IMG/VR virus record: IMGVR_UViG_2651869755_000015 | Location: 1-42,292 of that record | DNA from: a virus | Lineage: Duplodnaviria > Heunggongvirae > Uroviricota > Caudoviricetes | Reading direction: 5' to 3' (one strand) | DNA: 42,292 bases | In this document: piece by piece, positions 1-42,292 of the stretch | Layout of the letters: every line of letters begins with the position of its first letter | Numbering within the stretch: position 1 is the first letter of the stretch | The notes under the pieces: model-generated | What the model was told of the DNA's origin: nothing | Databases searched by the model: none | What the model saw: the letters and a program-made list of their open reading frames with translations, nothing else | Program-made: the position numbers and the translations under genes

Positions 1-1257
1 GTGCTTACCGATACAAAATTAAAAAACCTCAAGCCGCAGGACAAACTGTACAAGGTCTCCGATCGTGACGGGCTGTATGTAGCTGTGCTTACGTCAGGTA
101 CGGTCTCGTTTCGCTATGACTACCGTATCAACGGTCGCCGCGAAACACTGGTAATCGGGCAGTATGGGCGTGACGGTATCAGCCTGGCAGAAGCGCGGGA
201 AGAACTGATTGCTGCAAAGAAGCTGCTTAAAGCAGGCCAGTCGCCGGCTGCGGCTAAACGTGACGGTATCAAAAAGATTCGTGGTGCCGAGACGTTTGCG
301 GTACATACCGACAGTTATATGAAACACGTCATCCTGGCTGACAGTACCCGCGCAATGAAGCAGGCGGTGATCGACCGTGACATACTTCCGGTTCTTGGCA
401 ACAAAATGATGGCTGAAATTACCACATCGATGGTTCGTGATTTGTGTGACCGGATTGTCGAACGCGGCGGCCGGGCAACAGCAGTGCAGGCCAGGGAGAT
501 CATCAGCAGCGTATACCGTCATGCCAATGACCGTGGTCATGGTTTGTTTAATCCTGCTGCTGACATTAAACCTTCGTCTATCGCCATATTTAAACCACGA
601 GAGCGAACACTGACACCAGAAGAAATTGGTCTGTTCTTCCGCACGCTGGATGCCATTGGTGCTATGGGCACTATGAAAATGGCTTTAAAGTTGGTGCTTA
701 TCACTATGGTTCGTAAAGGCGAATTCACCAATGCAACGTGGGATGAAATAGATTTTAAAAAATGGACATGGACAATTCCTTCAGACCGCATGAAAGGAAG
801 CCGGGCGCACGTTATTTACCTGCCTAAACAGGCACAGGATATATTGGTCGGGTTGCAGATGTGCGCTGGTGGAAGTGAATACCTGGTTCCTGGTCGTTAC
901 AATTTCCGGAAGCCATTATCTAATGCCGCGTTGAACTCTCTGATCGACAGAACGGTGAAAATAATAAATGAAGATGGTGAGCATATTCAGGACTTCACCG
1001 TACACGATATGCGCCGTACAGCCAGTACGTTGTTGCATGAGGCTGGTTATCCTTCAGACTGGATTGAAAAGGCTCTGGCACATGAGCAGAAAGGTGTGCG
1101 CGCCGTATATAACAAAGCGGAATACGCCAGACAGCGCGCCTACATGTTGCAGCAGTGGGCAGATATGATTGATTCCTGGATTGACGGGGAGCATACGGAT
1201 CTGATTCCGTTCTCCCCGTCGAAGTTTGAGAAGTGGATGGAAGACAGTAATAAATAA
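1..1257 (+). CDS. int: Tyrosine-type phage integrase; true start may lie just upstream of the window
   Basis: 418-aa ORF beginning with GTG at base 1; N-terminal LTDTKLKNLKP...YKVSDRDGLYV arm-binding-type region typical of P4/CP4-57-like integrases; C-terminal catalytic-type motifs (VHDMRRTASTLL; AVYNKAEYARQRAY). Confidence 0.85.
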   Translation: MLTDTKLKNLKPQDKLYKVSDRDGLYVAVLTSGTVSFRYDYRINGRRETLVIGQYGRDGISLAEAREELIAAKKLLKAGQSPAAAKRDGIKKIRGAETFAVHTDSYMKHVILADSTRAMKQAVIDRDILPVLGNKMMAEITTSMVRDLCDRIVERGGRATAVQAREIISSVYRHANDRGHGLFNPAADIKPSSIAIFKPRERTLTPEEIGLFFRTLDAIGAMGTMKMALKLVLITMVRKGEFTNATWDEIDFKKWTWTIPSDRMKGSRAHVIYLPKQAQDILVGLQMCAGGSEYLVPGRYNFRKPLSNAALNSLIDRTVKIINEDGEHIQDFTVHDMRRTASTLLHEAGYPSDWIEKALAHEQKGVRAVYNKAEYARQRAYMLQQWADMIDSWIDGEHTDLIPFSPSKFEKWMEDSNK

Positions 1258-1259
1258 TT

Positions 1260-1919
1260 CTATCCTTCCTGGACTTTGGTAAGCGTCAGATTTCCGCAGA
1301 ACACTGCGCCGGTGTCGATGTACATTTGGTTTGCATACACCAGTGGGTGATGTGCTGGCGTATGACCGAAGATGAACAAATCGGCACCGGTTATCTCCGA
1401 GACAATACCGTCCTGCGCGTCGCTAACCCGCTCACGATTCCATATCACCATTTCTTCCGGTACTGGCTTATCGAATGCGTATTCGTTGTGCGGGTAGTCT
1501 GCGTGGCAGATGACGACCTTCTTATTGCCGGTAACCAGTTCGATAATCATCGGGAGGTTGGTAACCTTTGGCAGAAGGTATTTGAGTTGCACATCCTGCT
1601 CAGAATCAAGTTGGTGCCACCATCCACCGCCGTTTGACATCCAATGTCCGAAACTTCCGCCGTTGACCAGTGCATCCAGCATCATCTGCTCATGGTTGCC
1701 ACGAACAGCTCGGAACCACGGCATAGTAATCAAATCCAGGCATTCGACGTTTTCAGCGCCGCGGTCAACAAGGTCACCAACGGAAATAAGCAAATCGCGC
1801 GCCGGGTCGAATGAAACTTTGTCGAGTTCGTTCATCAGCAGCGTGTAGCACCCATGCAGATCGCCGACGACGAAGATATTGCACCAGTCAGCGCCATTGA
1901 TGCGTTGATATAGGTTCAT
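1260..1919 (-). CDS. Ser/Thr protein phosphatase, calcineurin-like metallophosphoesterase (lambda PPase family)
   Basis: ATG at 1919 (ORF track extends upstream to 2039); motifs GDLHG, GDLVDRG, GNHE characteristic of PPP-family phosphatases. Confidence 0.85.
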
Positions 1920-2566
1920 GCTGCACGCTCCCGCCCCTGGTTGTCTGTTGGTGACAGCGGAGCATTGCTGAATGCATTTGTTAATCCGCCGATATCCAAC
2001 GCGTATCCAGGGTGTAGTTGTACTGCCGGATCTTCGCACTGATTACCCCAAACATCGAAGCCATGAGACGGCTGGCGGGCGAACAGTTCAATGCGAGAAA
2101 CATCTCCTAACAATTGCACAAGTTTTTCACGAACGACATCTGGTTTTCTTGAGTGCTCAAGCCGCGGTGCGGTAAATGACTGAACGATCCCTGCATTAAT
2201 GCGCGTAGGTAGTTTTCCCTTTACCGCAAACAGGCAATCTTCACTATTGGCGCGAGTCATGTGACCCATACCCATAACCAGTTTATCTGGTTGTCGACTA
2301 CCACATTTTATCCACGTGAAGCCCTTCATGGTCATAAGACGGAATTCCCAGGCTTCAACAACTTTTAGTGCTTCGAGTGGTTGTGTTGGCACCCACCACA
2401 TGGCCAACAGACAGTTTTCATCGGCCAAATCCCACACAGGAAGGCGGCAGATATCCAGCACACTCATAACCGGATATTTAAAACCGGCACCGCGATTACC
2501 ATCTGTGGCTTTGTCCCGGTATACCCAGGGTGGATCTGCATAGATTAGTGTGTATTTCTTAGTCAT
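1916..2566 (-). CDS. MT-A70 family DNA N6-adenine methyltransferase
   Basis: ATG at 2566; N-terminal YADPPW (DPPW) catalytic motif; 4-nt overlap with the downstream phosphatase gene. Confidence 0.75.
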
Positions 2567-2858
2567 AAACCACCCCACAACATCCTATGCCGCTATAGTC
2601 GCCACGGCGAAGGCCGTTACCTTTTGTGATACATTGGTCCCTGCGAACCGCGATCCTTGCACGCTCAACATCACCAGAAGCAACATCCATACACTGAAGC
2701 CAAAGGTGGGCGGCAATGCGGAACTGCCCTTTTTTCTCTCTTTCAATCGCGCGTTTTTCGATCTCTATCGCCGCAGGAGTAACGGCAACAACCTTTGAAG
2801 GGCTGCGCATTGAAACCTTGTTCATGTGATATTTTTCAAGTCGGCTTAACTTTCTCAC
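2559..2858 (-). CDS. Hypothetical protein (99 aa)
   Basis: ORF overlapping the methyltransferase start by 8 nt, consistent with operon membership; no motif recognised. Confidence 0.35.
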   Translation of the reverse strand: MRKLSRLEKYHMNKVSMRSPSKVVAVTPAAIEIEKRAIEREKKGQFRIAAHLWLQCMDVASGDVERARIAVRRDQCITKGNGLRRGDYSGIGCCGVVYD

Positions 2859-2967
2859 TTAATCCAACCCTCTCTGAAAATTAATGCCAGCAGATAAAGC
2901 CATGCTGAAACAGAGGCCAGGAATAAGTACCATCCTGACCATTTGCTCCAGTGCCTTAGCAGCGCAC

Positions 2968-3216
2968 TCATGCAGCGTTGCTCACAGGACGATATACACG
3001 TTGCTGAACAGGAGGTTTTTTACCCTGGAACTCTGCCGGGCTTGCTGCCTGACGTTCATCAAGCCAACGCTCAACTTCATCACGGTTCCATGCGCAGCGT
3101 TTATCGGTGATATACCAGCGTTTAGGAAATTCCCCTGCGCGCTCCATACGGTCGATAGTGCTCCATGACAGTGGCACCACCGCCAGGAGTTCCTTCTTAC
3201 CTAATGCACCTTTCAT
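2968..3216 (-). CDS. AlpA/excisionase-like HTH DNA-binding protein (possible Xis)
   Basis: 82-aa protein with winged-HTH-like segment LSWSTIDRMERAGEFPKRWYITDKRCAWNRDEVERWL resembling AlpA/Xis family proteins. Confidence 0.55.
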   Translation of the reverse strand: MKGALGKKELLAVVPLSWSTIDRMERAGEFPKRWYITDKRCAWNRDEVERWLDERQAASPAEFQGKKPPVQQRVYRPVSNAA

Positions 3217-3265
3217 AAATACCTCTCTTGGTTGCAGTGCGGCGCGCGTGGCGCCGCGGTGGTGG

Positions 3266-4147
3266 TTACATAGATGTTTCGTTTAATTCTTCCCGACGAA
3301 CGCTGTAAACGTCGGTGGCTTTTGCCAGCAGTTCGTCATCATCTGAAAGTTTTTGTGCAATGTATTTGTAAGCCTTATCCAGTTCGGAGACAGTGCTGTA
3401 ATTCATCGCTGCGCTGGTAAAGGCCATCAGCATTTCTTCTGGATCACGGCTATCCGCTTTACGCGTTTGCTCATCAGGCTTTTTCGCTGGTTTAGCGTTG
3501 ATCAGACTGTTCATTCCCGCAGCAGTGGTCGTTTGCGGAGTAATGTCTCGCTCAACGCGCGGTGCCGTTTCCTGTAATTCGTCAGGGGTGTAAACACCGA
3601 GAAGTACATCAGGAGCGTGCAGGCGAGCCCATCGTTTCGTGCAAAGATAGGCAAGCTGCTGGCGCGGATCCTGTTCCCACAATGGAGAGTTACGCACTCC
3701 GGCTTGCGCCATACTGATGGTAAGCTCACGTGGTTCTGCTTCTCCTTTAAGGACTGCTGACACAGTTACCGTCAGATTCGGTGATTTATCTGTTTTGCCG
3801 TTAACATTCGACCAGTCACCGCTCCAGCGATAATTCAGGCGTGTCGCTAGCAGGCTGGAAGAGGATACGACCGCGTTTACCAACTGTGCTTCGTAGCCTA
3901 ACGTTCCGTTTACCACATGCGTTTTCTGCGCCACGGCGAAAGGGTTCATTCCCCACTGTGCCGCCTGCATGGTCACCGCCAGGCAATCGGCAGGTTTGCC
4001 TTCAAGATGTTTCGGTACAGTCGCTTTGCTTTGTGACATCAACTCAGCGAAACGCACCAGTTGATTCATGCCCTCGGGGCTGAAGATTGCCGCAGCAGTG
4101 CCTACAGTTGCGCCTGGTTGTGATGTGATTGCGATATCATTGCTCAT
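3266..4147 (-). CDS. Red-beta/RecT-family single-strand annealing recombinase
   Basis: 293-aa protein; segments MQAAQWGMNPFAVAQKTHVVNGTLGYEAQLVNAVV and ERDITPQ resemble lambda Bet (recalled sequence); ATGA overlap with the upstream exonuclease gene. Confidence 0.7.
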   Translation of the reverse strand: MSNDIAITSQPGATVGTAAAIFSPEGMNQLVRFAELMSQSKATVPKHLEGKPADCLAVTMQAAQWGMNPFAVAQKTHVVNGTLGYEAQLVNAVVSSSSLLATRLNYRWSGDWSNVNGKTDKSPNLTVTVSAVLKGEAEPRELTISMAQAGVRNSPLWEQDPRQQLAYLCTKRWARLHAPDVLLGVYTPDELQETAPRVERDITPQTTTAAGMNSLINAKPAKKPDEQTRKADSRDPEEMLMAFTSAAMNYSTVSELDKAYKYIAQKLSDDDELLAKATDVYSVRREELNETSM

Positions 4148-4965
4148 ACGTACATATCCTGTTTACGTGCCCAGTCAGGGCGTTTAATAATTTCCACTCC
4201 GCCCCATTCATCGTTGATGCGGCATTCGTGATAGGTATTCAGATCCCGGCGGAACAGAGCGTGCCCGGCATCGACATCTGGTGCATCCAGCTCGAACACG
4301 CGTACCGGATACCGACCACAATCAATGCTTTCGCTCACGGCAAGAAAGAAAAAACCATGCGGCTGACCAGTAACCCTCATTGCGCCTTCGCGGTACATTG
4401 CGTCCTGCACGTGGTAGCGGAATTCCTCGATGTGGCGTGCAAAACGGTCCATATCTGCAACCTTTTTCACGTCGACGATCACGTTGTGCTCGTTCAGCCA
4501 TTTGTCTGGACGAATTCGGCACAACTCACCCGTCTCTTCATCGTTCCAGTACATTGATGCTTCGCAGTAACCAGGTGCTTCCAGCATCCAGCGTGCCGCC
4601 GGATGAGCCATTGCGCTATCACGCATCAGCTCCAGTTTTCGCCACTGCTCGACATCAAGTACCGTAATACCCATATCCGCCACATCACGAAGAAATGCTT
4701 CTTCGTCAGCTTTACCTTGTTTTGTCCGACGATCGAACTTCGGTGAAACAATGAAGCGTTTGTCGAATTCTCCAGGCTCCAGAAGCAGACAGTGCAATGC
4801 GGTTCCCATATCCAGTGCAGACTTTTTCTCTTCGTCTTCTGGTGCTGCCTGAACCCATTTAAGAAGCGCCGGATTCTTGGCAACCATGTCCAGTTGCGAC
4901 TTACTCACGCCGTCACCGGCGTGGTAGTCTTCGTTGCTGATGTCGAAATAAATTCCCGGTTTCAT
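4144..4965 (-). CDS. RecE-family 5'-3' exonuclease (PD-(D/E)xK-type, exonuclease VIII-like short form)
   Basis: 273-aa protein immediately upstream of and translationally coupled to the annealing protein; resembles short phage RecE-like exonucleases. Confidence 0.65.
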   Translation of the reverse strand: MKPGIYFDISNEDYHAGDGVSKSQLDMVAKNPALLKWVQAAPEDEEKKSALDMGTALHCLLLEPGEFDKRFIVSPKFDRRTKQGKADEEAFLRDVADMGITVLDVEQWRKLELMRDSAMAHPAARWMLEAPGYCEASMYWNDEETGELCRIRPDKWLNEHNVIVDVKKVADMDRFARHIEEFRYHVQDAMYREGAMRVTGQPHGFFFLAVSESIDCGRYPVRVFELDAPDVDAGHALFRRDLNTYHECRINDEWGGVEIIKRPDWARKQDMYV

Positions 4966-5261
4966 GCCGCTTCCCTCTGCCCATCAATCCGATCCGCCAG
5001 ATCCCAGCGGGCGATAATTGCCATTGCCTCGCGCCGGTAGGAATCCATCAGTTCTTCGAACTCTGGACTGTCTTTAGCGGCCTCCAGTACTTCCTGGCGA
5101 ACGCCTTTAACTGTTACAACGTCGAAAGTTGATGCCAGTTGATGAAGCCGGATACTCTCAATCAGTTCAACTTGTCGGTCATATAGCTGTTCTGACAGGC
5201 GGTAGTCCTTGTCGAATGCCAGCATGATTTTTTGAAGATTTTTCTGCTGATTAACGTTCAT
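4962..5261 (-). CDS. Hypothetical early protein (99 aa)
   Basis: ATG at 5261 preceded by GGAGGG; ATGA overlap with exonuclease start. Confidence 0.45.
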   Translation of the reverse strand: MNVNQQKNLQKIMLAFDKDYRLSEQLYDRQVELIESIRLHQLASTFDVVTVKGVRQEVLEAAKDSPEFEELMDSYRREAMAIIARWDLADRIDGQREAA

Positions 5262-5263
5262 TA

Positions 5264-5416
5264 TCAGCCCTCCCATATCTCGTTATCGTTGGCCACATCG
5301 CGAGCTTCTTTGCTGACGAAAGCCCACTTAATGCCTTCCTGTAAGGTGCGGAACTTCCAGCTCATGAATCCGCATGCAGTAACGCAGTACCAACCGTTGA
5401 TGATTTTCCACTGCAT
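5264..5416 (-). CDS. Small protein (50 aa), weak resemblance to lambda CIII N-terminus
   Basis: Hand-translated ORF MQWKIINGWYCVTACGFMSWKFRTLQEGIKWAFVSKEARDVANDNEIWEG, not in the supplied track (<60 aa); GAGGT Shine-Dalgarno 8 nt upstream; first gene of the leftward early operon. Confidence 0.3.
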   Translation of the reverse strand: MQWKIINGWYCVTACGFMSWKFRTLQEGIKWAFVSKEARDVANDNEIWEG

Positions 5417-5497
5417 AACTTGTTACCTCGGTCTGTTATCGTTGAGGTAATAATTATGCGTATCTGGTTTGATGTCAATAGATATGAGTTAAAAAAA

Positions 5498-5512
5498 TTA
5501 CCCGTTAGGTAA
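5498..5512. promoter_or_regulatory. Operator-like palindrome TTACCCGTTAGGTAA (OL-equivalent)
   Basis: Perfect TTACC-N5-GGTAA dyad between the repressor gene end and the leftward early operon. Confidence 0.55.
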
Positions 5513-5523
5513 TCAAATAGGCA

Positions 5524-5548
5524 ATAAAAAAGCCGCCAGAAGGCGGCT
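5524..5548 (-). terminator. Rho-independent terminator downstream of repressor gene
   Basis: Stem AGCCGCC/GGCGGCT with AGAA loop, followed on the minus strand by a T-run. Confidence 0.6.
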
Positions 5549-5569
5549 TACTTACTGAAAAATATGATT

Positions 5570-6154
5570 TTATTGTTTGCTTTTTTCGTTCTGGTTGATG
5601 ACAAATTCAATGTAACTTTCGATCTTTGCCTTCTCTGTTTCAGGTAACAATGCGTAGCGCGAGCGGTCATAGTTGATAGTTGCAGGGTCATGCGGATGAA
5701 TCAGTAGTTCATATCCGTGACGCCCGAATGCAGATGCAACATTCTCCAGGGTGGAAATGGAAACGCTGACCTCATTGTTTAACAGGCGGCTGATTGTCAC
5801 CTGGGCGACGCCGGATGCGCGGTGAAGTTTTCCCTGAGTTGAAAGGTCGCGGCTTTCGCTCATCCAGCGTTCCAGGTTGTGAGCCGCCAGCTGACCAATG
5901 TCGCTTGGGCCGACAGGCTGAAAACCTTCCTGAGAAAGCGAGCGATCGATATCAAGCCAGTTACGGGGTTTATTGGCGGCAGCTTCAATTTTTCGCGCAA
6001 CCTGGTCGCCGATAACCTTCTTGCCAAGAGCCCAGCGGTTTACCAGATTTGCCTGAGTTCCAAGTTTTTCAGCCATCCGCGTCTGAACACCATTGAATTC
6101 ACGGTCGATCAAGTCGTTGAGATTTTGCCTGCGGACGTCCTGGATACTTTTCAT
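5570..6154 (-). CDS. Prophage repressor, tandem HTH (XRE-type), no obvious peptidase S24 domain
   Basis: 194 aa; two HTH-like segments (VQTRMAEKLGTQANLVNRW; VAQVTISRLLNNEVSVSISTLENVASAF); divergent from a Cro-like gene with three operators between them; no Ala-Gly/Ser-Lys autocleavage signature seen. Confidence 0.65.
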   Translation of the reverse strand: MKSIQDVRRQNLNDLIDREFNGVQTRMAEKLGTQANLVNRWALGKKVIGDQVARKIEAAANKPRNWLDIDRSLSQEGFQPVGPSDIGQLAAHNLERWMSESRDLSTQGKLHRASGVAQVTISRLLNNEVSVSISTLENVASAFGRHGYELLIHPHDPATINYDRSRYALLPETEKAKIESYIEFVINQNEKSKQ

Positions 6155-6209
6155 TTTCTGGAAAATCGCCTCATATCTGAATCAGAAGATGATTCAATTT
6201 AAAGCAATA

Positions 6210-6272
6210 TTACCCAACAGGTAAATGCACCTCATGGGTAACTATCCTTGATTTTTGTTACCTTATAGGTGA
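6210..6272. promoter_or_regulatory. Divergent immunity promoter region with three operator-like dyads (OR-equivalent)
   Basis: TTACCCAACAGGTAA (6210-6224), partial CACCTCATGGGTAA (about 6229-6242), TTACCTTATAGGTGA (6258-6272) between the repressor and cro-like start codons. Confidence 0.6.
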
Positions 6273-6308
6273 ATATTTATTATCTGAAATAAATATCAGG
6301 CAATAGCT

Positions 6309-6539
6309 ATGAGCGATAACGGACATTTCGATTTCAAAAAGCACTGGCTTGCACTTACTCCGGATGAGCGTGAAGCCTTCGCACAGGAAGCCGGAACGAC
6401 GAGTCACTATATCCAGACTCACTTAACAGGTAAGCGCAAAATGCCAGGTAAGGTATTGATGGATGGGCTTTTTAAAGCCTGTAAATCAAGACAATGGCTG
6501 CGCTCAAAAGCAGAACTGGCATACTTCTTCTACTCATGA
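6309..6539 (+). CDS. Cro-like small HTH regulator
   Basis: 76-aa protein divergent from the repressor; followed by a terminator hairpin. Confidence 0.55.
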   Translation: MSDNGHFDFKKHWLALTPDEREAFAQEAGTTSHYIQTHLTGKRKMPGKVLMDGLFKACKSRQWLRSKAELAYFFYS

Positions 6540-6560
6540 TATCCAGCCACAACCCTCTGT

Positions 6561-6584
6561 AGACCGCCATCCGGCGGTCTTTTC
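6561..6584 (+). terminator. Rho-independent terminator after cro-like gene
   Basis: Stem AGACCGCC/GGCGGTCT, loop ATCC, followed by TTTT. Confidence 0.55.
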
Positions 6585-6594
6585 ATATCTATTC

Positions 6595-6609
6595 GTACCT
6601 CAAAGGTAA
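6595..6609. promoter_or_regulatory. Operator-like dyad GTACCTCAAAGGTAA (one mismatch)
   Basis: Near-perfect copy of the TTACC-N5-GGTAA dyad upstream of the gene at 6690. Confidence 0.4.
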
Positions 6610-6689
6610 TAAAAAACCAAATATGGTTGATCTTTTTTTTGTGTCAGCACAAAATAACCGTAATCCCAATACTAATAACAGGGCTTACC

Positions 6690-6890
6690 ATGGAAATCAT
6701 TACACGTATTGATGCCGCAAAGCGCGGACTTAAACGCTACTACACCGGAAAAACATGTAAGCACGGACATGACAGTGAACGCTGGGTTTACAACGGACAC
6801 TGTGTTGAGTGCACCATGGAATCAAACCGTCGTATCAGGGCAGAGATTAAGCAGATCATGATTAATTCCTCCCCACAACATTCAAGCTGA
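6690..6890 (+). CDS. Hypothetical Cys/His-rich small protein (CII-position gene)
   Basis: ATG at 6690; CKHGHDSERWVYNGHCVEC cluster suggests metal binding; sits where lambdoid phages carry cII. Confidence 0.4.
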   Translation: MEIITRIDAAKRGLKRYYTGKTCKHGHDSERWVYNGHCVECTMESNRRIRAEIKQIMINSSPQHSS

Positions 6891-6905
6891 TAGCGGAGAT
6901 TAATC

Positions 6906-7721
6906 ATGAGCAGACATGCAACAGATTGGGCCTGGGAGACAGATCCAGGTAGCTCGTCATTAAAGCTCATACTGCTCTCGATGGCTGACAGAGCCGATGA
7001 ATATAACCTCTGCTACCCCAGCATAGAACGCCTCGTTAAAGACACTTGCCTGAATAAAAAAACCGTGCAGGCCGGGCTTATATCGCTCATGAAAATGGGG
7101 CTTATTTCAGATACCGGAGAGAGAAAGGGAGCGACGAAAAGAGTGCGGGTTTTCTCTCTTAATATAACCAAAAACGGGAACATTAAAGGCAACCGGGAAG
7201 GGGGTAATGAACCCGAAAACGGTAATGTTACCGAAAACGGGAATATACCCAAAAACGGGATGTTGAATGATCCCAAAAACGGGATGTTGAATGATCCCAA
7301 AAACGGGATCCAGAACCAGTCATATAACCAGTCATTTAACCAAGAGAGGGAGAGCAGGACAAAAAGCGGGGATTCTGTGCCTCATGACCCCGGCGCAAAC
7401 AACGCCGTGATGAATAACTTTGTTCCTCCTGGTGGGCCAGGGCAATTAGGCAAATTTGTCATGCATGAACAATGGCAGCCATCAGATGACTTTCTTCGGA
7501 AAAGCTCATTGCAGGGAATCTACCTGGACAGTCTGCCAACGGCACAGGAACTTGCAGAGTTCAGAATTTACTGGATGGCTGAGGGTAAGGCATACCATCA
7601 GGCACAGTGGGAGCAGAAGCTGGCAAGGCGGCTGCAGATTAGCAGACAGAAGCAATCAACATTACCTGATAACAACGTTCCGCACTGGAACAGCCCTGAA
7701 GCATGGGAGGATTTCTTGTGA
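6906..7721 (+). CDS. Replication initiator, lambda O-like (N-terminal HTH, repeat linker)
   Basis: 271 aa; central Asn/Gly/Pro-rich repeat (ENGNVTENGNIPKNGMLNDPKNGMLNDPKNG) encoded by direct DNA repeats; immediately upstream of the P-like gene. Confidence 0.7.
   Translation: MSRHATDWAWETDPGSSSLKLILLSMADRADEYNLCYPSIERLVKDTCLNKKTVQAGLISLMKMGLISDTGERKGATKRVRVFSLNITKNGNIKGNREGGNEPENGNVTENGNIPKNGMLNDPKNGMLNDPKNGIQNQSYNQSFNQERESRTKSGDSVPHDPGANNAVMNNFVPPGGPGQLGKFVMHEQWQPSDDFLRKSSLQGIYLDSLPTAQELAEFRIYWMAEGKAYHQAQWEQKLARRLQISRQKQSTLPDNNVPHWNSPEAWEDFL
7168..7308. repeat. Iteron array (candidate origin of replication) inside the O-like gene
   Basis: Six copies of CC(A/G)AAAACGG(G/T)A at 7168, 7213, 7231, 7249, 7273, 7297 (18- and 24-bp spacing; two identical 24-bp units CCCAAAAACGGGATGTTGAATGAT), followed by AT-rich AACCAGTCAT(A/T)TAACC repeats. 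Confidence 0.6.
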
Positions 7722-8503
7722 ACAACGTTTTTACCGCGATACAAAACCGTGACGGAGAAGCCCTTTCTCGCATGTCAGGTTATGAGCATCAGTACACCAA
7801 CAATGACAACGTGGTGAACATGTCAGCAGAGAGGCTTGTTGATGCCCTTTTCAAACAGCTGAAACAACTGTTTCCGGCGGCAGTGGTAACCAACCTGAAG
7901 ACGCCAGAGCAGGAAGTTGCTGCAAAACAGCAGTGGATTGCTGCGTTTGCCGAAGGGGGGATCCGAACCCGTGAACAGGTTTCTGCTGGTATGCGCCACG
8001 CCCGCGCCAGTGAGTCTCCGTTCTGGCCGTCGCCAGGGCAATTCATCAAGTGGTGTAAAGACAGCAAGATGGTTCTTGGCGTCACCATTGACGATGTGAT
8101 GGCGGAGTTTCACCGGTACAGCAAGGAAAAAAGTTTATATCCTGGTGGTCCCGAAAGATTCCCGTGGCGACATCCGATTATGTACTGGGTCGTATGTGAT
8201 ACCCGCCGTGCAATGTATCAGCGCCAGCTTAGCGAGATTGAGGTTGAGAAACACGCGCGCAGGCTGCTCGATGATTGGGCGAAAAAGGTGGCTTCCGGAC
8301 AGCAGATACCCGATCCGGTGATCAGCATACAGGCAAAGCCAGAACCCATGAGTACACCTCCGGACACAGGGAGAGACGTTTACCATCCACCAGGGCGAAG
8401 TTTCGGGTGCATGCCTAACGCCGCCACCCTGGGGGGAATAACACCGGCGCAGTGGCTGATGGAGGAATACAGGCGGGGAAAGGCGTCAGGATTTATCAAG
8501 TAA
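7703..8503 (+). CDS. Replication protein P-like (helicase loader)
   Basis: QQWIAAFAEGGIRTREQVSAGMRHARASESPFWPSPGQFIKWC closely parallels the recalled lambda P segment RQWVLAFRENGITTMEQVNAGMRVARRQNRPFLPSPGQFVAWC; overlaps the O-like gene end. Confidence 0.8.
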   Translation: MGGFLVNNVFTAIQNRDGEALSRMSGYEHQYTNNDNVVNMSAERLVDALFKQLKQLFPAAVVTNLKTPEQEVAAKQQWIAAFAEGGIRTREQVSAGMRHARASESPFWPSPGQFIKWCKDSKMVLGVTIDDVMAEFHRYSKEKSLYPGGPERFPWRHPIMYWVVCDTRRAMYQRQLSEIEVEKHARRLLDDWAKKVASGQQIPDPVISIQAKPEPMSTPPDTGRDVYHPPGRSFGCMPNAATLGGITPAQWLMEEYRRGKASGFIK

Positions 8504-8540
8504 TACCAGCGCGATAGCGCATTTTTTTACGTCTCGATAA

Positions 8541-8617
8541 TTACCTTAGAGGTAATAAAATATTCTAAAATCTATTGATTTCGTGTCTTATGTGGTTTTT
8601 AATTACCTAAGGGGTAA
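8541..8617. promoter_or_regulatory. Two operator-like dyads upstream of the 8621 gene
   Basis: TTACCTTAGAGGTAA (8541-8555) and TTACCTAAGGGGTAA (8603-8617); CTTATGTGGTTTTT motif between them. Confidence 0.55.
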
Positions 8618-8620
8618 ATC

Positions 8621-8968
8621 ATGAAAAAACAGATGCAGGCTCTTGGTCGACTCAAAACAGGCCAGATGAACAAAACAGAATCTGCGTATTGCCAGCACCT
8701 TGAGCTGCGTAAACGTGCAGGAGAAATCGTCTGGTATCGATTTGAGGGTATCAAGCTGCGGTTAGCTGACAACACGTTCTATACGCCAGATTTTGCTGTG
8801 ATGCTCGCCACCGGCGAGATGGAACTGCACGAAGTGAAAGGGGGATTCTGGACCGATGACGCCAGAGTGAAAACCAAAGTCGCCGCAGATCAGTATCCGT
8901 TCCGAATCATCGGGGTAACGGTTAAGCCAAAGAAAGCAGGTGGTGGCTGGAACATCGAAGAGTTCTGA
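8621..8968 (+). CDS. DUF1064-like phage protein (putative PD-(D/E)xK-type nuclease)
   Basis: 115 aa; pattern YTPDF...ELHEVKG typical of small phage nuclease-fold proteins; family assignment is by recall. Confidence 0.45.
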   Translation: MKKQMQALGRLKTGQMNKTESAYCQHLELRKRAGEIVWYRFEGIKLRLADNTFYTPDFAVMLATGEMELHEVKGGFWTDDARVKTKVAADQYPFRIIGVTVKPKKAGGGWNIEEF

Positions 8969-9029
8969 ATCGACGATCTTTTTAGTTATCAATGTAATCA
9001 ATAAGTTATGTGGATAAGCGAGGGTAAAG

Positions 9030-9467
9030 ATGGAAAGTAATATCAAATGGTTAGTTGCCGCCGGGCATGAGATGGCTTCGGAACTGAAAGCAGAATGTGG
9101 TGCCGTTGATATGCGCAGTGTGGCAAAGCTGATCAGCTATTTGGCAACGCAACTGGAAGTGCAACTGGTGCGTGCTAATGCGCTGGCTGCGGAGAATGCG
9201 CTGGCTCGTAAAGCAGTTCAGGCATTTTGCGATGTTGTTGGCGACAGCACCGAGGTTATCTGCGAGGAGATTGGGCGAGATGGCGTTCTGGTTATTTTGG
9301 AGGCAATGAAGGCAACAGGAAATATGCCAGCCACCGATGCTTTCCTGTCTGAAGTGCGGGCGCAGGGGGTAGAGATGATGCGCGAACATCCATCAATCAA
9401 ACTTTGTTCTTTGACGCACATATGTGATGAGTTAGCCGCCCAGCTTCGCAAAGGAGGCAGCCAGTGA
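9030..9467 (+). CDS. Hypothetical early protein (145 aa)
   Basis: ATG with GAGGG Shine-Dalgarno; 4-nt overlap with next gene. Confidence 0.45.
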   Translation: MESNIKWLVAAGHEMASELKAECGAVDMRSVAKLISYLATQLEVQLVRANALAAENALARKAVQAFCDVVGDSTEVICEEIGRDGVLVILEAMKATGNMPATDAFLSEVRAQGVEMMREHPSIKLCSLTHICDELAAQLRKGGSQ

Positions 9468-9952
9468 GCAAGATTGACTATCAAAAGCTTCGTGAAATCG
9501 CTGAAAAAACAAAAATTGCTGGTGAAGCACCTGTAATGCCTTTCGATCAGCGAATTAATGCGCTTAACGATTTTATGAAGCACTTTTCGCCAGATATCGT
9601 GCTGGCATTGTTGGATGAGATCAACGCATTAGAGGAAACGCGTATCAACGATGTTTGCCGTATTGCGGAACTAACAAAACAACTGGAGTTGGCAAAATCA
9701 AAACTCAACGAGCAGCGTGAGTATTACGAGGGCGTTATCTCGGATGGAAGTAAGCGCATAGCAGAGTTAGAAAGTGATTCTCAGGCACAAAAGTTAGTTG
9801 AAGCAATCATTGTTGCGATAGAAAACGAACAGGAACGTCTTTTTGATGAAGATTACCTAATGGATTCGAAAGAATGCATTGACGTAATTCGTGAAGAAGT
9901 AAAGCGATGGAATGATTCCCGCGCCGCTGGCATTCGCATCAAAGGAGAGTGA
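9464..9952 (+). CDS. Ead/Ea22-like coiled-coil protein
   Basis: GTG start after AAAGGAGG; N-terminus MSKIDYQKLREIAEK and coiled-coil character typical of Ea22-like proteins. Confidence 0.5.
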   Translation: MSKIDYQKLREIAEKTKIAGEAPVMPFDQRINALNDFMKHFSPDIVLALLDEINALEETRINDVCRIAELTKQLELAKSKLNEQREYYEGVISDGSKRIAELESDSQAQKLVEAIIVAIENEQERLFDEDYLMDSKECIDVIREEVKRWNDSRAAGIRIKGE

Positions 9953-9953
9953 G

Positions 9954-10709
9954 ATGATTCACTACCACGGTGGGCCTATTACTCCTGATACGTGCGCAAT
10001 GAGAGCATGGAAAGGGCGACATGCGTTTATCAGTTTTGCGCATTCAGGCCAGATCAATCTCGCGGCTGAATACTGTCAGTCGTTCGCGCTGGACAACGGT
10101 GCATTCACCGCCTGGAAAGCAGCTGGCAAAAACAAAATCGACTGGAGCGATTACTACGAGTTTGTTGCTCGCTGGAAGAATCACCCAGGATTCGATTTTG
10201 CCATTATCCCGGATGTTATTGATGGCGGAGAGGAGGAAAATGATGCGCTTCTGAATGAGTGGCCTCACGGAAAACTAGCTGGCGTTCCAGTGTGGCACAT
10301 GAATGAAAGTGACGAGCGATTTATTCATTTGTGCAATGAGTTTCCGCGAGTGGCTATCGGTAGTTGTGGCGACTATGACGTAAAGCGCCCAACTCTTGCG
10401 GTAGCCAGAATGAAAGACCTGATTCGTCACATTGTTGATGGGCATGGTCAGCCGGTTACGAAACTACATGGATTGCGCATGTTAAATCCGCTGATATTCA
10501 CAAAATTACCCTTAGCCAGCGCAGATAGTACGAACGTCGCTCGAAACATCGGTATTGATAAAGCCTGGTCTGGGGCTTATGCACCTGCAAGTAAAGAGAC
10601 ACGCGCAGCATTAATGGTAGAACGGATTGAGGCACACAATAGCCCTGGTTCTCTTGCGTATTGTGAACAACGCGACCGCTTTGAAATGCAATTGCAACTA
10701 GCAGTTTAA
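9954..10709 (+). CDS. Candidate tRNA-guanine-transglycosylase-like (DpdA-like) TIM-barrel protein
   Basis: ATG at 9954 after AAAGGAGAG; segments FALDNGAF, FAIIPDV, VAIGSCGDY, KLHGLRMLNP parallel E. coli Tgt segments LTDSGGFQ, VMIFDEC, YAVGGLAVGE, YLMGVGKP (recalled). Confidence 0.45.
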   Translation: MIHYHGGPITPDTCAMRAWKGRHAFISFAHSGQINLAAEYCQSFALDNGAFTAWKAAGKNKIDWSDYYEFVARWKNHPGFDFAIIPDVIDGGEEENDALLNEWPHGKLAGVPVWHMNESDERFIHLCNEFPRVAIGSCGDYDVKRPTLAVARMKDLIRHIVDGHGQPVTKLHGLRMLNPLIFTKLPLASADSTNVARNIGIDKAWSGAYAPASKETRAALMVERIEAHNSPGSLAYCEQRDRFEMQLQLAV

Positions 10710-10719
10710 GGACTAACAA

Positions 10720-11580
10720 ATGACCACTATTACCAAAGAACGTATTGAATTGTTCATTAAAAATCCGCTTGAAAACGGGCTTACTCGTGGCGAACAAATG
10801 GAACTGGCACGAATTGCACTGGCATCGCTGGAAGGCGAGCCGATAGGTTTCCGTTGCAGGCGCAATGATAACCTTGGTGATTGGAGTTACGTATATCATC
10901 GAGAGCCAGATGATTTTGAGCGCAAACATTTAGTGATAGAGGGCATTTACGCCGCCCCTCCAGCGCCGGTAGTACCGGAAGAAAAACCAATGCCTAATCC
11001 TCTTAGCATGTACGCGGTTGATGCTGTTGCCGCTATTGCAGAGGTGAGAGGCTGGAATGCCCGCCGCGCCGCCATGCTTCAGTCCGGAAACTTTCGGGAA
11101 AACAAGAATTCGTCAACCAATAATTTTCGGGAAATCGCGGAAACGTCAACCAACTATCCGGTAATTCCTAGTGAGGTGTTGTCCGCAATCCAGAAGGTTG
11201 CCAAGATTCGTGCCGATTTCGATGATTTTGACGGTGACAGGCGAGGTATCGGTGATTGTCTGGATGAGGCTGAGCAAGAGCTTATCGTTACCATTAACAA
11301 ATATGCCAGTCAGTTGGCAGCAGAACCTATAGCGCCTAATGACGTTCGAGAGCAGACAGCCATTCCGCAAGTTCCGGTAATTCCGGATGGTTGGATAAGC
11401 TGTAGTGAGCGAATGCCGAACGACGCGCAGTGGTGCGTAGTGAACACAGAATACGGGTATTACGTGCAATGCTGGTCTGAAGGTCAAGGGTGGCTTGGTG
11501 ATGATATCAGCATACCTGAATGCGATGTAATCAATTGGATGCCTCTACCAGAACCGCCGAAGGAGGTTAACCGTGGCTAA
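10720..11580 (+). CDS. DUF551-domain phage protein
   Basis: C-terminal WISCSERMPNDAQWCVVNTEYGYYVQCW...VINWMPLPEPP resembles DUF551; internal direct DNA repeat at 11090-11160. Confidence 0.5.
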   Translation: MTTITKERIELFIKNPLENGLTRGEQMELARIALASLEGEPIGFRCRRNDNLGDWSYVYHREPDDFERKHLVIEGIYAAPPAPVVPEEKPMPNPLSMYAVDAVAAIAEVRGWNARRAAMLQSGNFRENKNSSTNNFREIAETSTNYPVIPSEVLSAIQKVAKIRADFDDFDGDRRGIGDCLDEAEQELIVTINKYASQLAAEPIAPNDVREQTAIPQVPVIPDGWISCSERMPNDAQWCVVNTEYGYYVQCWSEGQGWLGDDISIPECDVINWMPLPEPPKEVNRG

Positions 11581-11610
11581 CATGCAACTTATCCTTAAAG
11601 GTGAAAAGAT

Positions 11611-11832
11611 TTGAGGATTCGCATCATTAATAACACCGACAAGCATCCGGAAGATTATTTGGATTGCTCGTTAGCAGAGTGCGGTATTTCCGTATGGGAT
11701 GAGTTCGATGTGATGCGTAAAACCGCTTACGGCTATGTCGTAATTCATAACGGAGACGAATTATTTGTTCGTCGGTCAGAATGCGTGGAATTGATAGAAG
11801 AGAATCTCCGCACATCGGCAACACACAGCTAA
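11611..11832 (+). CDS. Hypothetical protein (73 aa, TTG start)
   Basis: ORF with non-ATG start and AAAGG upstream; weak support. Confidence 0.3.
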   Translation: MRIRIINNTDKHPEDYLDCSLAECGISVWDEFDVMRKTAYGYVVIHNGDELFVRRSECVELIEENLRTSATHS

Positions 11833-11859
11833 GTATGTTCGCAATAAAGGTGAATATTG

Positions 11860-12198
11860 ATGGCTAAATCAGCAGCAGAGCGCAAAGCCGCTCAGAGAGC
11901 CAGACAAGCTGAATCCGGTGTACGTAAGCTGGAGATTGTGCTTGATGCTCAGGAAATTGAAATGCTGGAGCGTAACTGTGCCACGCGTCGCCCCGGGCGT
12001 GCGCCTTACGAATTTGGTGAGTATATAGCGTTACTGATCCGCCAGGATGATGCACGCGTGCGCGGGCGTATAAAATCGATCAGCAGAAAACGTTGCGGTA
12101 AGTGCGGCGAGAGAGTTCCTGTGAATTCATGCCCGTGTAATGGTGACTCGCAATGCTGGGTGACTAAAGGCTGGCATGAAACGAAATTAATAGTGTGA
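11860..12198 (+). CDS. Hypothetical DNA-binding protein (RHH-like N-terminus, Cys-rich zinc-ribbon-like C-terminus)
   Basis: ATG at 11860 after AAAGGTGAA; C-terminal CGKCGERVPVNSCPCNGDSQC; stop codon lies inside the 14-bp palindrome at 12194-12207. Confidence 0.45.
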   Translation: MAKSAAERKAAQRARQAESGVRKLEIVLDAQEIEMLERNCATRRPGRAPYEFGEYIALLIRQDDARVRGRIKSISRKRCGKCGERVPVNSCPCNGDSQCWVTKGWHETKLIV

Positions 12199-12207
12199 CA
12201 TGTCACG
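12194..12207. repeat. 14-bp perfect palindrome TGTGACATGTCACG (copy 1)
   Basis: Exact 14-mer shared with 14598-14611 and, in reverse complement, with 32009-32022. Confidence 0.85.
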
Positions 12208-12215
12208 AAGGTGTT

Positions 12216-12428
12216 ATGCCAAAAATACGCTACGACCTTGAAGATATGAGAGATAACTCAGCAAATTTTCCGAAAGAGGTTAAATTTCTCATGCATAAGT
12301 ATGGTTGCGCCAGGAGGGATATAGTTATCGACAGTCAGCACCCTTGCGGCGAGGATGTAATTTTCATTCGCGGTAAATGGGAAGGGTATCTTGACGAGAG
12401 TTTTTACGATGAATTTGATGGACTTTGA
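12216..12428 (+). CDS. Hypothetical protein (70 aa)
   Basis: ATG at 12216 preceded by GAAGGTG; last gene before the terminator ahead of terS. Confidence 0.4.
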   Translation: MPKIRYDLEDMRDNSANFPKEVKFLMHKYGCARRDIVIDSQHPCGEDVIFIRGKWEGYLDESFYDEFDGL

Positions 12429-12433
12429 ATACT

Positions 12434-12459
12434 GCCGCCAACTATGGCGGCTTTATTTT
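12434..12459 (+). terminator. Rho-independent terminator between early genes and terS
   Basis: Stem GCCGCC/GGCGGC, loop AACTAT, then TTTATTTT. Confidence 0.55.
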
Positions 12460-12470
12460 GCATGTTACTA

Positions 12471-12503
12471 TTACCACAACGGTAACTATTACCACGGTGG
12501 TTA
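12471..12503. promoter_or_regulatory. Operator-like dyads immediately upstream of terS
   Basis: TTACCACAACGGTAA (12471-12485) and a degenerate copy TTACCACGGTGGTTA (12489-12503) within ACTATTACCAC direct repeats. Confidence 0.5.
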
Positions 12504-13099
12504 TGATGCCTGCTGAACCTAAAACCTATAAACGCAAATCAACGCAATTTAAGCCGCTCACAGCAATGCAGGAGGCTTATTGCCAGTCATACATCAAAAC
12601 GCCTGAAAACCAGACTCAGGCAGCGATTAACGCAGGATTCTCCCCAAATACAGCGGCAGTTAAAGCCAGTGTCATGATGCGCGATGAACGCATTCAAAAA
12701 CGGATTGCCGAGTTGATGGAGGAGCGCAACAAACGAATGCGCGTCAGTGCTGATTACGTTCTCATGCGCCTGGTGGAGATCGACCAGATGGACGTGATTG
12801 ATATCCTCAACGACGATGGGAGCCTTAAGCCAATCCGCGAGTGGCCGAAAATCTGGCGCACTACGCTTAGCGGCTTTGATCTGTCATCGACCATCATGAA
12901 CATGAACGAGGATTCGATAGAGACAATCCTCAAAAAAATTAAATGGCCTGACAAGGTGAAGAACCTTGAGCTGATTGGTAAGCACGTCGATGTCAATGCA
13001 TTCAAAGAACGCCTGGATGTTAATGTGAATGTGACAATTGCTGATCGCATAGCGGCAGCCAGGAAGAGACTGAAAGAACGTCAGGATGGCAATCAGTGA
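12503..13099 (+). CDS. Terminase small subunit
   Basis: ATG at 12503 (track ORF starts upstream at 12425); HTH-like N-terminal region LTAMQEAYCQSYIKT...AAINAGFS; 4-nt overlap with terL. Confidence 0.65.
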   Translation: MMPAEPKTYKRKSTQFKPLTAMQEAYCQSYIKTPENQTQAAINAGFSPNTAAVKASVMMRDERIQKRIAELMEERNKRMRVSADYVLMRLVEIDQMDVIDILNDDGSLKPIREWPKIWRTTLSGFDLSSTIMNMNEDSIETILKKIKWPDKVKNLELIGKHVDVNAFKERLDVNVNVTIADRIAAARKRLKERQDGNQ

Positions 13100-14571
13100 C
13101 AGATGCAGCGTTATCTCCTGAAGAGCAGTTGATCGAGGATATTGCAGGGTTCACTCACGATCCGCTTGGCTATGCCCTCTATGCGTTCCCGTGGGGGGAA
13201 GAGGGGACTGAACTGGCACATGCCACCGGTCCACGTCAGTGGCAGGCTGATGCGTTCCGAGAGATACGTGATCACCTGCAGAATCCAGAGACGCGCTATC
13301 AGCCGCTTATGCTGGCACGCGCTTCTGGTCACGGTATTGGTAAATCCGCATTCATCTCAATGCTGATCAACTGGGGCATGTCCACTTGCGAGGATTGTAA
13401 GGTCGTGGTGACCGCCAACACCGACAACCAGCTACGAACGAAGACCTGGCCGGAAATTATCAAGTGGTCGAACCTTGCTATCACGAAAGACTGGTTTACC
13501 TGTACCGCTACCGCGATGTACAGCAATGATCCTGGGCACGACAAGCGGTGGCGAGCTGACGCAATCCCCTGGTCTGAGCACAACACTGAGGCATTCGCCG
13601 GATTACACAACGAGCGCAAACGCATCATCGTGGTATTCGATGAAGCGTCGAACATTGCGGATCTGGTGTGGGAAGTTGCTGAGGGTGCGCTTACGGACGA
13701 AGACACTGAGATTATCTGGGTGGCGTTCGGAAACCCGACGCGTAATACCGGGCGATTCCGTGAATGTTTCCGCAAGTATAAACACCGCTGGAAAACTGCG
13801 CAGATTGACAGCCGGACGGTGGAAGGCACCAACAAACAGCAGTTGCAGAAATGGGTTGATGACTACGGGGAAGACAGCGACTTCGTTAAAATCCGTGTGC
13901 GCGGCATATTCCCGGATGCATCTGAATTGCAGTTTATCCCTACCGGTCTTACTGACGAGGCAATGAAACGGGTGGTAACCGCTGCGCAGGTGGCACATGC
14001 TCCGGTGATAATCGGCGTTGACCCGGCATACTCCGGTGTTGATGACGCTGTGATATACCTGCGGCAGGGGCTGCACAGTAAGGTGCTGTGGACTGGCAAC
14101 AAGACCACTGACGATCTGATTATGGCGAAGCGTATCGCTGACTTTGAAGACCAGTATCAGGCTGACGCGGTGTTCATCGACTTCGGTTACGGAACCGGTT
14201 TGAAGTCAATCGGTGATGGCTGGGGTCGTACATGGCAACTTGTTCCGTTCGGTGGCGCGTCTACTGACCCGCAGATGCTCAACAAGCGTGGGGAGATGTT
14301 CAACTCATGCAAGACATGGCTGAGGCTCGGCGGCATGCTGGATGACCAGGAAACAGCGGACGACCTGTCGACGGCAGAGTACAAAGTTCGCGTGGACGGT
14401 AAAATCGTTATCGAACCGAAGGAAGATATCAAAGAGCGACTTGGGCGTTCTCCTGGTAAAGGCGATGCGCTACTGCTGACGTTTGCGTTCCCTGTGTCGA
14501 AGCGTCTGCGAATTCCCGGGCAGCAGAACCAGCAAGGCAAAGCCATCACAGACTATGATCCTTTTGCATAA
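13096..14571 (+). CDS. Terminase large subunit
   Basis: 491 aa; Walker A-like ASGHGIGKS; size and position after terS. Confidence 0.9.
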   Translation: MTDAALSPEEQLIEDIAGFTHDPLGYALYAFPWGEEGTELAHATGPRQWQADAFREIRDHLQNPETRYQPLMLARASGHGIGKSAFISMLINWGMSTCEDCKVVVTANTDNQLRTKTWPEIIKWSNLAITKDWFTCTATAMYSNDPGHDKRWRADAIPWSEHNTEAFAGLHNERKRIIVVFDEASNIADLVWEVAEGALTDEDTEIIWVAFGNPTRNTGRFRECFRKYKHRWKTAQIDSRTVEGTNKQQLQKWVDDYGEDSDFVKIRVRGIFPDASELQFIPTGLTDEAMKRVVTAAQVAHAPVIIGVDPAYSGVDDAVIYLRQGLHSKVLWTGNKTTDDLIMAKRIADFEDQYQADAVFIDFGYGTGLKSIGDGWGRTWQLVPFGGASTDPQMLNKRGEMFNSCKTWLRLGGMLDDQETADDLSTAEYKVRVDGKIVIEPKEDIKERLGRSPGKGDALLLTFAFPVSKRLRIPGQQNQQGKAITDYDPFA

Positions 14572-14574
14572 AAA

Positions 14575-14594
14575 AGCCCGCGAATCGGCGGGCT
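14575..14594 (-). terminator. Hairpin terminator (mainly minus-strand) between terL and moron
   Basis: Stem AGCCCGC/GCGGGCT with T-run on the minus strand; adjacent to palindrome copy 2. Confidence 0.5.
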
Positions 14595-14597
14595 GAT

Positions 14598-14611
14598 TGT
14601 GACATGTCACG
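14598..14611. repeat. 14-bp perfect palindrome TGTGACATGTCACG (copy 2)
   Basis: Identical 14-mer to copy 1. Confidence 0.85.
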
Positions 14612-14614
14612 GCG

Positions 14615-15037
14615 TTAGAAGGTTATTTTATCGAATGCGGCGTTGATTGCCTTGGCGTCCTGCTCAGCACCAACCACATCAAGTAAAGATCTTTTACTAA
14701 GCACTTCAGCCAGGCATTGTAACTTCATGTTGTATAAGTTTTCGCGCATGTAATCATCATCACTTTTTTCTTTGGCGTATACAGCGCGAGAAATATCAAA
14801 CACATTGCCTTTTTCCATTTCAGTTTTCTGCGCTGAAATCCAGTCATGGCAAGTAACTCCTATTCCATGGTCATCGCTAAGCGTTAACCCGGCAAGTCGC
14901 TCACCTGGAATTGCTTCACAAAGCATTTCATTTCCTGCAAAAACACCATAAAAAATTGAGTCATCACCCTGAACAATGCGTACATATTTGCACGGCCATT
15001 CATTTAGATATTTAGCTAGCATGTCGGCTGTTTTCAT
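14615..15037 (-). CDS. Hypothetical moron protein (140 aa)
   Basis: Opposite-strand gene inserted between terL and portal, bounded by terminator hairpins on both sides. Confidence 0.5.
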   Translation of the reverse strand: MKTADMLAKYLNEWPCKYVRIVQGDDSIFYGVFAGNEMLCEAIPGERLAGLTLSDDHGIGVTCHDWISAQKTEMEKGNVFDISRAVYAKEKSDDDYMRENLYNMKLQCLAEVLSKRSLLDVVGAEQDAKAINAAFDKITF

Positions 15038-15060
15038 GATCTCACCTTAAAAAAATGCCC

Positions 15061-15084
15061 GGCGAACCGGGCTGTACTGGTTTA
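15061..15084 (-). terminator. Rho-independent terminator downstream of tRNA
   Basis: Minus strand GCCCGGTTCGCCGGGC followed by ATTTTTTT. Confidence 0.5.
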
Positions 15085-15202
15085 CAGCATGAAGTCATCG
15101 CAATGGCGTCCTGCTGTAAAAAGGGCGGTGATAGTTCTTCAAGGGAAACCATCACCGCCAAGCCCCTGGAACTTCTGGCATCACGGTCCTCAGGCGTGAT
15201 TC

Positions 15203-15279
15203 TGGCGTGGCATGCAGGATTCGAACCTGCGACCAACCGCTTAGAAGGCGGTTGCTCTGTCCAACTGAGCTAATGCCAC
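15203..15279 (-). tRNA. tRNA-Arg (anticodon UCU)
   Basis: Minus-strand 77-nt sequence GTGGCATTAGCTCAGTTGGACAGAGCAACCGCCTTCTAAGCGGTTGGTCGCAGGTTCGAATCCTGCATGCCACGCCA folds as a cloverleaf (7-bp acceptor stem, GTTCGAATC T-loop, anticodon loop CTTCTAA, 3' CCA). Confidence 0.85.
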
Positions 15280-15601
15280 AACGCTGAGAGCACTTAGCCT
15301 GTTAAGGCGCCACACTTTGTCGCGGCTCCATAAATGCTCTCATCGTTGTACCCTCGTCTCTTCCGAGGCGTCACACCGAATCGCCGGGATGGTGAATCCC
15401 CGTGCGCGGAATAAAACCGCTCGACTTGCACATTCCGGCTACCTGGTTCGTTTGCCCGAGCAAGGGAGGGTGCCCCTTAAACGTATCCAGACCGCTATCG
15501 TCGCATGTGCCATACGCCGTACTGCTCAAAATAAAAGCTCACTCCACCTGTTCAATTTAACGACAAGCCAGTCAGGTTAGTAACCGGAATGAACTCTTTA
15601 G

Positions 15602-15616
15602 TTACCTGAAAGGTAA
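15602..15616. promoter_or_regulatory. Operator-like dyad TTACCTGAAAGGTAA upstream of the structural operon
   Basis: Perfect dyad, identical to the site at 35706-35720; followed by CATATGTGGTTAAATTGGTAAT. Confidence 0.55.
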
Positions 15617-15706
15617 TAATTTGTGCGTTAAATGTCAACTGTCTACGATAAATAAATCATATGTGGTTAAATTGGTAATAATTTAATTGCGTACGGAGTC
15701 ATTGAT

Positions 15707-15913
15707 ATGTGCATGGGTAGCTCACCATCAGTGCCTGCAACACCAGAAGTTCAGGCAGCACCACAGGAGCAGGATGCCGCCGTTGTTGATGCCCGCGACG
15801 AAGAAACACGTCGCCGTCGCGCTGCTGCTGGTCGTAGTTCTACGCTGCTTACCGGTTCTCAGGGCGACACATCAACCGCTAATACCAGCGGTAAAACGCT
15901 GCTTGGTCAGTAA
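15707..15913 (+). CDS. Hypothetical small protein (68 aa) preceding portal
   Basis: ATG preceded by CGGAGTCATTGA, the same initiation context as the portal gene; low-complexity sequence. Confidence 0.35.
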   Translation: MCMGSSPSVPATPEVQAAPQEQDAAVVDARDEETRRRRAAAGRSSTLLTGSQGDTSTANTSGKTLLGQ

Positions 15914-15927
15914 CCGGAGTCATTGAA

Positions 15928-17607
15928 ATGGCGGAAACAACTAAAGAGCGATTGAACAAACAGTTCGCACAACTTGAAAGCGAGCGTCAGTCGTTCGAGC
16001 CGCACTGGCGCGAGTTGAGTGATTACATCAACCCGCGTGGTTCCCGCTTTCTGACTTCTGAGGCCAACCGTAACGATCGGCGCAATACACGCATTATTGA
16101 TTCGACCGGGACTATGGCGGCGCGCACTCTCGCCAGCGGCATGATGTCAGGCATCACAAGCCCCGCGCGTCCGTGGTTTCGCCTGGCTACGCCAGATCCT
16201 GAAATGATGGATTATGGCCCTGTTAAGTTGTGGCTTGAGGCAGTTCAGAACCGCATGAACGATATGTTCAATAAGTCGAATCTCTACCAGTCTCTTCCGC
16301 AGTTATACGGAAGCCTCGGCACATACAGCACTGGTGCAATGGCAGTGCTGGAGGATGACGAGGACATCATTCGCACAATGCCATTCCCGATAGGCAGTTA
16401 CTACCTGGCTAACTCACCTCGTGGCAGTGTTGACACCTGTTTTCGCAAGTTCTCTATGACTGTTCGTCAGCTTGTTCAGGAGTTCGGGCTAAATAACGTC
16501 AGCGAATCCGTAAAAAGCATGTGGGAAAGCGGCACCTACGAGAAGTGGATCGAAGTGATGCATTCGGTTTACCCGAACATTGACCGCGATACATCGAAGC
16601 TGGATAGCAAGAACAAGCCATTCAAATCGGTTTATTACGAGGTTGGTGGAGATAACGACAAGTTGTTGCGTGAGTCCGGATTCGATGAGTTTCCAATTAT
16701 GGCTCCGCGCTGGGAAGTTAACGGCGAAGATGTTTATGGATCATCATGCCCGGGTATGCTGGCGCTTGGGCCTGTTAAGGCATTGCAGCTTCTCCAGAAG
16801 CGCAAGTCGCAGTTGATTGATAAAGCCACCAATCCGCCGATGGTTGCTCCGACTTCCCTCAAGAATCAGCGCGCCTCCCTTCTTCCTGGCGACATCACGT
16901 ATATCGATCAGATTACTGGTCAGGATGGCTTCAGGCCTGCTTATCTGGTTAACCCCAGTACAGCAGATTTGGTGGCAGACATTCAGGACACTCGTCAAAT
17001 CATTAACAGCGCCTACTTTGTCGATCTGTTCATGATGTTGCAGAACATCAATACCCGCTCGATGCCTGTTGAAGCGGTGATCGAAATGAAAGAAGAAAAA
17101 CTTCTGATGTTGGGGCCGGTTCTGGAGCGTCTGAACGACGAATGTCTTAATCCTCTCATTGACCGCGCTTTCTCGATGATGGTGCGCAAAAACATGCTGC
17201 CGCCACCGCCTGACGCGATGGAAGGCATGCCCCTGAAGGTCGAATACATTTCCGTCATGGCTCAGGCGCAGAAGTCTATCGGCCTGTCCAGTCTGGCGTC
17301 CACGGTTAACTTCATTGGTCAACTTGCGCAAGCGAAACCAGAAGCTCTCGACAAACTCAACGTTGATCAGGCGATCGATGCATTCGCTGATATGTCCGGA
17401 GTGTCTCCAACCGTCATTGTTCCGCAGGAACAGGTTGAGCAGGCTCGCCAGCAACGGGCACAGCAACAACAGCAGCAACAAATGATGGCGATGGGGATGG
17501 CGGCGGCACAGGGGGCCAAGACGCTAAGCGAAGCTAAAACTTCGGATCCGAGTGTGTTGTCAGCTATGGCGAATGCAGTTAGTGGTCAGGGTGGGCAATC
17601 ACAATGA
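15928..17607 (+). CDS. Portal (head-to-tail connector) protein, podovirus/T7-like
   Basis: 559 aa; Gln/Ala/Met-rich C-terminus (QQRAQQQQQQQMMAMGMAAAQGA) resembling the recalled T7 gp8 C-terminus; position after terminase. Confidence 0.8.
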   Translation: MAETTKERLNKQFAQLESERQSFEPHWRELSDYINPRGSRFLTSEANRNDRRNTRIIDSTGTMAARTLASGMMSGITSPARPWFRLATPDPEMMDYGPVKLWLEAVQNRMNDMFNKSNLYQSLPQLYGSLGTYSTGAMAVLEDDEDIIRTMPFPIGSYYLANSPRGSVDTCFRKFSMTVRQLVQEFGLNNVSESVKSMWESGTYEKWIEVMHSVYPNIDRDTSKLDSKNKPFKSVYYEVGGDNDKLLRESGFDEFPIMAPRWEVNGEDVYGSSCPGMLALGPVKALQLLQKRKSQLIDKATNPPMVAPTSLKNQRASLLPGDITYIDQITGQDGFRPAYLVNPSTADLVADIQDTRQIINSAYFVDLFMMLQNINTRSMPVEAVIEMKEEKLLMLGPVLERLNDECLNPLIDRAFSMMVRKNMLPPPPDAMEGMPLKVEYISVMAQAQKSIGLSSLASTVNFIGQLAQAKPEALDKLNVDQAIDAFADMSGVSPTVIVPQEQVEQARQQRAQQQQQQQMMAMGMAAAQGAKTLSEAKTSDPSVLSAMANAVSGQGGQSQ

Positions 17608-17900
17608 CAGATTACGAAGACGATCAACTGAAAGAAGAAAACGCCCGTAAGCAACGTGACATGGCGCAGCGTGAAATTGATGACATTCGCTTTGTCATGA
17701 GCAGTGAACAGGGGCGTCGCGTTGTCTGGTCGGTACTGGAGAAAGGCCGTGTGTTTTCCGCTATCTCACCGATGGACGCTATGGCAATGGCATTTAATGA
17801 GGGGCAACGCAATCTGGCGCTGGAACTGTTTCAGCGCGTTATGGCGCATTGCCCTGAACAGTATTTGAAGATGGCCAAAGAGGCCAGTGAACAGGAGTGA
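17604..17900 (+). CDS. Hypothetical head-assembly protein (98 aa)
   Basis: Small acidic ORF between portal and scaffold, 4-nt overlap with portal. Confidence 0.45.
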   Translation: MTDYEDDQLKEENARKQRDMAQREIDDIRFVMSSEQGRRVVWSVLEKGRVFSAISPMDAMAMAFNEGQRNLALELFQRVMAHCPEQYLKMAKEASEQE

Positions 17901-17902
17901 TC

Positions 17903-18598
17903 ATGAATTTATTTGAGCGTTTGCTGTATCGCCGTCTTTGCAATGAGCAACCAGTCGATGGTGGAGCAGCTCCGGCTGCGTCAGAACCGTCAGCGCCTGC
18001 AGGTGATAACCATGCTCCAGTTGGTGATCCATCACAACCGGAAGGTGATAAGTCACAACCTGTTGCTGATGGCGATAAACCGGCTGATGACAAAAATCCT
18101 GAAAACGATAAGCAGGATGAAAAAAAGGACGGCGATAAACCAGAGGGTGCGCCTGAGAAGTACGAGTTTCAGGCTGCCGAAGGCGTAGAGCTGGATACAG
18201 AAGCGTTGAAGGAATTCGAGCCGGTGGCGCGAGAACTAAACCTGACCAACGAGCAAGCGCAAAAGCTGGTTGATGCTTATCCGAAGATTCTGGCAGGTGT
18301 TCAGCAGCGCCAGGCAGAAGCCTGGCAGAAAACAACCGAGCAGTGGGCTGCGGATGTAAAAGCTGATAAAGAAATCGGTGGCGACAAGTTGATTTCTAAC
18401 CTTAGCGCCGCACAGCGTGCGCTTGACCAGTTCGGGACACCTGAACTCAAAGAATATCTGAACACCACCGGGCTGGGTAATCACCCTGATCTGGTCAAAA
18501 CGTTCGTGAAAATCGGAAAGGCGATGTCTGAAGATGGCATGGTCACCGGTGGTAATGAAGGCCAGCGTAGTGCGGCCGAAGTGCTCTATGGCAAATAA
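17903..18598 (+). CDS. Scaffolding protein
   Basis: ATG at 17903 after CAGGAG; highly acidic, Pro/Asp/Lys-rich, low-complexity N-terminal half and helical C-terminal half; located between portal and capsid. Confidence 0.6.
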   Translation: MNLFERLLYRRLCNEQPVDGGAAPAASEPSAPAGDNHAPVGDPSQPEGDKSQPVADGDKPADDKNPENDKQDEKKDGDKPEGAPEKYEFQAAEGVELDTEALKEFEPVARELNLTNEQAQKLVDAYPKILAGVQQRQAEAWQKTTEQWAADVKADKEIGGDKLISNLSAAQRALDQFGTPELKEYLNTTGLGNHPDLVKTFVKIGKAMSEDGMVTGGNEGQRSAAEVLYGK

Positions 18599-18612
18599 GA
18601 GAGGAAATAACA

Positions 18613-19599
18613 ATGGCTGTTAAAGGCTTAACTGCGCTAACGCTGGCTGACTGGGGTAAGCGCGTCGATCAAAACGGGAAAGTCGATAAGATTATCGAGC
18701 TTCTCGGTCAAACTAACCCGATCCTTCAGGATATGCCTTTTGTCGAAGGGAACCTTCCTACCGGACACCGAACCACCATTCGTTCTGGTTTACCTTCAGC
18801 TACCTGGCGTTTGCTGAACTATGGCGTACAGCCAAGCAAATCAACCACAGTGCAGGTAACCGATTCCGTTGGCATGCTGGAAACCTATGCTGAAGTCGAT
18901 AAGTCACTGGCTGATCTGAACGGTAATACCGCCGAATTCCGCCTGTCTGAAGACCGCGCATTTATTGAAGCGATGAATCAGCAGATGGCGCAGACGCTGT
19001 TTTATGGTGATTCCAGCGTTAACCCTCAGCAGTTTATGGGACTGTCCTCCCGCTATTCCAGCCTGTCTGCAGGTAATGCTCAGAACATCATTGATGCTGG
19101 TGGCACGGGTACAGATAACACCTCAATCTGGTTAGTAGTGTGGGGCGAAAACACCGTGCATGGCATCTTCCCGAAAGGGCAGAAGGCTGGCATCCAGATG
19201 GAAGATAAAGGCCAGGTGACACTGGAAGATGCGAATGGCGGCAAGTACGAAGGCTACCGTACCCATTACAAATGGGACAACGGACTTACTCTGCGTGACT
19301 GGCGTTATGTTGTTCGCATTGCAAACATCGATGTCAGAAATCTTTCAGAACCTTCCTCTGCCGCAAATATTGCGAAGTTGATGGTTAAAGCACTGCATCG
19401 CATTCCAAACCGTGGCATGGGTCGCCCGGTGTTCTACATGAACCGCACTGTAGGCCAGGCTCTTGATCTGCAGTCTCTGGAGAAAACATCTCTGGCGATT
19501 AGCGTAAAAGAGACTGAAGGCGAGTGGTGGACGTCATTCCGTGGTGTACCAATCCGTGAAACTGATGCGCTTCTGGAAACAGAAGCCCGCGTGGTGTAA
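18613..19599 (+). CDS. Major capsid protein
   Basis: 328 aa following scaffold; followed by stem-loop GTGGGTC/GACCCAC (about 19608-19629) as often seen after capsid genes. Confidence 0.75.
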   Translation: MAVKGLTALTLADWGKRVDQNGKVDKIIELLGQTNPILQDMPFVEGNLPTGHRTTIRSGLPSATWRLLNYGVQPSKSTTVQVTDSVGMLETYAEVDKSLADLNGNTAEFRLSEDRAFIEAMNQQMAQTLFYGDSSVNPQQFMGLSSRYSSLSAGNAQNIIDAGGTGTDNTSIWLVVWGENTVHGIFPKGQKAGIQMEDKGQVTLEDANGGKYEGYRTHYKWDNGLTLRDWRYVVRIANIDVRNLSEPSSAANIAKLMVKALHRIPNRGMGRPVFYMNRTVGQALDLQSLEKTSLAISVKETEGEWWTSFRGVPIRETDALLETEARVV

Positions 19600-19650
19600 C
19601 GCCTGTTATTAACCTGTGGGTCGTAACAGACCCACTAATGGAGAAAGAAG

Positions 19651-20088
19651 ATGATCACCGACAAACTGTTGATGTTCTCCGAAGCACAGGCGGTAACTGA
19701 TACCGCGGCTTCTACTGACGTAATCGATCTCGGTCCAATTGATGGAAACCGTCGCGATATCGGTGTGGGTTACCCGCTTGAGTTTTGGGGGCTGGTTAAC
19801 GAAGCCGCCACGGCAAGTGGTGAGGCAACTGTAAACATCCAGTTGCAGACGAGTGAGAATAACAGCTCTTGGACCACTATTTATGATAGTGGTGCGTTGG
19901 CAAAGGCCACCCTGACAGCAGGTAAGCGAGTTGTTTCTGCAAAGGTGCCAGCCGGTGTTCAGCGATATCTGCGTGTTAACTACTCCGTCGCAACTGGCCC
20001 ACTAACGGCCGGCAAATTCACTGCGGGTATCAGTCTGGATGTTGATGCCAATACGCCGTACCCGATCCGCTCAAAAGTAACTGGTTAA
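19651..20088 (+). CDS. Hypothetical virion protein (possible capsid decoration/accessory)
   Basis: 145 aa directly downstream of capsid gene with good Shine-Dalgarno (GGAGAAAG). Confidence 0.45.
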   Translation: MITDKLLMFSEAQAVTDTAASTDVIDLGPIDGNRRDIGVGYPLEFWGLVNEAATASGEATVNIQLQTSENNSSWTTIYDSGALAKATLTAGKRVVSAKVPAGVQRYLRVNYSVATGPLTAGKFTAGISLDVDANTPYPIRSKVTG

Positions 20089-20098
20089 GGTGATATCG

Positions 20099-20434
20099 AT
20101 GTCAGGTGAGAAACCAAGATACCGCGTTCTGCGCCTCTCTCATATCCATAACACACTGTGGCCGGAGGGGGCAGAAATCGAATACGAAGGTGAGCCTGGT
20201 AGCGCACTGGAACCTGTTAACGATGCAGCCAGACAGGCAAAAGCAAAGGTAGCAGGAAAGGTGTCTATGGCAGCAACCAGCACCAAAATCATCAACGATG
20301 TGTCAGATGATGGTGAACTGGATAAGCTCCGTGAAGAGTACGAATTGCTCTTTAACGAGAAGCCACACCATAACGCCAAAGCCGAAACGCTCCGCGAGAA
20401 GATCGCAGATAAGCGTAAAGAACTGGGCGTGTAA
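20099..20434 (+). CDS. Hypothetical protein (111 aa)
   Basis: ATG at 20099 (track starts at GTG 20090); followed by terminator. Confidence 0.4.
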   Translation: MSGEKPRYRVLRLSHIHNTLWPEGAEIEYEGEPGSALEPVNDAARQAKAKVAGKVSMAATSTKIINDVSDDGELDKLREEYELLFNEKPHHNAKAETLREKIADKRKELGV

Positions 20435-20450
20435 GCCTCGCGAATCAGAC

Positions 20451-20472
20451 AAGGGGCTTCGGCCCCTTTATT
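20451..20472 (+). terminator. Hairpin terminator after capsid module
   Basis: Stem AAGGGGC/GCCCCTT, loop TTCG, then TATT. Confidence 0.45.
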
Positions 20473-20490
20473 GCAGGAGTATAGAAACTT

Positions 20491-21096
20491 ATGGCCTCTG
20501 TAGTAGAGATCTGCAATCGTGCGCTGTCCAATATTGGCAACAGCCGCAGTATTAACAGCCTGACGGAAGCCAGCAAGGAAGCGGGGGAATGTTCGCTGCA
20601 CTTTGAGGCCTGCCGTGATGCTGTGCTTTCTGATTTTGACTGGAACTTTGCTACCAAACGCGTGGCGCTTGCAGATACGAACAATCCACCGCCTGACTGG
20701 GAATATGCGTACCAGTACCCGTCCGATTGTCTGCGCATTACTGAAATTATGCTTCCTGGTGTACGCAATCCAACAGCAGCAATGCGCGTTCAGTACGAAG
20801 TTGGTGCAGACACCAACGGAACAGGAAAGTTGATCTACACAGACCAGCCGCAGGCATGGCTCAAGTATGTATCTCGCGTTACAGATGTGAACATGTTTGA
20901 TGCCATTTTTATGGAGGCGTTGGCCTGGCGTCTTGCGGCAGCTATTAACATGGCGCTGACTGGGAATGCAGACCTCGGTACGTTTGCCCTCAATATGTAC
21001 AATCGCGTGATTCTTAGTGCTGGCTCGCATAGCCAGAATGAATCACAGGAACCACTGCCACCGGTTGACGAGTTTACCATTGCGAGGTTGTCCTGA
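20491..21096 (+). CDS. Tail tubular protein A-like / head-tail adaptor (T7 gp11-position)
   Basis: 201 aa preceding an 823-aa protein, mirroring the T7 gp11/gp12 size pair; weak direct similarity. Confidence 0.45.
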   Translation: MASVVEICNRALSNIGNSRSINSLTEASKEAGECSLHFEACRDAVLSDFDWNFATKRVALADTNNPPPDWEYAYQYPSDCLRITEIMLPGVRNPTAAMRVQYEVGADTNGTGKLIYTDQPQAWLKYVSRVTDVNMFDAIFMEALAWRLAAAINMALTGNADLGTFALNMYNRVILSAGSHSQNESQEPLPPVDEFTIARLS

Positions 21097-23567
21097 TGGC
21101 TATCAGTTGGATCCAGCCCAGCTTTGCCGGTGGTGAGATTGGACCGTCGTTGTACGGTCGTATTGACATGGCGAAGTACCAGGTGGCATTGCGCAAGTGC
21201 GATAACTTTATCGTGCGGCAGTATGGCGGAGTTGAGAATCGACCTGGTACGCGTTTTGTCGGTGCCGCCAAATACCCAAATCGGAAATGCCGCCTGATCC
21301 CGTTCCAGTTCTCGACGGTTCAGACTTATGCTCTGGAGTTCGGACACCAGTACATGCGCGTTATCAAAGATGGTGCGTTGGTGCTGAACAGCAGCAATGT
21401 TATTTATGAAATTTCCACGCCATATACTGAAGCCGATCTGTTCCGAATTAAATTCACGCAAAGCGCCGACGTGCTTACGCTTGTTCATCCGGCATACCCG
21501 CCGAAAGAGTTGCGTCGCTATGCGCATGACAACTGGCAACTGGTTGATGTGGTAACGAAGAACGGGCCATTTGAAGATATCAATATTGACGAGTCAGTGA
21601 CGGTTTATGCCAGCGCCAGCACCGGGACAATTACGTTAACGGCAAGCGCCTCTATTTTTGGCGCGGAGCAGGTAGGCAAATTGTTCTATCTGGAACAGCC
21701 TGCAGTGGATTCTGTGCCGGTATGGGAAACCAGTAAGAGTACGTCAATTGGCGATATTCGCCGTGCAGACAGTAACTACTATCGCGCCGTTACAGTAGGC
21801 AAAACAGGCACTTTGCGCCCTTCGCATACAGAAGGCACATCATGGGATGGCTGGGGCGGATCCGGTGATGATGATACCGGCATTGAGTGGGAGTATCTGC
21901 ACAGTGGTTTTGGCATTGCCCGTATCTCTGCTGCAAATGGAACTACTGCAACTGCCGAGGTGATTTCCTATATCCCTTCGCAGGTAGTTGGCGAGGATAA
22001 TGCCAGCTATAAATGGGCTAAATATGCCTGGAACAGTGTTAATGGTTATCCTGGCACTGTTGTTTATTATCAACAACGTCTTTACTTCGCCGCATCGACT
22101 GCGTTCCCTCAGACTATCTGGGCCAGCCGTACCGGGGATTATAAGGATTTTGGCAAAAGCAATCCTACGCAGGATGACGACAGAATTATCTACACCTATG
22201 CCGGGCGTCAGGTTAATGAGATCCGCCACCTGATTGATGTTGGTTCTCTGGTGGCGCTGACTTCCGGAGGTGAGTACGTCATCACCGGCGACCAGAACAA
22301 AGTGTTAACCCCATCATCATTTGCATTCAGCTCTCAGGGATCAAATGGCTCAAGCAACGTCCCGCCAATTGCCGTGGCGAATATTGCTCTGTTCGTCCAG
22401 GAGAAAGGCAGCGTTGTCCGTGATCTGGCCTACTCATTTGATGTTGACGGCTATCAGGGGAACGACCTGACCATCCTTGCCAATCATCTTTTTCAGAAGC
22501 ACAGCATTGTTGACTGGTGCTTCTCGATTGTCCCTTACTCCAGTGCCTTTTGCATTCGTGATGACGGTAAATTACTGGTGATGACCTATTTGCGTGATCA
22601 GCAGGTTTTTGCATGGGCACCACAATCCAGTACCGGAAAATATGAAAGCACATGCAGTATCAGCGAAGGCAATGAAGATGCGGTGTATTTCGTCGTTAAC
22701 CGAACCGTTAACGGGCAAACAGTGAGATACATCGAGCGACTGTCCAGCCGTTTATTTACCAGCGATGAAGATGCTTTCTTTGTTGATTCTGGCCTTAGCT
22801 ATGATGGAAGAAATACGTCTGACAGAACGATGATCATCACTGGTGGTTCTGGCGAATGGGATTACCGCGAGGAATATACAATCAGTGTTTCTGGTGGTGC
22901 GTACTTCACCAGTAGTGATATCGGTGCCCAACTACAGTTCCCTTATACCGGAATTGATCATGATACTGGCGATGAAGTGTCAAAAGAATTACGTTGCGAC
23001 ATCATTTCTGTAACCAGCAATACCGCTGTAGTGGTTCGTGCTAACAGGAACGTCCCGCCACCCCTCAGGAATGTGGCCACCACGAACTGGCAGATGGCGC
23101 GCCGGACATTTGGAGGCCTGTCTCATCTTGAAGGCCAGACCGTAAACATTCTCTCTGATGCGAACGTGGAACCACAGAAAGTTGTTTCCGGAGGTGCCGT
23201 CACGCTGGAATCTCCGGGGGCTGTTGTGCACATCGGCCTGCCAATAACTGCTGAATTCGAAACACTGGATATCAACATTAACGGACAGGAAATGCTGCTG
23301 GACAAAAAACAGGTGATCCCCTCCGTTACTCTGGTTGTGAATGCCAGTCGCGGCATCTGGGCGACTACGCCCGGCGGTAAATGGTACGAATATCCACAGC
23401 GTGAATTCGAGTTCTACGATGATCCTGTTGATGATGCTACCGGAAAAGTAGAAGTGAAACTGGACAGTAACTGGGGCAAAAACGGACGTGTAAAAATCCG
23501 TCAGCTTGATCCGTTGCCGCTGTCTGTTCTTGCCGTTATTCCTCGTCTTACTGTTGGGGGATTCTGA
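21096..23567 (+). CDS. Tail tubular protein B-like (large tail/nozzle protein)
   Basis: 823 aa; size and order as for T7 gp12; 1-nt overlap coupling with flanking genes. Confidence 0.5.
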   Translation: MAISWIQPSFAGGEIGPSLYGRIDMAKYQVALRKCDNFIVRQYGGVENRPGTRFVGAAKYPNRKCRLIPFQFSTVQTYALEFGHQYMRVIKDGALVLNSSNVIYEISTPYTEADLFRIKFTQSADVLTLVHPAYPPKELRRYAHDNWQLVDVVTKNGPFEDINIDESVTVYASASTGTITLTASASIFGAEQVGKLFYLEQPAVDSVPVWETSKSTSIGDIRRADSNYYRAVTVGKTGTLRPSHTEGTSWDGWGGSGDDDTGIEWEYLHSGFGIARISAANGTTATAEVISYIPSQVVGEDNASYKWAKYAWNSVNGYPGTVVYYQQRLYFAASTAFPQTIWASRTGDYKDFGKSNPTQDDDRIIYTYAGRQVNEIRHLIDVGSLVALTSGGEYVITGDQNKVLTPSSFAFSSQGSNGSSNVPPIAVANIALFVQEKGSVVRDLAYSFDVDGYQGNDLTILANHLFQKHSIVDWCFSIVPYSSAFCIRDDGKLLVMTYLRDQQVFAWAPQSSTGKYESTCSISEGNEDAVYFVVNRTVNGQTVRYIERLSSRLFTSDEDAFFVDSGLSYDGRNTSDRTMIITGGSGEWDYREEYTISVSGGAYFTSSDIGAQLQFPYTGIDHDTGDEVSKELRCDIISVTSNTAVVVRANRNVPPPLRNVATTNWQMARRTFGGLSHLEGQTVNILSDANVEPQKVVSGGAVTLESPGAVVHIGLPITAEFETLDININGQEMLLDKKQVIPSVTLVVNASRGIWATTPGGKWYEYPQREFEFYDDPVDDATGKVEVKLDSNWGKNGRVKIRQLDPLPLSVLAVIPRLTVGGF

Positions 23568-24031
23568 TGATCGATGTTCGAGTTATTCCCGCCACCGAAG
23601 AGCATCTTCAGATGATTTTGCCGGATGTTCGTCAGGCTGATATTGACGAACTGTATGCGGTATCGCTGATGACTACCGAAGATGCGCTGCGTGTTGGTCT
23701 TCGCACTGCGACTATGGCCTGGTCAGGGTTCGCGAACGGAGAACTGGTAACCATGTTTGGTGTATCTCCGGCGTCAATGATCGGTGGCAATGGTACACCC
23801 TGGCTGGTCGGAACCAGCCGTATTGAAAAATATCAGAAGACATTTCTTCGCCACTGCCGACCTGTATTGCAGCAGATGCTGGCAGTTTATCCGCGCCTGG
23901 AAAACTACGTCGACGAGCGAAACCATGTTGCCAAAGCATGGCTGCACTGGCTTGGATTCAGGCTTGAAGAAGCCGCGCCTTATGGTGCTCTTGGTCTTAA
24001 TTTCCACAGATTTCACATGGAGAGAAAATAA
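23567..24031 (+). CDS. Internal virion protein (gp13/14-position)
   Basis: 154 aa, coupled to neighbours; function by synteny only. Confidence 0.4.
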   Translation: MIDVRVIPATEEHLQMILPDVRQADIDELYAVSLMTTEDALRVGLRTATMAWSGFANGELVTMFGVSPASMIGGNGTPWLVGTSRIEKYQKTFLRHCRPVLQQMLAVYPRLENYVDERNHVAKAWLHWLGFRLEEAAPYGALGLNFHRFHMERK

Positions 24032-24576
24032 TGTGCGATCCGGTTATTGCTGGTGGCGCAATGCTCGCCATGAGTGGCATTCAGGCATACACCCAGTACC
24101 AACAGGGAAAGTATGCCTCGAAGGTTGCAGAAGCGAACGCAGATATAGCCACTGCTCAGGCAAATGATGCAATAAACAGAGGTAACGCTGAAGCTGAGCA
24201 ACGGCGCAGAGAGACCCGACAGCGGCTTGGTACTCAAGCGGCGACAATGGGGGCGACCGGCGCCGATTTATCTACCGGTAACGCGCTGGATATATTTGGC
24301 GACACTGCCCAGTTTGGCGCTCTTGATTCGCTGACGACGGTGAATAACGCGCAACGCGAGGCTTACGGTTATCAGGTTCAGGCTGCCAACTATAAAGCAG
24401 AAGCCAGTTCAGCCCGTAAACAGGGGAATGTGGGAGCAGCAACAACATTGCTCACTGCGCCTCTGAAGGCATACGGTGCGTACCAGATGTTTGGTGGGAC
24501 GTGGAGTCCGTTTACTCAAAGCACTCCTGCGCCAATCGGGGCAGCAGCAGGAACCAGATTACCCGGAGGATTATAA
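24031..24576 (+). CDS. Internal virion protein (Gly/Ala-rich)
   Basis: 181 aa, Ala/Gly/Gln-rich, TAATG coupling to next gene. Confidence 0.4.
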   Translation: MCDPVIAGGAMLAMSGIQAYTQYQQGKYASKVAEANADIATAQANDAINRGNAEAEQRRRETRQRLGTQAATMGATGADLSTGNALDIFGDTAQFGALDSLTTVNNAQREAYGYQVQAANYKAEASSARKQGNVGAATTLLTAPLKAYGAYQMFGGTWSPFTQSTPAPIGAAAGTRLPGGL

Positions 24577-27197
24577 TGCCAGTCGTACCAACAGTATCCG
24601 GACGTCAGGTTGAGAGCCGTGGAGTTCAGTCAGCAGGCTTACAGACGTTTTCTCAGCCAGGTATTGGTGATGCTTTTGTTCGGGCAGGGGCAGAGGCAAT
24701 TGATGTTTTTGGTCAGGCAAAACAGCGTGCCAATATTGCCTTGGTTCAGGAGGCATCCCTTAAACTCAGTCAGACAGGCAGTGATCTGCTGAATAATCCT
24801 GAAACAGGATTGCTTAACCTGAAAGGGAAAAATGCTATTGGAAAAGGCCATGAGTATACACAGCAGTTTGATGCTCAGATCGAACAACTGGCTATGTCGC
24901 TGCCGGATGAACAGGCTCGTAATGCTTTCATGCAGCAGGCGCAGCAGCAGCGTATTCAGTTCGCTACGCAGGCCGGGAGGTACGAAATAGGACAGGTTCG
25001 CCAGTATGAGGCGGATATGCAGGATGCGACACTAAAAAACCTATCGATGCAGTTCCGTCACCCGACAATGGCAAACCAGGCAGGATTGAAGGCATATCAT
25101 AGCATCATCGCTTACGGCGAAGCCCACGGCCAGAGTCAGGAAGAGATCGAACAGAACTGGGTTTCGTGGCGCGAGAATGCCGCGAACGGTGCGGCGGAGG
25201 CGTGGTATGTGCCGATGTATCAACAGATGATGGGTCCGAACGGCAAGATTGAGGTAACCGATACACCGAGTGAGGCGCAGTTATTCTCTGCAATAATCTG
25301 GCAGGAGAGTGGCGGAAATCAGTACGGAAAGGACGGAACACCTCTGGTGTCGCCAAAAGGCGCTGTTGGCGTAGCGCAGGTGACGGAAGATACTGGCCCC
25401 GAAGCTGCCCGCCTTGCTGGCGTGCCGTGGGACCGAGATAAATGGTTGAATGACCCGCGCTATAATGCCCGCTTGGGGCAAGCTTATTTCGGCGCGCAGA
25501 TGAAGAAATACGACAATAACCCGGTTCTGGCAGTAGCTGCCTATAACGCTGGCCCAGGAAAGGTTGACGGCTGGATTAAACAGATTGGCGATCCGCGCAC
25601 AGGCGAAGTCAGTAACGCCCAGTTTGCCGCAGCTATCCCATACGACGAGACGCGCAATTATGTGGCAAAAGTAACTGGCAGTGCTGGAGCTATTCCTGGA
25701 TCTGCGACGATGGAAAACCTCATCGCACAGCCATTCTGGAACGCCATGAGTCCGGACAAAAAGTCGCAGATGATGAGCAAGGTTGCTGGCATGTACGACA
25801 TGCAGGCTTCAGCCGGTCGCGTTGCGCTACAGAGTCGAATGCAGGACGACCTATCCAAAATTGAGGCCGGTAAGCAGGTGACGCCTATTTCAGCGCACGA
25901 ATGGGCCGCCGTTATGCCGCTTCAGGCAGCGCCTGCCGAGCGCCTGCAGATGGAAAAAACCTTCCAGCAATACCAGCAGGCAATGACGCTACAACCTGTT
26001 TATCAGACCATTATGCAGGGCAACGTCCAGCAGGGTACCGCCGCCGTGCAGGCAATGGCACCGCAGGAAAACGACCCTGACTTTAAATACAAAGCAGAGC
26101 TTTATGCATCGGCAAAGGTCAAGCTTGGGCAGGTACTGAAGGCGCGGGAAGCGGATCCGGGGGCATGGCTGCAACAAAACTCTCCGGTTGTGCAGGCTGC
26201 ATTCCAGCAGTACCTGAATGACCCTTCATCTGGTGAATACCTAGTTTCCCGCATACAGTCTGAAAAAGACCGCCTGGGGATAATGAGCAAAAAAGTTTTA
26301 CCGGAGTCCATGGTCAACGACGTACTGCAGCGTATTGACAACACGCAGGAATCTAGCGTAAAGGCCATTCAGTCGGTGGCGCAGTCGTTCGGCAAATACT
26401 CGGATAAGGTGATGCAGCAGGTTCAGAAGAGCGCTTATCCTGCGTTGCAGGTTGTCATGGCTACCGAGAACCCGCGCGCGGCAAATGCGCTCTGGCAAAA
26501 CCGTAGCGTTAAAACTGCTGACTTACGCGGCAGTCTTGAGAAAACCGACGCGGATAGCGCCGACTCGTCATGGAATGACCAATCGAAAGATTTTGCTGGC
26601 ACGATGGTTGTTCAGCCTGGTGGCACTGCCGTGTGGAATAACTTCAACGAGCAGGGAAAACGACTTACTTACATCAACATGCAGCGCGGAATGTCGGCGT
26701 CTGATGCAGCAAAACAGGCGTATCAGGACATCCTCGGCGAGCAGTACCAGACCAATGGCACTTGGCGGCTACCTAAGCGTGCAGGGATAGATATTCGTGA
26801 CGTTAACGATGGTGCCAATGCGTATCTGAAAAACCTGTCAGCAGATCAGATTATGCCGCTTATTGGTGACCCAAGGCTACCTGATGAGGTCAACCGTGAG
26901 CAGAGTATCTCCCGCATTCGTGATAATGCGCAGTGGGTTACCAACAGCGACGAAACAGGACTTACCCTGATGCTCAACGGGCTGATCGTCAACGGTGCCG
27001 ACGGCAACCCGATTACGGTGCCGTTCAACGATCTGGCGAAACTGGGAACAACCAACCGATCAGTATGGAACAGCATTACCAAGTTCATTGATACTCCGGT
27101 GAAATATACTCCCGGACAGTCTAAGGAATACAGCGCAGAAAGTCAGCGCGACAACCTGATTAACATTTTCCAGAACGGCCAGCAATCAGGACGATAA
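24576..27197 (+). CDS. Internal virion/ejection protein with lytic transglycosylase (SLT) domain
   Basis: ATG at 24576 after GGAGGA; SLT-type motifs WQESGGNQ...GVAQV...AAYNAGPGKV. Confidence 0.75.
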   Translation: MPVVPTVSGRQVESRGVQSAGLQTFSQPGIGDAFVRAGAEAIDVFGQAKQRANIALVQEASLKLSQTGSDLLNNPETGLLNLKGKNAIGKGHEYTQQFDAQIEQLAMSLPDEQARNAFMQQAQQQRIQFATQAGRYEIGQVRQYEADMQDATLKNLSMQFRHPTMANQAGLKAYHSIIAYGEAHGQSQEEIEQNWVSWRENAANGAAEAWYVPMYQQMMGPNGKIEVTDTPSEAQLFSAIIWQESGGNQYGKDGTPLVSPKGAVGVAQVTEDTGPEAARLAGVPWDRDKWLNDPRYNARLGQAYFGAQMKKYDNNPVLAVAAYNAGPGKVDGWIKQIGDPRTGEVSNAQFAAAIPYDETRNYVAKVTGSAGAIPGSATMENLIAQPFWNAMSPDKKSQMMSKVAGMYDMQASAGRVALQSRMQDDLSKIEAGKQVTPISAHEWAAVMPLQAAPAERLQMEKTFQQYQQAMTLQPVYQTIMQGNVQQGTAAVQAMAPQENDPDFKYKAELYASAKVKLGQVLKAREADPGAWLQQNSPVVQAAFQQYLNDPSSGEYLVSRIQSEKDRLGIMSKKVLPESMVNDVLQRIDNTQESSVKAIQSVAQSFGKYSDKVMQQVQKSAYPALQVVMATENPRAANALWQNRSVKTADLRGSLEKTDADSADSSWNDQSKDFAGTMVVQPGGTAVWNNFNEQGKRLTYINMQRGMSASDAAKQAYQDILGEQYQTNGTWRLPKRAGIDIRDVNDGANAYLKNLSADQIMPLIGDPRLPDEVNREQSISRIRDNAQWVTNSDETGLTLMLNGLIVNGADGNPITVPFNDLAKLGTTNRSVWNSITKFIDTPVKYTPGQSKEYSAESQRDNLINIFQNGQQSGR

Positions 27198-27198
27198 C

Positions 27199-28896
27199 AT
27201 GCCAATTTACACAGATGATCCGGGACAGGGAATTAACCAGCCAATTGGCAACGCGCCAGCAGGGCTTGGCGAATCGCTGCTTTCTTCCCTTAAGCAGGGA
27301 TTTGAAGAGGGGCCGGTCATGTCCGGCTACCGCTTTGCGCAGGCCGACTCGCTGGCGAATGACCAAAACTCTACAGTTATCAGTAAGCAGGAAGCGGATG
27401 AGCTCCTGAAGCAGTACGGCGTAAAGAGCATAAACGTGCCAGATTCTGGCGTTACGCAGGCTTTTCTCGATCATGTTATTGCCGAACGCAAAGATTCTCT
27501 GGCACGCCAGCAGATCGCGATGTCGGCACCGAGCGGGTGGGTAGCCACGCCGCTTAATTTCGCAGCCAGCCTAGCTGGTTCAATGGCAGATCCTGGTAAC
27601 GTGGCGCTGGCGCTGGTTCCGTTCGCTGGAGAAGCAAAGGCGGCTTCTGTGCTTGGCCGATTTGGCGAGCGATTTGTTGCTGGTGCACGCATGGGGGCAG
27701 CGCAGGCGTTGGTGACCGTGCCGCTTACCGGGCTGGCAGCGGCGGCGGAAGGTGACGACTTCACCTATAGCAACGCGTTGGAAAGTACTTTCTTTAACAC
27801 GATGGCTGGCGGTCTAATACATGCCGGCGGCGGCCTTATCGCCGATATCGTGCGACCGCGTCGCGTTCCCGATGCTGCAACGGGAGAGTCCCCGGCGTTT
27901 TCTGGCGATGCGCAGCCAACCCCGGTGATAACGCCTGACAACATTCCGGCGGGCGTGAATATCCCTGAGGTTGGCGCTAACGCAGATCTGGCGGCGGCCA
28001 TTTCCAGTGAAGCGGAGAGCTACGCATACAGCCGGGCTTATGACGACGTGGTTCCTGACTATATGGCGCGCCAGCAGGAGTTACAGAGCGGGCAGATCGG
28101 TAACGTTGCCGACCTGCGTGCCGAGCTTGCGGCTAATCAACGTCATGCTGACTCGCTTGATGCGACGCTGCAGCAGCGCACCAAAAAGTATCAGGGGCAG
28201 CGGATGAAGTTTAAGGATGCGCGCTCTAGGGCACTGAAAGAGATTCAGGCCGAGAAAGACGCCATCGCTGCACGCAATCAGGAGATCAACACATCGCTGG
28301 AGCAGAACGCGACAGCAGAGCAGGCGCGCTGGCGCCAGTCTCAGATTTCCCGCGGCGAGATCCCCGACGACCTGAAAGTCACCATTTCCGAGCGTGCGCA
28401 GCAGATCCTGGACGGCATGCAGATGTCGCCGGTCGCTGGCGCAGTTCGCACTGCCGCAAGCGCCATCAGGGATGCTGACTGGAACGTGAACCAGCAGGCG
28501 TATCGCGCTGCGCTGGCACACATGATGGAAGGACGTAGCCCAGATGTTGAGCCCTTCTATGAACTGCACAAACCAGCACTGCGTGAACGCGCCATCCATC
28601 GCATACAGAACCCGGCACGGCAGGTTGATGAAACGGCTCGCCCAGCAAGCGAAACAGCCGATCGGGTTTATCAAGAAACGCAAAAGGCAGATCATGAAAT
28701 TACCGCTGCCGCTGCAGACCTTGATAACGAGCTCAACCTGAGTAACGCCCTGCTTGACGATATCGCTGTCGATAACCCTGATCTTGCGACCACGTTGCGC
28801 CAGAAACTCAATGATATTCGTGCCGACGCCAGCGACAATAGTATGAGCAACGCTTTCCGGGCATTTGCCGCCTGTATGATTAACCGGGGGATGTGA
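27199..28896 (+). CDS. Internal virion/ejection protein
   Basis: 565 aa Ala-rich protein in the ejection-protein block. Confidence 0.45.
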   Translation: MPIYTDDPGQGINQPIGNAPAGLGESLLSSLKQGFEEGPVMSGYRFAQADSLANDQNSTVISKQEADELLKQYGVKSINVPDSGVTQAFLDHVIAERKDSLARQQIAMSAPSGWVATPLNFAASLAGSMADPGNVALALVPFAGEAKAASVLGRFGERFVAGARMGAAQALVTVPLTGLAAAAEGDDFTYSNALESTFFNTMAGGLIHAGGGLIADIVRPRRVPDAATGESPAFSGDAQPTPVITPDNIPAGVNIPEVGANADLAAAISSEAESYAYSRAYDDVVPDYMARQQELQSGQIGNVADLRAELAANQRHADSLDATLQQRTKKYQGQRMKFKDARSRALKEIQAEKDAIAARNQEINTSLEQNATAEQARWRQSQISRGEIPDDLKVTISERAQQILDGMQMSPVAGAVRTAASAIRDADWNVNQQAYRAALAHMMEGRSPDVEPFYELHKPALRERAIHRIQNPARQVDETARPASETADRVYQETQKADHEITAAAADLDNELNLSNALLDDIAVDNPDLATTLRQKLNDIRADASDNSMSNAFRAFAACMINRGM

Positions 28897-31445
28897 TGGC
28901 AGCAAACGAATTTTTGACGCAGTGCGAGCGCAGTGTAAATGCTGCCGCTGGTCGCGAGCTTTCTTCCGATGAGATGGAGTCGCTGGTGCGTGACATGAAC
29001 GACACCACTAGGCGAATTCTGGCGACCAATGAGGCGCTGTCTCTGGAAGAGGCCGCGATGCGCGCAGCGGAAGAACTGAGCAATGCCGATATGCTGGCAA
29101 AACAGATTGAGGCTCGCAATAAGGCAATCAACGCCCGTATTGCCGCACAACGACTTAGAGAGCTTCGTACTATCTGGAAAGACCGCCCGGATATCGGGCT
29201 TGAAGCAATGCTGGTTGGCCGCAACGATGCGCGTACCGGCGCCCGCCGGTCGGTATCTTCGGAGGTGGCGCAACTGCGCGGCAAGTATCATTCCGGTATC
29301 AACTACGATTTTGACCGTGCCGGGCTGGTGCAATTCATCGCCAGCGGCAGCAATGACCGGGAAATTGCCGATGCAATGTGGCGCATAGGGCGCGGGCAGT
29401 CAACTGACGGTATGACAAAGCAATCCGTAAGCGCTGCACAAATCATCATGAAATGGCAGGAAACTGCGCGCATTGATGAGAACCGCGCCGGGGCATGGAT
29501 ACGCAAAGAGCCGGGCTATATAGTGCGCCAGTCACACGACATCATGAAGATCCGCGCCGCAGGTTATGAAGCATGGCGAAATGCTATTCTCCCGCGCCTT
29601 GATGAGCGCACTTTTGACGGCGTGGCTGACCGCGAGCAGTTCATGCGTAACATTTATAACGGGCTGGCTTCCGGCGTGCATCTTACATCTGAAAAGCCCG
29701 ATTGGATGAATGGCTTTAAGGGATCGGCGAACGCAGCTAAACGCGCCAGCCAAGAGCGAATTTTGCACTTCAAAGATGGTATCTCGTGGCACGAGTACAA
29801 CCAGCAATTCGGCACCGGCAGCCTGCGAGAAGCGCTGTTTGGTGGCTTAAACAGCGCTGCCCGCACAACGGGCATGATGCGCGTACTGGGCACTAACCCA
29901 CAGAACATGTTTAAGTACCTGACGGACGCCATTGCTGAAGATATCAGCAAATCCGGAAGACCGGCAGCGTTGGCTGACTACATGACGAAGGTGCGTCGCA
30001 TTAACCGTACCGTAATGCCGCAGGTTGACGGCTCGCTAAATATTCCTGGCAGCGTAGGCTGGGCCAATGCGTCGGCGGCTGTACGCGGCTGGTTGCGTAT
30101 GAGCCAACTTGGTGGCGCGGTAATCTCATCGTTTAACGACGTGCCTATCGCCGCTACCGAGATGCGCTACCAAGGGCAGAATTTTATGCAGGCGTTGCTT
30201 GGTGCTATGAGAGGCCGCTTCACGCGTTACAACAGCGCGGAGCAGAAAGAGATCCTTTCCTCTATCGGAGTTTATTCCGACTCCATGACGCAGGAAATCA
30301 TCCGGCGCATATCTGGTGATGACACGCTGAATGGAAAGCTTGGTCGCGCGCAGCAGCTTTTCTTTAAGTACAACCTCATGAACTTCTGGACCGAGAGCGG
30401 TCGCAACAGCAACGCCATGATGATAACCAACTGGCTTGCAAAGAATGCTGACCAGTCTCATGCGCGGCTACCGGAAGACCTGCGACGCGTGCTGGATCTG
30501 CACGGTATTGGCGAACGTGAGTGGGAAATTTTTCGCAACATGGACATGGCCGATAGCGAAGGTCGTAAGTTCATGACGACCAGCGGCATCCGCGGCGTGC
30601 CTGACGAAGTGATTGCCGGTTATGTAGAGAGTAAGGGGATCAAACCAACGCAGCGCGCTATCGCTGACGCACGCGATCAATTGGAAGGGCAGTTGCGCGG
30701 CTACATCCTTGACCGCCTGAATATCGCCATGTCAGAGCCTGGCGATCGCACGCAGGCGTTTATGAAGATGGGCACGGTGCCAGGAACGGTGGCTGGGGAA
30801 GCAATACGATTCGCTGGTCAGTACAAATCGTTCACTGCAAGCTTCATGCAGAACGTACTAGGACGCGAAGTATTCGGGCGTGGTTATATTCCTGCTGGGC
30901 TTGGTGAGTCGAAAACCGGATCGCTGACGAATGCGCTGCTACGTAACGGGAAGGGGGCTTTCCTTGGTGCTGCAAACCTCTTTGTCTGGGCGACTATGTT
31001 TGGTTATATCTCCATGCAGTCAAAACTCATGCTGAAAGGGCAAACACCACGCCCGGCAGATGCCAAGACGTTTCTCGCAGCCGCATCTCAGGGGGGCGGT
31101 CTTGGCATCTTGGGTGACTTCATGTTTGGTGAGGTCAACCGCATGGGGGCCGGGCCGGTTACGTCGCTAATGGGGCCAGCAGCATCGAACGCTGACAGCA
31201 TTATCACGCTGCTCCAGCAGACCACGAGAGGGGATGCAGATTTGGGTGACTGGTATCGCACGGCACTTGACAATACGCCATTCCTCAACGTGTTCTGGCT
31301 TCGTACGGCGATGAATGGTTTAATATTGAACCGGATACAAGATGCCCTTGACCCAGGCTCTCTTGAGCGTTATCAGCGCCGTGTTGAGCGTGAGCAGGGG
31401 AACGACTTTCTGATCCCACCATCGCAGTTCATGCTAGGTAAATAA
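28896..31445 (+). CDS. Large internal virion/ejection protein
   Basis: ATG at 28896 overlapping the previous stop; 850 aa; last gene of the high-GC structural block. Confidence 0.5.
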   Translation: MAANEFLTQCERSVNAAAGRELSSDEMESLVRDMNDTTRRILATNEALSLEEAAMRAAEELSNADMLAKQIEARNKAINARIAAQRLRELRTIWKDRPDIGLEAMLVGRNDARTGARRSVSSEVAQLRGKYHSGINYDFDRAGLVQFIASGSNDREIADAMWRIGRGQSTDGMTKQSVSAAQIIMKWQETARIDENRAGAWIRKEPGYIVRQSHDIMKIRAAGYEAWRNAILPRLDERTFDGVADREQFMRNIYNGLASGVHLTSEKPDWMNGFKGSANAAKRASQERILHFKDGISWHEYNQQFGTGSLREALFGGLNSAARTTGMMRVLGTNPQNMFKYLTDAIAEDISKSGRPAALADYMTKVRRINRTVMPQVDGSLNIPGSVGWANASAAVRGWLRMSQLGGAVISSFNDVPIAATEMRYQGQNFMQALLGAMRGRFTRYNSAEQKEILSSIGVYSDSMTQEIIRRISGDDTLNGKLGRAQQLFFKYNLMNFWTESGRNSNAMMITNWLAKNADQSHARLPEDLRRVLDLHGIGEREWEIFRNMDMADSEGRKFMTTSGIRGVPDEVIAGYVESKGIKPTQRAIADARDQLEGQLRGYILDRLNIAMSEPGDRTQAFMKMGTVPGTVAGEAIRFAGQYKSFTASFMQNVLGREVFGRGYIPAGLGESKTGSLTNALLRNGKGAFLGAANLFVWATMFGYISMQSKLMLKGQTPRPADAKTFLAAASQGGGLGILGDFMFGEVNRMGAGPVTSLMGPAASNADSIITLLQQTTRGDADLGDWYRTALDNTPFLNVFWLRTAMNGLILNRIQDALDPGSLERYQRRVEREQGNDFLIPPSQFMLGK

Positions 31446-31447
31446 TA

Positions 31448-32008
31448 ATGAAGGCAATTATATTTTTTGTTTCAATATTGATGTCTGCATTTTCTTTTGC
31501 AGGGCAAAATGTTAAATGCGAACTTCAATACTTTGGAGATAGCGATAAATTTAAGGTAACTCAGTTTTCTTTTATGGGGATTCCATCTGATTCATACCTT
31601 TATACCTGTGCCGACTGTGGAGGCATCCAGATAAACGTGTTCCCATCTATTCAGACTGTTGCCTCCTACTCATTTGAAAACAACATTGATTTCGAAAGGA
31701 AAATCAATGCTGAATACAACAGAAAAGACATAGCTAAACTTGAGATGGAAAACGTTACTCAAGGCGGGAGAATAAAATATTCAATCACCGATACTGGTTT
31801 GGCAGAGTTTTACCCAGAGGGCAAAAAGATAAGCTACCTCTACTTTTTAGCCAAGCAACAAAATGGTAAAGAACAAGTAGGTTATTCAGGATTTGTTACC
31901 TCTAACGGGGATAAGTCATGCTCAATTATTGCGACATATCCAGGAAAAGAAATTTCTTTTCTGGGAAGTAAATCTTTAAGCTACTTTATGAATCATATAT
32001 CAATGTAG
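31448..32008 (+). CDS. AT-rich secreted protein (signal peptide), accessory
   Basis: N-terminal MKAIIFFVSILMSAFSFAGQ signal-peptide-like; visibly AT-rich codon usage; followed by palindrome copy 3. Confidence 0.55.
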   Translation: MKAIIFFVSILMSAFSFAGQNVKCELQYFGDSDKFKVTQFSFMGIPSDSYLYTCADCGGIQINVFPSIQTVASYSFENNIDFERKINAEYNRKDIAKLEMENVTQGGRIKYSITDTGLAEFYPEGKKISYLYFLAKQQNGKEQVGYSGFVTSNGDKSCSIIATYPGKEISFLGSKSLSYFMNHISM

Positions 32009-32022
32009 CGTGACATGTCACA
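32009..32022. repeat. 14-bp perfect palindrome CGTGACATGTCACA (copy 3, inverted orientation)
   Basis: Exact reverse complement of the 14-mer at 12194 and 14598. Confidence 0.85.
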
Positions 32023-32123
32023 GGCCGCTTTCGCGGTCTTGTTTTTAACGGATGCCACCGCCACCCGGGCGGGAATCCGCAGAACGCCCACCGCAGCGGG
32101 AGCCGTCAGCAGCAGTGTCGCTG

Positions 32124-32627
32124 TTATACTATTGAGTTAAATGATATCTTGTCCTTAATATCATTAAGTTTGCCATATATCTTTTTTGCATAAAAATCAG
32201 CTTCCTCAATAAACTTCGACTTCTCATTATCAGGCATATTTTTGAAGGTATGTGCACATGTATATTGAGAGTAGTAATTGTGAAACTTGTTATACATATT
32301 ATTGAGTTCTTGTAAGTCTTTTTTATACTCAGGAAGGTATATGTTTATTAGCATTTCCATCGTTTGCAACGGATTGACTTTTGATGTGTCAAATTTACTA
32401 TCAGAGTGGTAACTGGCATTGTTAACAAAATTGAGAATAGCCATTTTGTTTGAAGCTATGACTTTTTCAGTAAGTATGCAATTTGTGAATAATTGCTCAC
32501 GTTTATCTCTTAATATTTTTTCGCGCTCTAATTTTATGCTGTTTTTGTATCCTTGCCTTGCACTTATGTAAGTAGAAACTATAGCAATAACTGCACCTAT
32601 CAATGCGCCTAAGATAGTATTATCCAT
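32124..32627 (-). CDS. AT-rich membrane-anchored protein (1 predicted TM), accessory
   Basis: ATG at 32627 after AGGTGG; N-terminal hydrophobic helix ILGALIGAVIAIVSTYI; Lys/Asn/Tyr-rich soluble domain. Confidence 0.5.
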   Translation of the reverse strand: MDNTILGALIGAVIAIVSTYISARQGYKNSIKLEREKILRDKREQLFTNCILTEKVIASNKMAILNFVNNASYHSDSKFDTSKVNPLQTMEMLINIYLPEYKKDLQELNNMYNKFHNYYSQYTCAHTFKNMPDNEKSKFIEEADFYAKKIYGKLNDIKDKISFNSIV

Positions 32628-32652
32628 ATAAGCCACCTAAACTGCGTAAAAA

Positions 32653-33516
32653 TTATTTCCTGCCACTTCTGTAGTATATGTTGCGACCATTTTTGGTCAC
32701 ATTAACAACATGACCCTTTGTTTCTACTTTGTTATTGGTTGCCTTATATACTTCAAAGTCAAACCATGATATATGACTTATTTCGTCTATAGATACCATA
32801 ATTTCTAGACCTTGAACTTTCTTTTTGCTTATCCCTTTTATCGCAGCACTGCGCTTAATTTGGATTTCACCTGGGTAAGCGTTTGTAAATGTAACAGATA
32901 AATTTTCTTTGTTTCTGTACCCTGACATTAAAGGAACAAAAGATATGTGTTGGTGTGGCCCTTGATTTTCCGTTGGCTCACCAGAACCATTTATTATTCC
33001 AACGTATACTTTATTTGATGATAAAGTAATTAACATTGGTTTCTTAGGATCTGATTCGATTGCATCAAGCAATAGCAAATCTAAAGAACCCTGGGAGTAC
33101 GTTTTTCGCAATACTCTAGCTTTCATTGCCTCTGATATTTTGTCATAAATATCACGTTTATAAAAACAACCTAAAAGAAGATCTTTTAGCCAAACAAAAG
33201 ATACATAACACAAAGAGAAGCAAATTGATGTGACTGACAGAAGAAGTAGCCACATGTAAATTCTATCTGTTTCTGGTTTTGACGTTACATTAAAAGTTTC
33301 CACCATGTCGTGAACTAGGTGAAAATCAGGATATTTACATTTTATAAATGCGGCAATTATTACTGAAGCAACAAGGCAATATGTACCTAATGCAGCTACT
33401 TTCATATAAAGAAGCTGGCCTTCATGTCGGTATAAACGGAAATAATGATACTGGTTAGCGGTTATCATAATATAACCACTAACCAGAATGGGGATAATTA
33501 GAAGAGCTAACAACAC
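32653..33516 (-). CDS. AT-rich multi-pass membrane protein, accessory
   Basis: 287 aa; about 3 hydrophobic helices in the first ~110 residues then a soluble domain; GTG start overlapping the upstream stop (TAGTG). Confidence 0.55.
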   Translation of the reverse strand: MLLALLIIPILVSGYIMITANQYHYFRLYRHEGQLLYMKVAALGTYCLVASVIIAAFIKCKYPDFHLVHDMVETFNVTSKPETDRIYMWLLLLSVTSICFSLCYVSFVWLKDLLLGCFYKRDIYDKISEAMKARVLRKTYSQGSLDLLLLDAIESDPKKPMLITLSSNKVYVGIINGSGEPTENQGPHQHISFVPLMSGYRNKENLSVTFTNAYPGEIQIKRSAAIKGISKKKVQGLEIMVSIDEISHISWFDFEVYKATNNKVETKGHVVNVTKNGRNIYYRSGRK

Positions 33517-33725
33517 TATTTCCTTACAGTGGCAAGATCCTGTTTAACAATTGCAGCAGCGAGACGACGCATCTCTTTAACCTCAGGAAGCTCAGAAATT
33601 TGCTGTGATGAGATATATACTCCACCACGCTTGTTAACCTGCGCTGACGCCGGAACTTCTGCATTTTTTGCCTGAGGGCTGGGTGCATTATCCCTCGTTT
33701 TTGTACGAGCGAACCAAAATCCCAT
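33516..33725 (-). CDS. Hypothetical small protein (69 aa), first gene of the accessory operon
   Basis: Normal-GC ORF translationally coupled to the membrane protein; operator dyad upstream. Confidence 0.4.
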   Translation of the reverse strand: MGFWFARTKTRDNAPSPQAKNAEVPASAQVNKRGGVYISSQQISELPEVKEMRRLAAAIVKQDLATVRK

Positions 33726-33751
33726 ATCTCCTCCTCATGTAAACACATGGT

Positions 33752-33766
33752 TTACCTTTAGGGTAA
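33752..33766. promoter_or_regulatory. Operator-like dyad TTACCTTTAGGGTAA
   Basis: Perfect dyad in the 113-bp spacer upstream of the accessory operon; preceded by ACACATGGTT. Confidence 0.55.
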
Positions 33767-33838
33767 TAGTACGCTATTCACTCCCAGTCTGCAATCTGTA
33801 CAGAATTATTTAAAGGCACATCCCTGTGCCGCCGCCCG

Positions 33839-34573
33839 TCAGAAGAACCCTGCCTTGTCGTTGATGTACTCCGCGTGGGTCTGGATATCACGCAGGCATT
33901 TGCTCACACCGACGATGTAGCAGAACATGGTGGTCAGCTCCGCCGCCGCGCCCGATACGTCGTGCCCGTCTTCCTGTAACTGGTTCAGCAGATTCATCAG
34001 CAGTGAGTTCTCCGTCAGGCCGAGAACACCAGACGGCGAATGAATCAGGCTGCGGTAGCCGGGCTTCAGTGGGGCACTGTATTCTTTTTTGTCTTCCAGC
34101 TTGATCGCCTCCATAATGGCGGGCATGAATTTTTCAATTACCTGAGTGGCCTTTGATAAATCAGCTCCACCTGAGAGACGAACATCTCCACTGACATTTG
34201 CGGGTTTTCTGTCGAAGTAGCAATCTTCCAGTTTTTCGAAGACCTCCCACGCTTTTTCAGTCTCAAGAATTTTCGCATGTCGTGCTGCACCGCGAGCGGT
34301 CCATAAGAAAAGATGACTTACTTTTGGTGCAATATTAAGCAAACCTCTTTGAGAGGACTCGTTCTTAAATGCTCGTAATTCTTCGCCTATCAGCTTGAAA
34401 CAATGTTTTCCCTCAATGAATCGATCTGCATTTCGTTGATAGTTTTGACGAATCAGTTTGGGTTCTGTGTCATACAAATCAGCAAGCATTTCTGTAGTCA
34501 TTACAGGGATGTTGCAATGAGTTGTTATCGGCAACTTATCAATAGCTATATTACGCATTTTCATTGCCTCCAT
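33839..34573 (-). CDS. Antirepressor-like protein (ORF6N/Ant N-terminal domain plus C-terminal domain)
   Basis: N-terminal VMTTEMLADLYDTEPKLIRQNYQRNADRFIEGKHCFKL matches the ORF6N/Ant pattern; C-terminal ~70 aa homologous to the 35372-35629 product. Start may be 34558 or 34564. Confidence 0.65.
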   Translation of the reverse strand: MEAMKMRNIAIDKLPITTHCNIPVMTTEMLADLYDTEPKLIRQNYQRNADRFIEGKHCFKLIGEELRAFKNESSQRGLLNIAPKVSHLFLWTARGAARHAKILETEKAWEVFEKLEDCYFDRKPANVSGDVRLSGGADLSKATQVIEKFMPAIMEAIKLEDKKEYSAPLKPGYRSLIHSPSGVLGLTENSLLMNLLNQLQEDGHDVSGAAAELTTMFCYIVGVSKCLRDIQTHAEYINDKAGFF

Positions 34574-35057
34574 CTTTCACGACGAAATAGCAATTATCTT
34601 TATAATCTAACTGGATGAACTTTATGTTTTCAGGGAGTTTTACAGAAAGAGTTTTTGCACAAGCAAAACCAAAATCTGCGCCAGAAGCATCCATATACCT
34701 TAATAATTGTTTTAATGCTGAAGGAGAAAAAGTATCTACCTTCACCTCAACAGGGTAACCATCTTTTGTTTTTAGGTCTGGTTGACCTGGTCCACCAAGT
34801 ATTTCAGCGTTAAGGTATTTTGCTATTTCTGGATAAGCGTTGTATTCAGAGCGTAGTTTTGCCTTGTTATCGACTGCTAGTTGCATAAGATGATCAAACA
34901 AATTGGTATCTAAATCTGCCCCTTCATCCCACATTCTATTTCTACAGCTAATCAATTCACTGACCAGTGGTGCACTTTCTTGCCTTAGCATAAGAAGGAG
35001 TGGAGAATTAGAAATTAACCAATACAGATCGTCGTTTGAGATTTTTTGGCCTGGCAT
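34551..35057 (-). CDS. Hypothetical protein (168 aa) co-transcribed with antirepressor
   Basis: ORF with stop overlapping the ant start region. Confidence 0.45.
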   Translation of the reverse strand: MPGQKISNDDLYWLISNSPLLLMLRQESAPLVSELISCRNRMWDEGADLDTNLFDHLMQLAVDNKAKLRSEYNAYPEIAKYLNAEILGGPGQPDLKTKDGYPVEVKVDTFSPSALKQLLRYMDASGADFGFACAKTLSVKLPENIKFIQLDYKDNCYFVVKDGGNENA

Positions 35058-35211
35058 AGCGATACCTCTACTAGTAAGTTACCCACCACCGCAACGCCAA
35101 TTGCTGGTGGTGAACTGGACAAGGTTGGCGTACCGGCCTAGTAGGTACCGGCGCACCTTTCGGTGCCCCTGCCCAGCCCACCATAATTCGGATATGACTG
35201 TGCTATACGCA

Positions 35212-35235
35212 TAAAAAAACCACGTCTGGCGTGGT
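35212..35235 (-). terminator. Rho-independent terminator downstream of small antirepressor gene
   Basis: Minus strand ACCACGCCAGACGTGGT followed by TTTTTTT. Confidence 0.55.
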
Positions 35236-35325
35236 ATGCGCCTACTAGTAATCCGGGACGCCAATCCCGGCACTGGATTTTGCCAGTGCCTGATTACTAT
35301 GGCACAAGAGGAGTGCGATGTAAAT

Positions 35326-35340
35326 TTACCGCAAAGGTAA
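35326..35340. promoter_or_regulatory. Operator-like dyad TTACCGCAAAGGTAA
   Basis: Perfect dyad in the structured noncoding spacer 35058-35371. Confidence 0.5.
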
Positions 35341-35371
35341 ATATAAGCACTCCACTTGGTAATTGCAAACC

Positions 35372-35629
35372 TTATCTGGTTTGCTTTCGTAATTGTTCGG
35401 CACAATAGTCGAGATGTGTTTGCAGATCCTGCATAGACATCTGTGAGCTGGTGACGTAGTTAATCAGTGCAGTCAGTTCGGCAAGTGGGCCATCGACATT
35501 AAATCCATCCTTATCGAGATCCCGGAGTAATTTCATCAAGTGCGATCCCTCCACCAGTGACCTGACGCCTCCCGGCGTGTGAATCCTTTCGGTAAATCCG
35601 TCTTCCAGTGGATAGTGATACTGCTGCAT
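35372..35629 (-). CDS. Small antirepressor-like protein (homolog of Ant C-terminal domain)
   Basis: ATG at 35629 after GGAGAAG (track uses TTG at 35647); IHTPGGVRSLVEGSHLMKLLRDLDKDGFNVDGPLAELTALINYV aligns with IHSPSGVLGLTENSLLMNLLNQLQEDGHDVSGAAAELTTMFCYI of the 244-aa Ant; LexA box 22 bp upstream. Confidence 0.5.
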   Translation of the reverse strand: MQQYHYPLEDGFTERIHTPGGVRSLVEGSHLMKLLRDLDKDGFNVDGPLAELTALINYVTSSQMSMQDLQTHLDYCAEQLRKQTR

Positions 35630-35650
35630 CTTATCTTCTCCATGCAATAA

Positions 35651-35666
35651 CTGTATATTTATACAG
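35651..35666. promoter_or_regulatory. LexA (SOS) box CTGTATATTTATACAG
   Basis: AACTGTATATTTATACAGTA matches the E. coli LexA consensus TACTGTATATATATACAGTA at 18 of 20 positions, with perfect CTGT-N8-ACAG. Confidence 0.7.
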
Positions 35667-35705
35667 TATCAAATAATTTGTTTGCTATCCAGCACGTTTC
35701 GCAAA

Positions 35706-35720
35706 TTACCTGAAAGGTAA
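35706..35720. promoter_or_regulatory. Operator-like dyad TTACCTGAAAGGTAA upstream of tailspike
   Basis: Identical to 15602-15616; followed by CCATATGTGGTTTTTCAGGTAAT. Confidence 0.55.
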
Positions 35721-35824
35721 TATCTGTTCGTATTCACACCATTTCTATCCATATGTGGTTTTTCAGGTAATAGAATAACCAGATATGCGGCGCAACGGGT
35801 GCTGCGACTATCTGGAGATTTAAC

Positions 35825-38800
35825 ATGACGGTCTCAACCGAAGTTGACCACAACGAATACACAGGTAACGGCGTTACGACATCATTTCCGTATACCTTTA
35901 GGGTTTTCAAGGAATCTGATCTGGCAGTACAGGTGGTTGACCTTGACGAAAATATCGCTGTGCTGGCTCTTGATACTGATTACACTGTCACTGGGGCTGG
36001 TGGATATAATGGCGGTAATGTAATTCTGTCGAAGGCGTTAGCTAACGGTTATCAGATTTCTATATCACGAGAGCTACCAGTTACGCAGGAAACTGATCTG
36101 CGAAATCAGGGAAAGTTTTTCGCTGAGGTGCATGAAGACGCGTTAGATAAGCTGACGATGCTGATACAGCAAGTCCGCGGTTGGTTTAGCCTGGCGCTGC
36201 GCAAGCCATCATTTGTGGCAAACTATTACGATGCTTTGAATAATTACATCCGCAATTTGCGCGATCCTTCCAAGCCTCAAGATGCAGCTACAAAGAATTA
36301 TGTTGATAATATTGTTAATGTGAATATTAACAGGACATTACGGGTTCCAGATAATTTTATTGAACCACTTCCTCCAGTTCATTTACTGGAAGAAACTGTC
36401 ATTGGTATCGTCAATGGTAAACCTATAGGTGTACCTGTGCCTTCTGGCAGTGCCGCAGATGTTCTTCTGCAATTATCTAGCGCAGGAGAAGGAAAAGGTG
36501 ATGCATTAATTGGTGTAAGGCAGCCATTTGCCGGGGCTGTAACTATAACTCAGCATGAAAACAATGCTCTTTTCTTAAATGTAAAACAATTCGGAGCAAT
36601 TGGGGATGGGAAATATCATCCATTATCTGAGAGGTTTTCTTCAATTTCTGAAGCAAAATCCTTATATCCTTTTGTTGACTCATTATCTCAGTCAATAGAC
36701 TGGGCCGCGTGGCAAGCTGCCATTAACACAGGAAAGGTTATTTATGGTACTGATAATGCGTATGTAATAACGGATACGTTAACACCTGTTTCTGGTGGTG
36801 GGATAATTGGTCTTGGTGTGGGCAAATGGGTCTCCGGATATACTGCAACATTTGCTCCTGATATTACCACAGGGACCACATTCCTGATGTACGGTGTAGG
36901 AAATAAAAAATATACTGTAGATTGTGTTTCTAATATGGATGTTAGTGGTGGTGTGGTTTCTAATCCATCTTCCGAAGACCCGTATACAACAACGGCACCT
37001 GCGTCATCATATGATTTATTGGATTTTACTAACGGTGATGCTAATGGGGCTACAAGAGCCACGCTTAAACCATTCTCTGCCGCAATATTGATGCCAGAGA
37101 CAGGGTGTGTTCGCCTTGAGAACTTTCGTATTGTTCCATATTTCAATGGGCTGGATGGTTATAAAGACATTGCAAATACCGGTCTTGGCGATGAGTGGGA
37201 TGTAGGTATTTGGTCACGTGCGTCTTTTGGCAATGAATACCGCAATTTGCAGGTGGTTGGATACTGGCGCAAGACGGCACTTTTAAAAACGAACATTCCT
37301 GTATCTGGCACGCTGGCCGCTCAGGGCGAGGATGAAAACTATTATCACTGTAGATTCCAGGGATTCAAGGGTGTTTCGATCCGCGCCCATGATGTATTCC
37401 GAATTACAGCGGTAACGTCCAGCACTATCGAAATCCCATGGTCAGCAAGCCACACCTTCGAAACGTCCGGGGTTTTAAGATCGGGAGGCAGGAATTTCAC
37501 TTATTCAGGATTATCCGTATCCGGTGATAAGTTAGTATTTACTGGAGTGTCTAACGCTTCTGAGGCAACAGTAGGTTCTACTATACGGCGAAATGACATA
37601 GATAACTTTGGTATGGCGGGAACGCAATTTTTCGATTGCTACATTACCAGCCTGTATCACCACACACATCTGCTTGCCACATCGCAATACCTGTCTCAGC
37701 CATTCAGCCGGCCATCAGAGTGTATGGAGGTTTCAGGGGAACCAGTTCGCGGTGTACAGGTACATGCAGGAACCATTCAGGGATGGGATGATGTTCTTAT
37801 TCATCTACATGACTGTGGAAATATGAACTTTTACAGTACATATTTCGAAAGCCAGCCAGCATATGTAACTATAAATGGTGGTAATGCTATTGGTTATGGA
37901 GCACGTATGATAGCTTCCCGGCAATCAACAAGCTCATTACCATATGCAGCAGGGAATACTCGAGTGCTTAGAATGGTCGGGTGCTCTGAAGGCAATGGCG
38001 TTGACTGGGGTCCTGTATTTAACAACTATACAGGAGGAAGATATAATTCTGGAGACGGTGTATTTAACCCCCGCGATGCATTTATAGACCATAAATCTCT
38101 TCCTGAGCAGTCAGGAGGTGAGTCAAGACTCGTATCACAAAAAGGAAATGCCAGAGTAGTATGTGGTGTTGGTAAAACTGTACTGCTTGGACCAACGTCA
38201 GGAGATTGTAATTTACAGAGCAATACTGGAAGTTTAAATATTAGAAGTGGGATAAGAGTAAGAATCGGTCACGCTGATGGAACAGACTGGTGGTTGGCAG
38301 ATGCTAATAAAATAGCTCCTGTTGATGATAATGTTAAAGCTATTGGACAGCCATCAAACAGATGCTCTGTTATCTATGCAGGAACCGGGTCAATCAATAC
38401 GTCAGATGAAACTCTTAAAACAAGATATGATATTCTTAATGCAGAGCGTAATGCCGCTATTGAAATAAAGTCAGTCATCTATAAATTTAAATTTAATGAC
38501 TCAATTAATCACAAAGGAATTGAGTCGTCCAGGTATCATTTTGGCGTTGGCGCTCAAACCGTAGGGGATATTCTTAGAAAGCATGGTTTAAACCCGGAGC
38601 AATATGCTTTTTGGTGTTACGATGAATGGCCTGACGTATGGGATGAAGAGGTGATAACTGAAGAGAGCACAGATCCTGATACAGGTGAGAAAATTTATTC
38701 TCAATATAAAACAGGAGATATGATTCTTGTAAAAAAAGCAGGAGGACGCTACGGAATTCGTTATGACGAATTAGCCATGTTTATATTAATGTCAATGTAA
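35825..38800 (+). CDS. Tailspike/tail fibre with T7 gp17-like N-terminal adaptor and C-terminal intramolecular chaperone-like domain
   Basis: 991 aa; N-terminus TGNGVTTSFPYTFRVF...DTDYTV parallels the recalled T7 gp17 N-domain; Gly/Thr/Ser-rich central region; C-terminal ~150 aa resemble auto-cleaving chaperone (S74-like) domains. Confidence 0.75.
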   Translation: MTVSTEVDHNEYTGNGVTTSFPYTFRVFKESDLAVQVVDLDENIAVLALDTDYTVTGAGGYNGGNVILSKALANGYQISISRELPVTQETDLRNQGKFFAEVHEDALDKLTMLIQQVRGWFSLALRKPSFVANYYDALNNYIRNLRDPSKPQDAATKNYVDNIVNVNINRTLRVPDNFIEPLPPVHLLEETVIGIVNGKPIGVPVPSGSAADVLLQLSSAGEGKGDALIGVRQPFAGAVTITQHENNALFLNVKQFGAIGDGKYHPLSERFSSISEAKSLYPFVDSLSQSIDWAAWQAAINTGKVIYGTDNAYVITDTLTPVSGGGIIGLGVGKWVSGYTATFAPDITTGTTFLMYGVGNKKYTVDCVSNMDVSGGVVSNPSSEDPYTTTAPASSYDLLDFTNGDANGATRATLKPFSAAILMPETGCVRLENFRIVPYFNGLDGYKDIANTGLGDEWDVGIWSRASFGNEYRNLQVVGYWRKTALLKTNIPVSGTLAAQGEDENYYHCRFQGFKGVSIRAHDVFRITAVTSSTIEIPWSASHTFETSGVLRSGGRNFTYSGLSVSGDKLVFTGVSNASEATVGSTIRRNDIDNFGMAGTQFFDCYITSLYHHTHLLATSQYLSQPFSRPSECMEVSGEPVRGVQVHAGTIQGWDDVLIHLHDCGNMNFYSTYFESQPAYVTINGGNAIGYGARMIASRQSTSSLPYAAGNTRVLRMVGCSEGNGVDWGPVFNNYTGGRYNSGDGVFNPRDAFIDHKSLPEQSGGESRLVSQKGNARVVCGVGKTVLLGPTSGDCNLQSNTGSLNIRSGIRVRIGHADGTDWWLADANKIAPVDDNVKAIGQPSNRCSVIYAGTGSINTSDETLKTRYDILNAERNAAIEIKSVIYKFKFNDSINHKGIESSRYHFGVGAQTVGDILRKHGLNPEQYAFWCYDEWPDVWDEEVITEESTDPDTGEKIYSQYKTGDMILVKKAGGRYGIRYDELAMFILMSM

Positions 38801-38813
38801 TAATAAATGCAAT

Positions 38814-38845
38814 AACCCCGAATAAAACAGCGGGGTTATTGTTAT
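38814..38845 (+). terminator. Rho-independent terminator after tailspike
   Basis: Stem AACCCCG/CGGGGTT followed by T-rich tract. Confidence 0.55.
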
Positions 38846-39206
38846 TATAATAATGCTCTTAACTTCTTAAATGATATTTATATGCACTTAGATTATTAAA
38901 TCTATATTATGCCTGTTATTTATGTGTTCTGTTATATGTTTTGCAGGCACTGTTGGCAGCATTAAAGGAAATTGTATTTATGGCGAAATAGCTGGTATCG
39001 TGTTTTTATTGTGCGTAAAAATAACAGACTGCATATATTATTGTATAAAGTTTTGGAAATGAAAACACTCAAACTTACCGCTGTGGATATGTTTTGACCA
39101 TCGCGAATTGGATTGGTAATATTGGGTAACAAAAAACCATAAATGGTTTATCATGCGTAATGCTTTACTGTTCAGGAGGTAGTTATGCATATAAACGGTG
39201 GAAAAC

Positions 39207-39611
39207 ATGTCAGCTCAACTAACCAGTGAAACTTTAAATCAGTGGCTTAGCATGAGTTCTTTGGCGGCAGTGATAGCAGGAGTTCCTCCTGAGGTTGCTT
39301 TGGGGTCTTTGGCTGGGGCGGTGATTTTTGTTACCTCTGCGGTAGAGTATCCCATTCGTCGTCGCGTGCTCTTGTCGATGCTTAGCTTTCTCTGCGGACT
39401 TCTATTCTACAAACCAGCAGCATCAATTCTTATCGGCATAGCCAGCCTGATCCCTACAATCACACAGGATTCTTTCGAGAAAGGGATTGTTTTCTCTGCC
39501 GGTGCATTTGTGTCAGCAATCGTCGCTGTGCGAATTGGGATCTGGCTCTATCACCGTTCCGATAATCCACGCGAGTTAATTCCGGGGAGAAAAGACGATG
39601 GTAACTCATGA
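39207..39611 (+). CDS. Multi-pass membrane protein (holin/antiholin candidate)
   Basis: About 4 hydrophobic segments; first gene of the lysis cluster; start uncertain (GTG 39198 or ATG 39207). Confidence 0.4.
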   Translation: MSAQLTSETLNQWLSMSSLAAVIAGVPPEVALGSLAGAVIFVTSAVEYPIRRRVLLSMLSFLCGLLFYKPAASILIGIASLIPTITQDSFEKGIVFSAGAFVSAIVAVRIGIWLYHRSDNPRELIPGRKDDGNS

Positions 39612-39906
39612 GCTTTTTTTGCTTATCACCAATGCGGTTATTTGCGCCGGTATAGCAGTTCGAGTTGCCACATTTCGGAGAAACGGTTCTCAACACAGGC
39701 GATGGGGTGGGTGGCTTGCTTATTTCCTGATTGTTGCTGCGGCCAGCATTCCAGTTCGTGTCGCTTATGCAATCTGGTTACGCACGCCAATGGCTGTGGA
39801 TTTATCTGAGGTCATTATCAACGCTGTCATGCTTGCCGCGGTTATTAAAACACGCGGTAACGTTGTTCAGATTTTCAAAATATCGAGGTCTAAACATGGA
39901 GATTAA
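39598..39906 (+). CDS. Holin-like membrane protein
   Basis: 102 aa with about 3 TM segments, basic C-terminus; overlaps endolysin start by 11 nt. Confidence 0.5.
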
Positions 39907-40525
39907 ACAATTCCAGCGAGCTGCTGGTATTAGCGAGGCGCTGGCCGCACGCTGGTTCTCGCATATAACTTCTGCGATGAAAGAGTTTGGTATCAGCAAA
40001 CCAGAAGATCTGGCAATGTTTATTGCTCAGGTCGGGCATGAGTCTGTGGGCTTCACCCGGTTGCAGGAGAATTTCAACTACAGCGTCAGCGGACTGGCTA
40101 ACTTCGTTCGGGCTGGGCGTCTCACTCAGGGGCAGGCTAATGCACTGGGGCGACGTGCTGGTGAGCCACCATTGCCACTCGAGCGCCAGCGAGCGATCGC
40201 CAATCTGGTGTACAGCAAACGCATGGGGAACAATGCCCCTGGTGACGGCTGGAACTACCGTGGGCGCGGACTTATCCAGATTACCGGTTTGAATAACTAT
40301 CGTGACTGTGGAAACGGTCTTAAGGTTGACCTGCTGGAGAGTCCTGAACTGCTGGCGCAGGACGAATACGCGGCTCGTAGCGCGGCGTGGTTCTTCTCCA
40401 GCAAAGGCTGCATGAAGTATACCGGAGATATTGCACGTGTAACTCTGCTTATCAATGGTGGCCGGAACGGCATTGATGACCGGCGCGCGCGATACATAAC
40501 TGCCAGTAAGGTGCTGGCGGTATGA
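39896..40525 (+). CDS. Endolysin, glycoside hydrolase family 19 (chitinase-like lysozyme)
   Basis: ATG at 39896 after GAGG; GH19 signature [15 protein letters not shown]. Confidence 0.8.
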
Positions 40526-41004
40526 TCTGGGCATTCGCAAAAGCATACTGGAAACAGTTGGTTATCATGGCGATGCTTGCTGTTCTGGTCATATCAGGAG
40601 TTGTAGCCTGGAATGCACACGGCAGTCGTCAGTACGATGCCGGGTATGCGCAGGCGAAGGAAGACCGCAAAGCTGAAGATGAGATAGTTCGTCAGCACTA
40701 CGAACAGGAGAAATCGATCAATGAACGTGAAGCGCAGCAGAGGATCGACCAGGCGCGCAATGATGCTCTTGATGCTGCCGCTCGCGCTGGCCGGTTGCAG
40801 CAACAACTCTTTGCCATCCGTGAGCAGCTCAGGCAGTATAACGCCATTGTCGGCGCTGGGACGTCAGCCGCAGACACCGGAGTTTTGCTTGCCGACGTGC
40901 TCAGCAAATCTCTCGAGAGAAACAGACAACTGGCAGAGTATGCTGACCGGGCAGCCGAAGCCGGAAGAGTCTGCGAAAAACAATACGACACCCTGACCAG
41001 ATAG
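40522..41004 (+). CDS. Rz-like inner-membrane spanin (i-spanin)
   Basis: N-terminal TM ([18 protein letters not shown]) then coiled-coil periplasmic domain; 4-nt overlap with endolysin. Confidence 0.65.
40760..40996 (+). CDS. Rz1-like outer-membrane lipoprotein spanin (o-spanin), embedded in Rz in another frame
   Basis: Lipobox [11 protein letters not shown] followed by a short Pro-containing peptide; entirely inside the Rz-like gene. Confidence 0.6.
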   Translation: MMLLMLPLALAGCSNNSLPSVSSSGSITPLSALGRQPQTPEFCLPTCSANLSRETDNWQSMLTGQPKPEESAKNNTTP

Positions 41005-41153
41005 CATGGCATTTTTCATGGTACTGATTTCCGGTGACGGTATATAAAACGGTACTAGAAAAATGAAGTTTTGGAAAAATGTTATCACTCAATTAGTTAT
41101 GATTGTCGTAAATAATTGAGTGGGAATGATTTGACCCTGCACTATGAATGAAC

Positions 41154-41183
41154 AAAACCCTCTGTTACTACAGAGGGTTTTTT
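41154..41183. terminator. Bidirectional rho-independent terminator at right end of lysis cassette
   Basis: AAAACCCTCTG-TTACTA-CAGAGGGTTTTTT: A-run, 7-bp stem, T-run. Confidence 0.6.
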
Positions 41184-41221
41184 ATCTTCAAGAATTATAG
41201 GATTGAAGTTACTAACATCGA

Positions 41222-41761
41222 TTAATTAAACCAGCTGTCCGATTTGTTCTCTTCTGCTTTGCCCACGCTTTTCATCAGATCGCGACCGCCTTCAGTCATA
41301 TTTCTGTTGGCGTCAGCTTCAGATTGCACCACATCGGTTTGCGCAGCTTTGTGCTTCAGTTCCTGATCGATAAATTCGTTTTCTCGCTTAACGCGGGCTT
41401 CTTCTTTCGCCAGCGCCAGTTTTTGTTTCTGAATCTCTAAGCTGCGTAGCTCATCTTCATAACTTTGATCGCGTTTTTTGTCCGCAGAGGCTTCGGCGTC
41501 CAGTTTATCCTGACGAGCTTTCTTATTTGCCGCTGCCGTTGCCGCTCTTTTGTTAGCGGCGGCCTGGGCATTTGCGCGACGTTGCTTCTCTTGCTGGATT
41601 TCCCTGTTGCGCTCCGCGACCCATTCGTCATGCTGCCTTTGCTCTTCATTTTTACCTTGCTGTTCCGCTTCTGCGACAGCAGAGAGTTGATCCTGCAATG
41701 ATGAGGCGATAGCCGGATAGCTTAAGGAGGCTAAGATGGCGCAAAGAAAAACTTTCTTCAT
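41222..41761 (-). CDS. Secreted coiled-coil protein (signal peptide), cargo or host-flank gene
   Basis: MKKVFLCAILASLSYPAIASS signal-peptide-like, then highly charged Ala/Lys/Glu/Gln-rich helix-forming sequence. Confidence 0.5.
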   Translation of the reverse strand: MKKVFLCAILASLSYPAIASSLQDQLSAVAEAEQQGKNEEQRQHDEWVAERNREIQQEKQRRANAQAAANKRAATAAANKKARQDKLDAEASADKKRDQSYEDELRSLEIQKQKLALAKEEARVKRENEFIDQELKHKAAQTDVVQSEADANRNMTEGGRDLMKSVGKAEENKSDSWFN

Positions 41762-41776
41762 GACTCCTCCTGATTA

Positions 41777-42292
41777 TTAGCTCTTTTCAGGACATTTGGT
41801 ATTTGGCTGAATACGCGTTTCGTTATACGTCGTGGTAATAACAACGGCTAAACCTGTCGTAAACTGGCACTCTTTACCCACCTGGGTAGAGGTATACACT
41901 TTGGTGCCTTCCTTATAGGTTAAAGAAACACCTTCCACTAAGGTTTTATCATTCACCATAGAACCCGCTGCCGCGCCTACAGCTCCGCCGCCAACTGCAC
42001 CTGCCGTCGTTCCGGAATTGCTGCCAGACCCGACGTTGTGGCCGATAACACCGCCAGCGACTGCGCCAATAAGCGCGCCGAAGGCTTGTGCGTTCCGTTT
42101 ATTTTGGGAGTTGTCTACGGCAACTTTTGCGGGAAGAATGGAAATAATATTAACGGTTTTAGTTTCTTGTTTGGTATTCAGTTGATCGGTTTGATAAACA
42201 TCGGCAGCATGATCGTCAGCATTTGACTGGCATCCTGCCAGAGTGAATGACGCTAACATTGCCACAGGCAGAAGACATTTTTTAAATTTCAT
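41777..42292 (-). CDS. Lipoprotein with glycine-zipper motif, cargo or host-flank gene
   Basis: Lipobox FTLAGC; GALIGAVAGGVIGHNVG...GAVGGGAVGAAAG glycine zipper; start codon at the last base of the window. Confidence 0.55.
   Translation of the reverse strand: MKFKKCLLPVAMLASFTLAGCQSNADDHAADVYQTDQLNTKQETKTVNIISILPAKVAVDNSQNKRNAQAFGALIGAVAGGVIGHNVGSGSNSGTTAGAVGGGAVGAAAGSMVNDKTLVEGVSLTYKEGTKVYTSTQVGKECQFTTGLAVVITTTYNETRIQPNTKCPEKS

Follow-up and report, generated by a model that had tools for sequence, protein, structure and literature searches.

The epsilon15/phiV10 group of podophages (genus Uetakevirus) is represented by Salmonella phage epsilon15 (NC_004775), the type member, and Escherichia phage phiV10 (NC_007804). 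Cryo-EM capsid structures are available for the epsilon15 group (PDB 3J40 for epsilon15 and 3J4U for Bordetella phage BPP-1), and the tail of the Cobetia podovirus Carin-1 has also been solved (PDB 8CK1). The homology of epsilon15-group tail and ejection proteins to those of T7 was published in 2016, including an HMM-HMM match between epsilon15 gp12 and T7 gp12 (E < 1e-10) and the assignment of epsilon15 gp17 to the T7 gp16 (IVP-D) family, with no gp15 homologue known in the group (PMC4819975). The capsid "staple" density was re-assigned in 2022 in an AlphaFold-based study (PMC9207676). With these capsid structures and the T7 homology study at hand, temperate podophages of this kind cannot be regarded as less well characterised, as a preliminary description of the DNA discussed here had proposed.

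A Prophage of the epsilon15/phiV10 Group

The stretch of DNA analysed here, termed the window, comprises 42,292 nucleotides and is gene-for-gene collinear with phiV10 and epsilon15, as observed by blastn against phiV10 and in the annotated gene tables of both phages. The shared order runs from int through the early genes, terS-terL, portal, protease, capsid protein, cement, adaptor, nozzle, and internal proteins to the tailspike and the lysis genes. The window is, with high confidence, an apparently intact prophage of this group adjoining yfgI-yfgH in the E. coli chromosome. DNA identity to phiV10 reaches 96-98% over positions 1-1240, 1914-9200, 12408-14571, 15070-20483, and 20491-24994, and 88-89% over 35094-36307 and 39135-41131. 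The closest deposited phages, namely PAS61, HEMP4, ZX5, phiv142-3, and TL-2011b, are all Uetakevirus-type podophages. Both phiV10 and PAS61 exhibit 96-98% identity across roughly 63-80% of the query segments; with a genus-level criterion of ~70% nucleotide similarity across the genome and a species threshold of 95%, this places the window with these phages at the genus level, near the genus threshold and well under that for species. The prophage type is already well described in E. coli, and the window is not new; about 517 of 5426 complete E. coli genomes contain it, as counted by the region around 20250-20750.

The host genes yfgI and yfgH (41222-42292, minus strand) constitute a chromosomal flank, so that the right end of the prophage lies near 41131-41200; the attL side falls beyond the limits of the window. 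Almost every E. coli genome gives a match at this end of the query, and the records of strains ECONIH2 and GN04530 show the same flank next to their prophages.

The preliminary description had correctly placed the integrase at the far left, a lambdoid-type early region on the left, and the lysis cassette after the tailspike. This order had also been called distinctive, and a whole-genome comparison with epsilon15-like phages had been proposed; such a comparison recovers the same order in epsilon15 and phiV10, where it is canonical. The apparent mosaic is the usual layout of the group and no novel hybrid. Two local variations stand out, namely the absence of the gp10 gene and the origin of the three largest ejection proteins from an alternative cassette. 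Ordinary modular exchange would account for the differences from phiV10, through loss of gp10, a swapped ejection cassette, another tailspike receptor domain, and other accessory genes.

Integration, Immunity, and Replication

The tyrosine integrase (1-1257, plus strand) contains a P4-type arm-binding domain and a catalytic domain (PF13356, PF00589, and PF22022), and its DNA is 98% identical to the phiV10 int gene at 26927-28166. The first base of the window is the first base of the integrase start codon. The early region (1260-12428) extends over both strands, is recognized by Pfam matches, and shares 96-97% identity with phiV10 over 1914-9200. On the minus strand, Pfam matches indicate a metallophosphatase, an MT-A70 methylase, and PerC-like and AlpA-like proteins, together with RecT (3266-4147; PF03837), a RecE-like PDDEXK nuclease (DUF3799, 4144-4965; PF12684), and an HTH repressor (HTH_3, 5570-6154). 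The repressor faces a 76-aa ORF in the Cro position (6309-6539, plus strand). This is followed on the plus strand by a DnaT-like initiator with a DnaT domain and HTH_36 (6906-7721), a lambda-P homologue (7703-8503; PF06992, E 2e-56), genes with Pfam matches to DUF1064, Ead/Ea22, and DUF551, and a DpdA-like protein (9912-10709; phrog_887).

The integrase, the lambdoid-type divergent repressor/Cro immunity region, and the lambda-P homologue bear out the earlier view of a temperate phage. The recombination genes had been labelled Red-like, which is incorrect at the level of family: RecT and the RecE-type nuclease are functional analogues of Red (Exo and Bet) from a different family. Regarding the proposed O/P pair, P is confirmed by PF06992, and the initiator is a DnaT-domain/HTH_36 protein for which Pfam gives no lambda-O family match. 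Lysogeny would depend on the integrase and on the HTH repressor with its Cro-position partner, and replication would proceed via the DnaT-like initiator and the lambda-P helicase loader.

Packaging, Head, and Tail Genes

The late operon of the prophage occupies 12425-31445 and further includes the tailspike. It opens with the small terminase TerS (12425-13099, plus strand; PF03592), and the start of the virion module previously set at 12503 falls inside this gene, where there is no module boundary; the end set at 31445 is also premature, since the module continues through the tailspike to 38800. The large terminase TerL (13096-14571, plus strand; phrog_2) follows, and the terminase region is 97% identical to phiV10 24-2187. 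A tRNA-Arg with anticodon TCT (15203-15279, minus strand; ARAGORN; Rfam RF00005, 73 bits) is also annotated in related phage and prophage records.

The head genes, all on the plus strand, comprise the portal of the T7 gp8 family (15928-17607; PF12236, E 9.4e-188; phrog_332), a Bbp19-like small protein (17604-17900; PF25181), the head protease (17897-18598; phrog_458), the major capsid protein of the epsilon15 gp7 family (18613-19599; PF20911, E 1.5e-148), and a Bbp16-family capsid cement (decoration) protein homologous to epsilon15 gp8 (19651-20088; PF21190, E 1.8e-47). This cement protein matches the BPP-1 cementing protein (3J4U_H, E 2.7e-28) and the Carin-1 decoration protein (8CJZ_B, E 4e-23), and shares 36% identity with epsilon15 gp8 (E 3e-20). 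The Uetakevirus-type pairing of a gp7-family capsid protein (PF20911) with a Bbp16-type cement is therefore present. A conserved small protein (20090-20434, plus strand; phrog_590), homologous to epsilon15 gp9, is 100% identical to phiV10p12. Each structural ORF is exactly as long as its homologue in phiV10. By analogy with solved relatives, the terminase would package DNA via the T7-family portal into an HK97-fold capsid, which the protease would mature and the Bbp16-type cement protein would reinforce.

The pair of tail proteins of roughly 200 and 820 aa that had been noticed earlier is real. It consists of a 201-aa adaptor in the T7 gp11 position (20491-21096, plus strand), which matches the Carin-1 "Connector Protein" (8CK1_E, E 2e-26), and an 823-aa nozzle in the T7 gp12 position (21096-23567, plus strand), which matches the "Tail Nozzle" (8CK1_A, E 1e-216). 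Both exhibit 98-99% amino-acid identity to phiV10 p14 and p15. As in the solved relatives, 12 copies of the adaptor and 6 of the nozzle would form the short tail. With the T7-family portal, the adaptor and nozzle, the gp13- and gp14-family internal proteins, and the SLT-bearing ejection protein, the genes expected of a short-tailed T7-like virion were found; relatives, namely EC.W1-9 as seen by electron microscopy and the solved Carin-1 tail, suggest that the prophage would form a podovirus particle.

Ejection Proteins and the Alternative Cassette

The proposed block of five internal virion proteins, one of them with an SLT domain, is likewise real. Internal virion protein A (154 aa, 23567-24031, plus strand) belongs to the gp13 family through phrog_308, which is common to T7 gp13, and internal virion protein B (181 aa, 24031-24576, plus strand) belongs to the gp14 family (PF24072 T7_gp14, 31.2 bits against a cutoff of 27). 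These two proteins are 98-100% identical to phiV10 p16 and p17. The third is an 873-aa SLT lytic-transglycosylase ejection protein (24576-27197, plus strand; PF01464, E 1.7e-17, residues 233-339), whose ~140 N-terminal residues are phiV10-like and whose remainder derives from an alternative cassette: alignment to phiV10 p18 collapses past approximately residue 140, and the DNA breakpoint lies at 24994. The fourth is an all-helical protein of 565 aa in the epsilon15 gp16 position (27199-28896, plus strand; phrog_3003, E 3e-280). It matches phrog_342 (T7 gp16 family) weakly (E 1.9e-7), and hhalign gives no significant similarity to phiV10 p19 or epsilon15 gp16. The fifth is an 849-aa homologue of epsilon15 gp17 (28896-31445, plus strand; hhalign against epsilon15 gp17, probability 98.9%, E 2e-17), which is 23% identical to phiV10 p20. 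Position and distant homology suggest the roles of the 565-aa and 849-aa proteins, whose AlphaFold models are poor (pLDDT 46 and 42). By analogy with solved relatives, the five internal proteins would sit in the head and then be ejected to form a trans-envelope channel, with the SLT domain cutting peptidoglycan locally on infection.

The three largest ejection proteins (24995-31445) thus constitute an alternative, GC-richer cassette (55.3% GC against 49.7% in the phiV10 counterpart), for which a search of 50,697 deposited phage genomes gave no DNA match. Among phages, those of Stenotrophomonas carry the nearest homologue of the 565-aa protein, at 39% identity. The cassette is present in 64 E. 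coli genomes, and it is conserved at 98-100% identity in 61 genomes. Moreover, it is abundant in Enterobacterales prophages and common in those of Cronobacter (homologues with 90-93% identity), Pseudescherichia (82-91%), and Klebsiella. The conservation in 61 genomes and this abundance point to purifying selection on the cassette. At least three ejection cassettes, unrelated to one another, follow the first ~140 residues of the SLT protein, which form a conserved adaptor segment.

The Missing gp10 "Capsid Staple" Gene

The gene for gp10, the 111-aa "capsid staple" (PF21628), spans 324 nt in phiV10. In the window, a junction at 20483-20491 (plus strand) aligns directly to phiV10 8133 and 8458, and gp10 has no match at the syntenic site or, by tblastn, anywhere in the window. 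The gene is cleanly absent, and that for the Bbp16-type cement is kept. The gp10 family is conserved from Bordetella to Caulobacter podophages, and its absence may signal a defect in the prophage. The gp10-less junction, however, is shared by about one eighth of the E. coli prophages of the epsilon15/phiV10 type, and EC.W1-9, a plaque-forming podovirus seen by electron microscopy, is also without gp10. The existence of this isolate means that gp10 is not an obligatory feature of the Uetakevirus group.

In this prophage, in about one in eight of its relatives, and in EC.W1-9, gp10 has been lost and the Bbp16-family cement protein (homologous to epsilon15 gp8, a protein of 130 aa) kept. It is considered an even chance that gp10, for years taken to be the epsilon15 staple, is neither the cement protein nor needed for an infectious particle, and that the ejection block is likewise a hot spot for swapping. 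If so, the first part would back the 2022 re-assignment of the staple density by an independent, comparative route, and would leave a widely conserved family with a dispensable role. In turn, cassette swapping might adjust how the envelope is penetrated, or help the phage escape host defences that recognise ejected proteins.

Accessory Slot, Tailspike, and Lysis Genes

A low-GC accessory slot (31448-35647, both strands, GC 36-41%) encodes a secreted 186-aa protein (plus strand), two membrane proteins with no assigned function (32124-33516, minus strand), and an ORF6N antirepressor-like protein (33839-34573, minus strand; PF10543). The ORF6N gene is preceded by a C4 antisense RNA (35103-35188; Rfam RF01695, 76.7 bits) and isrK (35213-35289; Rfam RF01394, 68.1 bits), and these elements would constitute a second antirepressor module of the P1 immI type under antisense RNA control. 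Within the slot, no defence system was matched except for weak matches of the ORF6N protein to the candidate family PDC-S05.

The tailspike (991 aa, 35825-38800, plus strand) comprises an N-terminal particle-binding domain, a central receptor-binding/depolymerase region, and a C-terminal intramolecular-chaperone domain. Residues 1-129 match domain 1 of the Carin-1 tailspike (E 4.7e-25), and residues 1-219 share 75% identity with phiV10 p25. The C-terminal region matches solved endosialidase and tail-fibre chains (E 1e-10 to 5e-21), and the matches to PF13884 and PF12219 are slightly under their curated cut-offs. The gp17-like N-terminus proposed earlier is supported at the profile level, as T7 gp17 residues 5-149 and tailspike residues 1-250 match the same PHROGs (1640, 8460, 27277, 2710, and 26630); it is not recovered by BLASTP or by PF03906, whose score stays below threshold (15.8 bits, E 0.011, cutoff 25.2). 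As in solved relatives, six tailspikes would bind and probably cleave O-antigen.

The lysis cassette (39198-41004, plus strand) encodes two holin-like membrane proteins, a GH19 endolysin, and Rz/Rz1-type spanins (phrog_198; PF00182), and is 89% identical to phiV10 24736-26736.

Alternative Explanations

The two local variations could also be read as decay, with gp10 loss and the foreign ejection cassette having disabled virion assembly in a defective (cryptic) prophage whose remnant is kept by the host. The conservation of the lost family across the whole epsilon15 group and the occurrence of the ejection cassette in no cultured phage would agree with this reading. However, the other late genes are full length and encode proteins 96-100% identical to those of functional phiV10, a plaque-forming phage has an identical gp10-less junction, as do about one eighth of the E. 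coli prophages of the type, and the near-identity of the cassette in 61 genomes together with its abundance across Enterobacterales argues for purifying selection. A defective prophage is thus unlikely, and an apparently intact one remains the preferred interpretation.

It is very improbable that the window is a recent chimera, with morphogenesis genes from a T7-like lytic podovirus and with an early region and integrase from a lambdoid prophage. Profile matches tie the window to T7 gp8, gp13, gp14, and the gp17 N-terminus, and these, along with the lambda-P homologue and the CI-type repressor, are what such a chimera would display, but BLASTP with T7 gp8, gp11, gp12, and gp17 gives nothing significant against their window counterparts. 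In addition, no RNA- or DNA-polymerase family is matched among the window proteins scanned, which include every ORF of at least 500 aa (the portal, the nozzle, three internal proteins, and the tailspike). The arrangement is that of an old, stable lineage, since its early and late parts are conserved between epsilon15, from Salmonella, and phiV10, and large collinear DNA matches reach Enterobacter phage Tyrion and a Klebsiella phage. Least probable of all is a P22-like temperate podovirus, with which the prophage shares a temperate, short-tailed character, an antirepressor module, and tailspike residues 221-270 resembling the P22/Sf6 tailspike head-binding linker (E 6e-5). Against this, the portal belongs to PF12236, a family other than that of the P22 portal, a Bbp16 cement partner accompanies a capsid protein of the epsilon15 gp7 family, a single 823-aa nozzle stands in place of the P22 gp4/gp10/gp26 set, and the DNA matches to the structural region include no P22-like phages.

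Comparison with Known Systems

The closest likeness is to phiV10, with 96-98% DNA identity in the integrase, recombination, immunity, and replication genes and from the terminase through ~140 codons of the SLT protein, and ~88-89% in the tailspike N-terminus and lysis cassette. Unlike the window, phiV10 has a gp10 gene. In the window, other sequences (23% or no detectable identity) take the place of the last ~730 residues of the SLT protein and of the two large internal proteins that follow it; the receptor domain of the tailspike is also different, and the oac O-acetyltransferase gene is absent. RecT and the RecE-like nuclease are separate genes in the window and fused in phiV10, and the accessory and nin-type genes also differ. 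With epsilon15, the window shares the late order gp1-gp20, lysis genes, attP, and int, as well as the gp4 portal, gp7 capsid protein, gp8 Bbp16-type cement, gp11 adaptor, and gp12 nozzle families, and the ejection families gp13, gp14, gp15 with SLT, and gp17, at about 77% DNA identity where alignable. However, epsilon15 carries gp10, its tailspike gene is followed by genes for O-antigen conversion, and its gp16 is not detectably related to the 565-aa protein.

The sewage isolate EC.W1-9 (PP445227) shares the identical gp10-less junction (499 nt, 99.6%) and the same structural genes up to the nozzle, and differs in its tailspike and in its ejection cassette, which is of a third type (191, 915, 1129, and 283 aa). 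Carin-1 (8CK1 and 8CJZ) and BPP-1 (3J4U) provide solved structures of homologous nozzle, adaptor, tailspike anchor, and cement proteins, although their hosts are distant and sequence identity is low overall; BPP-1 also carries a diversity-generating retroelement, whereas no reverse-transcriptase family is matched among the window proteins scanned.

T7 (Autographiviridae) differs from the window in its capsid protein and terminase, which in the window come from other lineages, and in the temperate life style of the latter: the integrase and repressor stand against a strictly lytic style with a T7-type single-subunit RNA polymerase. The adaptor and nozzle fall in PHROGs other than those of T7 gp11 and gp12, although the epsilon15 RefSeq note records an HHpred match to 3J4B, T7 tubular tail A. 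The SLT domain is located in a separate 873-aa protein when compared with T7 gp15/gp16, and hhalign of two family profiles from the ejection block against T7 gp15 and gp16 is null. What is shared with T7 is distant homology, exemplified by phrog_308 (E 4.9e-62 for the 154-aa protein and 1.1e-42 for T7 gp13), and a common plan of portal, adaptor/nozzle, gp13, gp14, and large ejection proteins including a lytic transglycosylase, completed by a fibre or spike whose N-terminal anchors are linked at the profile level.

Organization and prevalence of the prophage

The window is almost wholly occupied by one prophage, which is built of blocks collinear in a blastn map with Escherichia phage phiV10 (NC_007804), a member of the epsilon15/phiV10 group of temperate short-tailed phages (genus Uetakevirus), and ordered as in the phiV10 map opened at attP. 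Identity to phiV10 reaches 96–98% over positions 1–1240, 1914–9200, 12408–14571, 15070–20483, and 20491–24994, and about 88–89% over 35094–36307 and 39135–41131. The early part runs from the integrase through leftward recombination and regulatory genes, the repressor and an ORF in the Cro position, replication genes, and nin-type genes to the terminase, followed by head, tail, and internal-protein genes, an accessory slot, the tailspike, and the lysis genes. The best phage matches of both halves are phiV10-type podophages (PAS61, HEMP4, ZX5, phiv142-3, TL-2011b, and O157 typing phages 9 and 10), the next best being Enterobacter phage Tyrion and Salmonella phage epsilon15 at 77–82% identity. 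A P22-like identity and a recent chimera of T7 and lambda were considered and rejected.

The final 1.1 kb consists of the host genes yfgI and yfgH, which also border prophages of this type in strains ECONIH2 and GN04530. The integration site is presumably the 3' end of guaA, as expected from K-12 gene order. Of 5426 complete E. coli genomes, 517 (~10%) contain this type of prophage, as judged by a 501-nt probe across the head–tail junction. Solved relatives and the literature suggest that the prophage would be inducible.

Early region

The preliminary description of this DNA regarded the early region as lambdoid, which holds only in part. It has a tyrosine integrase (1–1257), a homologue of lambda P (PF06992, E 2e-56), and an HTH_3 repressor with a divergent small ORF, as lambdoid phages do, but the replication initiator combines a DnaT domain with HTH_36 and does not belong to the lambda O family, while the recombination pair, RecT with a PDDEXK (DUF3799) nuclease, is of the RecET and not of the Red type. 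Between the integrase and an MT-A70 methylase lies a calcineurin-like metallophosphatase gene (1260–2039, minus strand; PF00149), where phiV10 has a DUF1382 gene.

A 265-aa early protein (9912–10709, plus strand) matches PHROG 887, 'queuine tRNA-ribosyltransferase', with an E value of 5.6e-104, and homologous proteins occur in Salmonella phage 7-11, in HK106, and in numerous Vibrio phages. Its gene does not align with phiV10 at the DNA level, and the protein finds no sequence match in Pfam or the PDB. It looks like a lone DpdA-type transglycosylase, an enzyme that could put host-made 7-deazaguanine into phage DNA. Between the terminase and portal genes there are also a tRNA-Arg (TCT) at 15203–15279 and a 140-aa ORF at 14615–15037 (phrog_4846), both on the minus strand; this ORF differs from the gene that relatives carry at that site (phiV10p03, 'Gp49 family').

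Virion proteins and their relation to phage T7

The preliminary description had further proposed a T7-like morphogenesis module at 12503–31445, a range whose start falls inside the small-terminase gene (12425–13099). All the elements it listed are present, namely the portal, a tail protein pair, five internal proteins, the tailspike, the lysis genes (39198–41004, downstream of the tailspike), and the integrase. Sequence or structure homology identifies the portal, the capsid, cement, adaptor, and nozzle proteins, the gp13- and gp14-family proteins, the SLT domain, and the tailspike anchor, together with the endolysin, integrase, repressor, P protein, and RecT.

Judged from sequence comparisons, the likeness to T7 lies at the level of profiles and architecture only. 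Profile support comes from the portal (15928–17607; PF12236, E 9e-188) and from the first two of the five internal proteins (23567–31445), one falling into phrog_308, which also contains T7 gp13, and the other into the Pfam family T7_gp14 (PF24072, 31.2 bits against a cutoff of 27). The remaining three are the SLT protein of 873 aa, whose SLT domain covers residues 233–339, and two proteins of 565 and 849 aa. The tail pair (201 and 823 aa; 20491–23567) matches the 'Connector Protein' (E 2e-26) and the 'Tail Nozzle' (E 1e-216) in the solved tail of podovirus Carin-1 (8CK1). In pairwise BLASTP against their T7 counterparts (gp8, gp11, gp12, and gp17), neither the portal nor the adaptor, nozzle, or tailspike N-terminus had a significant match.

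An hhalign comparison shows the 849-aa protein to be a homologue of epsilon15 gp17 (probability 98.9%, E 2e-17). Family profiles of the 565-aa and 849-aa proteins returned nothing against T7 gp15 and gp16. These profiles are shallow (Neff ~1.5), so the hhalign nulls for the two proteins are weak negative evidence. Neither protein has a meaningful match among PDB sequences, and their AlphaFold2 models, built from 19-sequence alignments, are too poor for use (mean pLDDT 46 and 42, pTM 0.21 and 0.23, respectively). Solved relatives and published work suggest that the internal proteins would be packaged and then ejected to form a conduit across the periplasm with local cleavage of peptidoglycan.

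Loss of the gp10 gene

Between the head and tail genes, window positions 20483 and 20491 correspond to phiV10 positions 8133 and 8458, so that phiV10p13, a gene of 324 nt, is absent in its entirety; this leaves the upstream ribosome-binding site 11 nt before the ATG of the adaptor gene. The phiV10p13 product is the homologue of gp10, the 111-aa 'capsid staple' protein of epsilon15 (PF21628; PDB 3J40_N, E 6e-21), and tblastn finds no copy of it elsewhere in the window. The gp10-less junction occurs as a single piece in about one eighth of 520 matching E. coli records, an estimate obtained from 60 rows sampled evenly down the ranking, the first 8 of which were single-piece. At the other sampled junctions, the match spans about 816 nt, annotated as 'gp10: capsid staple protein'. 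Since the gp10 family is otherwise kept as far as BPP-1 (Bbp20), BcepC6B, and podophages of Xanthomonas and Caulobacter, its absence here would most simply be a derived loss.

The same junction (499 nt, 99.6% identity) is found in one cultured phage, the sewage isolate EC.W1-9. In its record, the gp9 homologue is followed directly by that of the adaptor, and the record is not among the 58 from phages in which a collection-wide tblastn detects a gp10 homologue. This phage forms clear plaques and has a 60-nm head and a short tail. The preprint on EC.W1-9 reports no integrase and considers the phage safe for therapy; its GenBank record (PP445227.1) annotates an integrase and a repressor at 34301–35551, as expected for a temperate genus.

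The Bbp16-family cement gene is retained at 19651–20088. Its 145-aa product (PF21190, E 1.8e-47) matches the BPP-1 cementing protein 3J4U_H (E 2.7e-28) and the Carin-1 decoration protein (E 4e-23), and it is 36% identical to the 130-aa gp8 of epsilon15. In BPP-1, Bbp16 is essential for infectious particles (PMC3863775). A re-analysis published in 2022 came to the view that the density assigned to 'gp10' in epsilon15 fits a 130-aa protein and not the 111-aa gp10 (PMC9207676), and the existence of natural gp10-less phages fits this proposal that the staple density is gp8. The natural lineage that lacks gp10, and that includes a viable phage in culture, bears on the identity of the staple protein in the epsilon15 capsid model.

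An ejection cassette outside the cultured phages

From position 24994 to about 32007, blastn shows no DNA similarity to phiV10, and a distant-mode DNA search with 24990–32010 against 50,697 phage records returned only two short fragments, of 69–77% identity, from Stenotrophomonas and Pseudomonas phages. The genes of the three largest internal proteins (24995–31445) form the ejection cassette in this segment. The 873-aa SLT protein is ~93% identical to phiV10 p18 over the first ~140 residues and unrelated beyond. Between the 849-aa protein and phiV10 p20, identity is 23%. For the 565-aa protein, hhalign with a shallow profile detects no similarity to its positional counterparts, phiV10 p19 and epsilon15 gp16, and its closest phage-encoded relatives belong to podophages of Stenotrophomonas (39%) and Pseudomonas (29–35%).

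The cassette is present in 64 complete E. coli genomes, and in 49 of these its identity is at least 99%. Homologues are also present in Cronobacter (90–93%), Pseudescherichia (82–91%), and Klebsiella (73–87%), as well as in Enterobacter, Salmonella, Citrobacter, Dickeya, and Pectobacterium. The GC content of the cassette (55.3%) compares with 49.7% in its phiV10 counterpart and 51% in the rest of the late operon, a difference that fits its acquisition from a pool of enterobacterial prophages richer in GC. EC.W1-9 has a third type of cassette (191, 915, 1129, and 283 aa). The different cassettes in the window, phiV10, and EC.W1-9 therefore argue that the ejection block is a recombination hot spot, with one breakpoint inside the SLT-protein gene. 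The ECONIH2 prophage has both the cassette and gp10, so presence of the cassette and loss of gp10 are independent traits.

The cassette is common in Enterobacterales prophages and absent from all cultured phage genomes in the collection. Ejection proteins are among the least understood components of podoviruses, and natural cassette swaps mark functional boundaries, in this case near residue 140 of the SLT protein.

Accessory slot and tailspike

Directly after the cassette, a 186-aa protein with a signal-peptide-like N-terminus (31448–32008, plus strand; GC 35.7%, phrog_11983) takes the position that small membrane proteins have in phiV10 (phiV10p21) and epsilon15 (gp18). The accessory genes as a whole differ from those of phiV10; those of low GC content at 31448–33725 and 34551–35647 have no PADLOC, NCBIfam, or Pfam assignment, and their PHROGs are families without assigned function. 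Two adjacent genes of ~40% GC encode membrane proteins of 170 and 287 aa (32124–33516, minus strand); they are present in the ECONIH2 prophage and replaced by a YafO toxin gene in that of GN04530. This is a variable moron slot, which may hold exclusion or defence genes.

Rfam models locate a C4 antisense RNA (35103–35188, 76.7 bits) and isrK (35213–35289, 68.1 bits) on the minus strand, just upstream of two genes of the same strand (33839–35057), one a 168-aa ORF and the other antirepressor-like with an ORF6N domain. Together they make up a further immunity module, which is of the P1 immI type and lies between the internal-protein genes and the tailspike.

The N-terminal ~130 residues of the tailspike (35825–38800) match domain 1 of the Carin-1 tailspike (E 4.7e-25). 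Residues 1–250 have five PHROG families in common with residues 5–149 of T7 gp17, and the Pfam gp17 N-terminal model stays under threshold (15.8 bits, E 0.011). After about residue 160, the receptor-binding part differs from that of phiV10 and matches prophage YDC107_2 at the DNA level. The C-terminal region matches solved endosialidase and tail-fibre chains, with Pfam matches just under curated cut-offs. From solved relatives and the literature, the tailspike is predicted to bind and cleave O-antigen. Unlike in phiV10, no oac gene follows it.

Comparison with known phages

The reading of T7-like virion genes in the preliminary description is right at the profile level, but it had been published before. 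Hardies and colleagues reached the same conclusions on T7 homology for the epsilon15 group by HMM–HMM methods, matching tubular tail B to T7 gp12 (E < 1e-10), while an IVP-C homologue could not be confirmed (PMC4819975). Moreover, HHpred assignments in the epsilon15 RefSeq notes already relate gp8 to the BPP-1 cement protein, gp11 to T7 tubular tail A, gp13 to a GNAT fold, and gp15 to a lytic transglycosylase. Nor is this a little-characterised kind of temperate podophage, since annotated genomes, cryo-EM structures, and the T7-homology analysis exist.

The initial observation is thus correct, and its interpretation correct in outline, for a system of known kind. The finding as originally worded matters little; the architecture is the textbook layout of phages of the epsilon15 and phiV10 type. 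Only two points deserve follow-up, the absence of gp10 and the ejection cassette not seen in cultured phages. The gene order, once called distinctive, is canonical for this type, the late genes following the same order in the epsilon15 RefSeq record. Since it shares about two thirds of its genome with phiV10 at ~97% identity, the prophage would rank, on nucleotide similarity, as a further species within a known genus.

Follow-up and report, generated by a model that had tools for sequence, protein, structure and literature searches.

A leftward accessory unit with a fixed-border cargo slot between the terminase and portal genes of a Uetakevirus phage

Introduction

Lambdoid and other temperate phages carry morons (sensu Hendrix): extra, exchangeable genes of distinct composition that have their own promoter and terminator and are opposed to the late genes. 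Temperate enterobacterial phages may also carry a single rare-codon tRNA gene; argU-like tRNA-Arg(UCU) genes, identical to host argU in the anticodon loop and the D and T arms, are annotated in the O157 typing phages 9/10, phiv142-3 and SPN9TCW, and argO of Stx phages is a further phage-encoded example. Some phage tRNAs are known to rescue from anticodon nucleases. At the level of RNA, the put element of HK022 is a cis-acting processive antiterminator of ~70 nt, built of two stems and found shortly after an early promoter under repressor control.

Small phage proteins that counter host immunity form another described group. PF13876 (Phage_gp49_66) is the family of Acb4, an anti-CBASS sponge, and PF11195 is that of Tad2, which acts against Thoeris; both families are immune-signal sponges by experiment (bioRxiv 10.1101/2024.12.30.630793; bioRxiv 10.1101/2025.07.12.664507). 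Here, we compare a minus-strand unit in an E. coli phage genome with these systems and describe within it a cargo slot with fixed borders.

Results

The window analysed here is the whole 42,292-nucleotide stretch of IMG/VR record IMGVR_UViG_2651869755_000015. Judged from its sequence, the source phage is an epsilon15/phiV10-like E. coli phage, a temperate podovirus of the genus Uetakevirus, and its closest phage is PAS61. We found that positions 14571-15279 form the distal half of a leftward accessory unit that is conserved in epsilon15/phiV10-like phages and sits on the minus strand in the gap between terL and the portal gene (Table 1). Read along that strand, the unit begins with a promoter whose -10 hexamer is covered by an operator-like site, continues with a ~175-nt RNA, the tRNA-Arg(UCU) gene and terminators A and B with a hairpin between them, and ends with a Shine-Dalgarno sequence, the cargo gene, a 12-bp palindrome and terminator C.

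Table 1. Positions of the features of the accessory unit and its neighbours in the window
Feature	Position	Strand	Details
terS	12425-13099		PF03592
terL	13096-14571		terminase large subunit by annotation in PAS61 and phiV10
Terminator C	14575..14594	-	hairpin AGCCCGCCGATTCGCGGGCT, then TTTTTT; 7 pairs, 6 GC
Perfect 12-bp palindrome, copy 2 of 3	14599..14610	.	GTGACATGTCAC; right after the cargo stop codon
Cargo ORF, 140 aa	14615-15037	-	ATG start; ORF list; GC 0.41; pI 4.8; phrog_4846
Shine-Dalgarno of cargo gene	15042..15048	-	AAGGTGA; between terminator B U-tract and ATG
Terminator B	15057..15072	-	GCCCGGTTCGCCGGGC then ATTTTTTT; directly upstream of the cargo gene
Hairpin I1	15081..15120	-	18-nt arms, 83% complementary, conserved; 5' arm overlaps terminator A T-run
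Terminator A	15124..15159	-	14-bp stem, then CTTTTT; downstream of the tRNA
tRNA-Arg(UCU)	15203..15279	-	argU-like, encoded CCA; ARAGORN, Rfam
Conserved structured RNA, ~175 nt	15346-15520	-	unannotated; five covarying helices, pseudoknot, invariant stretch GGUAGCCGGAAUGUGCAAG
Operator-like palindrome	15602..15616	.	TTACCTGAAAGGTAA; lies over the leftward promoter's -10 hexamer
Leftward sigma-70-type promoter	15610..15638	-	-35 TTGACA 15633-15638, 17-nt spacer, -10 TACCTT 15610-15615
gp3-like ORF, 68 aa	15707-15913		also within the terL-portal gap
Portal gene	15928-17607		PF12236, E 9e-188

The initial annotation had placed the ORF and the tRNA against the rightward genes, bracketed by terminator hairpins and the second copy of the palindrome, and every one of these elements is present. 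All four terminator-like sites between 14300 and 16000 lie on the minus strand, namely terminators A, B and C and a weak site at 15587-15568. Terminator B is kept in all relatives and is annotated in epsilon15 as a rho-independent terminator, and the spacer from the tRNA to the ORF has a folding z of -4.3 relative to shuffled sequences. Terminator C closes the cargo gene, and the plus strand carries no T-run there. Processive read-through past the cargo would continue antisense into terL.

The borders of the cargo gene are more constant than what lies between them. On the proximal side, alignments show the Shine-Dalgarno sequence to be kept in relatives that carry other cargo. On the distal side, the palindrome GTGACATGTCAC occurs three times in the window (12195, 14599 and 32010, against 0.08 expected) and in many Uetakevirus loci, and its second copy has the identical position in PAS61 and in phiV10, despite the different cargo of phiV10. 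By its position, this copy is the distal border mark of an exchangeable cassette.

Between these identical borders, the cargo differs among PAS61, phiV10, TL-2011b, epsilon15, SPN9TCW and a Klebsiella phage. In a census of 32 Uetakevirus loci the slot was filled in 30, with Acb4/PF13876 genes in 11, the 140-aa family in nine, a protein with transmembrane and coiled-coil segments in five, Tad2-like genes in two, and otherwise rare families found in one or two loci each. The phiV10 gp03 and epsilon15 slot proteins match PF13876 (E 6e-35 and 4e-37), as do the cargo genes that many prophages hold within the same borders, and the cargo of Klebsiella phage ST512-KPC3phi13.3 matches PF11195, the Tad2 family (E 4e-26). 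One Enterobacter prophage combines two of these families, with a homologue of the 140-aa protein encoded in tandem with an Acb4-family gene and one more small gene.

The 140-aa ORF appears in the ORF list with an ATG start, as had been described, and its counterparts in public relatives are annotated 'hypothetical protein'. The protein had no match in Pfam, NCBIfam or PADLOC (the last at E up to 1), and none of 30 family members matched Pfam, PF13876 and PF11195 included. Comparison with the PDB gave neither a sequence or profile match nor a fold match, and a structure model of moderate quality (pLDDT 79, pTM 0.48) found only weak unnamed matches when searched against BFVD with Foldseek. The family is narrow: it has 111 homologues, a set of 1.84 billion proteins contains 31 of its representatives at 50% identity, and a profile search of the 1.84 billion representatives found no distant relatives outside it. 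Its members are consistently acidic and share this slot as their genomic context in 3/3 homologues looked up and in 9/9 census occurrences.

The initial annotation had also proposed the 140-aa protein as a candidate fitness or anti-defence factor. Because the same slot holds known anti-immunity genes in relatives, we regard the protein as a new candidate for that role, by association only. Acb4-family and Tad2-like genes in the slot of relatives speak for the proposal, whereas the acidic 140-aa protein falls into neither family by sequence or profile, and its HHalign comparison with the Acb4 alignment of the slot gave a probability of 0.2%. Since some cargo resembles membrane or other proteins, the slot is not exclusively devoted to anti-defence.

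The leftward promoter is the top-scoring minus-strand candidate within 15030-15700 and the only good one upstream of the cargo. Its hexamers are conserved across relatives, in contrast to the variable spacer between them, and differ by one substitution per hexamer in the Klebsiella and Enterobacter sequences. A second promoter-like site (15550-15555 / 15528-15533) was rejected, as it is not conserved in relatives. The window contains 15 operator-like sites of the TTACC-N5-GGTAA type found over the -10 hexamer, against 0.71 expected; further ones flank the HTH repressor gene at 5570-6154, and the epsilon15 homologue of the site is annotated 'repressor'. From the enrichment of the motif and its position, we infer that TTACCTGAAAGGTAA is a putative repressor operator. 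Neither a consensus scan nor candidate scoring found a comparable sigma-70-like promoter between the tRNA and the cargo ATG. Because the sole good upstream promoter is overlapped by the operator, the sequence does not suggest the expression in lysogens that the initial annotation had envisaged, and lytic expression of the cargo through terminator read-through seems more likely. Given two terminators directly upstream, the cargo could also be barely expressed.

The ~175-nt RNA upstream of the tRNA shows strong covariation. Its thermodynamic stability is unexceptional (z = +0.76), so the case for a conserved structure rests on the covariation. A search of 15346-15520 against Rfam returned nothing at gathering thresholds and nothing overlapping up to E = 10, and the RNA carries no annotation in any of the phage and RefSeq E. 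coli records listed. Partial matches to the locus occur in 1080/5426 complete E. coli genomes, P1-like plasmids among them; the RNA is found as a single copy per genome, with two copies in one IMG/VR locus. In lambdoid phages it also follows repressor genes, and in P1 it occurs within the C1-controlled ban operon; about 60 of 118 RNA loci come after a cI-type repressor gene, or after the same left-operon genes, in the same orientation. In mEp460 a PL-like promoter with operators lies ~45 nt upstream of the RNA, and in the window it follows the operator-overlapped promoter. The prophage sRNA svsR was rejected as its identity because svsR lies inside the 3' end of cI, and the mEpimmI nut sites are unrelated to it.

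The tRNA-Arg with anticodon tct is, as the initial annotation had it, at 15203-15279 on the minus strand, and it is the sole tRNA that ARAGORN finds in the window; its Rfam RF00005 score of 73.3 bits exceeds the gathering score of 29. Its anticodon loop (CUUCUAA) and its D and T arms are identical to those of K-12 argU, and paired, compensatory changes set its acceptor and anticodon stems apart. We rejected the tRNA as an attachment site because attP adjoins int and relatives integrate elsewhere, close relatives having attP near int and integrating at guaA (PMC9782041). As in O157 typing phages 9/10, phiv142-3 and SPN9TCW, it is the single rare-codon tRNA of a temperate enterobacterial phage, but here the gene is one part of a unit on the minus strand, flanked by terL and the portal gene, and follows a structured RNA.

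Codon use also sets this tRNA apart from those phage tRNAs, in that AGA is demanded by the tailspike and accessory genes rather than by the core late genes. The packaging and structural block (terS to 31448) has 2.5 AGA per 1000 codons, and the host reference, drawn from 62 K-12 CDS, has 2.2. The remaining phage genes reach 8.7 per 1000, about four times the host level, and the largest AGA count is that of the tailspike, whose 44 arginine codons include 13 AGA and 6 AGG. The suggestion that the tRNA helps late-gene translation thus holds in part: the structural block uses AGA at host level, whereas the tailspike is rich in AGA and genes outside the block share the elevated frequency.

Discussion

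On balance, and with moderate confidence, we favour reading the locus as a leftward accessory unit with a putatively repressor-controlled promoter, a swappable candidate anti-defence cargo and an AGA-supplementing tRNA. The acidic 140-aa protein would be an anti-defence or other host-manipulating factor, made in lytic growth after the repressor leaves the operator, from transcripts of the upstream promoter that would read past terminators A and B, either because these leak or because the upstream RNA assists. The tRNA would act as an argU-like isoacceptor that adds AGA decoding capacity, and it would benefit mainly the AGA-rich tailspike and the early and accessory genes, rather than the core structural genes.

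A bolder possibility, which we put forward tentatively, is that the ~175-nt RNA is a new portable, protein-independent regulatory RNA, such as a put-like antiterminator, and that the 140-aa protein founds a new anti-defence family. The RNA would stand first in early transcripts under repressor control, in Uetakevirus, lambdoid and P1-like phages alike, and target either the polymerase during transcription or the transcript itself, so that in the window terminators A and B would be read through and an anti-defence cargo made early. The likeness to put of HK022 is one of placement: in lambdoid phages the element occupies the putL position, past the cI terminator and PL-type operators, and the RNA closely follows an early promoter that is under repressor control, has no evident partner protein and is followed by terminator hairpins. 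In size and architecture the two differ, with five helices and a pseudoknot in ~175 nt here, and we found neither blastn similarity to HK022 (cI-nun region) nor a covariance-model match in HK022 loci. Counts of intrinsic terminators downstream of the RNA did not discriminate from antisense and upstream controls.

Alternatively, the 140-aa gene could be a classical moron, an autonomous gene with its own promoter that is expressed from the repressed prophage as a lysogenic-conversion, fitness or superinfection-exclusion factor; we consider this unlikely. The part of the moron description that stood is that the gene is inserted and exchangeable, differs in composition (GC 0.41), is opposed to the late genes and has its own downstream terminator (14594-14575), all of which it shares with morons of lambdoid and other temperate phages. 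Some slot cargo moreover has the membrane-protein character typical of exclusion factors, and TL-2011b has extra sequence between terminator B and the cargo that might give room for a promoter. The part that did not stand is the promoter itself: the ~19 nt from the terminator B hairpin to the ATG are occupied by the U-tract and the Shine-Dalgarno sequence, the consensus scan finds no promoter there, and for the top-scoring promoter-like sequence close to the ORF, the -10 would fall on the start codon. Unlike a moron sensu Hendrix, the cargo gene opens right behind the U-tract of a terminator and belongs, with the promoter/operator, RNA and tRNA upstream of it, to one conserved unit, and the overlap of that promoter with the operator does not point to expression in the lysogen.

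It is still less probable, in our estimation, that the tRNA is a counter-defence device that replaces destroyed or depleted host tRNA-Arg(UCU), with the RNA, tRNA and cargo forming a counter-defence operon. The tRNA does share its unit with a slot that carries anti-defence genes, its stems carry compensatory changes relative to argU, phage tRNAs are known to provide such rescue, and core structural genes hardly use AGA, so that codon supply is unneeded for most late proteins. However, an anticodon loop identical to that of argU would not evade a loop-recognising nuclease, the fourfold AGA level of the tailspike, early and accessory genes suffices as an explanation, and epsilon15 and the Enterobacter and Citrobacter prophages have an otherwise complete unit without the tRNA. 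That the ORF is a passenger, degenerate or non-functional and silenced by the two terminators directly upstream, with only the tRNA and RNA of consequence, is highly improbable: the protein has no known function or fold and a narrow family, but its 111 homologues are full-length, range from 40% to 99% in identity, and agree in length and in 18 invariant residues, its Shine-Dalgarno sequence is good and conserved, the gene is present in 101/5426 complete E. coli genomes (at least 80% locus coverage), and the slot is so rarely empty.

Returning to the accessory unit as we prefer to read it, what is useful here is the recognition of the slot as a fixed-border cargo site; the tRNA and the ORF are ordinary features that are annotated already in public relatives. 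The 140-aa family and several other cargo families of the slot can now be tested cheaply as concrete candidates for anti-defence. The ~175-nt RNA is widespread and is placed at early-transcript control positions in three unrelated temperate phage groups, and should it govern elongation or termination, then RNA-only antitermination, represented so far by HK022 put, would gain a second kind.

Anatomy of the locus

The phage belongs to Uetakevirus, the epsilon15-like temperate podoviruses: positions 14300-16000 share 97.7% identity with Escherichia phage vB_EcoP_PAS61, and the flanks ~98% with other members of the genus (phiV10, ZX5 and O157 typing phages 9 and 10). The locus is bordered by terS (PF03592) and terL on one flank and by the portal gene (PF12236, E 9e-188) on the other. 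ARAGORN predicted a single tRNA in the window, a tRNA-Arg with anticodon tct that was backed by Rfam (73 bits), bearing out the tRNA-Arg(UCU) of the initial annotation; the 140-aa ORF, terminator hairpins and second palindrome copy described there are likewise present. The finding is thus real; phage tRNAs and accessory genes are familiar types of element, and these two are already annotated in relatives. The four terminator-like sites returned by a consensus scan of 14300-16000 are exclusively minus-strand; the hairpins lack plus-strand T-runs, which could let rightward transcription pass through the slot. The spacer between tRNA and ORF folds far more strongly than shuffled sequences (z = -4.3).

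Coordinates of features in the window and in comparison loci
Feature	Position	Strand	Detail
HTH repressor gene	5570-6154		
TTACC-N5-GGTAA sites	5436, 5498, 6210, 6258, 6595, 8541, 8603, 12471, 12489, 15602, 31810, 33752, 35326, 35706, 39331		motif count
GTGACATGTCAC copies 1, 2, 3	12195-12206; 14599-14610; 32010-32021		perfect palindrome
Site of missing 47 nt	14572-14575		
Terminator C	14594-14575	-	consensus scan
140-aa ORF	14615-15037	-	
Terminator B	15072-15057	-	consensus scan
Hairpin I1	15081-15120	-	
Terminator A	15159-15124	-	consensus scan
tRNA-Arg	15203-15279	-	
RNA element	15346-15520	-	144.7 bits, covariance model
Long-range GCACAU/AUGUGC pairing	~15505-15510 with ~15426-15431		alignment columns 11-16 with 99-104
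Weak terminator-like site	15587-15568	-	consensus scan
Operator-like TTACCTGAAAGGTAA	15602-15616		
Promoter -10, TACCTT	15610-15615	-	
Promoter -35, TTGACA	15633-15638	-	
AGA-rich ORF block	31448-35057	mostly -	low GC (0.31-0.38)
ORF6N-domain protein	33839-34573		
C4 antisense RNA	35103-35188	-	Rfam, 76.7 bits
isrK Hfq-binding RNA	35213-35289	-	Rfam, 68.1 bits
Tailspike gene	35825-38800		
RNA element, mEp460 (L011)	2501-2674		
RNA element, locus L010	2501-2681		
RNA element, IMG/VR prophage L036	3994-4153; 4801-4958	-	two copies
Hairpin arrangement, window	15081-15159	-	
Hairpin arrangement, mEp460 (L011)	~2880-3020		

The palindrome GTGACATGTCAC occurs three times in the window against 0.08 expected, at positions kept in many Uetakevirus loci; a regulator site and a recombination border are both possibilities. 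Copy 1 is upstream of terS, where it overlaps the stop codon of an ORF assigned to phrog_536 ('transcriptional regulator'); copy 2 lies downstream of terL and the cargo gene, and copy 3 is found where a long rightward gene block ends. After the terL stop codon and before terminator C, PAS61, phiV10 and TL-2011b have 47 nt that are missing from the window, the small palindrome ATCCTCTGATGAGGAT among them.

An exchangeable cargo slot

Our alignment first compared the window to PAS61, phiV10 and TL-2011b and was then extended to SPN9TCW, epsilon15, a Klebsiella phage and prophages of Enterobacter and Citrobacter. On the start-codon side, conservation covers the tRNA, both terminators (A, and B together with its U-tract), the intervening hairpin I1 and the Shine-Dalgarno sequence AAGGTGA, and reaches the start codon. 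At the far border, the palindrome and terminator C are common to the window, PAS61 and phiV10, and the palindrome also follows the cargo in most other relatives. Between these borders the cargo genes are mutually unrelated: phiV10 (E 6e-35) and epsilon15 (E 4e-37) carry a PF13876 protein, the Klebsiella phage a PF11195 Tad2-like protein (E 4e-26), and TL-2011b and SPN9TCW other proteins. These two domains correspond to families of sponge proteins: Acb4 (PF13876), which counters CBASS, and Tad2 (PF11195), which counters Thoeris (bioRxiv 10.1101/2024.12.30.630793, 10.1101/2025.07.12.664507). Across 32 dereplicated Uetakevirus loci, the slot held Acb4/PF13876 in 11, the 140-aa family in nine, a membrane and coiled-coil protein of 262-292 aa in five, a Tad2-like protein in two, and several rare families in one or two loci each. 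An Enterobacter prophage has three genes in tandem: one for a homologue of the 140-aa protein, one of the Acb4 family and a further small one.

The 140-aa protein matches phrog_4846 (function not assigned) end to end, while Pfam, NCBIfam and PADLOC gave no match, nor did any domain match emerge when 30 family members were scanned one by one. All 111 homologues, from E. coli, Salmonella, Citrobacter, Klebsiella, Enterobacter and Hafnia, are named 'hypothetical', and the family has just 31 representatives at 50% identity among 1.84 billion proteins; every homologue whose context was looked up sits in the same terL-portal slot. Family members are all acidic (pI 4.5-5.9). Their alignment has 18 invariant residues; the sequence varies in the N-terminal half, and the C-terminal helical hairpin is strongly conserved and mosaic. 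In the AlphaFold model, which is of moderate quality (pLDDT 79, pTM 0.48), the N-domain is alpha/beta and the C-domain helical. Compared with the slot's Acb4 proteins by HHalign, it scored a probability of 0.2%. Its function is therefore suggested by the genes found in its company. The earlier guess of an anti-defence factor is strengthened by this context, with Acb4 and Tad2-like proteins in the slot, although the protein itself matches neither family, and we give its candidacy as an anti-defence protein an even chance at best.

The tRNA and AGA codon usage

Compared with K-12 argU, the tRNA is identical in the anticodon loop, D arm and T arm, and its acceptor and anticodon stems differ through paired changes. 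AGA frequency is 5.75 per 1000 codons in 39 likely window genes versus 2.18 in 62 annotated K-12 CDS. The proposal that the tRNA helps late-gene translation is plausible for the tailspike, where 13 AGA and six AGG are found among 44 Arg codons, but not for the packaging and structural block from terS to 31448, which at 2.49 is close to K-12; the remaining window genes reach 8.71. Several early genes and several low-GC accessory genes are also AGA-rich, and the ORFs of 31448-35057, which were probably acquired horizontally as accessory genes, are, like the tailspike, major AGA users. Supplementation of AGA decoding for tailspike, early and accessory genes is plausible. The tRNA is missing from epsilon15 and from the Enterobacter and Citrobacter prophages, which keep the remainder of the unit. 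An attachment-site role for the tRNA was ruled out, since relatives integrate at guaA through an attP beside int (PMC9782041).

Elsewhere in the window, the C4 and isrK RNAs adjoin the ORF6N-domain protein, which together look like a P1/P7 immI-like antirepressor control module.

A conserved structured RNA upstream of the tRNA

The most novel item of the locus is a ~175-nt RNA element just beyond 14571-15279, the span first annotated. The 320 nt between promoter and tRNA contain no conserved ORF, have indels that are not multiples of three, and are conserved even in relatives without the tRNA. Rfam returned nothing here up to E = 10, and none of the records listed annotates the element.

We aligned 31 diverse copies with MAFFT and drew by hand a structure of five helices and a loop-to-downstream pseudoknot. 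Positions were 93.8% paired, versus 32-47% with slid partners; both sides had changed in 15 of 31 pairs, and none of 500 shuffles reached the observed covariation score. In a covariance-model alignment of 99 copies these values were 94.8% and 17 of 31, and the pseudoknot, which was left out of the model, was nevertheless 99.3% paired with 15 C-G to A-U switches. Invariant G-U pairs place the element on the minus strand, and the model has one match in the window. The folding energy is unexceptional (z = +0.76). The element includes the invariant stretch GGUAGCCGGAAUGUGCAAG; RNAalifold indicated that invariant GCACAU may pair with AUGUGC, a pairing that cannot coexist with the 3′ strand of helix 1 and may reflect a switch between two alternative conformations.

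By blastn, the core occurs in three settings: all Uetakeviruses; lambdoid phages (mEp460, cdtI, Stx2c and Stx2a phages, 1720a-02, mEp390), where, on the cI strand, it closely follows the cI terminator and PL-type operators; and the C1-controlled ban operon of P1, P7, D6, RCS47 and SJ46, where it is flanked by trnI and ban. Copies were found in ~100 IMG/VR loci, and a 15-mer matched >120 IMG/VR contigs. Among 118 unique loci, ~41 are the Uetakevirus slot and at least eight are of P1 type, and in ~60 the element lies on the same strand downstream of a cI-type repressor gene, of diverse kinds, or of the same left-operon genes. A 19-mer was present in 24 of 185,579 species genomes, nearly all Enterobacteriaceae, and partial matches to the locus occurred in 1080 of the 5426 complete E. 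coli genomes, with 276 of the matching places on plasmids. The two copies in L036, ~650 nt apart, bracket an opposite-strand ORF.

Because the element lies at the start of early transcripts under repressor control, with terminators after it in the window and mEp460, a cis-acting role in elongation or termination, functionally like that of the HK022 put RNAs, is an attractive possibility. Processive read-through, however, would run antisense into terL, and the element may instead be a trans-acting RNA or serve in processing. Homology to put was rejected, as neither blastn nor the covariance model found a match in HK022. At some distance after the element, the window and mEp460 share a hairpin GGCGGT...ACCGC, then CTTTTTACA, which continues into a second long hairpin through its 5′ arm. 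A loose likeness to boxA may exist in CGCYCUUUUUACA.

Expression of the cargo gene

The best minus-strand promoter in 15030-15700 has a 17-nt spacer of variable sequence and hexamers that are conserved in relatives, apart from a single substitution in each of the Klebsiella and Enterobacter sequences. Its -10 lies inside operator-like TTACCTGAAAGGTAA. TTACC-N5-GGTAA has 15 sites in the window against 0.71 expected, mostly intergenic, with pairs flanking the HTH repressor gene, including the divergent region shared with a small regulator gene. This dispersed putative operator set would resemble that of C1 in P1, where operators are likewise scattered. In epsilon15 the homologous site carries a repressor-site annotation, and the corresponding ZX5 repressor has been shown to block lytic genes (PMC9782041).

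Promoter and consensus scans found no credible promoter between tRNA and ORF, where ~19 nt separate the end of the terminator B hairpin from the cargo ATG and are filled by the U-tract and Shine-Dalgarno sequence. Together with the operator-overlapped upstream promoter, this argues against the lysogen-expressed moron first proposed. Given that promoter and the repressor evidence, we infer that the leftward unit would be off in the lysogen and fire on induction or infection, and that read-through of terminators A and B would supply the transcripts for cargo translation. The sequence thus points to lytic or induction-phase expression, and early expression would fit an anti-defence role, as such genes are needed early.

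Follow-up and report, generated by a model that had tools for sequence, protein, structure and literature searches.

Effectors that combine transmembrane (TM) helices with a small β-barrel, such as CBASS Cap15, kill by disrupting the membrane, and in the model for lambda RexAB the membrane is depolarized when a competing phage is sensed. Sm/Hfq proteins assemble into rings of six or seven subunits that bind nucleic acid, the Sm-like WYL domains serve as ligand sensors in BrxR, CapW, and DriD, and in MscS three TM helices per subunit are followed by a Sm-like cytoplasmic beta domain within a heptameric ring. In type II toxin-antitoxin (TA) systems, a small gene lies upstream of a larger toxic gene and overlaps it. 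The superinfection exclusion protein SieA carries a conserved cytoplasmic motif, FxRYPxEAxxFNK (Leavitt et al. 2024, PMC10883804). In the hotspot of P2-like prophages of E. coli, system #57 was listed as unannotated and without Pfam assignment, with 75 occurrences (Rousset 2022, PMC9122126, Table S5B); its sequence is absent from Table S2 of that study, and it was not among the systems cloned and tested (PMC9122126).

To these systems we compared four genes of a 42,292-nt stretch of phage DNA (the window), all four of which were present in its ORF list at the coordinates of the initial annotation. One lies on the plus strand and encodes a 186-aa protein (31448–32008; GC 0.357), and the other three lie on the minus strand and encode proteins of 69 aa (33516–33725; GC 0.467), 287 aa (32653–33516; GC 0.345), and 167 aa (32124–32627; GC 0.308). 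The stop codon of the 69-aa gene and the start codon of the 287-aa gene overlap by 1 nt. The start of the 167-aa gene was taken at the ATG behind an AGGTGG Shine-Dalgarno sequence; the ORF list runs on to a GTG at 32636. Per-gene and sliding GC profiles agreed with the initial annotation that three of these genes are AT-rich against the structural flank (0.308–0.357 vs 0.552 in the upstream 850-aa structural gene), with GC falling to 0.30–0.38 between 31500 and 33450 and 0.490 for the window as a whole. The adjoining 168-aa gene (34551–35057) is likewise AT-rich (GC 0.377), so the low-GC zone extends past the boundaries first drawn for it. Kyte-Doolittle profiles also reproduced the earlier assignment of one signal-peptide protein, one 3-TM protein, and one 1-TM protein. 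The earlier statement that no recognizable motif is present held as well, as Pfam, NCBIfam, and PADLOC searches matched no family for any of the four proteins, PHROGs returned only families of function “unknown”, and none of the four matched a component of a described or candidate defense system in PADLOC-DB 2.0.0.

The initial annotation had assigned these genes to a “sieA-equivalent” locus in a P22-like setting. Given head and packaging genes 97–98% identical to those of phiV10-type Uetakeviruses, the phage is phiV10/epsilon15-like (Uetakevirus) and not P22-like. The genes follow the last large internal structural gene and precede ant and the tailspike, which is analogous to the arrangement in P22, and the likeness to P22 is positional only. 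They occupy prophage slots whose content varies among relatives, and the view that the AT-rich genes are horizontally acquired prophage cargo, now placed in two adjacent variable slots, is supported. The slot of the minus-strand operon is empty in phiV10; in TL-2011b and Hafnia it is filled by a YafO-toxin pair, and in Salmonella by a DUF2335 pair. Oac, a further superinfection function, is encoded near this slot in phiV10.

What had been described as a single three-gene cassette is, by comparison with related prophages, three units that assort independently of one another, namely the 186-aa gene, the 69+287 pair, and the 167-aa gene. Adjacency, a common low GC, and the envelope-directed nature of all the products might suggest a single system to which the three AT-rich genes contribute one secreted and two membrane components, yet we regard this as highly improbable. 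The 186-aa gene is convergent with the others and part of the late operon, and it occurs with the DUF2335 pair in Salmonella or a YafO-like gene in Hafnia rather than with 69+287. Conversely, the 69+287(+167) operon occurs with a 98-, 137-, or 149-aa gene in place of the 186-aa gene, and all parts are found together in only 1 of 5,426 complete E. coli genomes.

The 186-aa protein has one N-terminal hydrophobic segment resembling a signal peptide (…SFA/GQ, Kyte-Doolittle) and four cysteines that are invariant across 14 homologs, and it is predicted to be an exported, periplasmic protein. It belongs to PHROG 11983, whose function is listed as unknown; tblastn against all phage records gave no match, and the AF2 model (pLDDT 44) was unusable for a fold search. 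In Salmonella, Hafnia, and E. coli prophages the gene starts 2 nt past the 848–850-aa structural gene, a spacing that stays constant regardless of the content of the opposite strand, and in other relatives the gene is missing or swapped for other small genes. A terminator scan identified the hairpin AGGCCGC-TTTC-GCGGTCT followed by TGTTTTT on the plus strand (32022–32039), which closes the late operon; phiV10 has an annotated terminator at the homologous place. This terminator sits in a backbone segment conserved in all relatives, and of the central query region only 32009–32130 is present in isolated phiV10-like phages. As judged from this gene order, the 186-aa gene is independent cargo, placed last in the late structural operon and outside the minus-strand operon, and its product would be unrelated to the membrane pair and expressed with the late operon.

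Phage T5 Llp, the lytic conversion lipoprotein, is, like the 186-aa protein, exported and made during lytic growth, and the first ~20 mature residues of the 186-aa protein align with Llp chain 8a60_B (xxKCExxYxxDxxK[FY]Kxx F). At 17 bits (E = 0.04), however, this similarity is weak, and it spans the signal peptide, and the 186-aa protein, unlike Llp, has no lipobox cysteine and is three times as long. We therefore treat the Llp-like reading as a weak lead and not as a relationship.

The 287-aa protein shares 36% identity with protein 1 of system #57 over residues 2–264 (BLASTP, E = 3e-55), including the motifs LLIPxLVSGY, KxYVG, SGYR, and SWFD, and protein 2 of system #57 (78 aa) carries the partner motif VVGRG...KARKIV. 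Direct pairwise BLAST of the 69-aa protein against the system #57 partner was negative. Against a partner profile that includes #57 protein 2 and leaves out the window's own subgroup, the 69-aa protein scored 21.8 bits (E = 9e-6), and the best of 1,400 shuffles reached 10.5 bits. By these scores, the window pair is the same two-gene family as system #57. The two differ in their setting, system #57 lying in the P2 hotspot and the window module in a Uetakevirus slot with a phage operator and an extra 167-aa gene.

The association of the two genes was examined at 21 loci from gamma-, beta-, and alpha-proteobacteria and Turneriella. A small ORF of the 69-aa family, whose core motif is [RK]V.G[RK]G.[VI].[IV]...E[IV].....E[VF]K..R..A..IV, lay immediately upstream of the 3-TM gene in 17 of them, and the other four comprised two P2-type loci with an unmatched small ORF, one locus truncated by the record end, and one pseudogene. 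Wherever the locus was intact, the 3-TM gene had a small gene directly upstream. Spacing between the small and the large gene ranged from a 1-nt overlap to a ~21-nt gap, and a promoter was found upstream of the module in each locus compared. At least four phage types carry the module, which also forms free-standing islands. It lies beside int/attP in phiES15 and in Citrobacter and Pectobacterium prophages, at the right end of one lambdoid prophage, and in the P2 gpA-to-portal hotspot of Klebsiella and Salmonella phages, once beside a SEFIR protein. Ordinary housekeeping genes flank several of the more distant homologs. On this distribution, 69+287 is a conserved, portable two-gene unit with the small protein as its obligatory partner.

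The 69-aa protein is basic and soluble, with no TM segment. A Pfam scan and a PDB profile search of the 17 partner sequences gave no match, and neither search supported the idea, raised by the GRG-V-I-P/D-x-E motif of the partner, that it is an AbrB/MazE-type antitoxin. With type II TA systems the module shares a small upstream gene coupled to a larger one and a promoter of its own, and no RHH, AbrB, HTH, or Phd/YefM fold was recognized in the 17 partners. The module might be a selfish addiction unit with no direct anti-phage role, in which a membrane toxin and a labile small antitoxin stabilize the element, a reading that we consider rather improbable. The small protein has no recognizable antitoxin or DNA-binding domain, and the operator described below belongs to the phage, so that antitoxin autoregulation is not indicated. 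Such a unit would fit the TA-like layout (small gene first, overlap or ≤21 nt, own promoter), the YafO-toxin pair that fills the same slot in TL-2011b and Hafnia, and the solitary two-gene islands between housekeeping genes or beside Fic/TraX or integrase genes; many TA modules at such loci, however, act in phage defense, so that addiction overlaps the main explanation.

We next consider the larger protein of the pair. The 287-aa protein has TM segments at residues 1–19, 40–58, and 90–108 (Kyte-Doolittle), and the positive-inside rule, applied to 101 sequences, places its C-terminal domain in the cytoplasm. The fold call comes from a medium-confidence AF2 model (pLDDT 70.6, pTM 0.54), in which an N-terminal helix is followed by five strongly bent antiparallel strands that form a small barrel, as in the Sm/LSm/Hfq fold. 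It is thus predicted to be an inner-membrane protein with three N-terminal TM helices, a helical linker, and a Sm/LSm/Hfq-like barrel at ~144–255. Conservation is highest in TM1 and cytoplasmic loop 1 and in the barrel core. The family comprises ~2,800 clusters at 50% identity. Neither the window protein nor any of 101 family members matched Sm1/Sm2 motifs or Pfam LSM/Hfq, the 287-aa protein had no match among PDB sequences, a BFVD fold search returned only uncharacterized or low-TM matches, and PADLOC gave only two isolated, insignificant matches over the 101 members.

This architecture resembles that of CBASS Cap15, Cam1, Csx23, and PycTM, which likewise have N-terminal TM helices and a small C-terminal cytoplasmic barrel or ligand-binding domain, and the Cap15-type logic, in which ligand- or partner-driven oligomerization perturbs the inner membrane, is similar to that proposed here. 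The window proteins have no sequence or PADLOC match to Cap15-type effectors. The Cap15 barrel is eight-stranded, whereas the predicted 287-aa barrel is Sm-like with five strands and an N-terminal helix, and no cyclase or other signal-producing enzyme lies beside the 287-aa gene, the sole partner being a 60–90-aa protein. Lambda RexAB and mycobacteriophage Sbash gp30/31, both two-component abortive-infection systems, are also dispensable prophage pairs in which a cytoplasmic protein is combined with a polytopic membrane protein. No homology to RexAB was detected (PADLOC including its Rex models), RexA is far larger than the 69-aa soluble partner, and the likely sensor, the Sm-like domain, would reside inside the 287-aa membrane protein itself, unlike in RexAB.

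With Sm/LSm/Hfq and WYL proteins (BrxR, CapW, DriD) the 287-aa family shares neither Sm1/Sm2 or WYL motifs nor a Pfam LSM/WYL match. MscS sets an example of a Sm-like ring that gates a TM bundle, and the analogy is architectural only: the 287-aa protein, unlike MscS, has two extra helices between TM3 and the barrel, a search of the protein and its family with Pfam MS_channel gave no match, and TM3 plus the beta domain did not match structurally either. We know of no Sm/Hfq or WYL protein fused to three TM helices, and a full-text search found none. The full-text literature search likewise returned nothing relevant on Sm-like/LSm membrane defense proteins, on these RefSeq accessions, or on Uetakevirus morons.

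Upstream of the 69-287-167 operon we read by eye a sigma-70-type promoter, TTGCAG-17 nt-TACTAT (33766–33794, minus strand), with the −35 hexamer TTGCAG at 33794–33789 and the −10 hexamer TACTAT at 33771–33766. The consensus scan missed this promoter because only three of six bases match at −35. An operator, the perfect palindrome TTACC-N5-GGTAA (33752–33766), starts at the last base of the −10 hexamer, in line with the operator-bearing promoter noted initially, and the same TACTAT-plus-operator arrangement recurs at 12471. TTACC-N5-GGTAA occurs in the window at 15 sites with ≤1 mismatch (nine exact) against 0.71 expected, a number reached in none of 100 shuffles. These sites bracket the gene of a 194-aa putative repressor with two HTHs, and they precede the antirepressor operon and most early-type promoters. 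In TL-2011b and in prophages of Salmonella and Hafnia, the cargo of the slot, whatever it is, has the same promoter–operator unit ahead of it, and homologous modules of unrelated phages do not carry this unit. Judged by where it occurs, the operator is the phage's own dispersed element and not the module's.

Since the operator overlaps the −10 hexamer and the transcription start, repression by a phage regulator is predicted, which speaks against the earlier interpretation of the promoter as consistent with expression in the lysogen. The arrangement suggests an operon that is silent in a stable lysogen and is a poor fit to a classical lysogen-expressed defense gene. Under a slot promoter with the phage operator, the operon would come on together with the early and antirepressor genes, and it is probably not constitutive in the lysogen but switched on upon infection or induction. 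phiV10-like prophages have two slots into which cargo can be swapped, and as one of these is connected to the dispersed operator of the phage itself, whether such cargo is expressed in the lysogen or early in the lytic cycle becomes a concrete question.

An operator common to the cassette promoter, the early promoters, and the antirepressor operon could also be expected of genes serving the phage's own lytic programme or host physiology, for instance in membrane remodeling, lysis timing, counter-defense, or as a membrane-tethered RNA chaperone. Sm/Hfq-like folds classically bind RNA, and counter-defense is common among phage accessory genes. Nevertheless, the genes are dispensable, as the slot is empty in phiV10 and holds unrelated cargo in close relatives whose structural genes are 97–98% identical, the pair with its own promoter moves between unrelated phages and non-phage loci, and the lysis genes of these phages lie elsewhere. 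We therefore hold such a role to be quite doubtful.

Between the operator and the Shine-Dalgarno sequence lies a second perfect palindrome, GTAAAC-N5-GTTTAC (33739–33755), which overlaps the inner half of the operator and has no second exact copy in the window. At this position, the homologous modules of other phages have different short inverted repeats. The interpretation of GTAAAC-N5-GTTTAC as a structured 5′-UTR RNA was discarded, as its folding energy could not be told from that of shuffles (z = −0.33). Between the antirepressor gene and the cassette promoter, an inverted repeat forms a weak terminator-like hairpin, GGCACA-GGGA-TGTGCC followed by TTTAAATAATT (33815–33830, minus strand). 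The terminator scan did not call this hairpin, so read-through from the ant operon is possible.

P22 SieA invites comparison, being, like the module, small, inner-membrane, AT-rich, dispensable, without known domains, and encoded between the last internal/ejection gene and the antirepressor/tailspike region. Inner-membrane superinfection exclusion of the SieA, T4 Imm, or HK97 gp15 type, in which genome delivery is blocked and the cell survives, would have the 287-aa protein act with the 69-aa and perhaps the 167-aa protein, and early operator-controlled expression would protect the infected or induced cell from co-infection. The predicted inner-membrane location is compatible with this, as are a cargo slot adjoining internal/ejection-protein genes, with Oac of phiV10 nearby, and an operator-controlled promoter that fits early expression, as for T4 imm/sp; SieA proteins, too, have no recognizable domain (PMC10883804). 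Nevertheless, we found no sequence or profile similarity to SieA: P22 SieA reached E = 0.97 against the 167-aa protein in BLASTP and a probability of 0.4% against the profile of the 287-aa family in hhalign, and FxRYPxEAxxFNK is missing from both window membrane proteins. Nor does the location agree with that of SieA, which resides in P22-like prophages with homologs of genes 16 and 9 on either side. SieA is encoded by one gene and restricted to P22-like prophages; the window module has two genes and occurs in many phage types, namely in podo-, myo-, and siphovirus-like prophages as well as in bacteria with no obvious prophage, a spread that is hard to square with a block of one injection machinery. 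Known injection blockers, moreover, have neither a conserved cytoplasmic Sm-like domain nor an obligatory soluble partner. Taken together, we consider exclusion of this type unlikely, if still worth keeping in view.

The initial annotation had named the genes a candidate for an undescribed exclusion or defense function, and this is credible for the core pair, although not for SieA equivalence or for a single cassette. As the same family is found in the P2 anti-phage hotspot and at prophage edges, the 69+287 pair is a good candidate for a new phage-exclusion or abortive-infection system. Our tentative preference, held at somewhat less than even chances, is a TA-like membrane effector in inter-phage conflict. 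Against it weigh the absence of significant PADLOC matches in the family, a small partner that resembles no known antitoxin or DNA-binding fold, the medium confidence of the fold model, the distant homologs among housekeeping genes, and an operator suggestive of silence in the lysogen. The functional core would be the 69-aa soluble protein translationally coupled to the 287-aa inner-membrane protein, the latter being proposed as the effector of the pair, with three TM helices holding the cytoplasmic Sm/LSm-like barrel at the membrane. The module would work as a toxin-antitoxin-like or sensor-effector system in phage–phage conflict: the Sm-like domains may oligomerize or bind a ligand (nucleic acid or the small partner) and so switch the TM bundle from a harmless state to membrane perturbation or a block of DNA entry, the small partner would restrain or trigger the 287-aa protein, and a competing phage would be excluded or abortively infected.

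If the pair does act in exclusion or abortive infection, a large and broad family with no Pfam, PADLOC, or NCBIfam model would join the phage-conflict systems, one of the many P2-hotspot arrangements would gain a function, and a Sm/Hfq-like fold would appear as the cytoplasmic module of a membrane effector, for which we know of no description. A bolder form of this proposal is a new phage-conflict class built on a membrane-tethered Sm/Hfq-like ring with 18–21 TM helices, forming a nucleic-acid- or partner-gated pore in the inner membrane with the small protein as latch; it would amount to an MscS-like channel for death or exclusion, made from the fold of an RNA chaperone. We consider this form improbable; if true, the ~2,800-cluster family across Proteobacteria and phages would be a widespread unnamed immune or exclusion module.

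The third gene of the operon encodes the 167-aa protein, which has one N-terminal TM segment (residues 5–23, Kyte-Doolittle) with positive charges after it and is predicted to consist of a single N-terminal TM helix and a helical cytoplasmic part. It belongs to PHROG 36918, again with function listed as unknown; PDB, Pfam, and PADLOC searches gave no match, and neither did tblastn against phage records. Its homologs form only 12 clusters, every one from E. coli or unnamed, and in the loci found the gene is always directly downstream of the 69+287 pair. No terminator separates the 287-aa and 167-aa genes, and relatives that lack the 167-aa gene have a strong one there. From these neighborhoods the 167-aa gene is an E. 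coli-restricted addition to the operon, and its product would be a single-pass membrane protein acting as a local, E. coli-specific accessory of the 69-287 operon.

The alignment to two prophages further revealed, directly beyond the 167-aa gene, the 3′ remnant of a 53-aa signal-peptide gene (32043–32123, minus strand; GC 0.65). This gene is intact in both aligned prophages, and its product is annotated as “transmembrane anchored protein” in relatives. In the DNA alignment its 5′ half is replaced by the 167-aa gene, with the junction exactly at the 167-aa stop codon, and the counterpart of 32043–32123 is annotated as a pseudogene.

Four genes of the region were considered: the 186-aa gene (31448-32008, plus strand) and, on the minus strand, the 167-aa gene (32124-32627, its ATG preceded by an AGGTGG Shine-Dalgarno sequence), the 287-aa gene (32653-33516) and the 69-aa gene (33516-33725), the stop codon of the last overlapping the start of the 287-aa gene by one base. 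The ORF list, GC content and hydropathy confirmed the ORFs, AT-richness, signal peptide and transmembrane (TM) counts of the initial annotation. GC was 0.357, 0.308, 0.345 and 0.467 for the 186-, 167-, 287- and 69-aa genes, compared with 0.552 for the preceding 850-aa structural gene and 0.490 for the entire window. By hydropathy, the 186-aa protein has a signal-peptide-like N-terminus, and the 287-aa and 167-aa proteins have three and one TM segments, respectively. None of the four proteins matched Pfam, NCBIfam or PADLOC, in line with the earlier remark that no motif is recognisable, and PHROGs assigned each of them to a family of "unknown function".

The packaging and head genes share 97-98% identity with those of phiV10, TL-2011b, phiv142-3 and other Uetakeviruses, and within the studied region it is the flanks only that match phiV10-like Uetakevirus phages. 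The prophage is therefore epsilon15/phiV10-like and not P22-like as first assigned, and by sequence the host phage of these genes is a Uetakevirus. A tRNA gene lies among the packaging and head genes (15206-15279, minus strand; Rfam, 73.3 bits), at the same place as an annotated tRNA-Arg in related phages. The locus had also been called sieA-equivalent, which proved to be a positional analogy only: P22 SieA (from NC_002371) showed no similarity to the 287-aa and 167-aa membrane proteins, and the SieA motif defined by Leavitt et al. 2024 (PMC10883804) was missing from both, so that the two systems are analogous in position, with neither sequence nor motif in common.

The region had been described as a single cassette. 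In E. coli relatives, its units occur in every combination, and the entire arrangement was present in 1 of 5,426 complete genomes; the parts assort separately, and the region is three units rather than one. The 186-aa gene always starts 2 nt past an 848-850-aa structural gene in Salmonella, Hafnia and E. coli prophages; in the Salmonella and Hafnia prophages bearing it, the opposite strand carries a DUF2335 pair or a YafO-like gene, not the 69+287 pair, while other relatives have 46-, 98-, 137- or 149-aa genes in its place. The 186-aa protein, with predicted export, is unrelated periplasmic cargo made with the late genes. Its four cysteines are invariant across 14 homologs, its structure prediction was unusable, and the sole lead is that its N-terminus weakly resembles T5 Llp (17 bits). 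Between its stop codon and the late-operon terminator lies a perfect 12-bp palindrome, GTGACATGTCAC (32009-32020), which is kept in aligned relatives.

The minus-strand cargo site, termed the slot, is bordered by a Bro-N/Ant antirepressor gene on one side and the late-operon terminator on the other. It is empty in phiV10, holds a small protein of 59 aa with a YafO-family toxin in TL-2011b (L045 3796-4495), two-gene or toxin-like cargo in Salmonella (L015 5617-6421) and Hafnia (L019 5614-6159) prophages, and the 69+287 pair in the window; cargo in other Uetakevirus prophages includes a 110-aa protein with a DUF2335 membrane protein. Since the same operator-bearing promoter as in the window precedes the differing cargo in the TL-2011b, Salmonella and Hafnia prophages, the slot acts as a regulated site at which TA-like modules are swapped in. 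Beside such cargo, the window's pair might be read as an addiction module pure and simple, an explanation we consider improbable.

The 167-aa gene was found in E. coli only, always downstream of the 69+287 pair, where it has supplanted the 5' half of a gene for a 53-aa protein with a signal peptide; the GC-rich 3' remnant of that gene persists at 32043-32123. In relatives lacking the 167-aa gene, a strong terminator lies right behind the 287-aa homolog, which argues that the basic module comprises two genes. Within the operon, the 167-aa protein probably serves as a lineage-specific accessory.

The region holds a conserved, mobile and dispensable two-gene unit, a small soluble protein followed by a 3TM protein with a cytoplasmic Sm-like domain, which many prophages carry at their loci for cargo and defence. 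Homologs of the 287-aa protein, sought by tblastn and protein searches, adjoin int/attP in Cronobacter phage phiES15, occupy the gpA-to-portal hotspot of Klebsiella and Salmonella P2-like phages (one beside a SEFIR protein), abut the integrase in Citrobacter and Pectobacterium lambdoid prophages, lie at the right end of another lambdoid prophage, take the same position as in the window in a Providencia epsilon15-like prophage, and occur in Pseudomonas phages and free-standing islands. A 57-90-aa ORF stands immediately upstream in each context, the Pseudomonas records ending at the gene so that this ORF is out of view. In Klebsiella phage ST15-OXA48phi14.1, the module of the P2-type hotspot is directly followed by a 69-aa ORF and the SEFIR-domain protein (L006 4356-5995), possibly a neighbouring defence gene or an extended system.

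A genome scan, with one genome per species, added loci in gamma-, beta- and alpha-proteobacteria and a Turneriella MAG. Across 21 loci, the small ORF abuts the 3TM gene wherever the locus is complete enough to judge, and in 17 of them it has the core motif [RK]V.G[RK]G.[VI].[IV]...E[IV].....E[VF]K..R..A..IV. The 69-aa protein scored 21.8 bits against a partner profile excluding the window's subgroup (best of 1,400 shuffles, 10.5 bits); the same profile did not detect the small proteins of the two most divergent P2-type loci. An exhaustive HMMER search (E<=1e-3) returned 2,782 family clusters at 50% identity, almost all of 240-310 aa and matched end to end, and 101 diverse members showed no consistent match to any Pfam or PADLOC model. 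Upstream of four homologous modules in unrelated phages (L005, L023, L024 and L025), a short inverted repeat lies between roughly -40 and -20 relative to the start of the small gene. These repeats differ in sequence (e.g., CTCAAA-N7-TTTGAG and CCTTAA...TTAAGG) and keep their position between the -10 hexamer and the Shine-Dalgarno sequence, the window counterpart being 33739-33755; they might serve the small protein as an operator or form a hairpin in the 5'-UTR.

The family is catalogued once, as an unannotated entry in a defence hotspot. Among the 169 gene arrangements of the P2-like prophage hotspot in Table S5B of Rousset et al. 2022 (PMC9122126), entry #57 occurs 75 times and lacks a Pfam annotation; its large protein begins MFALLIIPLLVSGY and shares 36% identity with the 287-aa protein of the window (E = 3e-55), and its second protein, of 78 aa, contains VVGRGAII...KARKIV. 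The #57 sequence is not in the tables of cloned and tested systems of that paper, and full-text literature searches, by the accessions of these proteins and for membrane defence proteins with an Sm-like fold, gave no relevant match.

The AlphaFold2 model of the 287-aa protein, built from a 22-sequence alignment (pLDDT 70.6), consists of three long N-terminal helices, two linker helices and a beta domain (residues 160-251). Foldseek matches in the PDB were Sm/LSm chains only, and a sequence-level Sm signature was sought in the protein and its family and was absent. Conservation is highest at two places, TM1 with loop 1 and the barrel core (K169, Y171, G173, P195, S198, G199, R201, Y214 and F252). 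Over 101 members, loop 1, loop 2 and the stretch following TM3 have net charges of +2.3, -1.0 and +2.8, respectively, which places the Sm-like domain on the cytoplasmic side and the N-terminus on the outer one.

Ring formation and the binding of nucleic acids or small ligands are typical of Sm-like domains, whose WYL relatives are infection-signal sensors. Proteins joining TM segments to a small barrel, such as CBASS Cap15, disrupt membranes, and in MscS a gated heptameric pore can be assembled from subunits that each combine three TM helices with an Sm-like beta domain. Given these precedents, we tentatively favour a membrane effector whose state would be set by the Sm-like domain and the small partner, giving abortive infection or exclusion; the unit would then be a TA-like or sensor-effector module in inter-phage conflict. 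A membrane protein of this kind might instead block injection without killing the cell, which seems unlikely. The core pair makes a good candidate phage-conflict system of the membrane-effector type, one whose cytoplasmic domain is unusual in being Sm-like.

The minus-strand promoter of the pair (33794-33766, TTGCAG-17 nt-TACTAT) abuts a perfect palindrome, TTACC-N5-GGTAA (33752-33766), the first base of this operator being the last base of the -10 hexamer. The window has 15 such sites with at most one mismatch (9 exact; 0.71 expected): 5436-5450, 5498-5512, 6210-6224, 6258-6272, 6595-6609, 8541-8555, 8603-8617, 12471-12485, 12489-12503, 15602-15616, 33752-33766, 35326-35340, 35706-35720 and two intragenic sites at 31810 and 39331 with one mismatch each. 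A -10-like hexamer abuts nearly all of them. Paired sites flank on both sides the gene of a 194-aa putative repressor with two HTH motifs (5570-6154, minus strand), a homolog of phiV10p40, and more lie upstream of other early-type genes, the operon of the 168-aa and ant genes, and a 91-aa gene. The set looks like a P1-C1-style or "stoperator"-style network over the early genes, antirepressor operon and cargo slot. Homologous modules in unrelated phages lack this promoter-operator unit upstream.

In the interval from the operator at 35326 to the 168-aa/ant genes, Rfam identified a C4 antisense RNA (35103-35188, minus strand, 76.7 bits) and an isrK-like sRNA (35213-35289, minus strand, 68.1 bits); the antirepressor control region is of the P1/P7 immI type (c4-icd-ant), not P22 mnt/arc/sar. 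The P1 C1 repressor acts at many dispersed operators, immI among them. By this analogy, the simplest reading is that the slot promoter would be negatively controlled by the phage repressor or Cro, and under such control the cassette is predicted to show little or no expression while lysogeny is stable and to be turned on, in step with the ant operon, by infection or induction. The operator-bearing promoter first described is indeed present; its palindrome is phage-wide, and regulation appears to point away from the constitutive lysogen expression it had been linked to. A part in counter-defence, or in the lytic growth of the phage itself, would also fit expression at that time, and we regard it as rather improbable beside the membrane effector. 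The initial proposal of a candidate for an undescribed defence or exclusion function remains credible given the hotspot entry, without its SieA relation, single cassette and lysogen expression, and is worth follow-up once re-framed around a Uetakevirus, three units and this regulation.

Another AT-rich gene, of 168 aa (34551-35057, minus strand, GC 0.377; PHROG 18738, unknown function), is in an icd-like position, sharing 23 nt with the start of the ORF6N/Bro-type antirepressor gene. Its protein had zero matches in Pfam, PADLOC and PDB, and has a D...EVK stretch that may recall PD-(D/E)xK nucleases. The 91-aa protein (35372-35647, minus strand; PHROG 450) resembles the C-terminal third of the 244-aa antirepressor (33839-34573, minus strand), with PHROG 450/15539/1760 matches in common, which suggests a duplicated or split antirepressor C-domain.

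Follow-up and report, generated by a model that had tools for sequence, protein, structure and literature searches.

The window, by which we mean the whole stretch of 42,292 nucleotides that was analysed, is a Uetakevirus (epsilon15/phiV10-like) E. coli prophage. The region described here is an anti-immunity locus made of two modules with one common effector domain, and is present in some form in 534 of 5426 complete E. coli genomes (approximately 10%). The three open reading frames that an earlier sequence-only reading had placed in it were confirmed at the same positions, all on the minus strand: a small antirepressor gene (ant, 35372..35629), a gene coding for a 168-aa protein (orf168, 34551..35057) and a long antirepressor gene (33839..34573, with a more likely start at 34558). 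Small ant is divergent from the tail spike gene, as in phage SPC32H, and the second module begins 83 nt downstream of it; a terminator scan detected no terminator between the small ant stop codon and the promoter of the second module, and the two genes stand in tandem. The 314-nt gap between orf168 and small ant, which had been passed over before, bears two RNA elements, IsrK and C4. Synteny is invariant in the Enterobacter, Klebsiella and Salmonella cassettes, which also have the ATGcgTAA overlap between orf168 and long ant. Just past the long ant stop codon, the operon probably ends at a GC-rich hairpin with a T/A-rich tail (GGCACA-GGGA-TGTGCC; 33814..33829, minus strand), which was read from the sequence, is conserved with TL-2011b and was not reported by the terminator scan.

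The small antirepressor, Rep and operator-like sites

The 85-aa product of small ant is the orthologue of SPC32H Ant, epsilon15 gp19 and phiV10 p24. It is 88% identical to the SPC32H protein annotated as 'ant: anti-repressor protein', and matches chain E of PDB 5D50 ('Anti-repressor protein') along residues 2-84 (E 4e-47) and PHROG 450 along residues 2-85 (9e-48). A LexA (SOS) box, CTGTATATTTATACAG (35651..35666), with the exact CTGT-N8-ACAG pattern, is located 22 nt upstream of the ATG and is found at the same place in SPC32H, phiV10, ZX5 and TL-2011b. When compared with TACTGTATATATATACAGTA, which we take to be the 20-nt LexA consensus, the box agrees at 18 of the 20 positions. Two other CTGT-N8-ACAG matches, at 15072 and 19614, are within the range obtained by shuffling (mean 0.52, largest 3) and were discarded. 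A consensus promoter scan gave no convincing sigma-70 promoter for small ant. The control of this gene by LexA, already proposed from the sequence alone, seems probable on the basis of the exact box and of SPC32H, in which the box is conserved: in a review (PMC7380047) and in papers citing the original work (PMC9638917; PMC9986798), SPC32H Ant is reported to be under SOS/LexA control and to bind Rep directly, and the same group of citing papers describes it as a tetramer.

The presumed target of both Ant domains is the lysogeny repressor Rep (5570..6154, minus strand), a protein with two HTH regions, which is 43% identical to SPC32H Rep and matches PDB 5D50_A ('Repressor') with an E value of 3.5e-42. 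The only Pfam domain identified in Rep was HTH_3, with no S24 self-cleavage (peptidase) domain, and among all E. coli Uetakeviruses the identity of the protein is no lower than 99%. Two operator-like inverted repeats were observed at the locus. The first, TTACCTGAAAGGTAA (35706..35720), is upstream of the small ant promoter and is conserved in a four-phage alignment; the second, TTACCGCAAAGGTAA (35326..35340), abuts the -35 hexamer of the second promoter, and its half-sites are conserved, with a variable spacer, in the listed cassettes. The pattern TTACC-N5-GGTAA has 15 sites against 0.71 expected, with clusters that flank rep on both sides, and is present at the same relative positions in SPC32H.

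The long antirepressor and the distribution of the Ant domain

The reading frame of the long gene is open from 34573 (33839-34573, the 244 aa previously assigned), but most likely starts at the ATG at 34558, which corrects the protein to 239 aa. This ATG is 8 nt after a GGAGG, overlaps the stop codon of orf168 as ATGcgTAA and is the start used by RefSeq and by all gene calls in relatives. ORF6N (PF10543; residues 16-102, around 34268-34528, 67.8 bits against a cut-off of 27.8) was the sole match in a Pfam scan of the long protein; this domain also matches weakly the PADLOC candidate PDC-S05. The C-terminal domain (around 33857-34087) is of the Ant type: residues 158-234 align with Ant residues 3-79 of 86 in PDB 5D50 chain E (E 5e-14), and PHROG 450 matches residues 161-242 (5e-36). 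In a BLASTP comparison, residues 163-236 of the long protein and 2-75 of the small one have 31 identities in 74 positions (42%), without gaps (E 6e-20), and the C-terminal ~77 aa of the long protein are a paralogue of small Ant. The common C-terminal domain pointed out by the sequence-only reading is therefore real, since the pairwise comparison is significant and both proteins match PHROG 450 and PDB 5D50.

Three unrelated N-terminal domains (Bro-N, AntA and ORF6N) are joined to the same Ant C-terminal domain at the same locus, and the domain boundary in the long form is a sharp recombination junction. Antirepressor activity of the long form against Rep is suggested, indirectly, by ZX5 ORF4, a Bro-N version whose C-terminal domain is 96% identical to that of the present protein and whose over-expression reduced lysogens from 10^9 to 10^6, a 1000-fold effect (PMC9782041).

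The small and long forms constitute two separate, old clades, with median identities of 80% among small forms, 69% among long forms and 37% between them, a value at which binding to a common Rep is not guaranteed. Among 50,697 phage records, the Ant domain, free and fused, is confined to 34 epsilon15-like phages, which points to the Rep of this phage group as the likely target of both copies. No family for this domain was found in Pfam, NCBIfam or PADLOC, and the same 50,697 records contained no Gifsy match for it. A derivation of the long C-terminal domain from lambdoid 'AntA/AntB' proteins of other prophages was considered and rejected, because the proteins with AntA plus Ant share the IsrK-C4 cassettes and the domain is absent from non-Uetakevirus records.

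The sequence-only reading interpreted the locus as two independently promoted antirepressors, either providing two transcriptional inputs or acting on different repressors, with cross-induction of co-resident prophages. We regard this explanation, taken to mean that the long one cross-induces other, unrelated prophages in the same cell, as unlikely. The divergence of the Ant domains to 42% identity, in two old and separate clades, would agree with it, as would the predicted promoter of the second module and the trans-acting antirepressors described as cross-inducing prophages in Salmonella (PMC3121763; review, PMC7380047). Nevertheless, the restriction of the domain to 34 epsilon15-like phages indicates the Rep of the group as the partner, and small Ant is 88% identical across phages whose Reps are 43% identical, so that the domain seems to tolerate Rep divergence and a second copy would not be needed for that. 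The RNA elements, which are the strongest comparative signal at the locus, are also left out by this explanation. With respect to cross-induction itself, an action on unrelated prophages is improbable given the distribution of the domain, while an action on prophages of the same group with another C4 type is plausible.

IsrK, C4 and the operon headed by orf168

The second module is preceded by a predicted promoter, P_isrK (TTTACA, 17 nt, CATAGT, with an upstream TG; 35296..35324, minus strand), which was obtained in the promoter scan and is nearly invariant across the listed cassettes. Its -10 hexamer ends 7 nt before the 5' end of an IsrK-like sRNA (35213..35289, minus strand; Rfam RF01394, 68.1 bits against a gathering score of 50), in which the terminator scan identified an intrinsic terminator (35219-35235 plus a U-run, minus strand). 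A C4-type antisense RNA follows (35103..35188, minus strand; Rfam RF01695, 76.7 bits against a gathering score of 45, full-length model 1-87). Both RNAs are above the Rfam gathering scores in every phiV10-like relative tested, and neither was detected in SPC32H with the Rfam models. IsrK is ahead of an antirepressor-type operon, on the same strand, in the window and in around 120 cassettes.

We noticed that C4 contains two segments, both unpaired in its MFE fold, that are complementary to pairs of elements on either side of it on the same strand: a single-stranded segment a' (ACGCCAA, 35125-35131) and a loop b' (UACCUACUAGG, 35137-35147). The former pairs over 7 of 7 nt with a1 in IsrK (UUGGCGU, 35258-35264) and with a2 in the 5' UTR of orf168 (UUGGCGU, 35094-35100), and the latter over 7-9 nt with b1 in IsrK (ACUAGUAGG, 35241-35249) and with b2 in the same 5' UTR (ACUAGUAGAGGUA, 35063-35075). 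The region of the putative C4 targets (35063..35100, minus strand) reaches the ribosome-binding site, as b2 covers the Shine-Dalgarno sequence GAGG of orf168, 8 nt before its ATG, and a1 and b1 would be mimics of these targets. The heptamer CTAGTAG occurs only three times in the window, always inside this module. The b core, ACUAGU, is palindromic in this specificity type, so that IsrK could also pair with the ribosome-binding region in cis.

Pairing was scored by element-wise complementarity with non-cognate controls; full-length RNAduplex comparisons of C4 with its targets were uninformative, as they ignore intramolecular structure. Three-site covariation holds in 124-125 of the 126 parsed cassettes, which comprise at least nine b types and three a types in 19 combinations, and non-cognate pairings average 4.5-6.1 nt. 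Such covariation of the RNA partners requires continued selection. A 37-codon frame at a conserved AUG inside C4, the counterpart of Gifsy-1 orf45 and of what is annotated in ZX5 as an 'ash family protein', has between 3 and 37 codons among the cassettes and was not retained as a conserved coding feature. The dual-input control previously proposed for the two paralogues gains support as far as the existence of two inputs is concerned, but these do not seem to be simply two promoters: with IsrK and C4 in the gap, and C4 complementary to the orf168 ribosome-binding site, the second input appears to be an RNA lock, and the long gene would be governed decisively at a post-transcriptional level.

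It may also be asked whether the second copy is a redundant passenger, that is, an IsrK-C4-ant cassette that is mobile, entered the ant locus by recombination and is gradually being lost, with no role in the life cycle. SPC32H and epsilon15 need no more than the small gene; the long gene of phiV10 is frameshifted, which implies that the module is dispensable for this phage; and the cassette is a GC mosaic whose N-terminal domains are freely exchanged among cassettes. In spite of this, almost all of the ~120 cassettes have an intact long form, 51 distinct long-form C-terminal sequences keep the same invariant residues, the RNA partners covary almost perfectly and the promoter and operator-like site are conserved, and we consider this possibility very improbable.

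The first cistron of the operon, orf168, occupies the place of P1 icd and of Gifsy-1 orf45. Its product, previously described as a protein of unknown function, is now predicted to have a PD-(D/E)xK (NucS/Cas4-like) nuclease fold, with an intact catalytic signature. The AF2 structure, predicted with 44 diverse relatives from an exhaustive profile search, has a restriction-endonuclease-like alpha-beta-beta-beta-alpha-beta core; a prediction with only nine close homologues (pLDDT 47) was set aside. Residues E71, D94, E104, K106, Q117 and Y121 are invariant in 44 sequences, down to 22% identity, and correspond to the catalytic signature E ... D ... E-x-K together with the Q-x-x-x-Y of the RecB/Cas4 branch. 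No orf168 family was found in Pfam, NCBIfam or PADLOC. Co-expression with the long gene, as had been suggested, is supported; the two genes meet in the ATGcgTAA stop/start overlap.

Another possibility is that antirepression is not the main function of the long protein, with orf168 and ORF6N forming a DNA-targeting pair (involved, for example, in competitor exclusion, host takeover or the generation of DNA damage) and the Ant domain acting mainly as a tetramerisation scaffold or as a tether to Rep-bound DNA. Several observations are consistent with such a pair: relatives of orf168 adjoin Bro-N, Rha or ORF6N genes in unrelated contexts, one of them being fused to a Rha domain; in the survey, every complete cassette with orf168 (7 of 7) had the ORF6N variant; the catalytic residues of orf168 are invariant; and SPC32H Ant is tetrameric, according to the papers mentioned above. 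However, most cassettes, around 100 with Bro-N and 10 with AntA, lack orf168 and keep the Ant domain, which suggests that Ant is the constant part and the nuclease an add-on. The over-expressed Bro-N version acts as an antirepressor (ZX5 ORF4; PMC9782041), and the sharp recombination junction fits a self-contained effector domain; a primary DNA-targeting function is, in our view, quite doubtful.

Proposed mechanism and closest known systems

We propose, with somewhat more confidence than doubt, that the locus is a two-tier switch, in which a LexA-controlled small Ant is combined with an ORF6N-Ant fusion placed behind an RNA lock of the P1 type. The observations on which this proposal is built are the paralogy, the orthology to solved structures, the LexA box, the two RNA families with their complementarity and covariation, the coupling geometry, the predicted nuclease fold and the synteny; we infer a translational block by C4, binding of Rep by the long form and a role in heteroimmunity. 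In the first module, small Ant would be repressed by host LexA and produced upon DNA damage and, by orthology to SPC32H Ant, it would bind the C-terminal domain of the non-cleavable Rep and dismantle the DNA-binding Rep tetramer. In the second module, the transcript from its own conserved promoter would yield first the IsrK-like sRNA, ending at a leaky terminator, and read-through would give C4, then orf168 and the translationally coupled ORF6N-Ant fusion. The two single-stranded segments of C4 would pair with the orf168 message in its 5' UTR and at its Shine-Dalgarno sequence, and the nuclease and long Ant would be transcribed and left untranslated in the lysogen, as in the c4-icd-ant arrangement of P1/P7. 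IsrK, with the same two target sequences, may be a C4 decoy, which would account for the activation of translation by IsrK in Gifsy-1. The lock would open when the cognate C4 is absent or titrated, as could be the case in a fresh infection, in the superinfection of a lysogen with another C4 specificity or with an excess of IsrK, and the freed long Ant would neutralise Rep via its Ant domain.

The homologous RNA of P4 works by transcription termination and not by a translation block, so C4 may block a step other than translation. Also against a C4 block, the authors of the Gifsy-1 study favour alternative mRNA structures and activation by IsrK rather than C4-like repression, and over-production of the C4-like RNA gave no relief of toxicity (PMC4825925).

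The C4 types differ among the E. coli relatives despite the near-identical Rep, and a constant Rep with varying C4 type corresponds to the P1/P7 pattern of heteroimmunity, in which the module may have its role. A more speculative arrangement, which we think unlikely to be correct, would have the ant paralogues RNA-wired in series, with the a/b elements working as barcodes that, rather than Rep, set the heteroimmunity groups of E. coli Uetakeviruses, and with the nuclease perhaps spreading SOS. Since no terminator separates the LexA-controlled ant from IsrK, ant transcripts made in the SOS response would run as far as the IsrK terminator and include the a1/b1 decoy. Once LexA is cleaved, target mimic would be present in large excess, C4 would be titrated, and the nuclease and the second antirepressor would become translated. 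The 19 a/b combinations, found with one Rep throughout, would define the heteroimmunity groups, and DNA damage by the nuclease might carry the SOS signal to other prophages. If true, this series wiring would be an RNA feed-forward that makes induction irreversible.

For the first module, the closest known system is Ant/Rep of SPC32H, a Salmonella epsilon15-like phage (PDB 5D50, 5D4Z), the primary studies of which are said to be those of Kim and Ryu in 2013 and of Kim and co-workers in 2016. The small gene is orthologous (88%), in the same position, with the LexA box and the operator-like repeat, and the Reps are homologous (43%), both without a cleavage domain. In contrast, SPC32H has only the small-gene module, with no IsrK, C4, second Ant domain or orf168.

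The second module resembles the immI operon of P1/P7 (c4 antisense RNA, icd and ant1/2), reportedly described by Citron and Schuster in 1990 (cited in PMC8201110). In both, an RNA of the C4 family derives from the same transcript as its target, complementary element pairs are placed up- and downstream of it, the downstream one coincides with the ribosome-binding site of the first cistron, this cistron in turn overlaps the antirepressor gene, and specificity types diverge while the primary repressor is unchanged. The present module differs in its first cistron (a 168-aa nuclease-fold protein, where P1 has the small Icd peptide), in its antirepressor, which is from another family (ORF6N plus an SPC32H-type Ant domain), in its upstream element, which is a discrete, terminated sRNA (IsrK), and in the LexA-controlled paralogue directly upstream. 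The module was thus filed as working like immI and not as a member, with orf168 of the predicted PD-(D/E)xK type and ORF6N as the only Pfam domain of the long protein.

In Gifsy-1, experiments on the isrK-orf45-anrP region have shown that transcription reads through the IsrK terminator, that a processed RNA of ~80 nt comes from downstream of it, that IsrK activates the antirepressor in trans and that translation is coupled (Hershko-Shalev et al., 2016; PMC4825925). The order is the same as here, a leaky-terminated IsrK followed by an ~80-nt RNA, an upstream ORF and a coupled antirepressor-like gene, and Gifsy phages also have their own separate LexA-controlled antirepressors (PMC3121763). The differences are that Gifsy-1 is lambdoid, with the locus in the late region and an antirepressor C-terminal domain of another type, and that the present cassettes do not conserve the orf45-like frame inside C4. 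No domain is known to be common to both Gifsy-1 antirepressors.

ZX5 has the same locus, a Rep 99.5% identical and the ORF4 C-terminal domain compared above, whose over-expression lowered lysogeny (PMC9782041), but with a Bro-N N-terminal domain, no orf168 and another C4 type; the paper makes no mention of small Ant, LexA or the RNAs. The locus, where one C-terminal effector is found joined to any of three unrelated N-terminal domains (Bro-N, AntA or ORF6N), also resembles the modular phage regulators. These regulators (KilA-N/Bro-N/ORF6N/Rha/AntA), with their swapped C-terminal domains, were reportedly described by Iyer, Koonin and Aravind in 2002. Here, in contrast, the partner of the C-terminal domain is known, the structure of the domain has been solved, and the same genome also encodes it as a free-standing gene.

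What is new in the locus is the way in which known parts are combined, and it does not represent a novel type of system: its precedents are the SPC32H Ant/Rep pair with its crystal structures, P1 c4, Gifsy-1 IsrK and the modular Bro-N/ORF6N regulators, and the papers that were searched contain no description of the combination. Through it, an antirepressor domain of solved structure becomes connected with the large, poorly understood group of 'Bro-N/ORF6N/AntA antirepressors', of which the C-terminal domain would be the repressor-specific part, exchanged at a sharp recombination junction. It also reveals a recurrent, unexplained pairing of a small PD-(D/E)xK nuclease family with antirepressor-type genes, and suggests a simple reading of the Gifsy-1 data, in which IsrK would be a target mimic for the C4-like RNA. 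Nature thus provides at least 19 RNA specificity types that go with one and the same repressor, and with this series the evolution of heteroimmunity is directly testable in the existing E. coli phages phiV10, ZX5 and TL-2011b and the present prophage.

Two antirepressor genes with a common domain

This region shows about 95% identity with the phiV10-like phages of E. coli (genus Uetakevirus); starting at the integrase gene, the window and Salmonella phage SPC32H are collinear. Three minus-strand ORFs lie where the sequence-only reading had placed them: an ORF6N-containing antirepressor gene (long Ant, 33839-34573, 244 aa), a 168-aa ORF ahead of it (orf168, 34551-35057) and a free-standing 85-aa protein (small Ant, 35372-35629). 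The kinship noticed between the long-Ant C-terminus and small Ant also holds (42% identity over 74 ungapped residues, BLASTP E 6e-20), and PHROG 450 spans both proteins. Pfam ORF6N covers residues 16-102 of long Ant. Small Ant matches PDB 5D50 chain E ("Anti-repressor protein") with an E value of 4e-47, and residues 158-234 of long Ant align with residues 3-79 of this 86-residue chain (E 5e-14); therefore, the Ant fold is present in full in the long-Ant C-terminus. The probable start of the long gene is ATG 34558, for a product of 239 aa; it is spaced 8 nt from an upstream GGAGG, overlaps the orf168 stop (ATGcgTAA) and is the start chosen by RefSeq and by every gene call in relatives. Small and long copies form two old clades (median identity 80% within small, 69% within long and 37% across). 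Among 50,697 phage records the Ant domain, free or fused, was observed only in 34 epsilon15-like phages, and this narrow distribution makes cross-induction, suggested earlier, less likely for unrelated prophages.

SPC32H ant, which is annotated and has been studied experimentally, has 88% identity to small Ant. The LexA box proposed for its gene is exact (35651-35666) and occupies the same place in SPC32H, phiV10, ZX5 and TL-2011b. SPC32H Ant is reported to be produced once LexA is inactivated and, as a tetramer, to bind a pair of Rep dimers through the Rep C-terminal domain, so that the Rep tetramer able to bind DNA is broken up (PMC7380047, PMC9638917, PMC9986798). The window's homologue of this lysogeny repressor (5570-6154; 43% identity to SPC32H Rep; 5D50_A, E 3.5e-42) showed HTH domains only.

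The inverted repeat TTACC-N5-GGTAA, with at most one mismatch, occurs at 15 sites in the window, against 0.71 expected (5436-5450, 5498-5512, 6210-6224, 6258-6272, 6595-6609, 8541-8555, 8603-8617, 12471-12485, 12489-12503, 15602-15616, 31810-31824, 33752-33766, 35326-35340, 35706-35720 and 39331-39345). Sites are present on both sides of rep, throughout the rep/cro-like intergenic region and ahead of several operons, including both antirepressor promoters, and SPC32H has the repeat at equivalent positions, despite no more than 43% identity between the two Reps. A role as operator of Rep (or Cro) is probable. At P_isrK, the predicted promoter before IsrK, the repeat touches the -35 hexamer, so that Rep could act on C4/IsrK synthesis either as a repressor or as an activator.

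Downstream of long ant, three more minus-strand ORFs occupy 32124-33725 (GC 0.32-0.35), encoding proteins of 69 aa (PHROG 5739), 287 aa (PHROG 3630) and 170 aa, the last two with a hydrophobic N-terminus and none with a Pfam, NCBIfam or PADLOC match; the repeat at 33752-33766 precedes the first of them. Relatives carry other cargo there, such as a YafO-family toxin, and the block looks like a variable moron slot. A tRNA gene (15206-15279, minus strand, 73 bits) is phage-encoded and not an attachment site, since its segment aligns with the part of SPC32H carrying an annotated tRNA-Arg (2788-2861).

IsrK, C4 and their covarying pairing sites

The 314-nt gap between small ant and orf168 contains, on the minus strand, both an IsrK-like sRNA (35213-35289; Rfam 68.1 bits, gathering score 50) and a C4 antisense RNA (35103-35188; 76.7 bits, gathering score 45). 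A promoter-like TTTACA-17-CATAGT, preceded by a TG, stops 7 nt short of the IsrK 5' end, and IsrK itself is closed by an intrinsic terminator. All phiV10-like relatives examined, from E. coli, Klebsiella, Enterobacter and Salmonella, have the pair; SPC32H lacks it, its ant being the sole gene between those for the tail spike and a membrane protein. The arrangement is that of the P1/P7 immI operon (c4-icd-ant; PMC8201110) and likewise that of the Gifsy-1 isrK-orf45-anrP locus, for which read-through of the IsrK terminator, a processed RNA of ~80 nt downstream of IsrK and translational coupling of the antirepressor were shown experimentally (PMC4825925). In ZX5 (locus L003, MW722083.1) a CDS annotated as "ash family protein" (1779-1892) overlaps the C4 RNA (1821-1906); since the equivalent frame varies from 3 to 37 codons across cassettes, this gene call is probably spurious and due to conservation of the RNA.

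In the predicted C4 fold, b' (UACCUACUAGG, second hairpin loop) and a' (ACGCCAA, junction) are unpaired, and each has an exact complement twice on its own transcript: in IsrK (a1 UUGGCGU, b1 ACUAGUAGG) and in the orf168 5' UTR (a2 UUGGCGU, b2 ACUAGUAGAGGUA), where b2 includes the GAGG Shine-Dalgarno, 8 nt ahead of the orf168 ATG. The heptamer CTAGTAG has three copies in the 42-kb window, all within the b elements of this module. In relatives, the sequence is changed at all three pairing places simultaneously, the b trio being CUAAAAGG / CCUUUUAG / CUAAAAGG in phiV10 and CUACAAAGG / CCUUUGUAG / CUACAAAGG in a Klebsiella phage whose a trio is UUGGUCU / AGACCAA / UUGGUCU. A conserved IsrK word matched 135 sites in IMG/VR, counted without de-replication; C4 could be parsed in 126 cassettes. 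Pairing of b' reached at least 8 nt with IsrK in 125/126 and at least 7 nt with the UTR in 124/126; that of a' was 7/7 nt with IsrK in 124/126 and with the UTR in 125/126. Non-cognate combinations paired over a mean of 4.5-6.1 nt. The 126 cassettes hold 19 (b', a') combinations, which shows independent assortment of the a and b types. The comparison strongly supports pairing of C4 with both the IsrK and the UTR sites; C4 might block translation at initiation, following the P1 case, or transcription during elongation, following P4.

The b core of the window's specificity type, ACUAGU, is a palindrome, unlike the cores of the other b types. When the read-through RNA (35040-35289, minus strand) is folded, the MFE structure joins the b1 region of IsrK directly to the b2/ribosome-binding region (z = -4.1), which recalls the translationally inactive "structure A" of Gifsy-1 (PMC4825925).

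Exchangeable N-domains and the orf168 family

Downstream of C4, ~100 cassettes encode Bro-N plus the Ant domain, 10 AntA plus the Ant domain, 7 complete cassettes orf168 followed by ORF6N plus the Ant domain, and 3, in other phage types, Bro-N plus an unrelated C-domain. The window becomes identical in DNA to ZX5 or TL-2011b precisely where the Ant domain has its N-terminal boundary (~34090), and GC is 0.56 in the long-gene Ant domain versus 0.36-0.38 in the orf168 and ORF6N part. Given these architectures, the boundary and the GC step, the Ant domain is the constant, phage-group-specific effector, and the N-domains can be swapped, either together with the nuclease or without it. Over-expression of the ZX5 Bro-N version, whose C-domain is 96% identical to that of the window's long Ant, lowered lysogens 1000-fold (PMC9782041).

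In phiV10 (locus L001, DQ126339.2, 2512-3191) the long antirepressor is frameshifted inside the Ant domain into p23, whose translation ends ...LLMNRTTGMMYQARRRS, and p22; either long Ant is not functional in the type phage or the frameshift is a sequencing error in the record. A redundant second copy, carried as a decaying passenger, would agree with this frameshift, but is contradicted by the conservation of the long gene and the covariation of the RNAs. Four IMG/VR contigs (L045, L077, L080 and L093) carry two oppositely oriented cassettes, separated by ~3 kb and differing in C4 type and N-domain; with small Ant, this makes three Ant domains per genome. No small ant was found within 700 nt upstream in the 41 cassettes having at least 600 nt of upstream sequence.

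Close orf168 homologues were retrieved only from Enterobacteriaceae (11 clusters, word-indexed search), always between C4 and the ORF6N-Ant gene where context was examined. An exhaustive profile search gave 309 relatives, and in an alignment of 44 of these E71, D94, E104-x-K106 and Q117-xxx-Y121 are invariant, a pattern matching the RecB/Cas4-type PD-(D/E)xK nuclease signature. We conclude that orf168 is a predicted nuclease-fold protein with an intact active site. Distant relatives adjoin antirepressor-type genes: one is upstream of an ORF6N gene, one upstream of a Bro-N gene, one downstream of Arc and a Rha gene and another upstream of a Rha/ORF6C gene, and one protein (P0167) fuses the domain to Rha. 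The four gene contexts (loci L133, L135, L136 and L139) are mutually unrelated. The family and its ORF6N, Rha or Bro-N neighbour look like a recurrent two-gene module. It is possible that long Ant, in its ORF6N variant, is mainly a partner of the nuclease, although this would leave unexplained the majority of cassettes, which are without nuclease.

Proposed working of the locus

Each component of the locus is already known. In the literature searched we found no report of a tandem in which a LexA-controlled gene and a fusion under a proposed C4 lock have the Ant domain in common, of diversified RNA specificity over a constant Rep, or of a nuclease in first-cistron position.

The most likely working scheme has two arms, and its functional steps are inferred. 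Small Ant would be the SOS sensor arm, by orthology to SPC32H. The second arm would be an immI-type lock: P_isrK would be active in the lysogen, IsrK and C4 would accumulate, and C4 would occupy the orf168 ribosome-binding site, so that neither the nuclease nor the coupled long Ant would be made. In a genome entering a cell without cognate C4 both would be produced, and long Ant would neutralise Rep. IsrK, with a1 and b1, would act as a C4 decoy.

P1 and P7 have their primary repressor in common and are heteroimmune through c4. The E. coli Uetakeviruses of the phage collection stand in the same relation, with Rep at least 99% identical in all and differing C4 types, and we therefore think that long Ant is mainly of use when the phage superinfects lysogens of its sister phages or competes with them. 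It may offer a second induction route as well, given the response of Gifsy-1 IsrK to stationary phase and low Mg2+ (PMC4825925).

Follow-up and report, generated by a model that had tools for sequence, protein, structure and literature searches.

Probable RNA control elements of the antirepressor operon in a Uetakevirus-like Escherichia coli prophage

The window analyzed here (the whole stretch of DNA, 42,292 nucleotides of the IMG/VR virus record IMGVR_UViG_2651869755_000015) contains a 314-bp spacer at positions 35058-35371, which separates a small gene from a 168-aa ORF in the antirepressor region, and the question that this locus raises is whether the spacer has a regulatory function and, if so, of which kind. 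An earlier note on this DNA had listed three hairpins, a minus-strand terminator and an operator dyad in the spacer, and had suggested that a regulatory RNA or a second promoter for the antirepressor operon could lie there, in analogy to the antisense sar RNA of phage P22. All of the listed features were found in the sequence, with one hairpin displaced by 1-2 nt.

The prophage and the genes around the spacer

The element that hosts the spacer is an integrated, podovirus-like E. coli prophage of the Uetakevirus (epsilon15/phiV10-like) kind. In the region 34900-35700, it is 97% identical to Escherichia phage HEMP4 (a value that applies to the 77% of the query that was covered), 92% identical to phiV10 and 78% identical to Enterobacter phage Tyrion, and the full arrangement described below was present in 22 of 5,426 complete E. 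coli genomes. The elements of the spacer lie on the minus strand, on which it is preceded by an ORF of 85/91 aa (35372..35647, minus strand; phrog_450) and followed by the 168-aa ORF, hereafter ORF168 (34551..35057, minus strand, with its ATG at 35057; phrog_18738). The 85/91-aa ORF resembles the downstream antirepressor in the C-terminal part of the latter, with 44% identity. An SOS (LexA) box (35649-35668) is found ahead of this small upstream ORF, and the tailspike gene adjoins the antirepressor operon. No RNA genes are annotated in this region in phiV10, in Tyrion, or in one RefSeq copy of the E. coli prophage, which is 99.6% identical and belongs to one of the 22 genomes carrying the full arrangement.

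ORF168 is followed by the gene for an ORF6N-type antirepressor of 239 aa (33839..34558, minus strand, with its ATG at 34558), which was identified by matches to Pfam ORF6N (1e-18) and to the anti-repressor family phrog_1760 (1e-97). An overlap of 8 nt (ATGCGTAA) joins the start of the antirepressor gene to the stop of ORF168, and RefSeq likewise calls this 720-nt gene with the 8-nt overlap. ORF168 itself had no significant match in Pfam, PADLOC or PDB sequence searches, and a tblastn search with it returned nothing among 50,697 phage records. Its homologues form 11 clusters, all of which are enterobacterial, and in the four other genera examined (five genera in total) it was each time located between c4 and the ORF6N Ant gene. 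The AlphaFold2 model of ORF168 was poor, with a mean pLDDT of 43.9 from an 8-sequence alignment; a putative PD-(D/E)xK-like motif was noted in the protein.

Two RNA families and promoter-like sites in the spacer

The statement that the spacer holds no credible ORF was right in substance. Although a 108-aa ORF can be drawn mechanically across it, an alignment of 8 relatives showed no codon periodicity, with 42, 43 and 45 variable columns at the three codon positions (p = 0.98), as well as many 1-2-nt indels, and a protein-coding spacer was therefore rejected. What the spacer does contain are two curated RNA families, C4 and isrK, both above their Rfam gathering thresholds and both with E values of about 1e-13, so that a probable regulatory RNA for the ant operon, as had been suspected, is indeed present.

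The c4 antisense RNA (35188..35103, minus strand) matched RF01695 with 76.7 bits (gathering score 45) over model positions 1-87 of 87, with E = 2e-13 for the whole window. This 86-nt three-helix RNA at 35103-35188 is the largest structure of the spacer and had been overlooked in the earlier note. Alignment to the annotated c4 of P1 predicts a mature RNA of 77 nt (35182..35106, minus strand), and this 77-nt core folds at -46.2 kcal/mol with z = -4.95, a stability that none of 200 shuffled sequences reached. The minimum-energy fold is the family consensus, in which a long closing stem encloses hairpin 1 and hairpin 2, the latter with an open 9-nt loop, and a junction is left single-stranded. In an alignment of 17 loci, compensatory changes were observed in 12 of the 25 consensus pairs. 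The C4 motif has long been predicted to occur across Enterobacterales and Caudovirales, and the c4 literature, as summarized, describes processing by RNase P at a GGW motif and occlusion of the ribosome binding site (RBS) by the sequence termed b'. In the window, the motif AUGGU has its GGU at the position aligned with the mature 5′ end of P1 c4, and CACCACC is present at the 3′ end. By analogy, c4 would be processed by RNase P to about 77 nt (35182..35106).

Upstream of c4 lies an IsrK-like leader or small RNA of 77 nt (35289..35213, minus strand), which matched RF01394 isrK over its full length (model positions 1-77 of 77) with 68.1 bits (gathering score 50). It consists of two hairpins, a linker and an intrinsic terminator, folds with z = -2.96, and holds the c4 target sites a1 and b1. 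A third family, RF03163 c4-a1b1, matched at 35302..35250, overlapping the 5′ part of the isrK match, with 43.6 bits; this is narrowly under its gathering score of 46.7, and the same family was just under the gathering score in 11 of the 14 related loci with a match. Two of the hairpins described earlier were confirmed at their exact positions and are parts of this RNA, CACTGG/CCAGTG (35271-35288) being its hairpin 1 and CCGGGA/TCCCGG (35253-35270) its hairpin 2, with a1 in the loop.

The minus-strand terminator noted previously corresponds to the intrinsic terminator of the IsrK-like RNA (35213..35235, minus strand), in which the hairpin ACCACG-CCAGA-CGUGGU is followed by U7; the stem occupies 35235..35219 and the U-run extends to 35213. 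Both hairpin and U-run were kept in 19 of 19 loci examined, although the stem sequences differ, the terminator being defined in this comparison by its U-run. In the window, the predicted probability of the terminator hairpin was 0.12 in the free RNA and rose to 0.97 when the b1 linker was blocked, which suggests a competition between linker and terminator. Since the free-RNA probability was below 0.5 in just 5 of the 19 loci, this competition is not a conserved predicted property.

The remaining hairpin, CACCACC/GGUGGUG, also exists, but it is located at 35084..35112 on the minus strand and not at 35083-35110 as had been given. It appears in the predicted fold of the 250-nt read-through leader (z = -4.07 for the whole leader), where it carries the c4 target site a2 in its loop and shares its 5′ arm with the 3′ end of the closing stem of c4. 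Both of its arms are invariant in 8 relatives, and the hairpin is also found in Gifsy-1, in which the layout of isrK, terminator, C4 and antirepressor is identical to that of the window.

A second promoter had been the other proposal for this spacer, and a promoter-like site was found at 35296..35324 (minus strand), with the sequence TTTACA-17-CATAGT, an extended -10 TG and a predicted start at about 35289. Its -10 element ends 7 nt upstream of the first position of the Rfam isrK model, and hence of the 5′ end of the IsrK-like RNA. In the 8 relatives TTGTGCCATAGT is invariant and TTTACA nearly so, and the extended -10 TGcCATAGT is likewise invariant in relatives. An additional promoter-like site further upstream, TTGCAA-17-TATATT (35368..35340, minus strand), has 9 of 12 matches and is partly conserved. 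The -10 and start region of this upstream site is overlapped by the dyad, a TTACC-N5-GGTAA palindrome that was confirmed as TTACCGCAAAGGTAA exactly at 35326-35340 and is not assigned to either strand. It is one of 15 dispersed copies in the window, compared to 0.71 expected, and 15 copies were reached in none of 100 shuffles. Two of these copies are located between a 194-aa HTH_3 repressor gene (5570..6154), which lacks an S24 peptidase domain, and a 76-aa ORF that diverges from it, while among the 8 relatives the half-sites of the spacer dyad are invariant and the bases between them vary. The 15 copies, two of them beside the repressor gene, suggest that the dyad is most likely a putative operator, at which the prophage repressor would bind.

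Complementary sites and their co-variation

Two exposed patches of c4 find complements both upstream and downstream of it, all of them on the minus strand. The first patch, b' (CCUACUAGG, 35145..35137), is in the loop of c4 hairpin 2, and the second, a' (ACGCCAA, 35131..35125), is in the single-stranded junction. Within the IsrK-like RNA, a' is complementary to a1 (UUGGCGU, 35264..35258) in the loop of hairpin 2, and the b' loop is complementary to b1 (CUAGUAGG, 35248..35241) in the single-stranded linker before the terminator. In the leader of ORF168, the target of a' is a2 (UUGGCGU, 35100..35094), in the loop of the CACCACC/GGUGGUG hairpin, and the b-type site b2 (CUAGUAG, 35074..35068) is located just upstream of ORF168. 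The Shine-Dalgarno sequence of ORF168, GAGG (35068..35065), lies 7 nt before the ATG at 35057 and shares just one base with b2, which would form a duplex of only 7 bp in the window; both points speak against the model of control given below. Each of the four sites matches a' or b' by perfect complementarity over 7-8 nt, and all four together were found in none of 5000 shuffles. The combined pattern TTGGCGT-N(5-35)-CTAGTAG occurs at the two target places and as the c4 complement and nowhere else in the 42 kb, with 0.00 expected.

We compared these sites across 21 related loci, which included phiV10, Tyrion, HEMP4, APSE-7, Hafnia phage yong2, Salmonella phage 118970_sal3, several Stx phages, Yersinia phage vB_YpM_39, Aaphi23, P1, Gifsy-1, and four prophages (of Klebsiella, Enterobacter, Salmonella and K. 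aerogenes) that were located via ORF168 homologues. All loci in the Rfam scan had a C4 match above the gathering threshold, and all except Aaphi23 (36.1 bits against 50) also had an isrK match that exceeded its own; P1 was outside the Rfam scan, its c4 being taken from the GenBank annotation. Among 17 loci (the window and 16 phage records), the b' loop occurred in 16 different versions and the a' junction in 7, and the complementary runs between a patch and its own targets had means of 6.9-8.2 nt, compared to 3.9-4.5 nt for non-cognate combinations. The patches and both pairs of targets changed together in prophages of E. coli, Klebsiella, Enterobacter and Salmonella, in Stx phages, in APSE, in Gifsy-1 and in P1.

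The joint changes of b', b1 and b2 could be read from an alignment of 8 Uetakevirus-type loci. In the window the triplet is CCTACTAG (b'), CTAGTAGG (b1) and CTAGTAG (b2), and HEMP4, though 97% identical, differs from it in all three jointly, with CCACTTAG as b' and CTAAGTGG as both b1 and b2. The corresponding sequences are CCTTTTAG (b') and CTAAAAGG (b1 and b2) in phiV10 and K. aerogenes, and CCGTTTAG (b'), CTAAACGG (b1) and CTAAACG (b2) in the Enterobacter and Salmonella prophages. Similarly, the a' variants ACGCCAA, AGACCAA and GTTCCAA are each paired with a matching a1 and a2. This comparison indicates that the c4 interaction sites co-evolve with their targets. Loss of the hairpins in related prophages had been named as one observation that would speak against a regulatory RNA; the hairpins are kept in the relatives, and the interaction sites in addition change in concert. 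The presence of hypervariable b' loops with matching b1 and b2 among near-identical prophages is consistent with specificity switching.

RNAcofold predicted no pairing of c4 with its targets at equilibrium, both RNAs staying folded separately, which is expected for loop-loop contacts that this program models poorly, and duplexfold of c4 with the targets was uninformative because it unfolds everything.

Probable control of the operon and its known relatives

The mechanism of the immI operon of P1 and P7, with its c4 antisense RNA, icd and ant1/ant2, has reportedly been described. In P1 immI, c4 is excised from the transcript, pairs with a2/b2 and blocks ribosome entry. According to the GenBank annotation of P1, the order of elements is that of the window, namely an operator, two promoters, a1, b1, c4, a2, b2 at the RBS of the first ORF, and an overlapping antirepressor gene. 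Both loci appear to combine an operator-controlled upstream promoter with a second promoter ahead of a1/b1 (Oc4, P2c4 and P1c4 in P1), the upstream promoter-like site and the dyad of the window being the positional analogue of P2c4 with its operator Oc4. The two c4 RNAs are alike in their three-helix fold, in which b' occupies a hairpin loop and a' the junction, as well as in their mature form (predicted in the window) of 77 nt, which starts with GG and finishes with CCACC, and the geometry of b2 and the RBS matches that of b2/icd. ORF168 is the first gene of the probably c4-controlled operon and occupies the position of icd. In contrast to P1, for which no terminator is annotated between b1 and c4, the window has an intrinsic terminator there; its first ORF encodes a protein of 168 aa that is unrelated to the 73-aa Icd of P1; its antirepressor is of the ORF6N type and not Ant1/2; its operator is a TTACC-N5-GGTAA palindrome and not an asymmetric 17-bp C1 site; and the element is an integrated podovirus-like prophage, whereas P1 is a plasmid prophage.

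The families, the structures and the co-varying sites thus point to control of the P1/P7 immI and Gifsy-1 IsrK type and not of the P22 sar type, and we consider it probable that the spacer controls, through c4 and an IsrK-like decoy leader, an antirepressor operon of the P1/P7 immI type. According to this model, minus-strand transcription would begin at about 35289, from the promoter adjoining the repressor operator dyad, and most transcripts would end at the intrinsic terminator, yielding the 77-nt IsrK-like RNA with a1 and b1. Read-through transcripts would contain c4, from which RNase P would excise the 77-nt RNA (35182..35106) as in P1. The exposed patches of c4, b' in the hairpin loop and a' in the junction, may then pair with b2 and a2 in the ORF168 leader, and since b2 abuts the Shine-Dalgarno sequence, this pairing would block ribosome binding and turn off the translation of ORF168. 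The translation of the ORF6N antirepressor would also be turned off, as its start overlaps the ORF168 stop. In this way, c4 would repress antirepressor synthesis and, by analogy, confer immunity specificity. With the same a and b sites, the IsrK-like RNA could titrate c4, consistent with the activator role shown for IsrK in Gifsy-1.

Two quite different readings of the spacer had to be weighed against this one. A P22 sar-type RNA would be a plus-strand small RNA that crosses the operon start and pairs over its full length with the mRNA. The general context resembles that of P22 immI, in which a small RNA limits antirepressor synthesis in a podovirus and the antirepressor operon likewise lies beside the tailspike gene. 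However, sar is a cis-antisense RNA made from the opposite strand across the ant start, and nothing similar was seen in the window: the plus strand of 35058-35371 has no promoter-like or terminator-like site, the sole plus-strand terminator-like site being outside, at 35396-35413; the Rfam matches at E <= 10 were limited to C4, isrK and c4-a1b1, with no sar family; the five ORFs that were scanned on that side of the tailspike gene where ant lies (91, 168, 244, 69 and 287 aa) showed no Arc/Mnt-type Pfam match; and all conserved structures are read on the minus strand. The analogy drawn in the earlier note is therefore wrong, because both RNAs are on the ant strand and would act via short complementary patches, and a sar-type RNA is highly improbable here. 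It is scarcely credible that the spacer is a mere 3′ untranslated region with the terminator of the 85/91-aa gene, or codes for the 108-aa ORF, with no dedicated RNA function. The terminator does lie about 140 nt past the upstream gene and the 108-aa ORF does cross the spacer, but two curated RNA families match, their stems and target sites co-vary, and the codon pattern and the frequent 1-2-nt indels among the relatives speak against a coding function.

The alternatives that deserve more weight draw in part on the homologous Gifsy-1 locus (isrK-orf45(STnc1160)-anrP), in which our scan found isrK, then a C4 match of 69 bits, then anrP. As in the window, isrK and its terminator are followed by C4 and then the antirepressor, the a1/a'/a2 sequences (UUGGCGU/ACGCCAA) are identical, b2 is fused to the Shine-Dalgarno sequence, and the CACCACC/GGUGGUG hairpin surrounds a2. 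The two loci differ in that the Gifsy-1 antirepressor follows directly after c4, without ORF168, in the specificity of b' (CGGUGAU in Gifsy-1), and in their neighbours, which are antQ and isrJ in Gifsy-1 and the tailspike gene and the LexA-boxed small ORF in the window. Base-pairing in Gifsy-1 was proven by compensatory mutations of G28/G31 with C162/C159 (PMC4825925); this helix maps onto a1:a', with sequences identical to those of the window. IsrK supplied in trans was found to raise anrP translation approximately 100-fold (PMC4825925).

The published Gifsy-1 model, which differs in detail from our preferred explanation and speaks against it, invokes alternative cis structures and a translated orf45 over c4 and no processed c4 repressor. 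In this model, the read-through transcript adopts a silent fold in which a1/b1 pairs in cis with the c4 region; IsrK opens this fold in trans, a small ORF is then translated, starting from the AUG that is conserved at the c4 5′ end, and translational coupling activates the downstream genes. We regard this as a possible account of the window: it has experimental support in the homologous locus, the isrK score is above threshold, and the window has a 37-codon ORF that starts at this AUG (35184) and ends with a UAG within b2, 13 nt upstream of the ATG of ORF168. However, the small ORF has only 14 codons in HEMP4, the closest relative, and in P1, 15 codons in Tyrion and APSE-7, and 8 in YpM39, the stops being inside c4, and a conserved, orf45-like upstream ORF over c4 was rejected on account of these frames of 8-15 codons; the reading frame is thus not conserved in the closest relatives of the window. 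In addition, the predicted RNase P cut between AU and GG would remove the start codon of the small ORF, the compensatory changes in the c4 stems are of the RNA type, and Gifsy-1 itself contains a stable processed RNA, STnc1160.

An attenuation of the kind exerted by the CI RNA of P4, besides or instead of the RBS block, is somewhat doubtful. Here c4 would bind the nascent a1/b1 and favour the IsrK terminator, giving negative feedback on its own synthesis and on the ant mRNA. The P4 CI RNA (with seqA/seqC) is processed from the leader of its own operon, as is predicted for c4, and pairs with one upstream and one downstream site; it causes transcription termination, a mode that is weakly indicated in the window, and the Gifsy-1 authors described IsrK as a structural homologue of seqA (PMC4825925) and themselves raised the possibility of such attenuation. 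In the predicted folds, the b1 linker of the window competes with the terminator; in Gifsy-1, the expression of a transcriptional fusion increased 8-fold with IsrK in trans, and basal expression was higher when a1 was mutated in cis (PMC4825925), the latter being an outcome that a pure decoy role of a1 does not predict. On the other hand, a low free-RNA terminator probability was confined to those 5 of 19 loci, equilibrium folding is poorly informative on co-transcriptional choices, the Gifsy-1 co-expression test gave this mode no support, and P1 has a1/b1 without an annotated terminator before c4.

Returning to the preferred reading, the RBS block by c4, it may also be combined with attenuation, two modes that have so far been described separately. 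In such a dual mode, which we put forward speculatively and consider unlikely, c4 would act at a2/b2 by blocking the RBS, as in P1, and would also bind the nascent a1/b1 and favour the IsrK terminator as in P4, while the terminated IsrK-like RNA would titrate c4. This would be a self-balancing switch made of RNA only, operating below the LexA box and the repressor operators and gating both the antirepressor and a new, conserved 168-aa cargo protein with its putative PD-(D/E)xK-like motif.

The arrangement of isrK, C4 and antirepressor is already known, and the copy in the window is an ordinary, textbook-type module. In APSE phages, isrK and C4 upstream of a BRO antirepressor have been annotated (LR794151; PMC7313666), with the same three-part arrangement and co-varying a and b sites as in the window, although the a' and b' sequences and the antirepressor family are different. 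The APSE annotation swaps the labels a' and b' relative to P1. Specific to the window and its kind are the lack of annotation in the Uetakevirus records and in the RefSeq prophage copy examined, the separation of a1/b1 from c4 by an intrinsic terminator, as in Gifsy-1 and unlike P1, the conserved 168-aa ORFan that holds the icd position in five genera, and the SOS box ahead of the small upstream ORF, which together are modest distinctions.

These findings fill a gap in the RefSeq and GenBank records of the region, from which the RNA genes are missing. They also join two literatures that lack clear cross-citation, since 'orf45/STnc1160' of Gifsy-1 scores as a c4 RNA and the Gifsy-1 helix proven by mutation is the a1:a' pairing of the P1 model. 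For the biology of this prophage family, the control region described here probably explains how the antirepressor is kept silent, and if the dual mode were true, the hypervariable b'/b1/b2 triplets would represent RNA-encoded immunity types in Uetakevirus-like prophages.

Distribution of the probable operator palindrome

The palindrome TTACC-N5-GGTAA, the probable operator of the prophage repressor, occurs 15 times in the window (nine exact copies and six with one mismatch), against an expectation of 0.71. The copies lie at 5436-6609, 8541-8617, 12471-12503, 15602, 31810, 33752, 35326, 35706 and 39331, and are spread over the genome, clustering around the 194-aa HTH_3 repressor gene (5570-6154). 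This scattered arrangement looks like a dispersed operator regulon similar to that of P1 C1. One exact copy (33752-33766) is located just 3′ of the antirepressor gene, where it precedes a minus-strand 69/74-aa ORF (phrog_5739; 33516-33748) and a 287-aa ORF (phrog_3630). The copy at 15602 is adjoined by a minus-strand tRNA gene (15206-15279; Rfam tRNA, 73.3 bits).

Annotation of the isrK and C4 RNAs in related phages

In several lambdoid phage records, a single annotated CDS covers the isrK match, its terminator and the C4 match (L005, 1288-1971; L006, 1131-2273; L011, 825-1970; L014, 873-1895), under names such as 'Ash family', 'transcriptional regulator', 'peptidase' and 'Ant'. The conserved c4 AUG in these four records shares its reading frame with the downstream gene over at least 77 codons, and the start codons of the annotated CDSs are probably over-extended. 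The 'orf45/STnc1160' region of Gifsy-1 (34131-34316) gave a Rfam C4 match of 69 bits; in the sections consulted, the published IsrK study (PMC4825925) likens this region only to P4 CI and seqA, and does not name c4. Upstream of C4 in the Aggregatibacter phage Aaphi23, a match to AaHKsRNA82 (1048-1128; 99 bits) overlaps a weak isrK match, and AaHKsRNA82 is probably the local equivalent of the IsrK-like leader with its a1 and b1 sites.

Genes flanking the spacer

The minus-strand 168-aa ORF (34551-35057) is a member of an ORFan family that comprises only 11 clusters, every one from enterobacterial prophages. In all four of the related prophages that were examined, it separates c4 from the ORF6N antirepressor. 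The family shares an invariant stretch, GGPGQPDL-x-TK-x-GYPVE-x-K, which resembles a PD-(D/E)xK nuclease motif and may be considered a putative one; the AlphaFold2 model of the protein was poor (pLDDT 44).

On the other side of the spacer, a minus-strand 85-aa ORF (35372-35629, ATG at 35629) resembles, at 44% identity, the C-terminal 80 residues of the ORF6N antirepressor. Approximately 20 nt 5′ of the Shine-Dalgarno sequence and ATG of this ORF lies a LexA box close to the consensus, TACTGTATAAATATACAGTT (35649-35668), which is kept in six of the eight aligned relatives. The Gifsy phages have SOS-controlled inducers, as does coliphage 186 with Tum. Since the prophage repressor carries no S24 domain, the LexA-boxed 85-aa ORF may, by analogy with these phages, be the SOS-controlled inducer.

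Follow-up and report, generated by a model that had tools for sequence, protein, structure and literature searches.

A probable LexA-controlled antirepressor gene of the SPC32H type, followed by an IsrK/C4-type antirepressor module, in a Uetakevirus prophage of Escherichia coli

By which route DNA damage could induce a prophage whose repressor carries no autocleavage domain is the question raised by a small gene, ant, that lies beside the tailspike gene of the phage described here. The window, meaning the whole stretch of viral DNA analysed (42,292 nucleotides, 42.3 kb), opens with an integrase-sized ORF, and the att core ATTGAGTGGGAATGATT, which is the sequence given for phiV10, epsilon15 and ZX5 (PMC9782041), was found at 41115-41131; the two together identify the element as an integrated prophage. 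About 1 kb of host DNA is present at the right end of the window. The region around ant matches epsilon15/phiV10-type temperate podoviruses, among them phiV10, TL-2011b, phiv142-3 and vB_EcoP_ZX5, and it was matched in 533 of 5,426 complete E. coli genomes. The phage is a Uetakevirus (epsilon15/phiV10/SPC32H-like) prophage and its host is E. coli.

The repressor gene was identified by comparison with PDB, the rep gene of phage SPC32H and Pfam.

5570..6154, minus strand: rep, a 194-aa prophage repressor with two HTH domains and without an S24 autocleavage domain

Rep matches chain A of PDB 5D50, named 'Repressor', over residues 1-190 (E 3.5e-42) and also PDB 5D4Z, the Rep C-terminal domain. Its identity to the SPC32H rep product is 42.7% overall, being 53% in the N-terminal and 39% in the C-terminal domain. 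The Pfam search with the product of 5570-6154 gave HTH_3 / HTH families only and no Peptidase_S24, and no AG or CG dipeptide, that is no Ala-Gly or Cys-Gly cleavage site, occurs in the Rep sequence. On these two grounds a lambda-type, RecA-cleavable repressor with an S24 peptidase was rejected, and the view of the initial annotation that this repressor has neither the domain nor a cleavage motif is borne out.

The initial annotation placed a near-consensus LexA box in front of the small gene.

35649-35668, no strand assigned: LexA (SOS) box AACTGTATATTTATACAGTA, matching the consensus at 18 of 20 positions
35663..35691, minus strand: putative ant promoter, assigned by conservation, with -35 TGGATA (35691..35686), a 17-nt spacer and -10 TACTGT (35668..35663)
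35372..35629, minus strand: ant, encoding an 85-aa antirepressor, orthologue of SPC32H Ant (88% identity, PDB 5D50_E, phrog_450)

The box differs from the E. coli LexA consensus TACTGTATATATATACAGTA at two positions and is the sole site with three or fewer mismatches to the LexA 20-mer in the whole window. Not one of 100 dinucleotide-preserving shuffles of the window yielded any match at that threshold, and the box is thus confirmed as near-consensus (18/20) and unique. The bare core CTGT-N8-ACAG occurs also at 15072 and 19614, in both cases with G+C-rich spacers and no match to the 20-mer. The box had been placed 22 bp upstream of the small gene; the upstream position holds, and the distance to the ant ATG was found to be 19 nt, a trivial difference. 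From the box to the ATG of the divergent tailspike gene (35825) it is 157 nt.

The promoter was assigned to 35691..35663 by inference from conserved hexamers and from the annotated layout of the LexA-repressed promoter p95 of phage 186, whose SOS box TACTGTATGTTTATACAGTA is nearly identical and whose annotated -10, TACTGT, is made up of the first six bases of that box. In the window the predicted -10 TACTGT likewise lies inside the LexA box as its first half-site, and 17 nt upstream of it stands a conserved -35-like element, CTGGATAG. Both CTGGA.A and TACTGT are kept in an alignment of the ant-tailspike intergenic region (alignment A1: the window, phiV10, SPC32H, epsilon15, Tyrion, BUCT554 and three Klebsiella phages). 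Judged by these hexamers, the LexA box probably overlaps the -10 of the ant promoter. A generic sigma-70 consensus scan made no call of this promoter, and the predicted -10 is weak. The alternative TTGATA-17-TATTGC was rejected, being unconserved in SPC32H or epsilon15.

Besides the members of alignment A1, five prophages were inspected, from Citrobacter (two), Erwinia dacicola, Pseudocitrobacter and Scandinavium. All 15 related loci have a LexA box, always equally far from the ant ATG; their hosts are Escherichia, Salmonella, Enterobacter, Klebsiella, Citrobacter, Erwinia, Pseudocitrobacter and Scandinavium. The core is CTGT-N8-ACAG in 12 of the 15 and the slightly degenerate ATGT-N8-ACAG in three Klebsiella phages, and the 8-nt spacer and the flanks diverge among the loci. 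The gene order common to the relatives is a virion gene, in some cases intervening modules, ant and then the divergent tailspike gene; the position of ant at the end of the virion operon and divergent from the tailspike gene is also that of the SPC32H-type system. The setting, an AT-rich intergenic region with a divergent tailspike gene at 35825, would allow the palindrome to be a fortuitous inverted repeat or a regulator of the tailspike gene. That reading is hardly credible, given that none of the 100 shuffles matched, that 12 of 15 loci keep the CTGT/ACAG cores, with ATGT in the other three, despite a variable spacer, and that the palindrome lies 19 nt from the ant ATG as against 157 nt from the tailspike ATG and overlaps the conserved -10-like hexamer.

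The gene itself starts with ATG at 35629 and stops at 35372-35374, preceded by GGAG at 35641..35638 on the minus strand. In a tblastn search of 50,697 phage records Ant was found in 35, all of them epsilon15-like phages, and it is 88% identical to the product of SPC32H_020, 'ant: anti-repressor protein' (KC911856). Its single PDB match is chain E of 5D50, 'Anti-repressor protein' (E 4e-47, residues 2-84). It also matches phrog_450 (9e-48), a family annotated 'unknown function', and has no NCBIfam match and no Pfam match other than a sub-threshold, spurious one to DUF724. The proposal that the 85-aa protein is homologous to the C-terminal domain of the ORF6N antirepressor encoded at 33839-34573 was upheld, Ant being 42% identical to residues 163-236 of that protein over 74 aa (E 4e-16).

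PDB 5D50 is the co-crystal of the SPC32H 'Anti-repressor protein' and 'Repressor', and the SPC32H GenBank record names the two genes ant and rep. Since Ant corresponds to 5D50_E and Rep to 5D50_A, the two proteins of the window are orthologues of the co-crystallised pair. The SPC32H Ant-Rep system was reportedly described by Kim & Ryu in 2013 (J Virol 87:11775) and by Kim et al. in 2016 (PNAS 113:E2480). According to one review, SOS and LexA self-cleavage lead in several Salmonella prophages including SPC32H to an antirepressor, which blocks the lytic repressor through direct protein contact (PMC7380047), and another names SPC32H among the phages whose lytic cycle is set off by way of host LexA (PMC9437464); both cite Kim & Ryu 2013 for LexA-dependent induction of the SPC32H antirepressor. 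The SPC32H Ant tetramer is described as binding two Rep dimers and breaking the Rep tetramer (PMC9638917).

The window and SPC32H share the orthologous Ant (88%), a full-length Rep homologue (43%), the genus Uetakevirus and the position of ant adjacent to the tailspike gene. They also share the LexA box, TACTGTATGTTTATACAGTG in SPC32H, at an equal distance from the ant ATG, and an ATTACC-N5-GGTAAT palindrome upstream. They differ in the host, which is E. coli here, in the divergence of the window Rep, especially in its C-terminal domain (39%), and in the isrK/C4/second-antirepressor module, which follows ant in the window and is not found in SPC32H. The locus is the published SPC32H Ant/Rep antirepression system in an E. 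coli relative; it is therefore already known and unsurprising to a specialist.

The shared palindrome recurs in the window, where ATTACC-N5-GGTAAT was found at 17 sites with two or fewer mismatches against 1.3 expected. The following copies from the palindrome scan are relevant here, all without an assigned strand.

35705..35721: perfect ATTACC-N5-GGTAAT in the gap from the ant promoter to the tailspike gene, a putative Rep operator
6209..6225: operator-like palindrome between rep and the cro-like gene
5497-5513 and 5435-5451: operator-like palindromes downstream of rep
35325-35341: operator-like palindrome TTTACCGCAAAGGTAAA, with 2 mismatches, abutting the -35 of a putative promoter, PisrK
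33751-33767: further ATTACC-N5-GGTAAT copy

The good copies are intergenic, being placed downstream of rep, in the rep/cro-like gap and at operon heads. The copy at 35705-35721 is located just upstream of the ant -35 and is invariant in alignment A1, with a half-site repeat of the palindrome at 35761-35771. Equivalent sites in the epsilon15 RefSeq record carry the predicted annotation 'protein_bind: repressor, lysogeny', from which we infer that the ATTACC-N5-GGTAAT palindromes are probably Rep operators.

An SOS switch, in which ant is controlled by LexA and Ant removes the non-cleavable Rep so that the lytic operons fire, is very probably how this prophage is induced. In the lysogen, host LexA on the 35649-35668 box would keep ant silent, because the box overlaps the -10 and the start region of the putative promoter, and the non-cleavable two-HTH Rep would hold the lytic operons off through its candidate ATTACC-N5-GGTAAT operators. 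Upon DNA damage, RecA-stimulated self-cleavage of LexA would allow transcription of ant, and the 85-aa Ant would bind Rep and dissociate it from the operators, by which the lytic genes would be derepressed. As in SPC32H, an Ant tetramer would take two Rep dimers, break the DNA-binding Rep tetramer and free the operator. What the window itself contributes to this mechanism is the box with its uniqueness and conservation, the orthology of Ant and Rep, and a Rep that has no autocleavage domain. LexA dependence and the mode of Ant-Rep binding are taken from the SPC32H literature, and the promoter hexamers and the operator role of the palindromes are read from sequence. In support of it, E. coli phage ZX5 has an Ant identical to that of the window and a Rep that is 99.5% identical, and it was induced 100-fold by mitomycin C (PMC9782041).

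Ant is conserved at 88% between the E. coli and Salmonella phages but Rep at only 43%, so conservation of the Ant-Rep contacts in the window prophage is an assumption made by analogy with SPC32H. The same disparity would suit an Ant whose main target is something other than the resident Rep, either the repressors of other prophages (cross-talk) or the SOS machinery, as for the DinI-like part of Tum in phage 186, and Gifsy antirepressors do act in trans on other prophages (PMC3121763; PMC7380047). Such a target is nevertheless very improbable, as the SPC32H Ant-Rep complex was crystallised (5D50), Ant shows no similarity to Tum or DinI, and the phage records with a homologue of Ant are the same ones that have a homologue of Rep.

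Derepression of an antirepressor by LexA, in place of repressor cleavage, had been proposed by the initial annotation with 186 Tum and the Gifsy prophages as comparators. The proposal itself is supported, the sequence elements being present and conserved and the proteins orthologous to those of SPC32H; the two comparators turned out to be functional analogues only. In phage 186 the logic is the same, in that cleavage of LexA leads to an antirepressor, Tum, which inactivates the non-cleavable CI. Ant and Tum have no significant similarity (BLASTP 16.5 bits, E 0.06), for which reason Ant as a relative of Tum was rejected and the relation is one of logic, not of ancestry; nor was phage 186 matched in the tblastn search of 50,697 phage records with Ant. 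Tum differs further in being a 146-aa protein with a DinI-like part, encoded by a P2-like myovirus and directed at another repressor. SOS-controlled antirepressors whose targets are uncleaved repressors are likewise found in Gifsy-1, Gifsy-3 and Fels (Lemire et al. 2011, PMC3121763). As the tblastn search with Ant matched epsilon15-like phages only, any relation of Ant to the Gifsy/Fels antirepressors is one of analogy.

In the immI region of P22, the antirepressor locus adjoins the tailspike gene of a temperate podovirus with bipartite immunity. That region (mnt-arc-ant with the sar RNA; sar and ant are described in PMC12197685) differs from the present locus in that P22 ant is under Mnt, Arc and sar and not under LexA.

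Directly behind ant, the minus strand of the window carries a second set of elements.

35296..35341, minus strand: putative PisrK, TTTACA-17-CATAGT with TGn (35324..35296), together with the abutting palindrome TTTACCGCAAAGGTAAA (promoter scan)
35213..35289, minus strand: IsrK-like sRNA with a1 (35264..35258) and b1 (35248..35241) (Rfam RF01394)
35103..35188, minus strand: C4 antisense RNA with b' loop 35145..35138 and a' 35131..35125 (Rfam RF01695)
35065..35100, minus strand: C4 target with a2 (35100..35094) and b2 (35074..35068); the target extends over the Shine-Dalgarno sequence (35069..35065) of the 168-aa ORF
34551..35057, minus strand: 168-aa ORF in the icd/orf45 position (phrog_18738, unknown function, 6e-119)
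33839..34573, minus strand: second antirepressor, with an ORF6N N-terminal domain and an Ant-like C-terminal domain (residues 163-236, 33866-34087) (Pfam, PHROG)

The Rfam model RF01394 (isrK) aligned from end to end at 68.1 bits (gathering score, 50), and the fold of this RNA has a z-score of -4.9. The PisrK-like site stops 7 nt short of the first position of the isrK model, with which the predicted start at about 35289 coincides, and it is conserved in five phages (alignment A2). RF03163 (c4-a1b1) was matched at 35302..35250 with 43.6 bits, just below its gathering score of 46.7. The C4 model RF01695 likewise aligned from end to end (model positions 1-87), at 76.7 bits (gathering score, 45). 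The small gene had been credited with its own terminator at 35212-35235. A terminator does exist there, a 6-bp G+C-rich hairpin followed by T7 on the minus strand (35235..35219); however, it is the 3' hairpin of the IsrK-like sRNA (RF01394) and, because a promoter-like site lies upstream of the isrK match, not simply the terminator of ant.

In IsrK, CUAGUAGG (b1) and UUGGCGU (a1) are exact complements of the C4 loop CCUACUAG and of the C4 segment ACGCCAA, and so are CUAGUAG (b2) and UUGGCGU (a2) in the leader of the 168-aa ORF; the complements are 7-8 nt long. The duplex of C4 and leader is predicted at -48.3 kcal/mol, a value reached by 1 of 500 shuffles. The b' loop varies among phages, being CCUUUUAG in phiV10, CCUUUGUAG in Tyrion and Kp4865 and CCGUUUAG in ST11phi3.2, and a' is AGACCAA in Tyrion and GUCUCAA in Kp4865. 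Covariation of the C4 loops with their targets across phages gives compensatory evidence for the C4-target interaction.

No Pfam, NCBIfam or PADLOC match was obtained for the 168-aa ORF, the end of which overlaps the gene for the ORF6N-Ant fusion by 23 nt, and PADLOC gave nothing for the four ORFs downstream of ant. In the fusion protein the N-terminal half matches Pfam ORF6N (1e-18); the protein matches phrog_1760, 'anti-repressor', at 1e-97 and, over residues 161-242, phrog_450 at 5e-36, with no match in NCBIfam. As the window holds no second LexA box, LexA control of the ORF6N gene was rejected. By their sequences and order, isrK, C4, the 168-aa ORF and the ORF6N-Ant fusion are identified as a P1 immI-like second antirepressor module located directly behind ant.

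The counterparts of this module are the immI region of P1/P7 (c4-icd-ant; its c4 is summarised in PMC12197685) and the isrK-orf45-anrP region of Gifsy-1, which have in common with it the C4/isrK RNAs, the a1/b1-a2/b2 complementarity and an antirepressor gene that overlaps an upstream ORF. As in the Gifsy-1 locus, the IsrK of the window has a putative promoter of its own and a terminator and is followed by the antirepressor operon; in Gifsy-1 the short IsrK activates translation of a read-through mRNA and thereby the antirepressor AnrP (PMC4825925). The upstream ORF is longer in the window, 168 aa compared with 73 aa for P1 icd and 45 aa for Gifsy-1 orf45. The window differs from both also in that its antirepressor is an ORF6N-Ant fusion and in that the module stands directly behind a LexA-controlled ant. 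In 8 of the 15 related loci ant is followed by an isrK/C4 pair; the module is absent within the flanks examined of SPC32H, epsilon15, BUCT554, BUCT711 and two prophages.

With a complete isrK-C4-ORF-antirepressor module directly downstream of ant, and with the C-terminal domain of the fusion homologous to Ant, the small Ant might do no more than trigger or assist induction, which would be brought about by the IsrK/C4-controlled fusion as in P1 immI and Gifsy-1 isrK-anrP. IsrK and AnrP do drive induction of Gifsy-1 (PMC4825925), and overexpression of the large Bro-N anti-repressor of ZX5 cut lysogeny about 1000-fold (PMC9782041). This is all the same unlikely, since SPC32H, epsilon15, BUCT554, BUCT711 and the two prophages, which lack the module in the flanks examined, keep ant and the LexA box, so that the small Ant suffices there, and since the large gene has no LexA box.

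The two modules may all the same be coupled. The terminator scan found none between ant and isrK except that of IsrK itself, and LexA-derepressed ant transcripts should therefore carry the IsrK a1/b1 elements at their 3' end; judged from this arrangement, they should either stop at the IsrK terminator or read through it. PisrK, for its part, appears to be under Rep control, because a palindrome resembling the Rep operator abuts this putative promoter. That the two antirepressor modules are wired in series, as a feed-forward arrangement, is possible though doubtful. In such a series SOS would let the small Ant remove Rep, by which PisrK would open, and would also supply IsrK-type RNA; this RNA would titrate C4 or remodel the leader, so that the 168-aa ORF and the ORF6N-Ant fusion would be translated.

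The main value of these results lies in annotation and in the prediction of prophage behaviour. Almost all E. coli phage records label the product of the small ant gene a 'hypothetical protein', its family phrog_450 is annotated 'unknown function' and neither Pfam nor NCBIfam has a model for it, despite the co-crystal structure of its orthologue. The vB_EcoP_ZX5 study covers only the large Bro-N anti-repressor and makes no mention of LexA (PMC9782041). Once ant is recognised, the inducibility of such prophages by mitomycin C or quinolones would be explained despite their non-cleavable repressor. The only mildly novel point is the possible coupling of the LexA-controlled ant with the IsrK/C4 module. 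If serial wiring were true, it would act by feed-forward to lock the prophage irreversibly into induction, and about half of the Uetakevirus-like prophages examined would possess a second layer of immunity whose specificity is coded by C4. The tandem of ant and an IsrK/C4-controlled second antirepressor would thus amount to layered control of induction, in which SOS sensing at the protein level is combined with antisense-RNA immunity.

Directly downstream of ant, the gene of the LexA-box-controlled 85-aa antirepressor Ant, the minus strand holds two full-length Rfam matches:

35289..35213, minus strand, IsrK sRNA, directly downstream of ant
35188..35103, minus strand, C4 antisense RNA, downstream of ant

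The C4 loops are complementary to target sites a1/b1 and a2/b2, and targets and loops show covariation across related phages. The stretch 35103-35289 (minus strand) is the control region of the second antirepressor, an ORF6N-Ant fusion, and resembles the control regions of both P1 immI and Gifsy-1 isrK. The position of icd in P1 and orf45 in Gifsy-1 is held here by another gene:

within 33839-35057, minus strand, 168-aa ORF, phrog_18738, a PHROG of unknown function

This ORF shares a 23-nt overlap with the ORF6N-Ant fusion gene and had no match in Pfam, NCBIfam or PADLOC; by eye alone, its ...PVEVKVD... stretch is reminiscent of PD-(D/E)xK nucleases. In phiV10 a Bro-N anti-repressor gene comes directly after the C4 RNA, so the leader ORF and the N-terminal domain can be exchanged, with the Ant-like C-terminal domain retained. 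Downstream of the antirepressor module the GC content is 32-35% against approximately 55% in the adjoining virion genes, and the block has the look of a moron or of cargo genes:

32124-33725, minus strand, three ORFs (69, 287 and 170 aa), each in a PHROG of unknown function

None of the three ORFs had a PADLOC match. The 287-aa ORF as annotated has a hairpin with a 15-bp stem (33486..33451) within its 5′ end, and its real start may therefore be further downstream.

The palindrome ATTACC-N5-GGTAAT is strongly over-represented in the window, with 17 sites against 1.3 expected, and its sites are mainly intergenic and at the heads of operons:

5435, 5497, 6209, 6594, 8540, 8602, 12470, 12488, 15601, 33751, 35325 and 35705, ATTACC-N5-GGTAAT 17-mers

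The same motif is labelled as repressor binding sites in the epsilon15 record. Taken together, the excess, the placement and the epsilon15 annotation suggest that the prophage repressor Rep may silence the lytic operons individually, with the tailspike gene and the putative isrK promoter among its targets. A tRNA-Arg gene (anticodon TCT; 15203-15279, minus strand) is found inside the prophage, near the operator-like palindrome at 15601.

The right prophage boundary is marked by the att core ATTGAGTGGGAATGATT at 41115-41131, which is the attP reported for phiV10, epsilon15 and the E. coli phage ZX5 (PMC9782041), at the guaA 3′ end. The ORFs past this core (41222-42292) are presumably host genes, and the left att site lies outside the window because the window begins at the integrase ORF.

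The region 33800-35830 was matched in 533 of 5,426 complete E. coli genomes. The Ant family has no model in Pfam or NCBIfam, is listed in PHROGs as phrog_450 of 'unknown function', and is labelled 'hypothetical protein' in the majority of records for E. coli, Klebsiella and Enterobacter phages, despite a solved structure with its repressor (5D50). In three Klebsiella phage loci (L006, L007 and L008) the box upstream of ant reads ATGT-N8-ACAG in place of CTGT-N8-ACAG and the -35 element is CTGGAAAA in place of CTGGATAG; LexA control may be weaker or otherwise tuned in these relatives. Comparing E. coli with Salmonella phages gives an identity of 88% for Ant (35372-35629) but only 43% for Rep (5570-6154), the latter being 53% in the N-terminal domain, 30% in the linker and 39% in the C-terminal domain. 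Either a small conserved patch of Rep is the Ant-contact surface, or divergent Reps are tolerated by Ant, in which case cross-induction among heteroimmune prophages would be possible.
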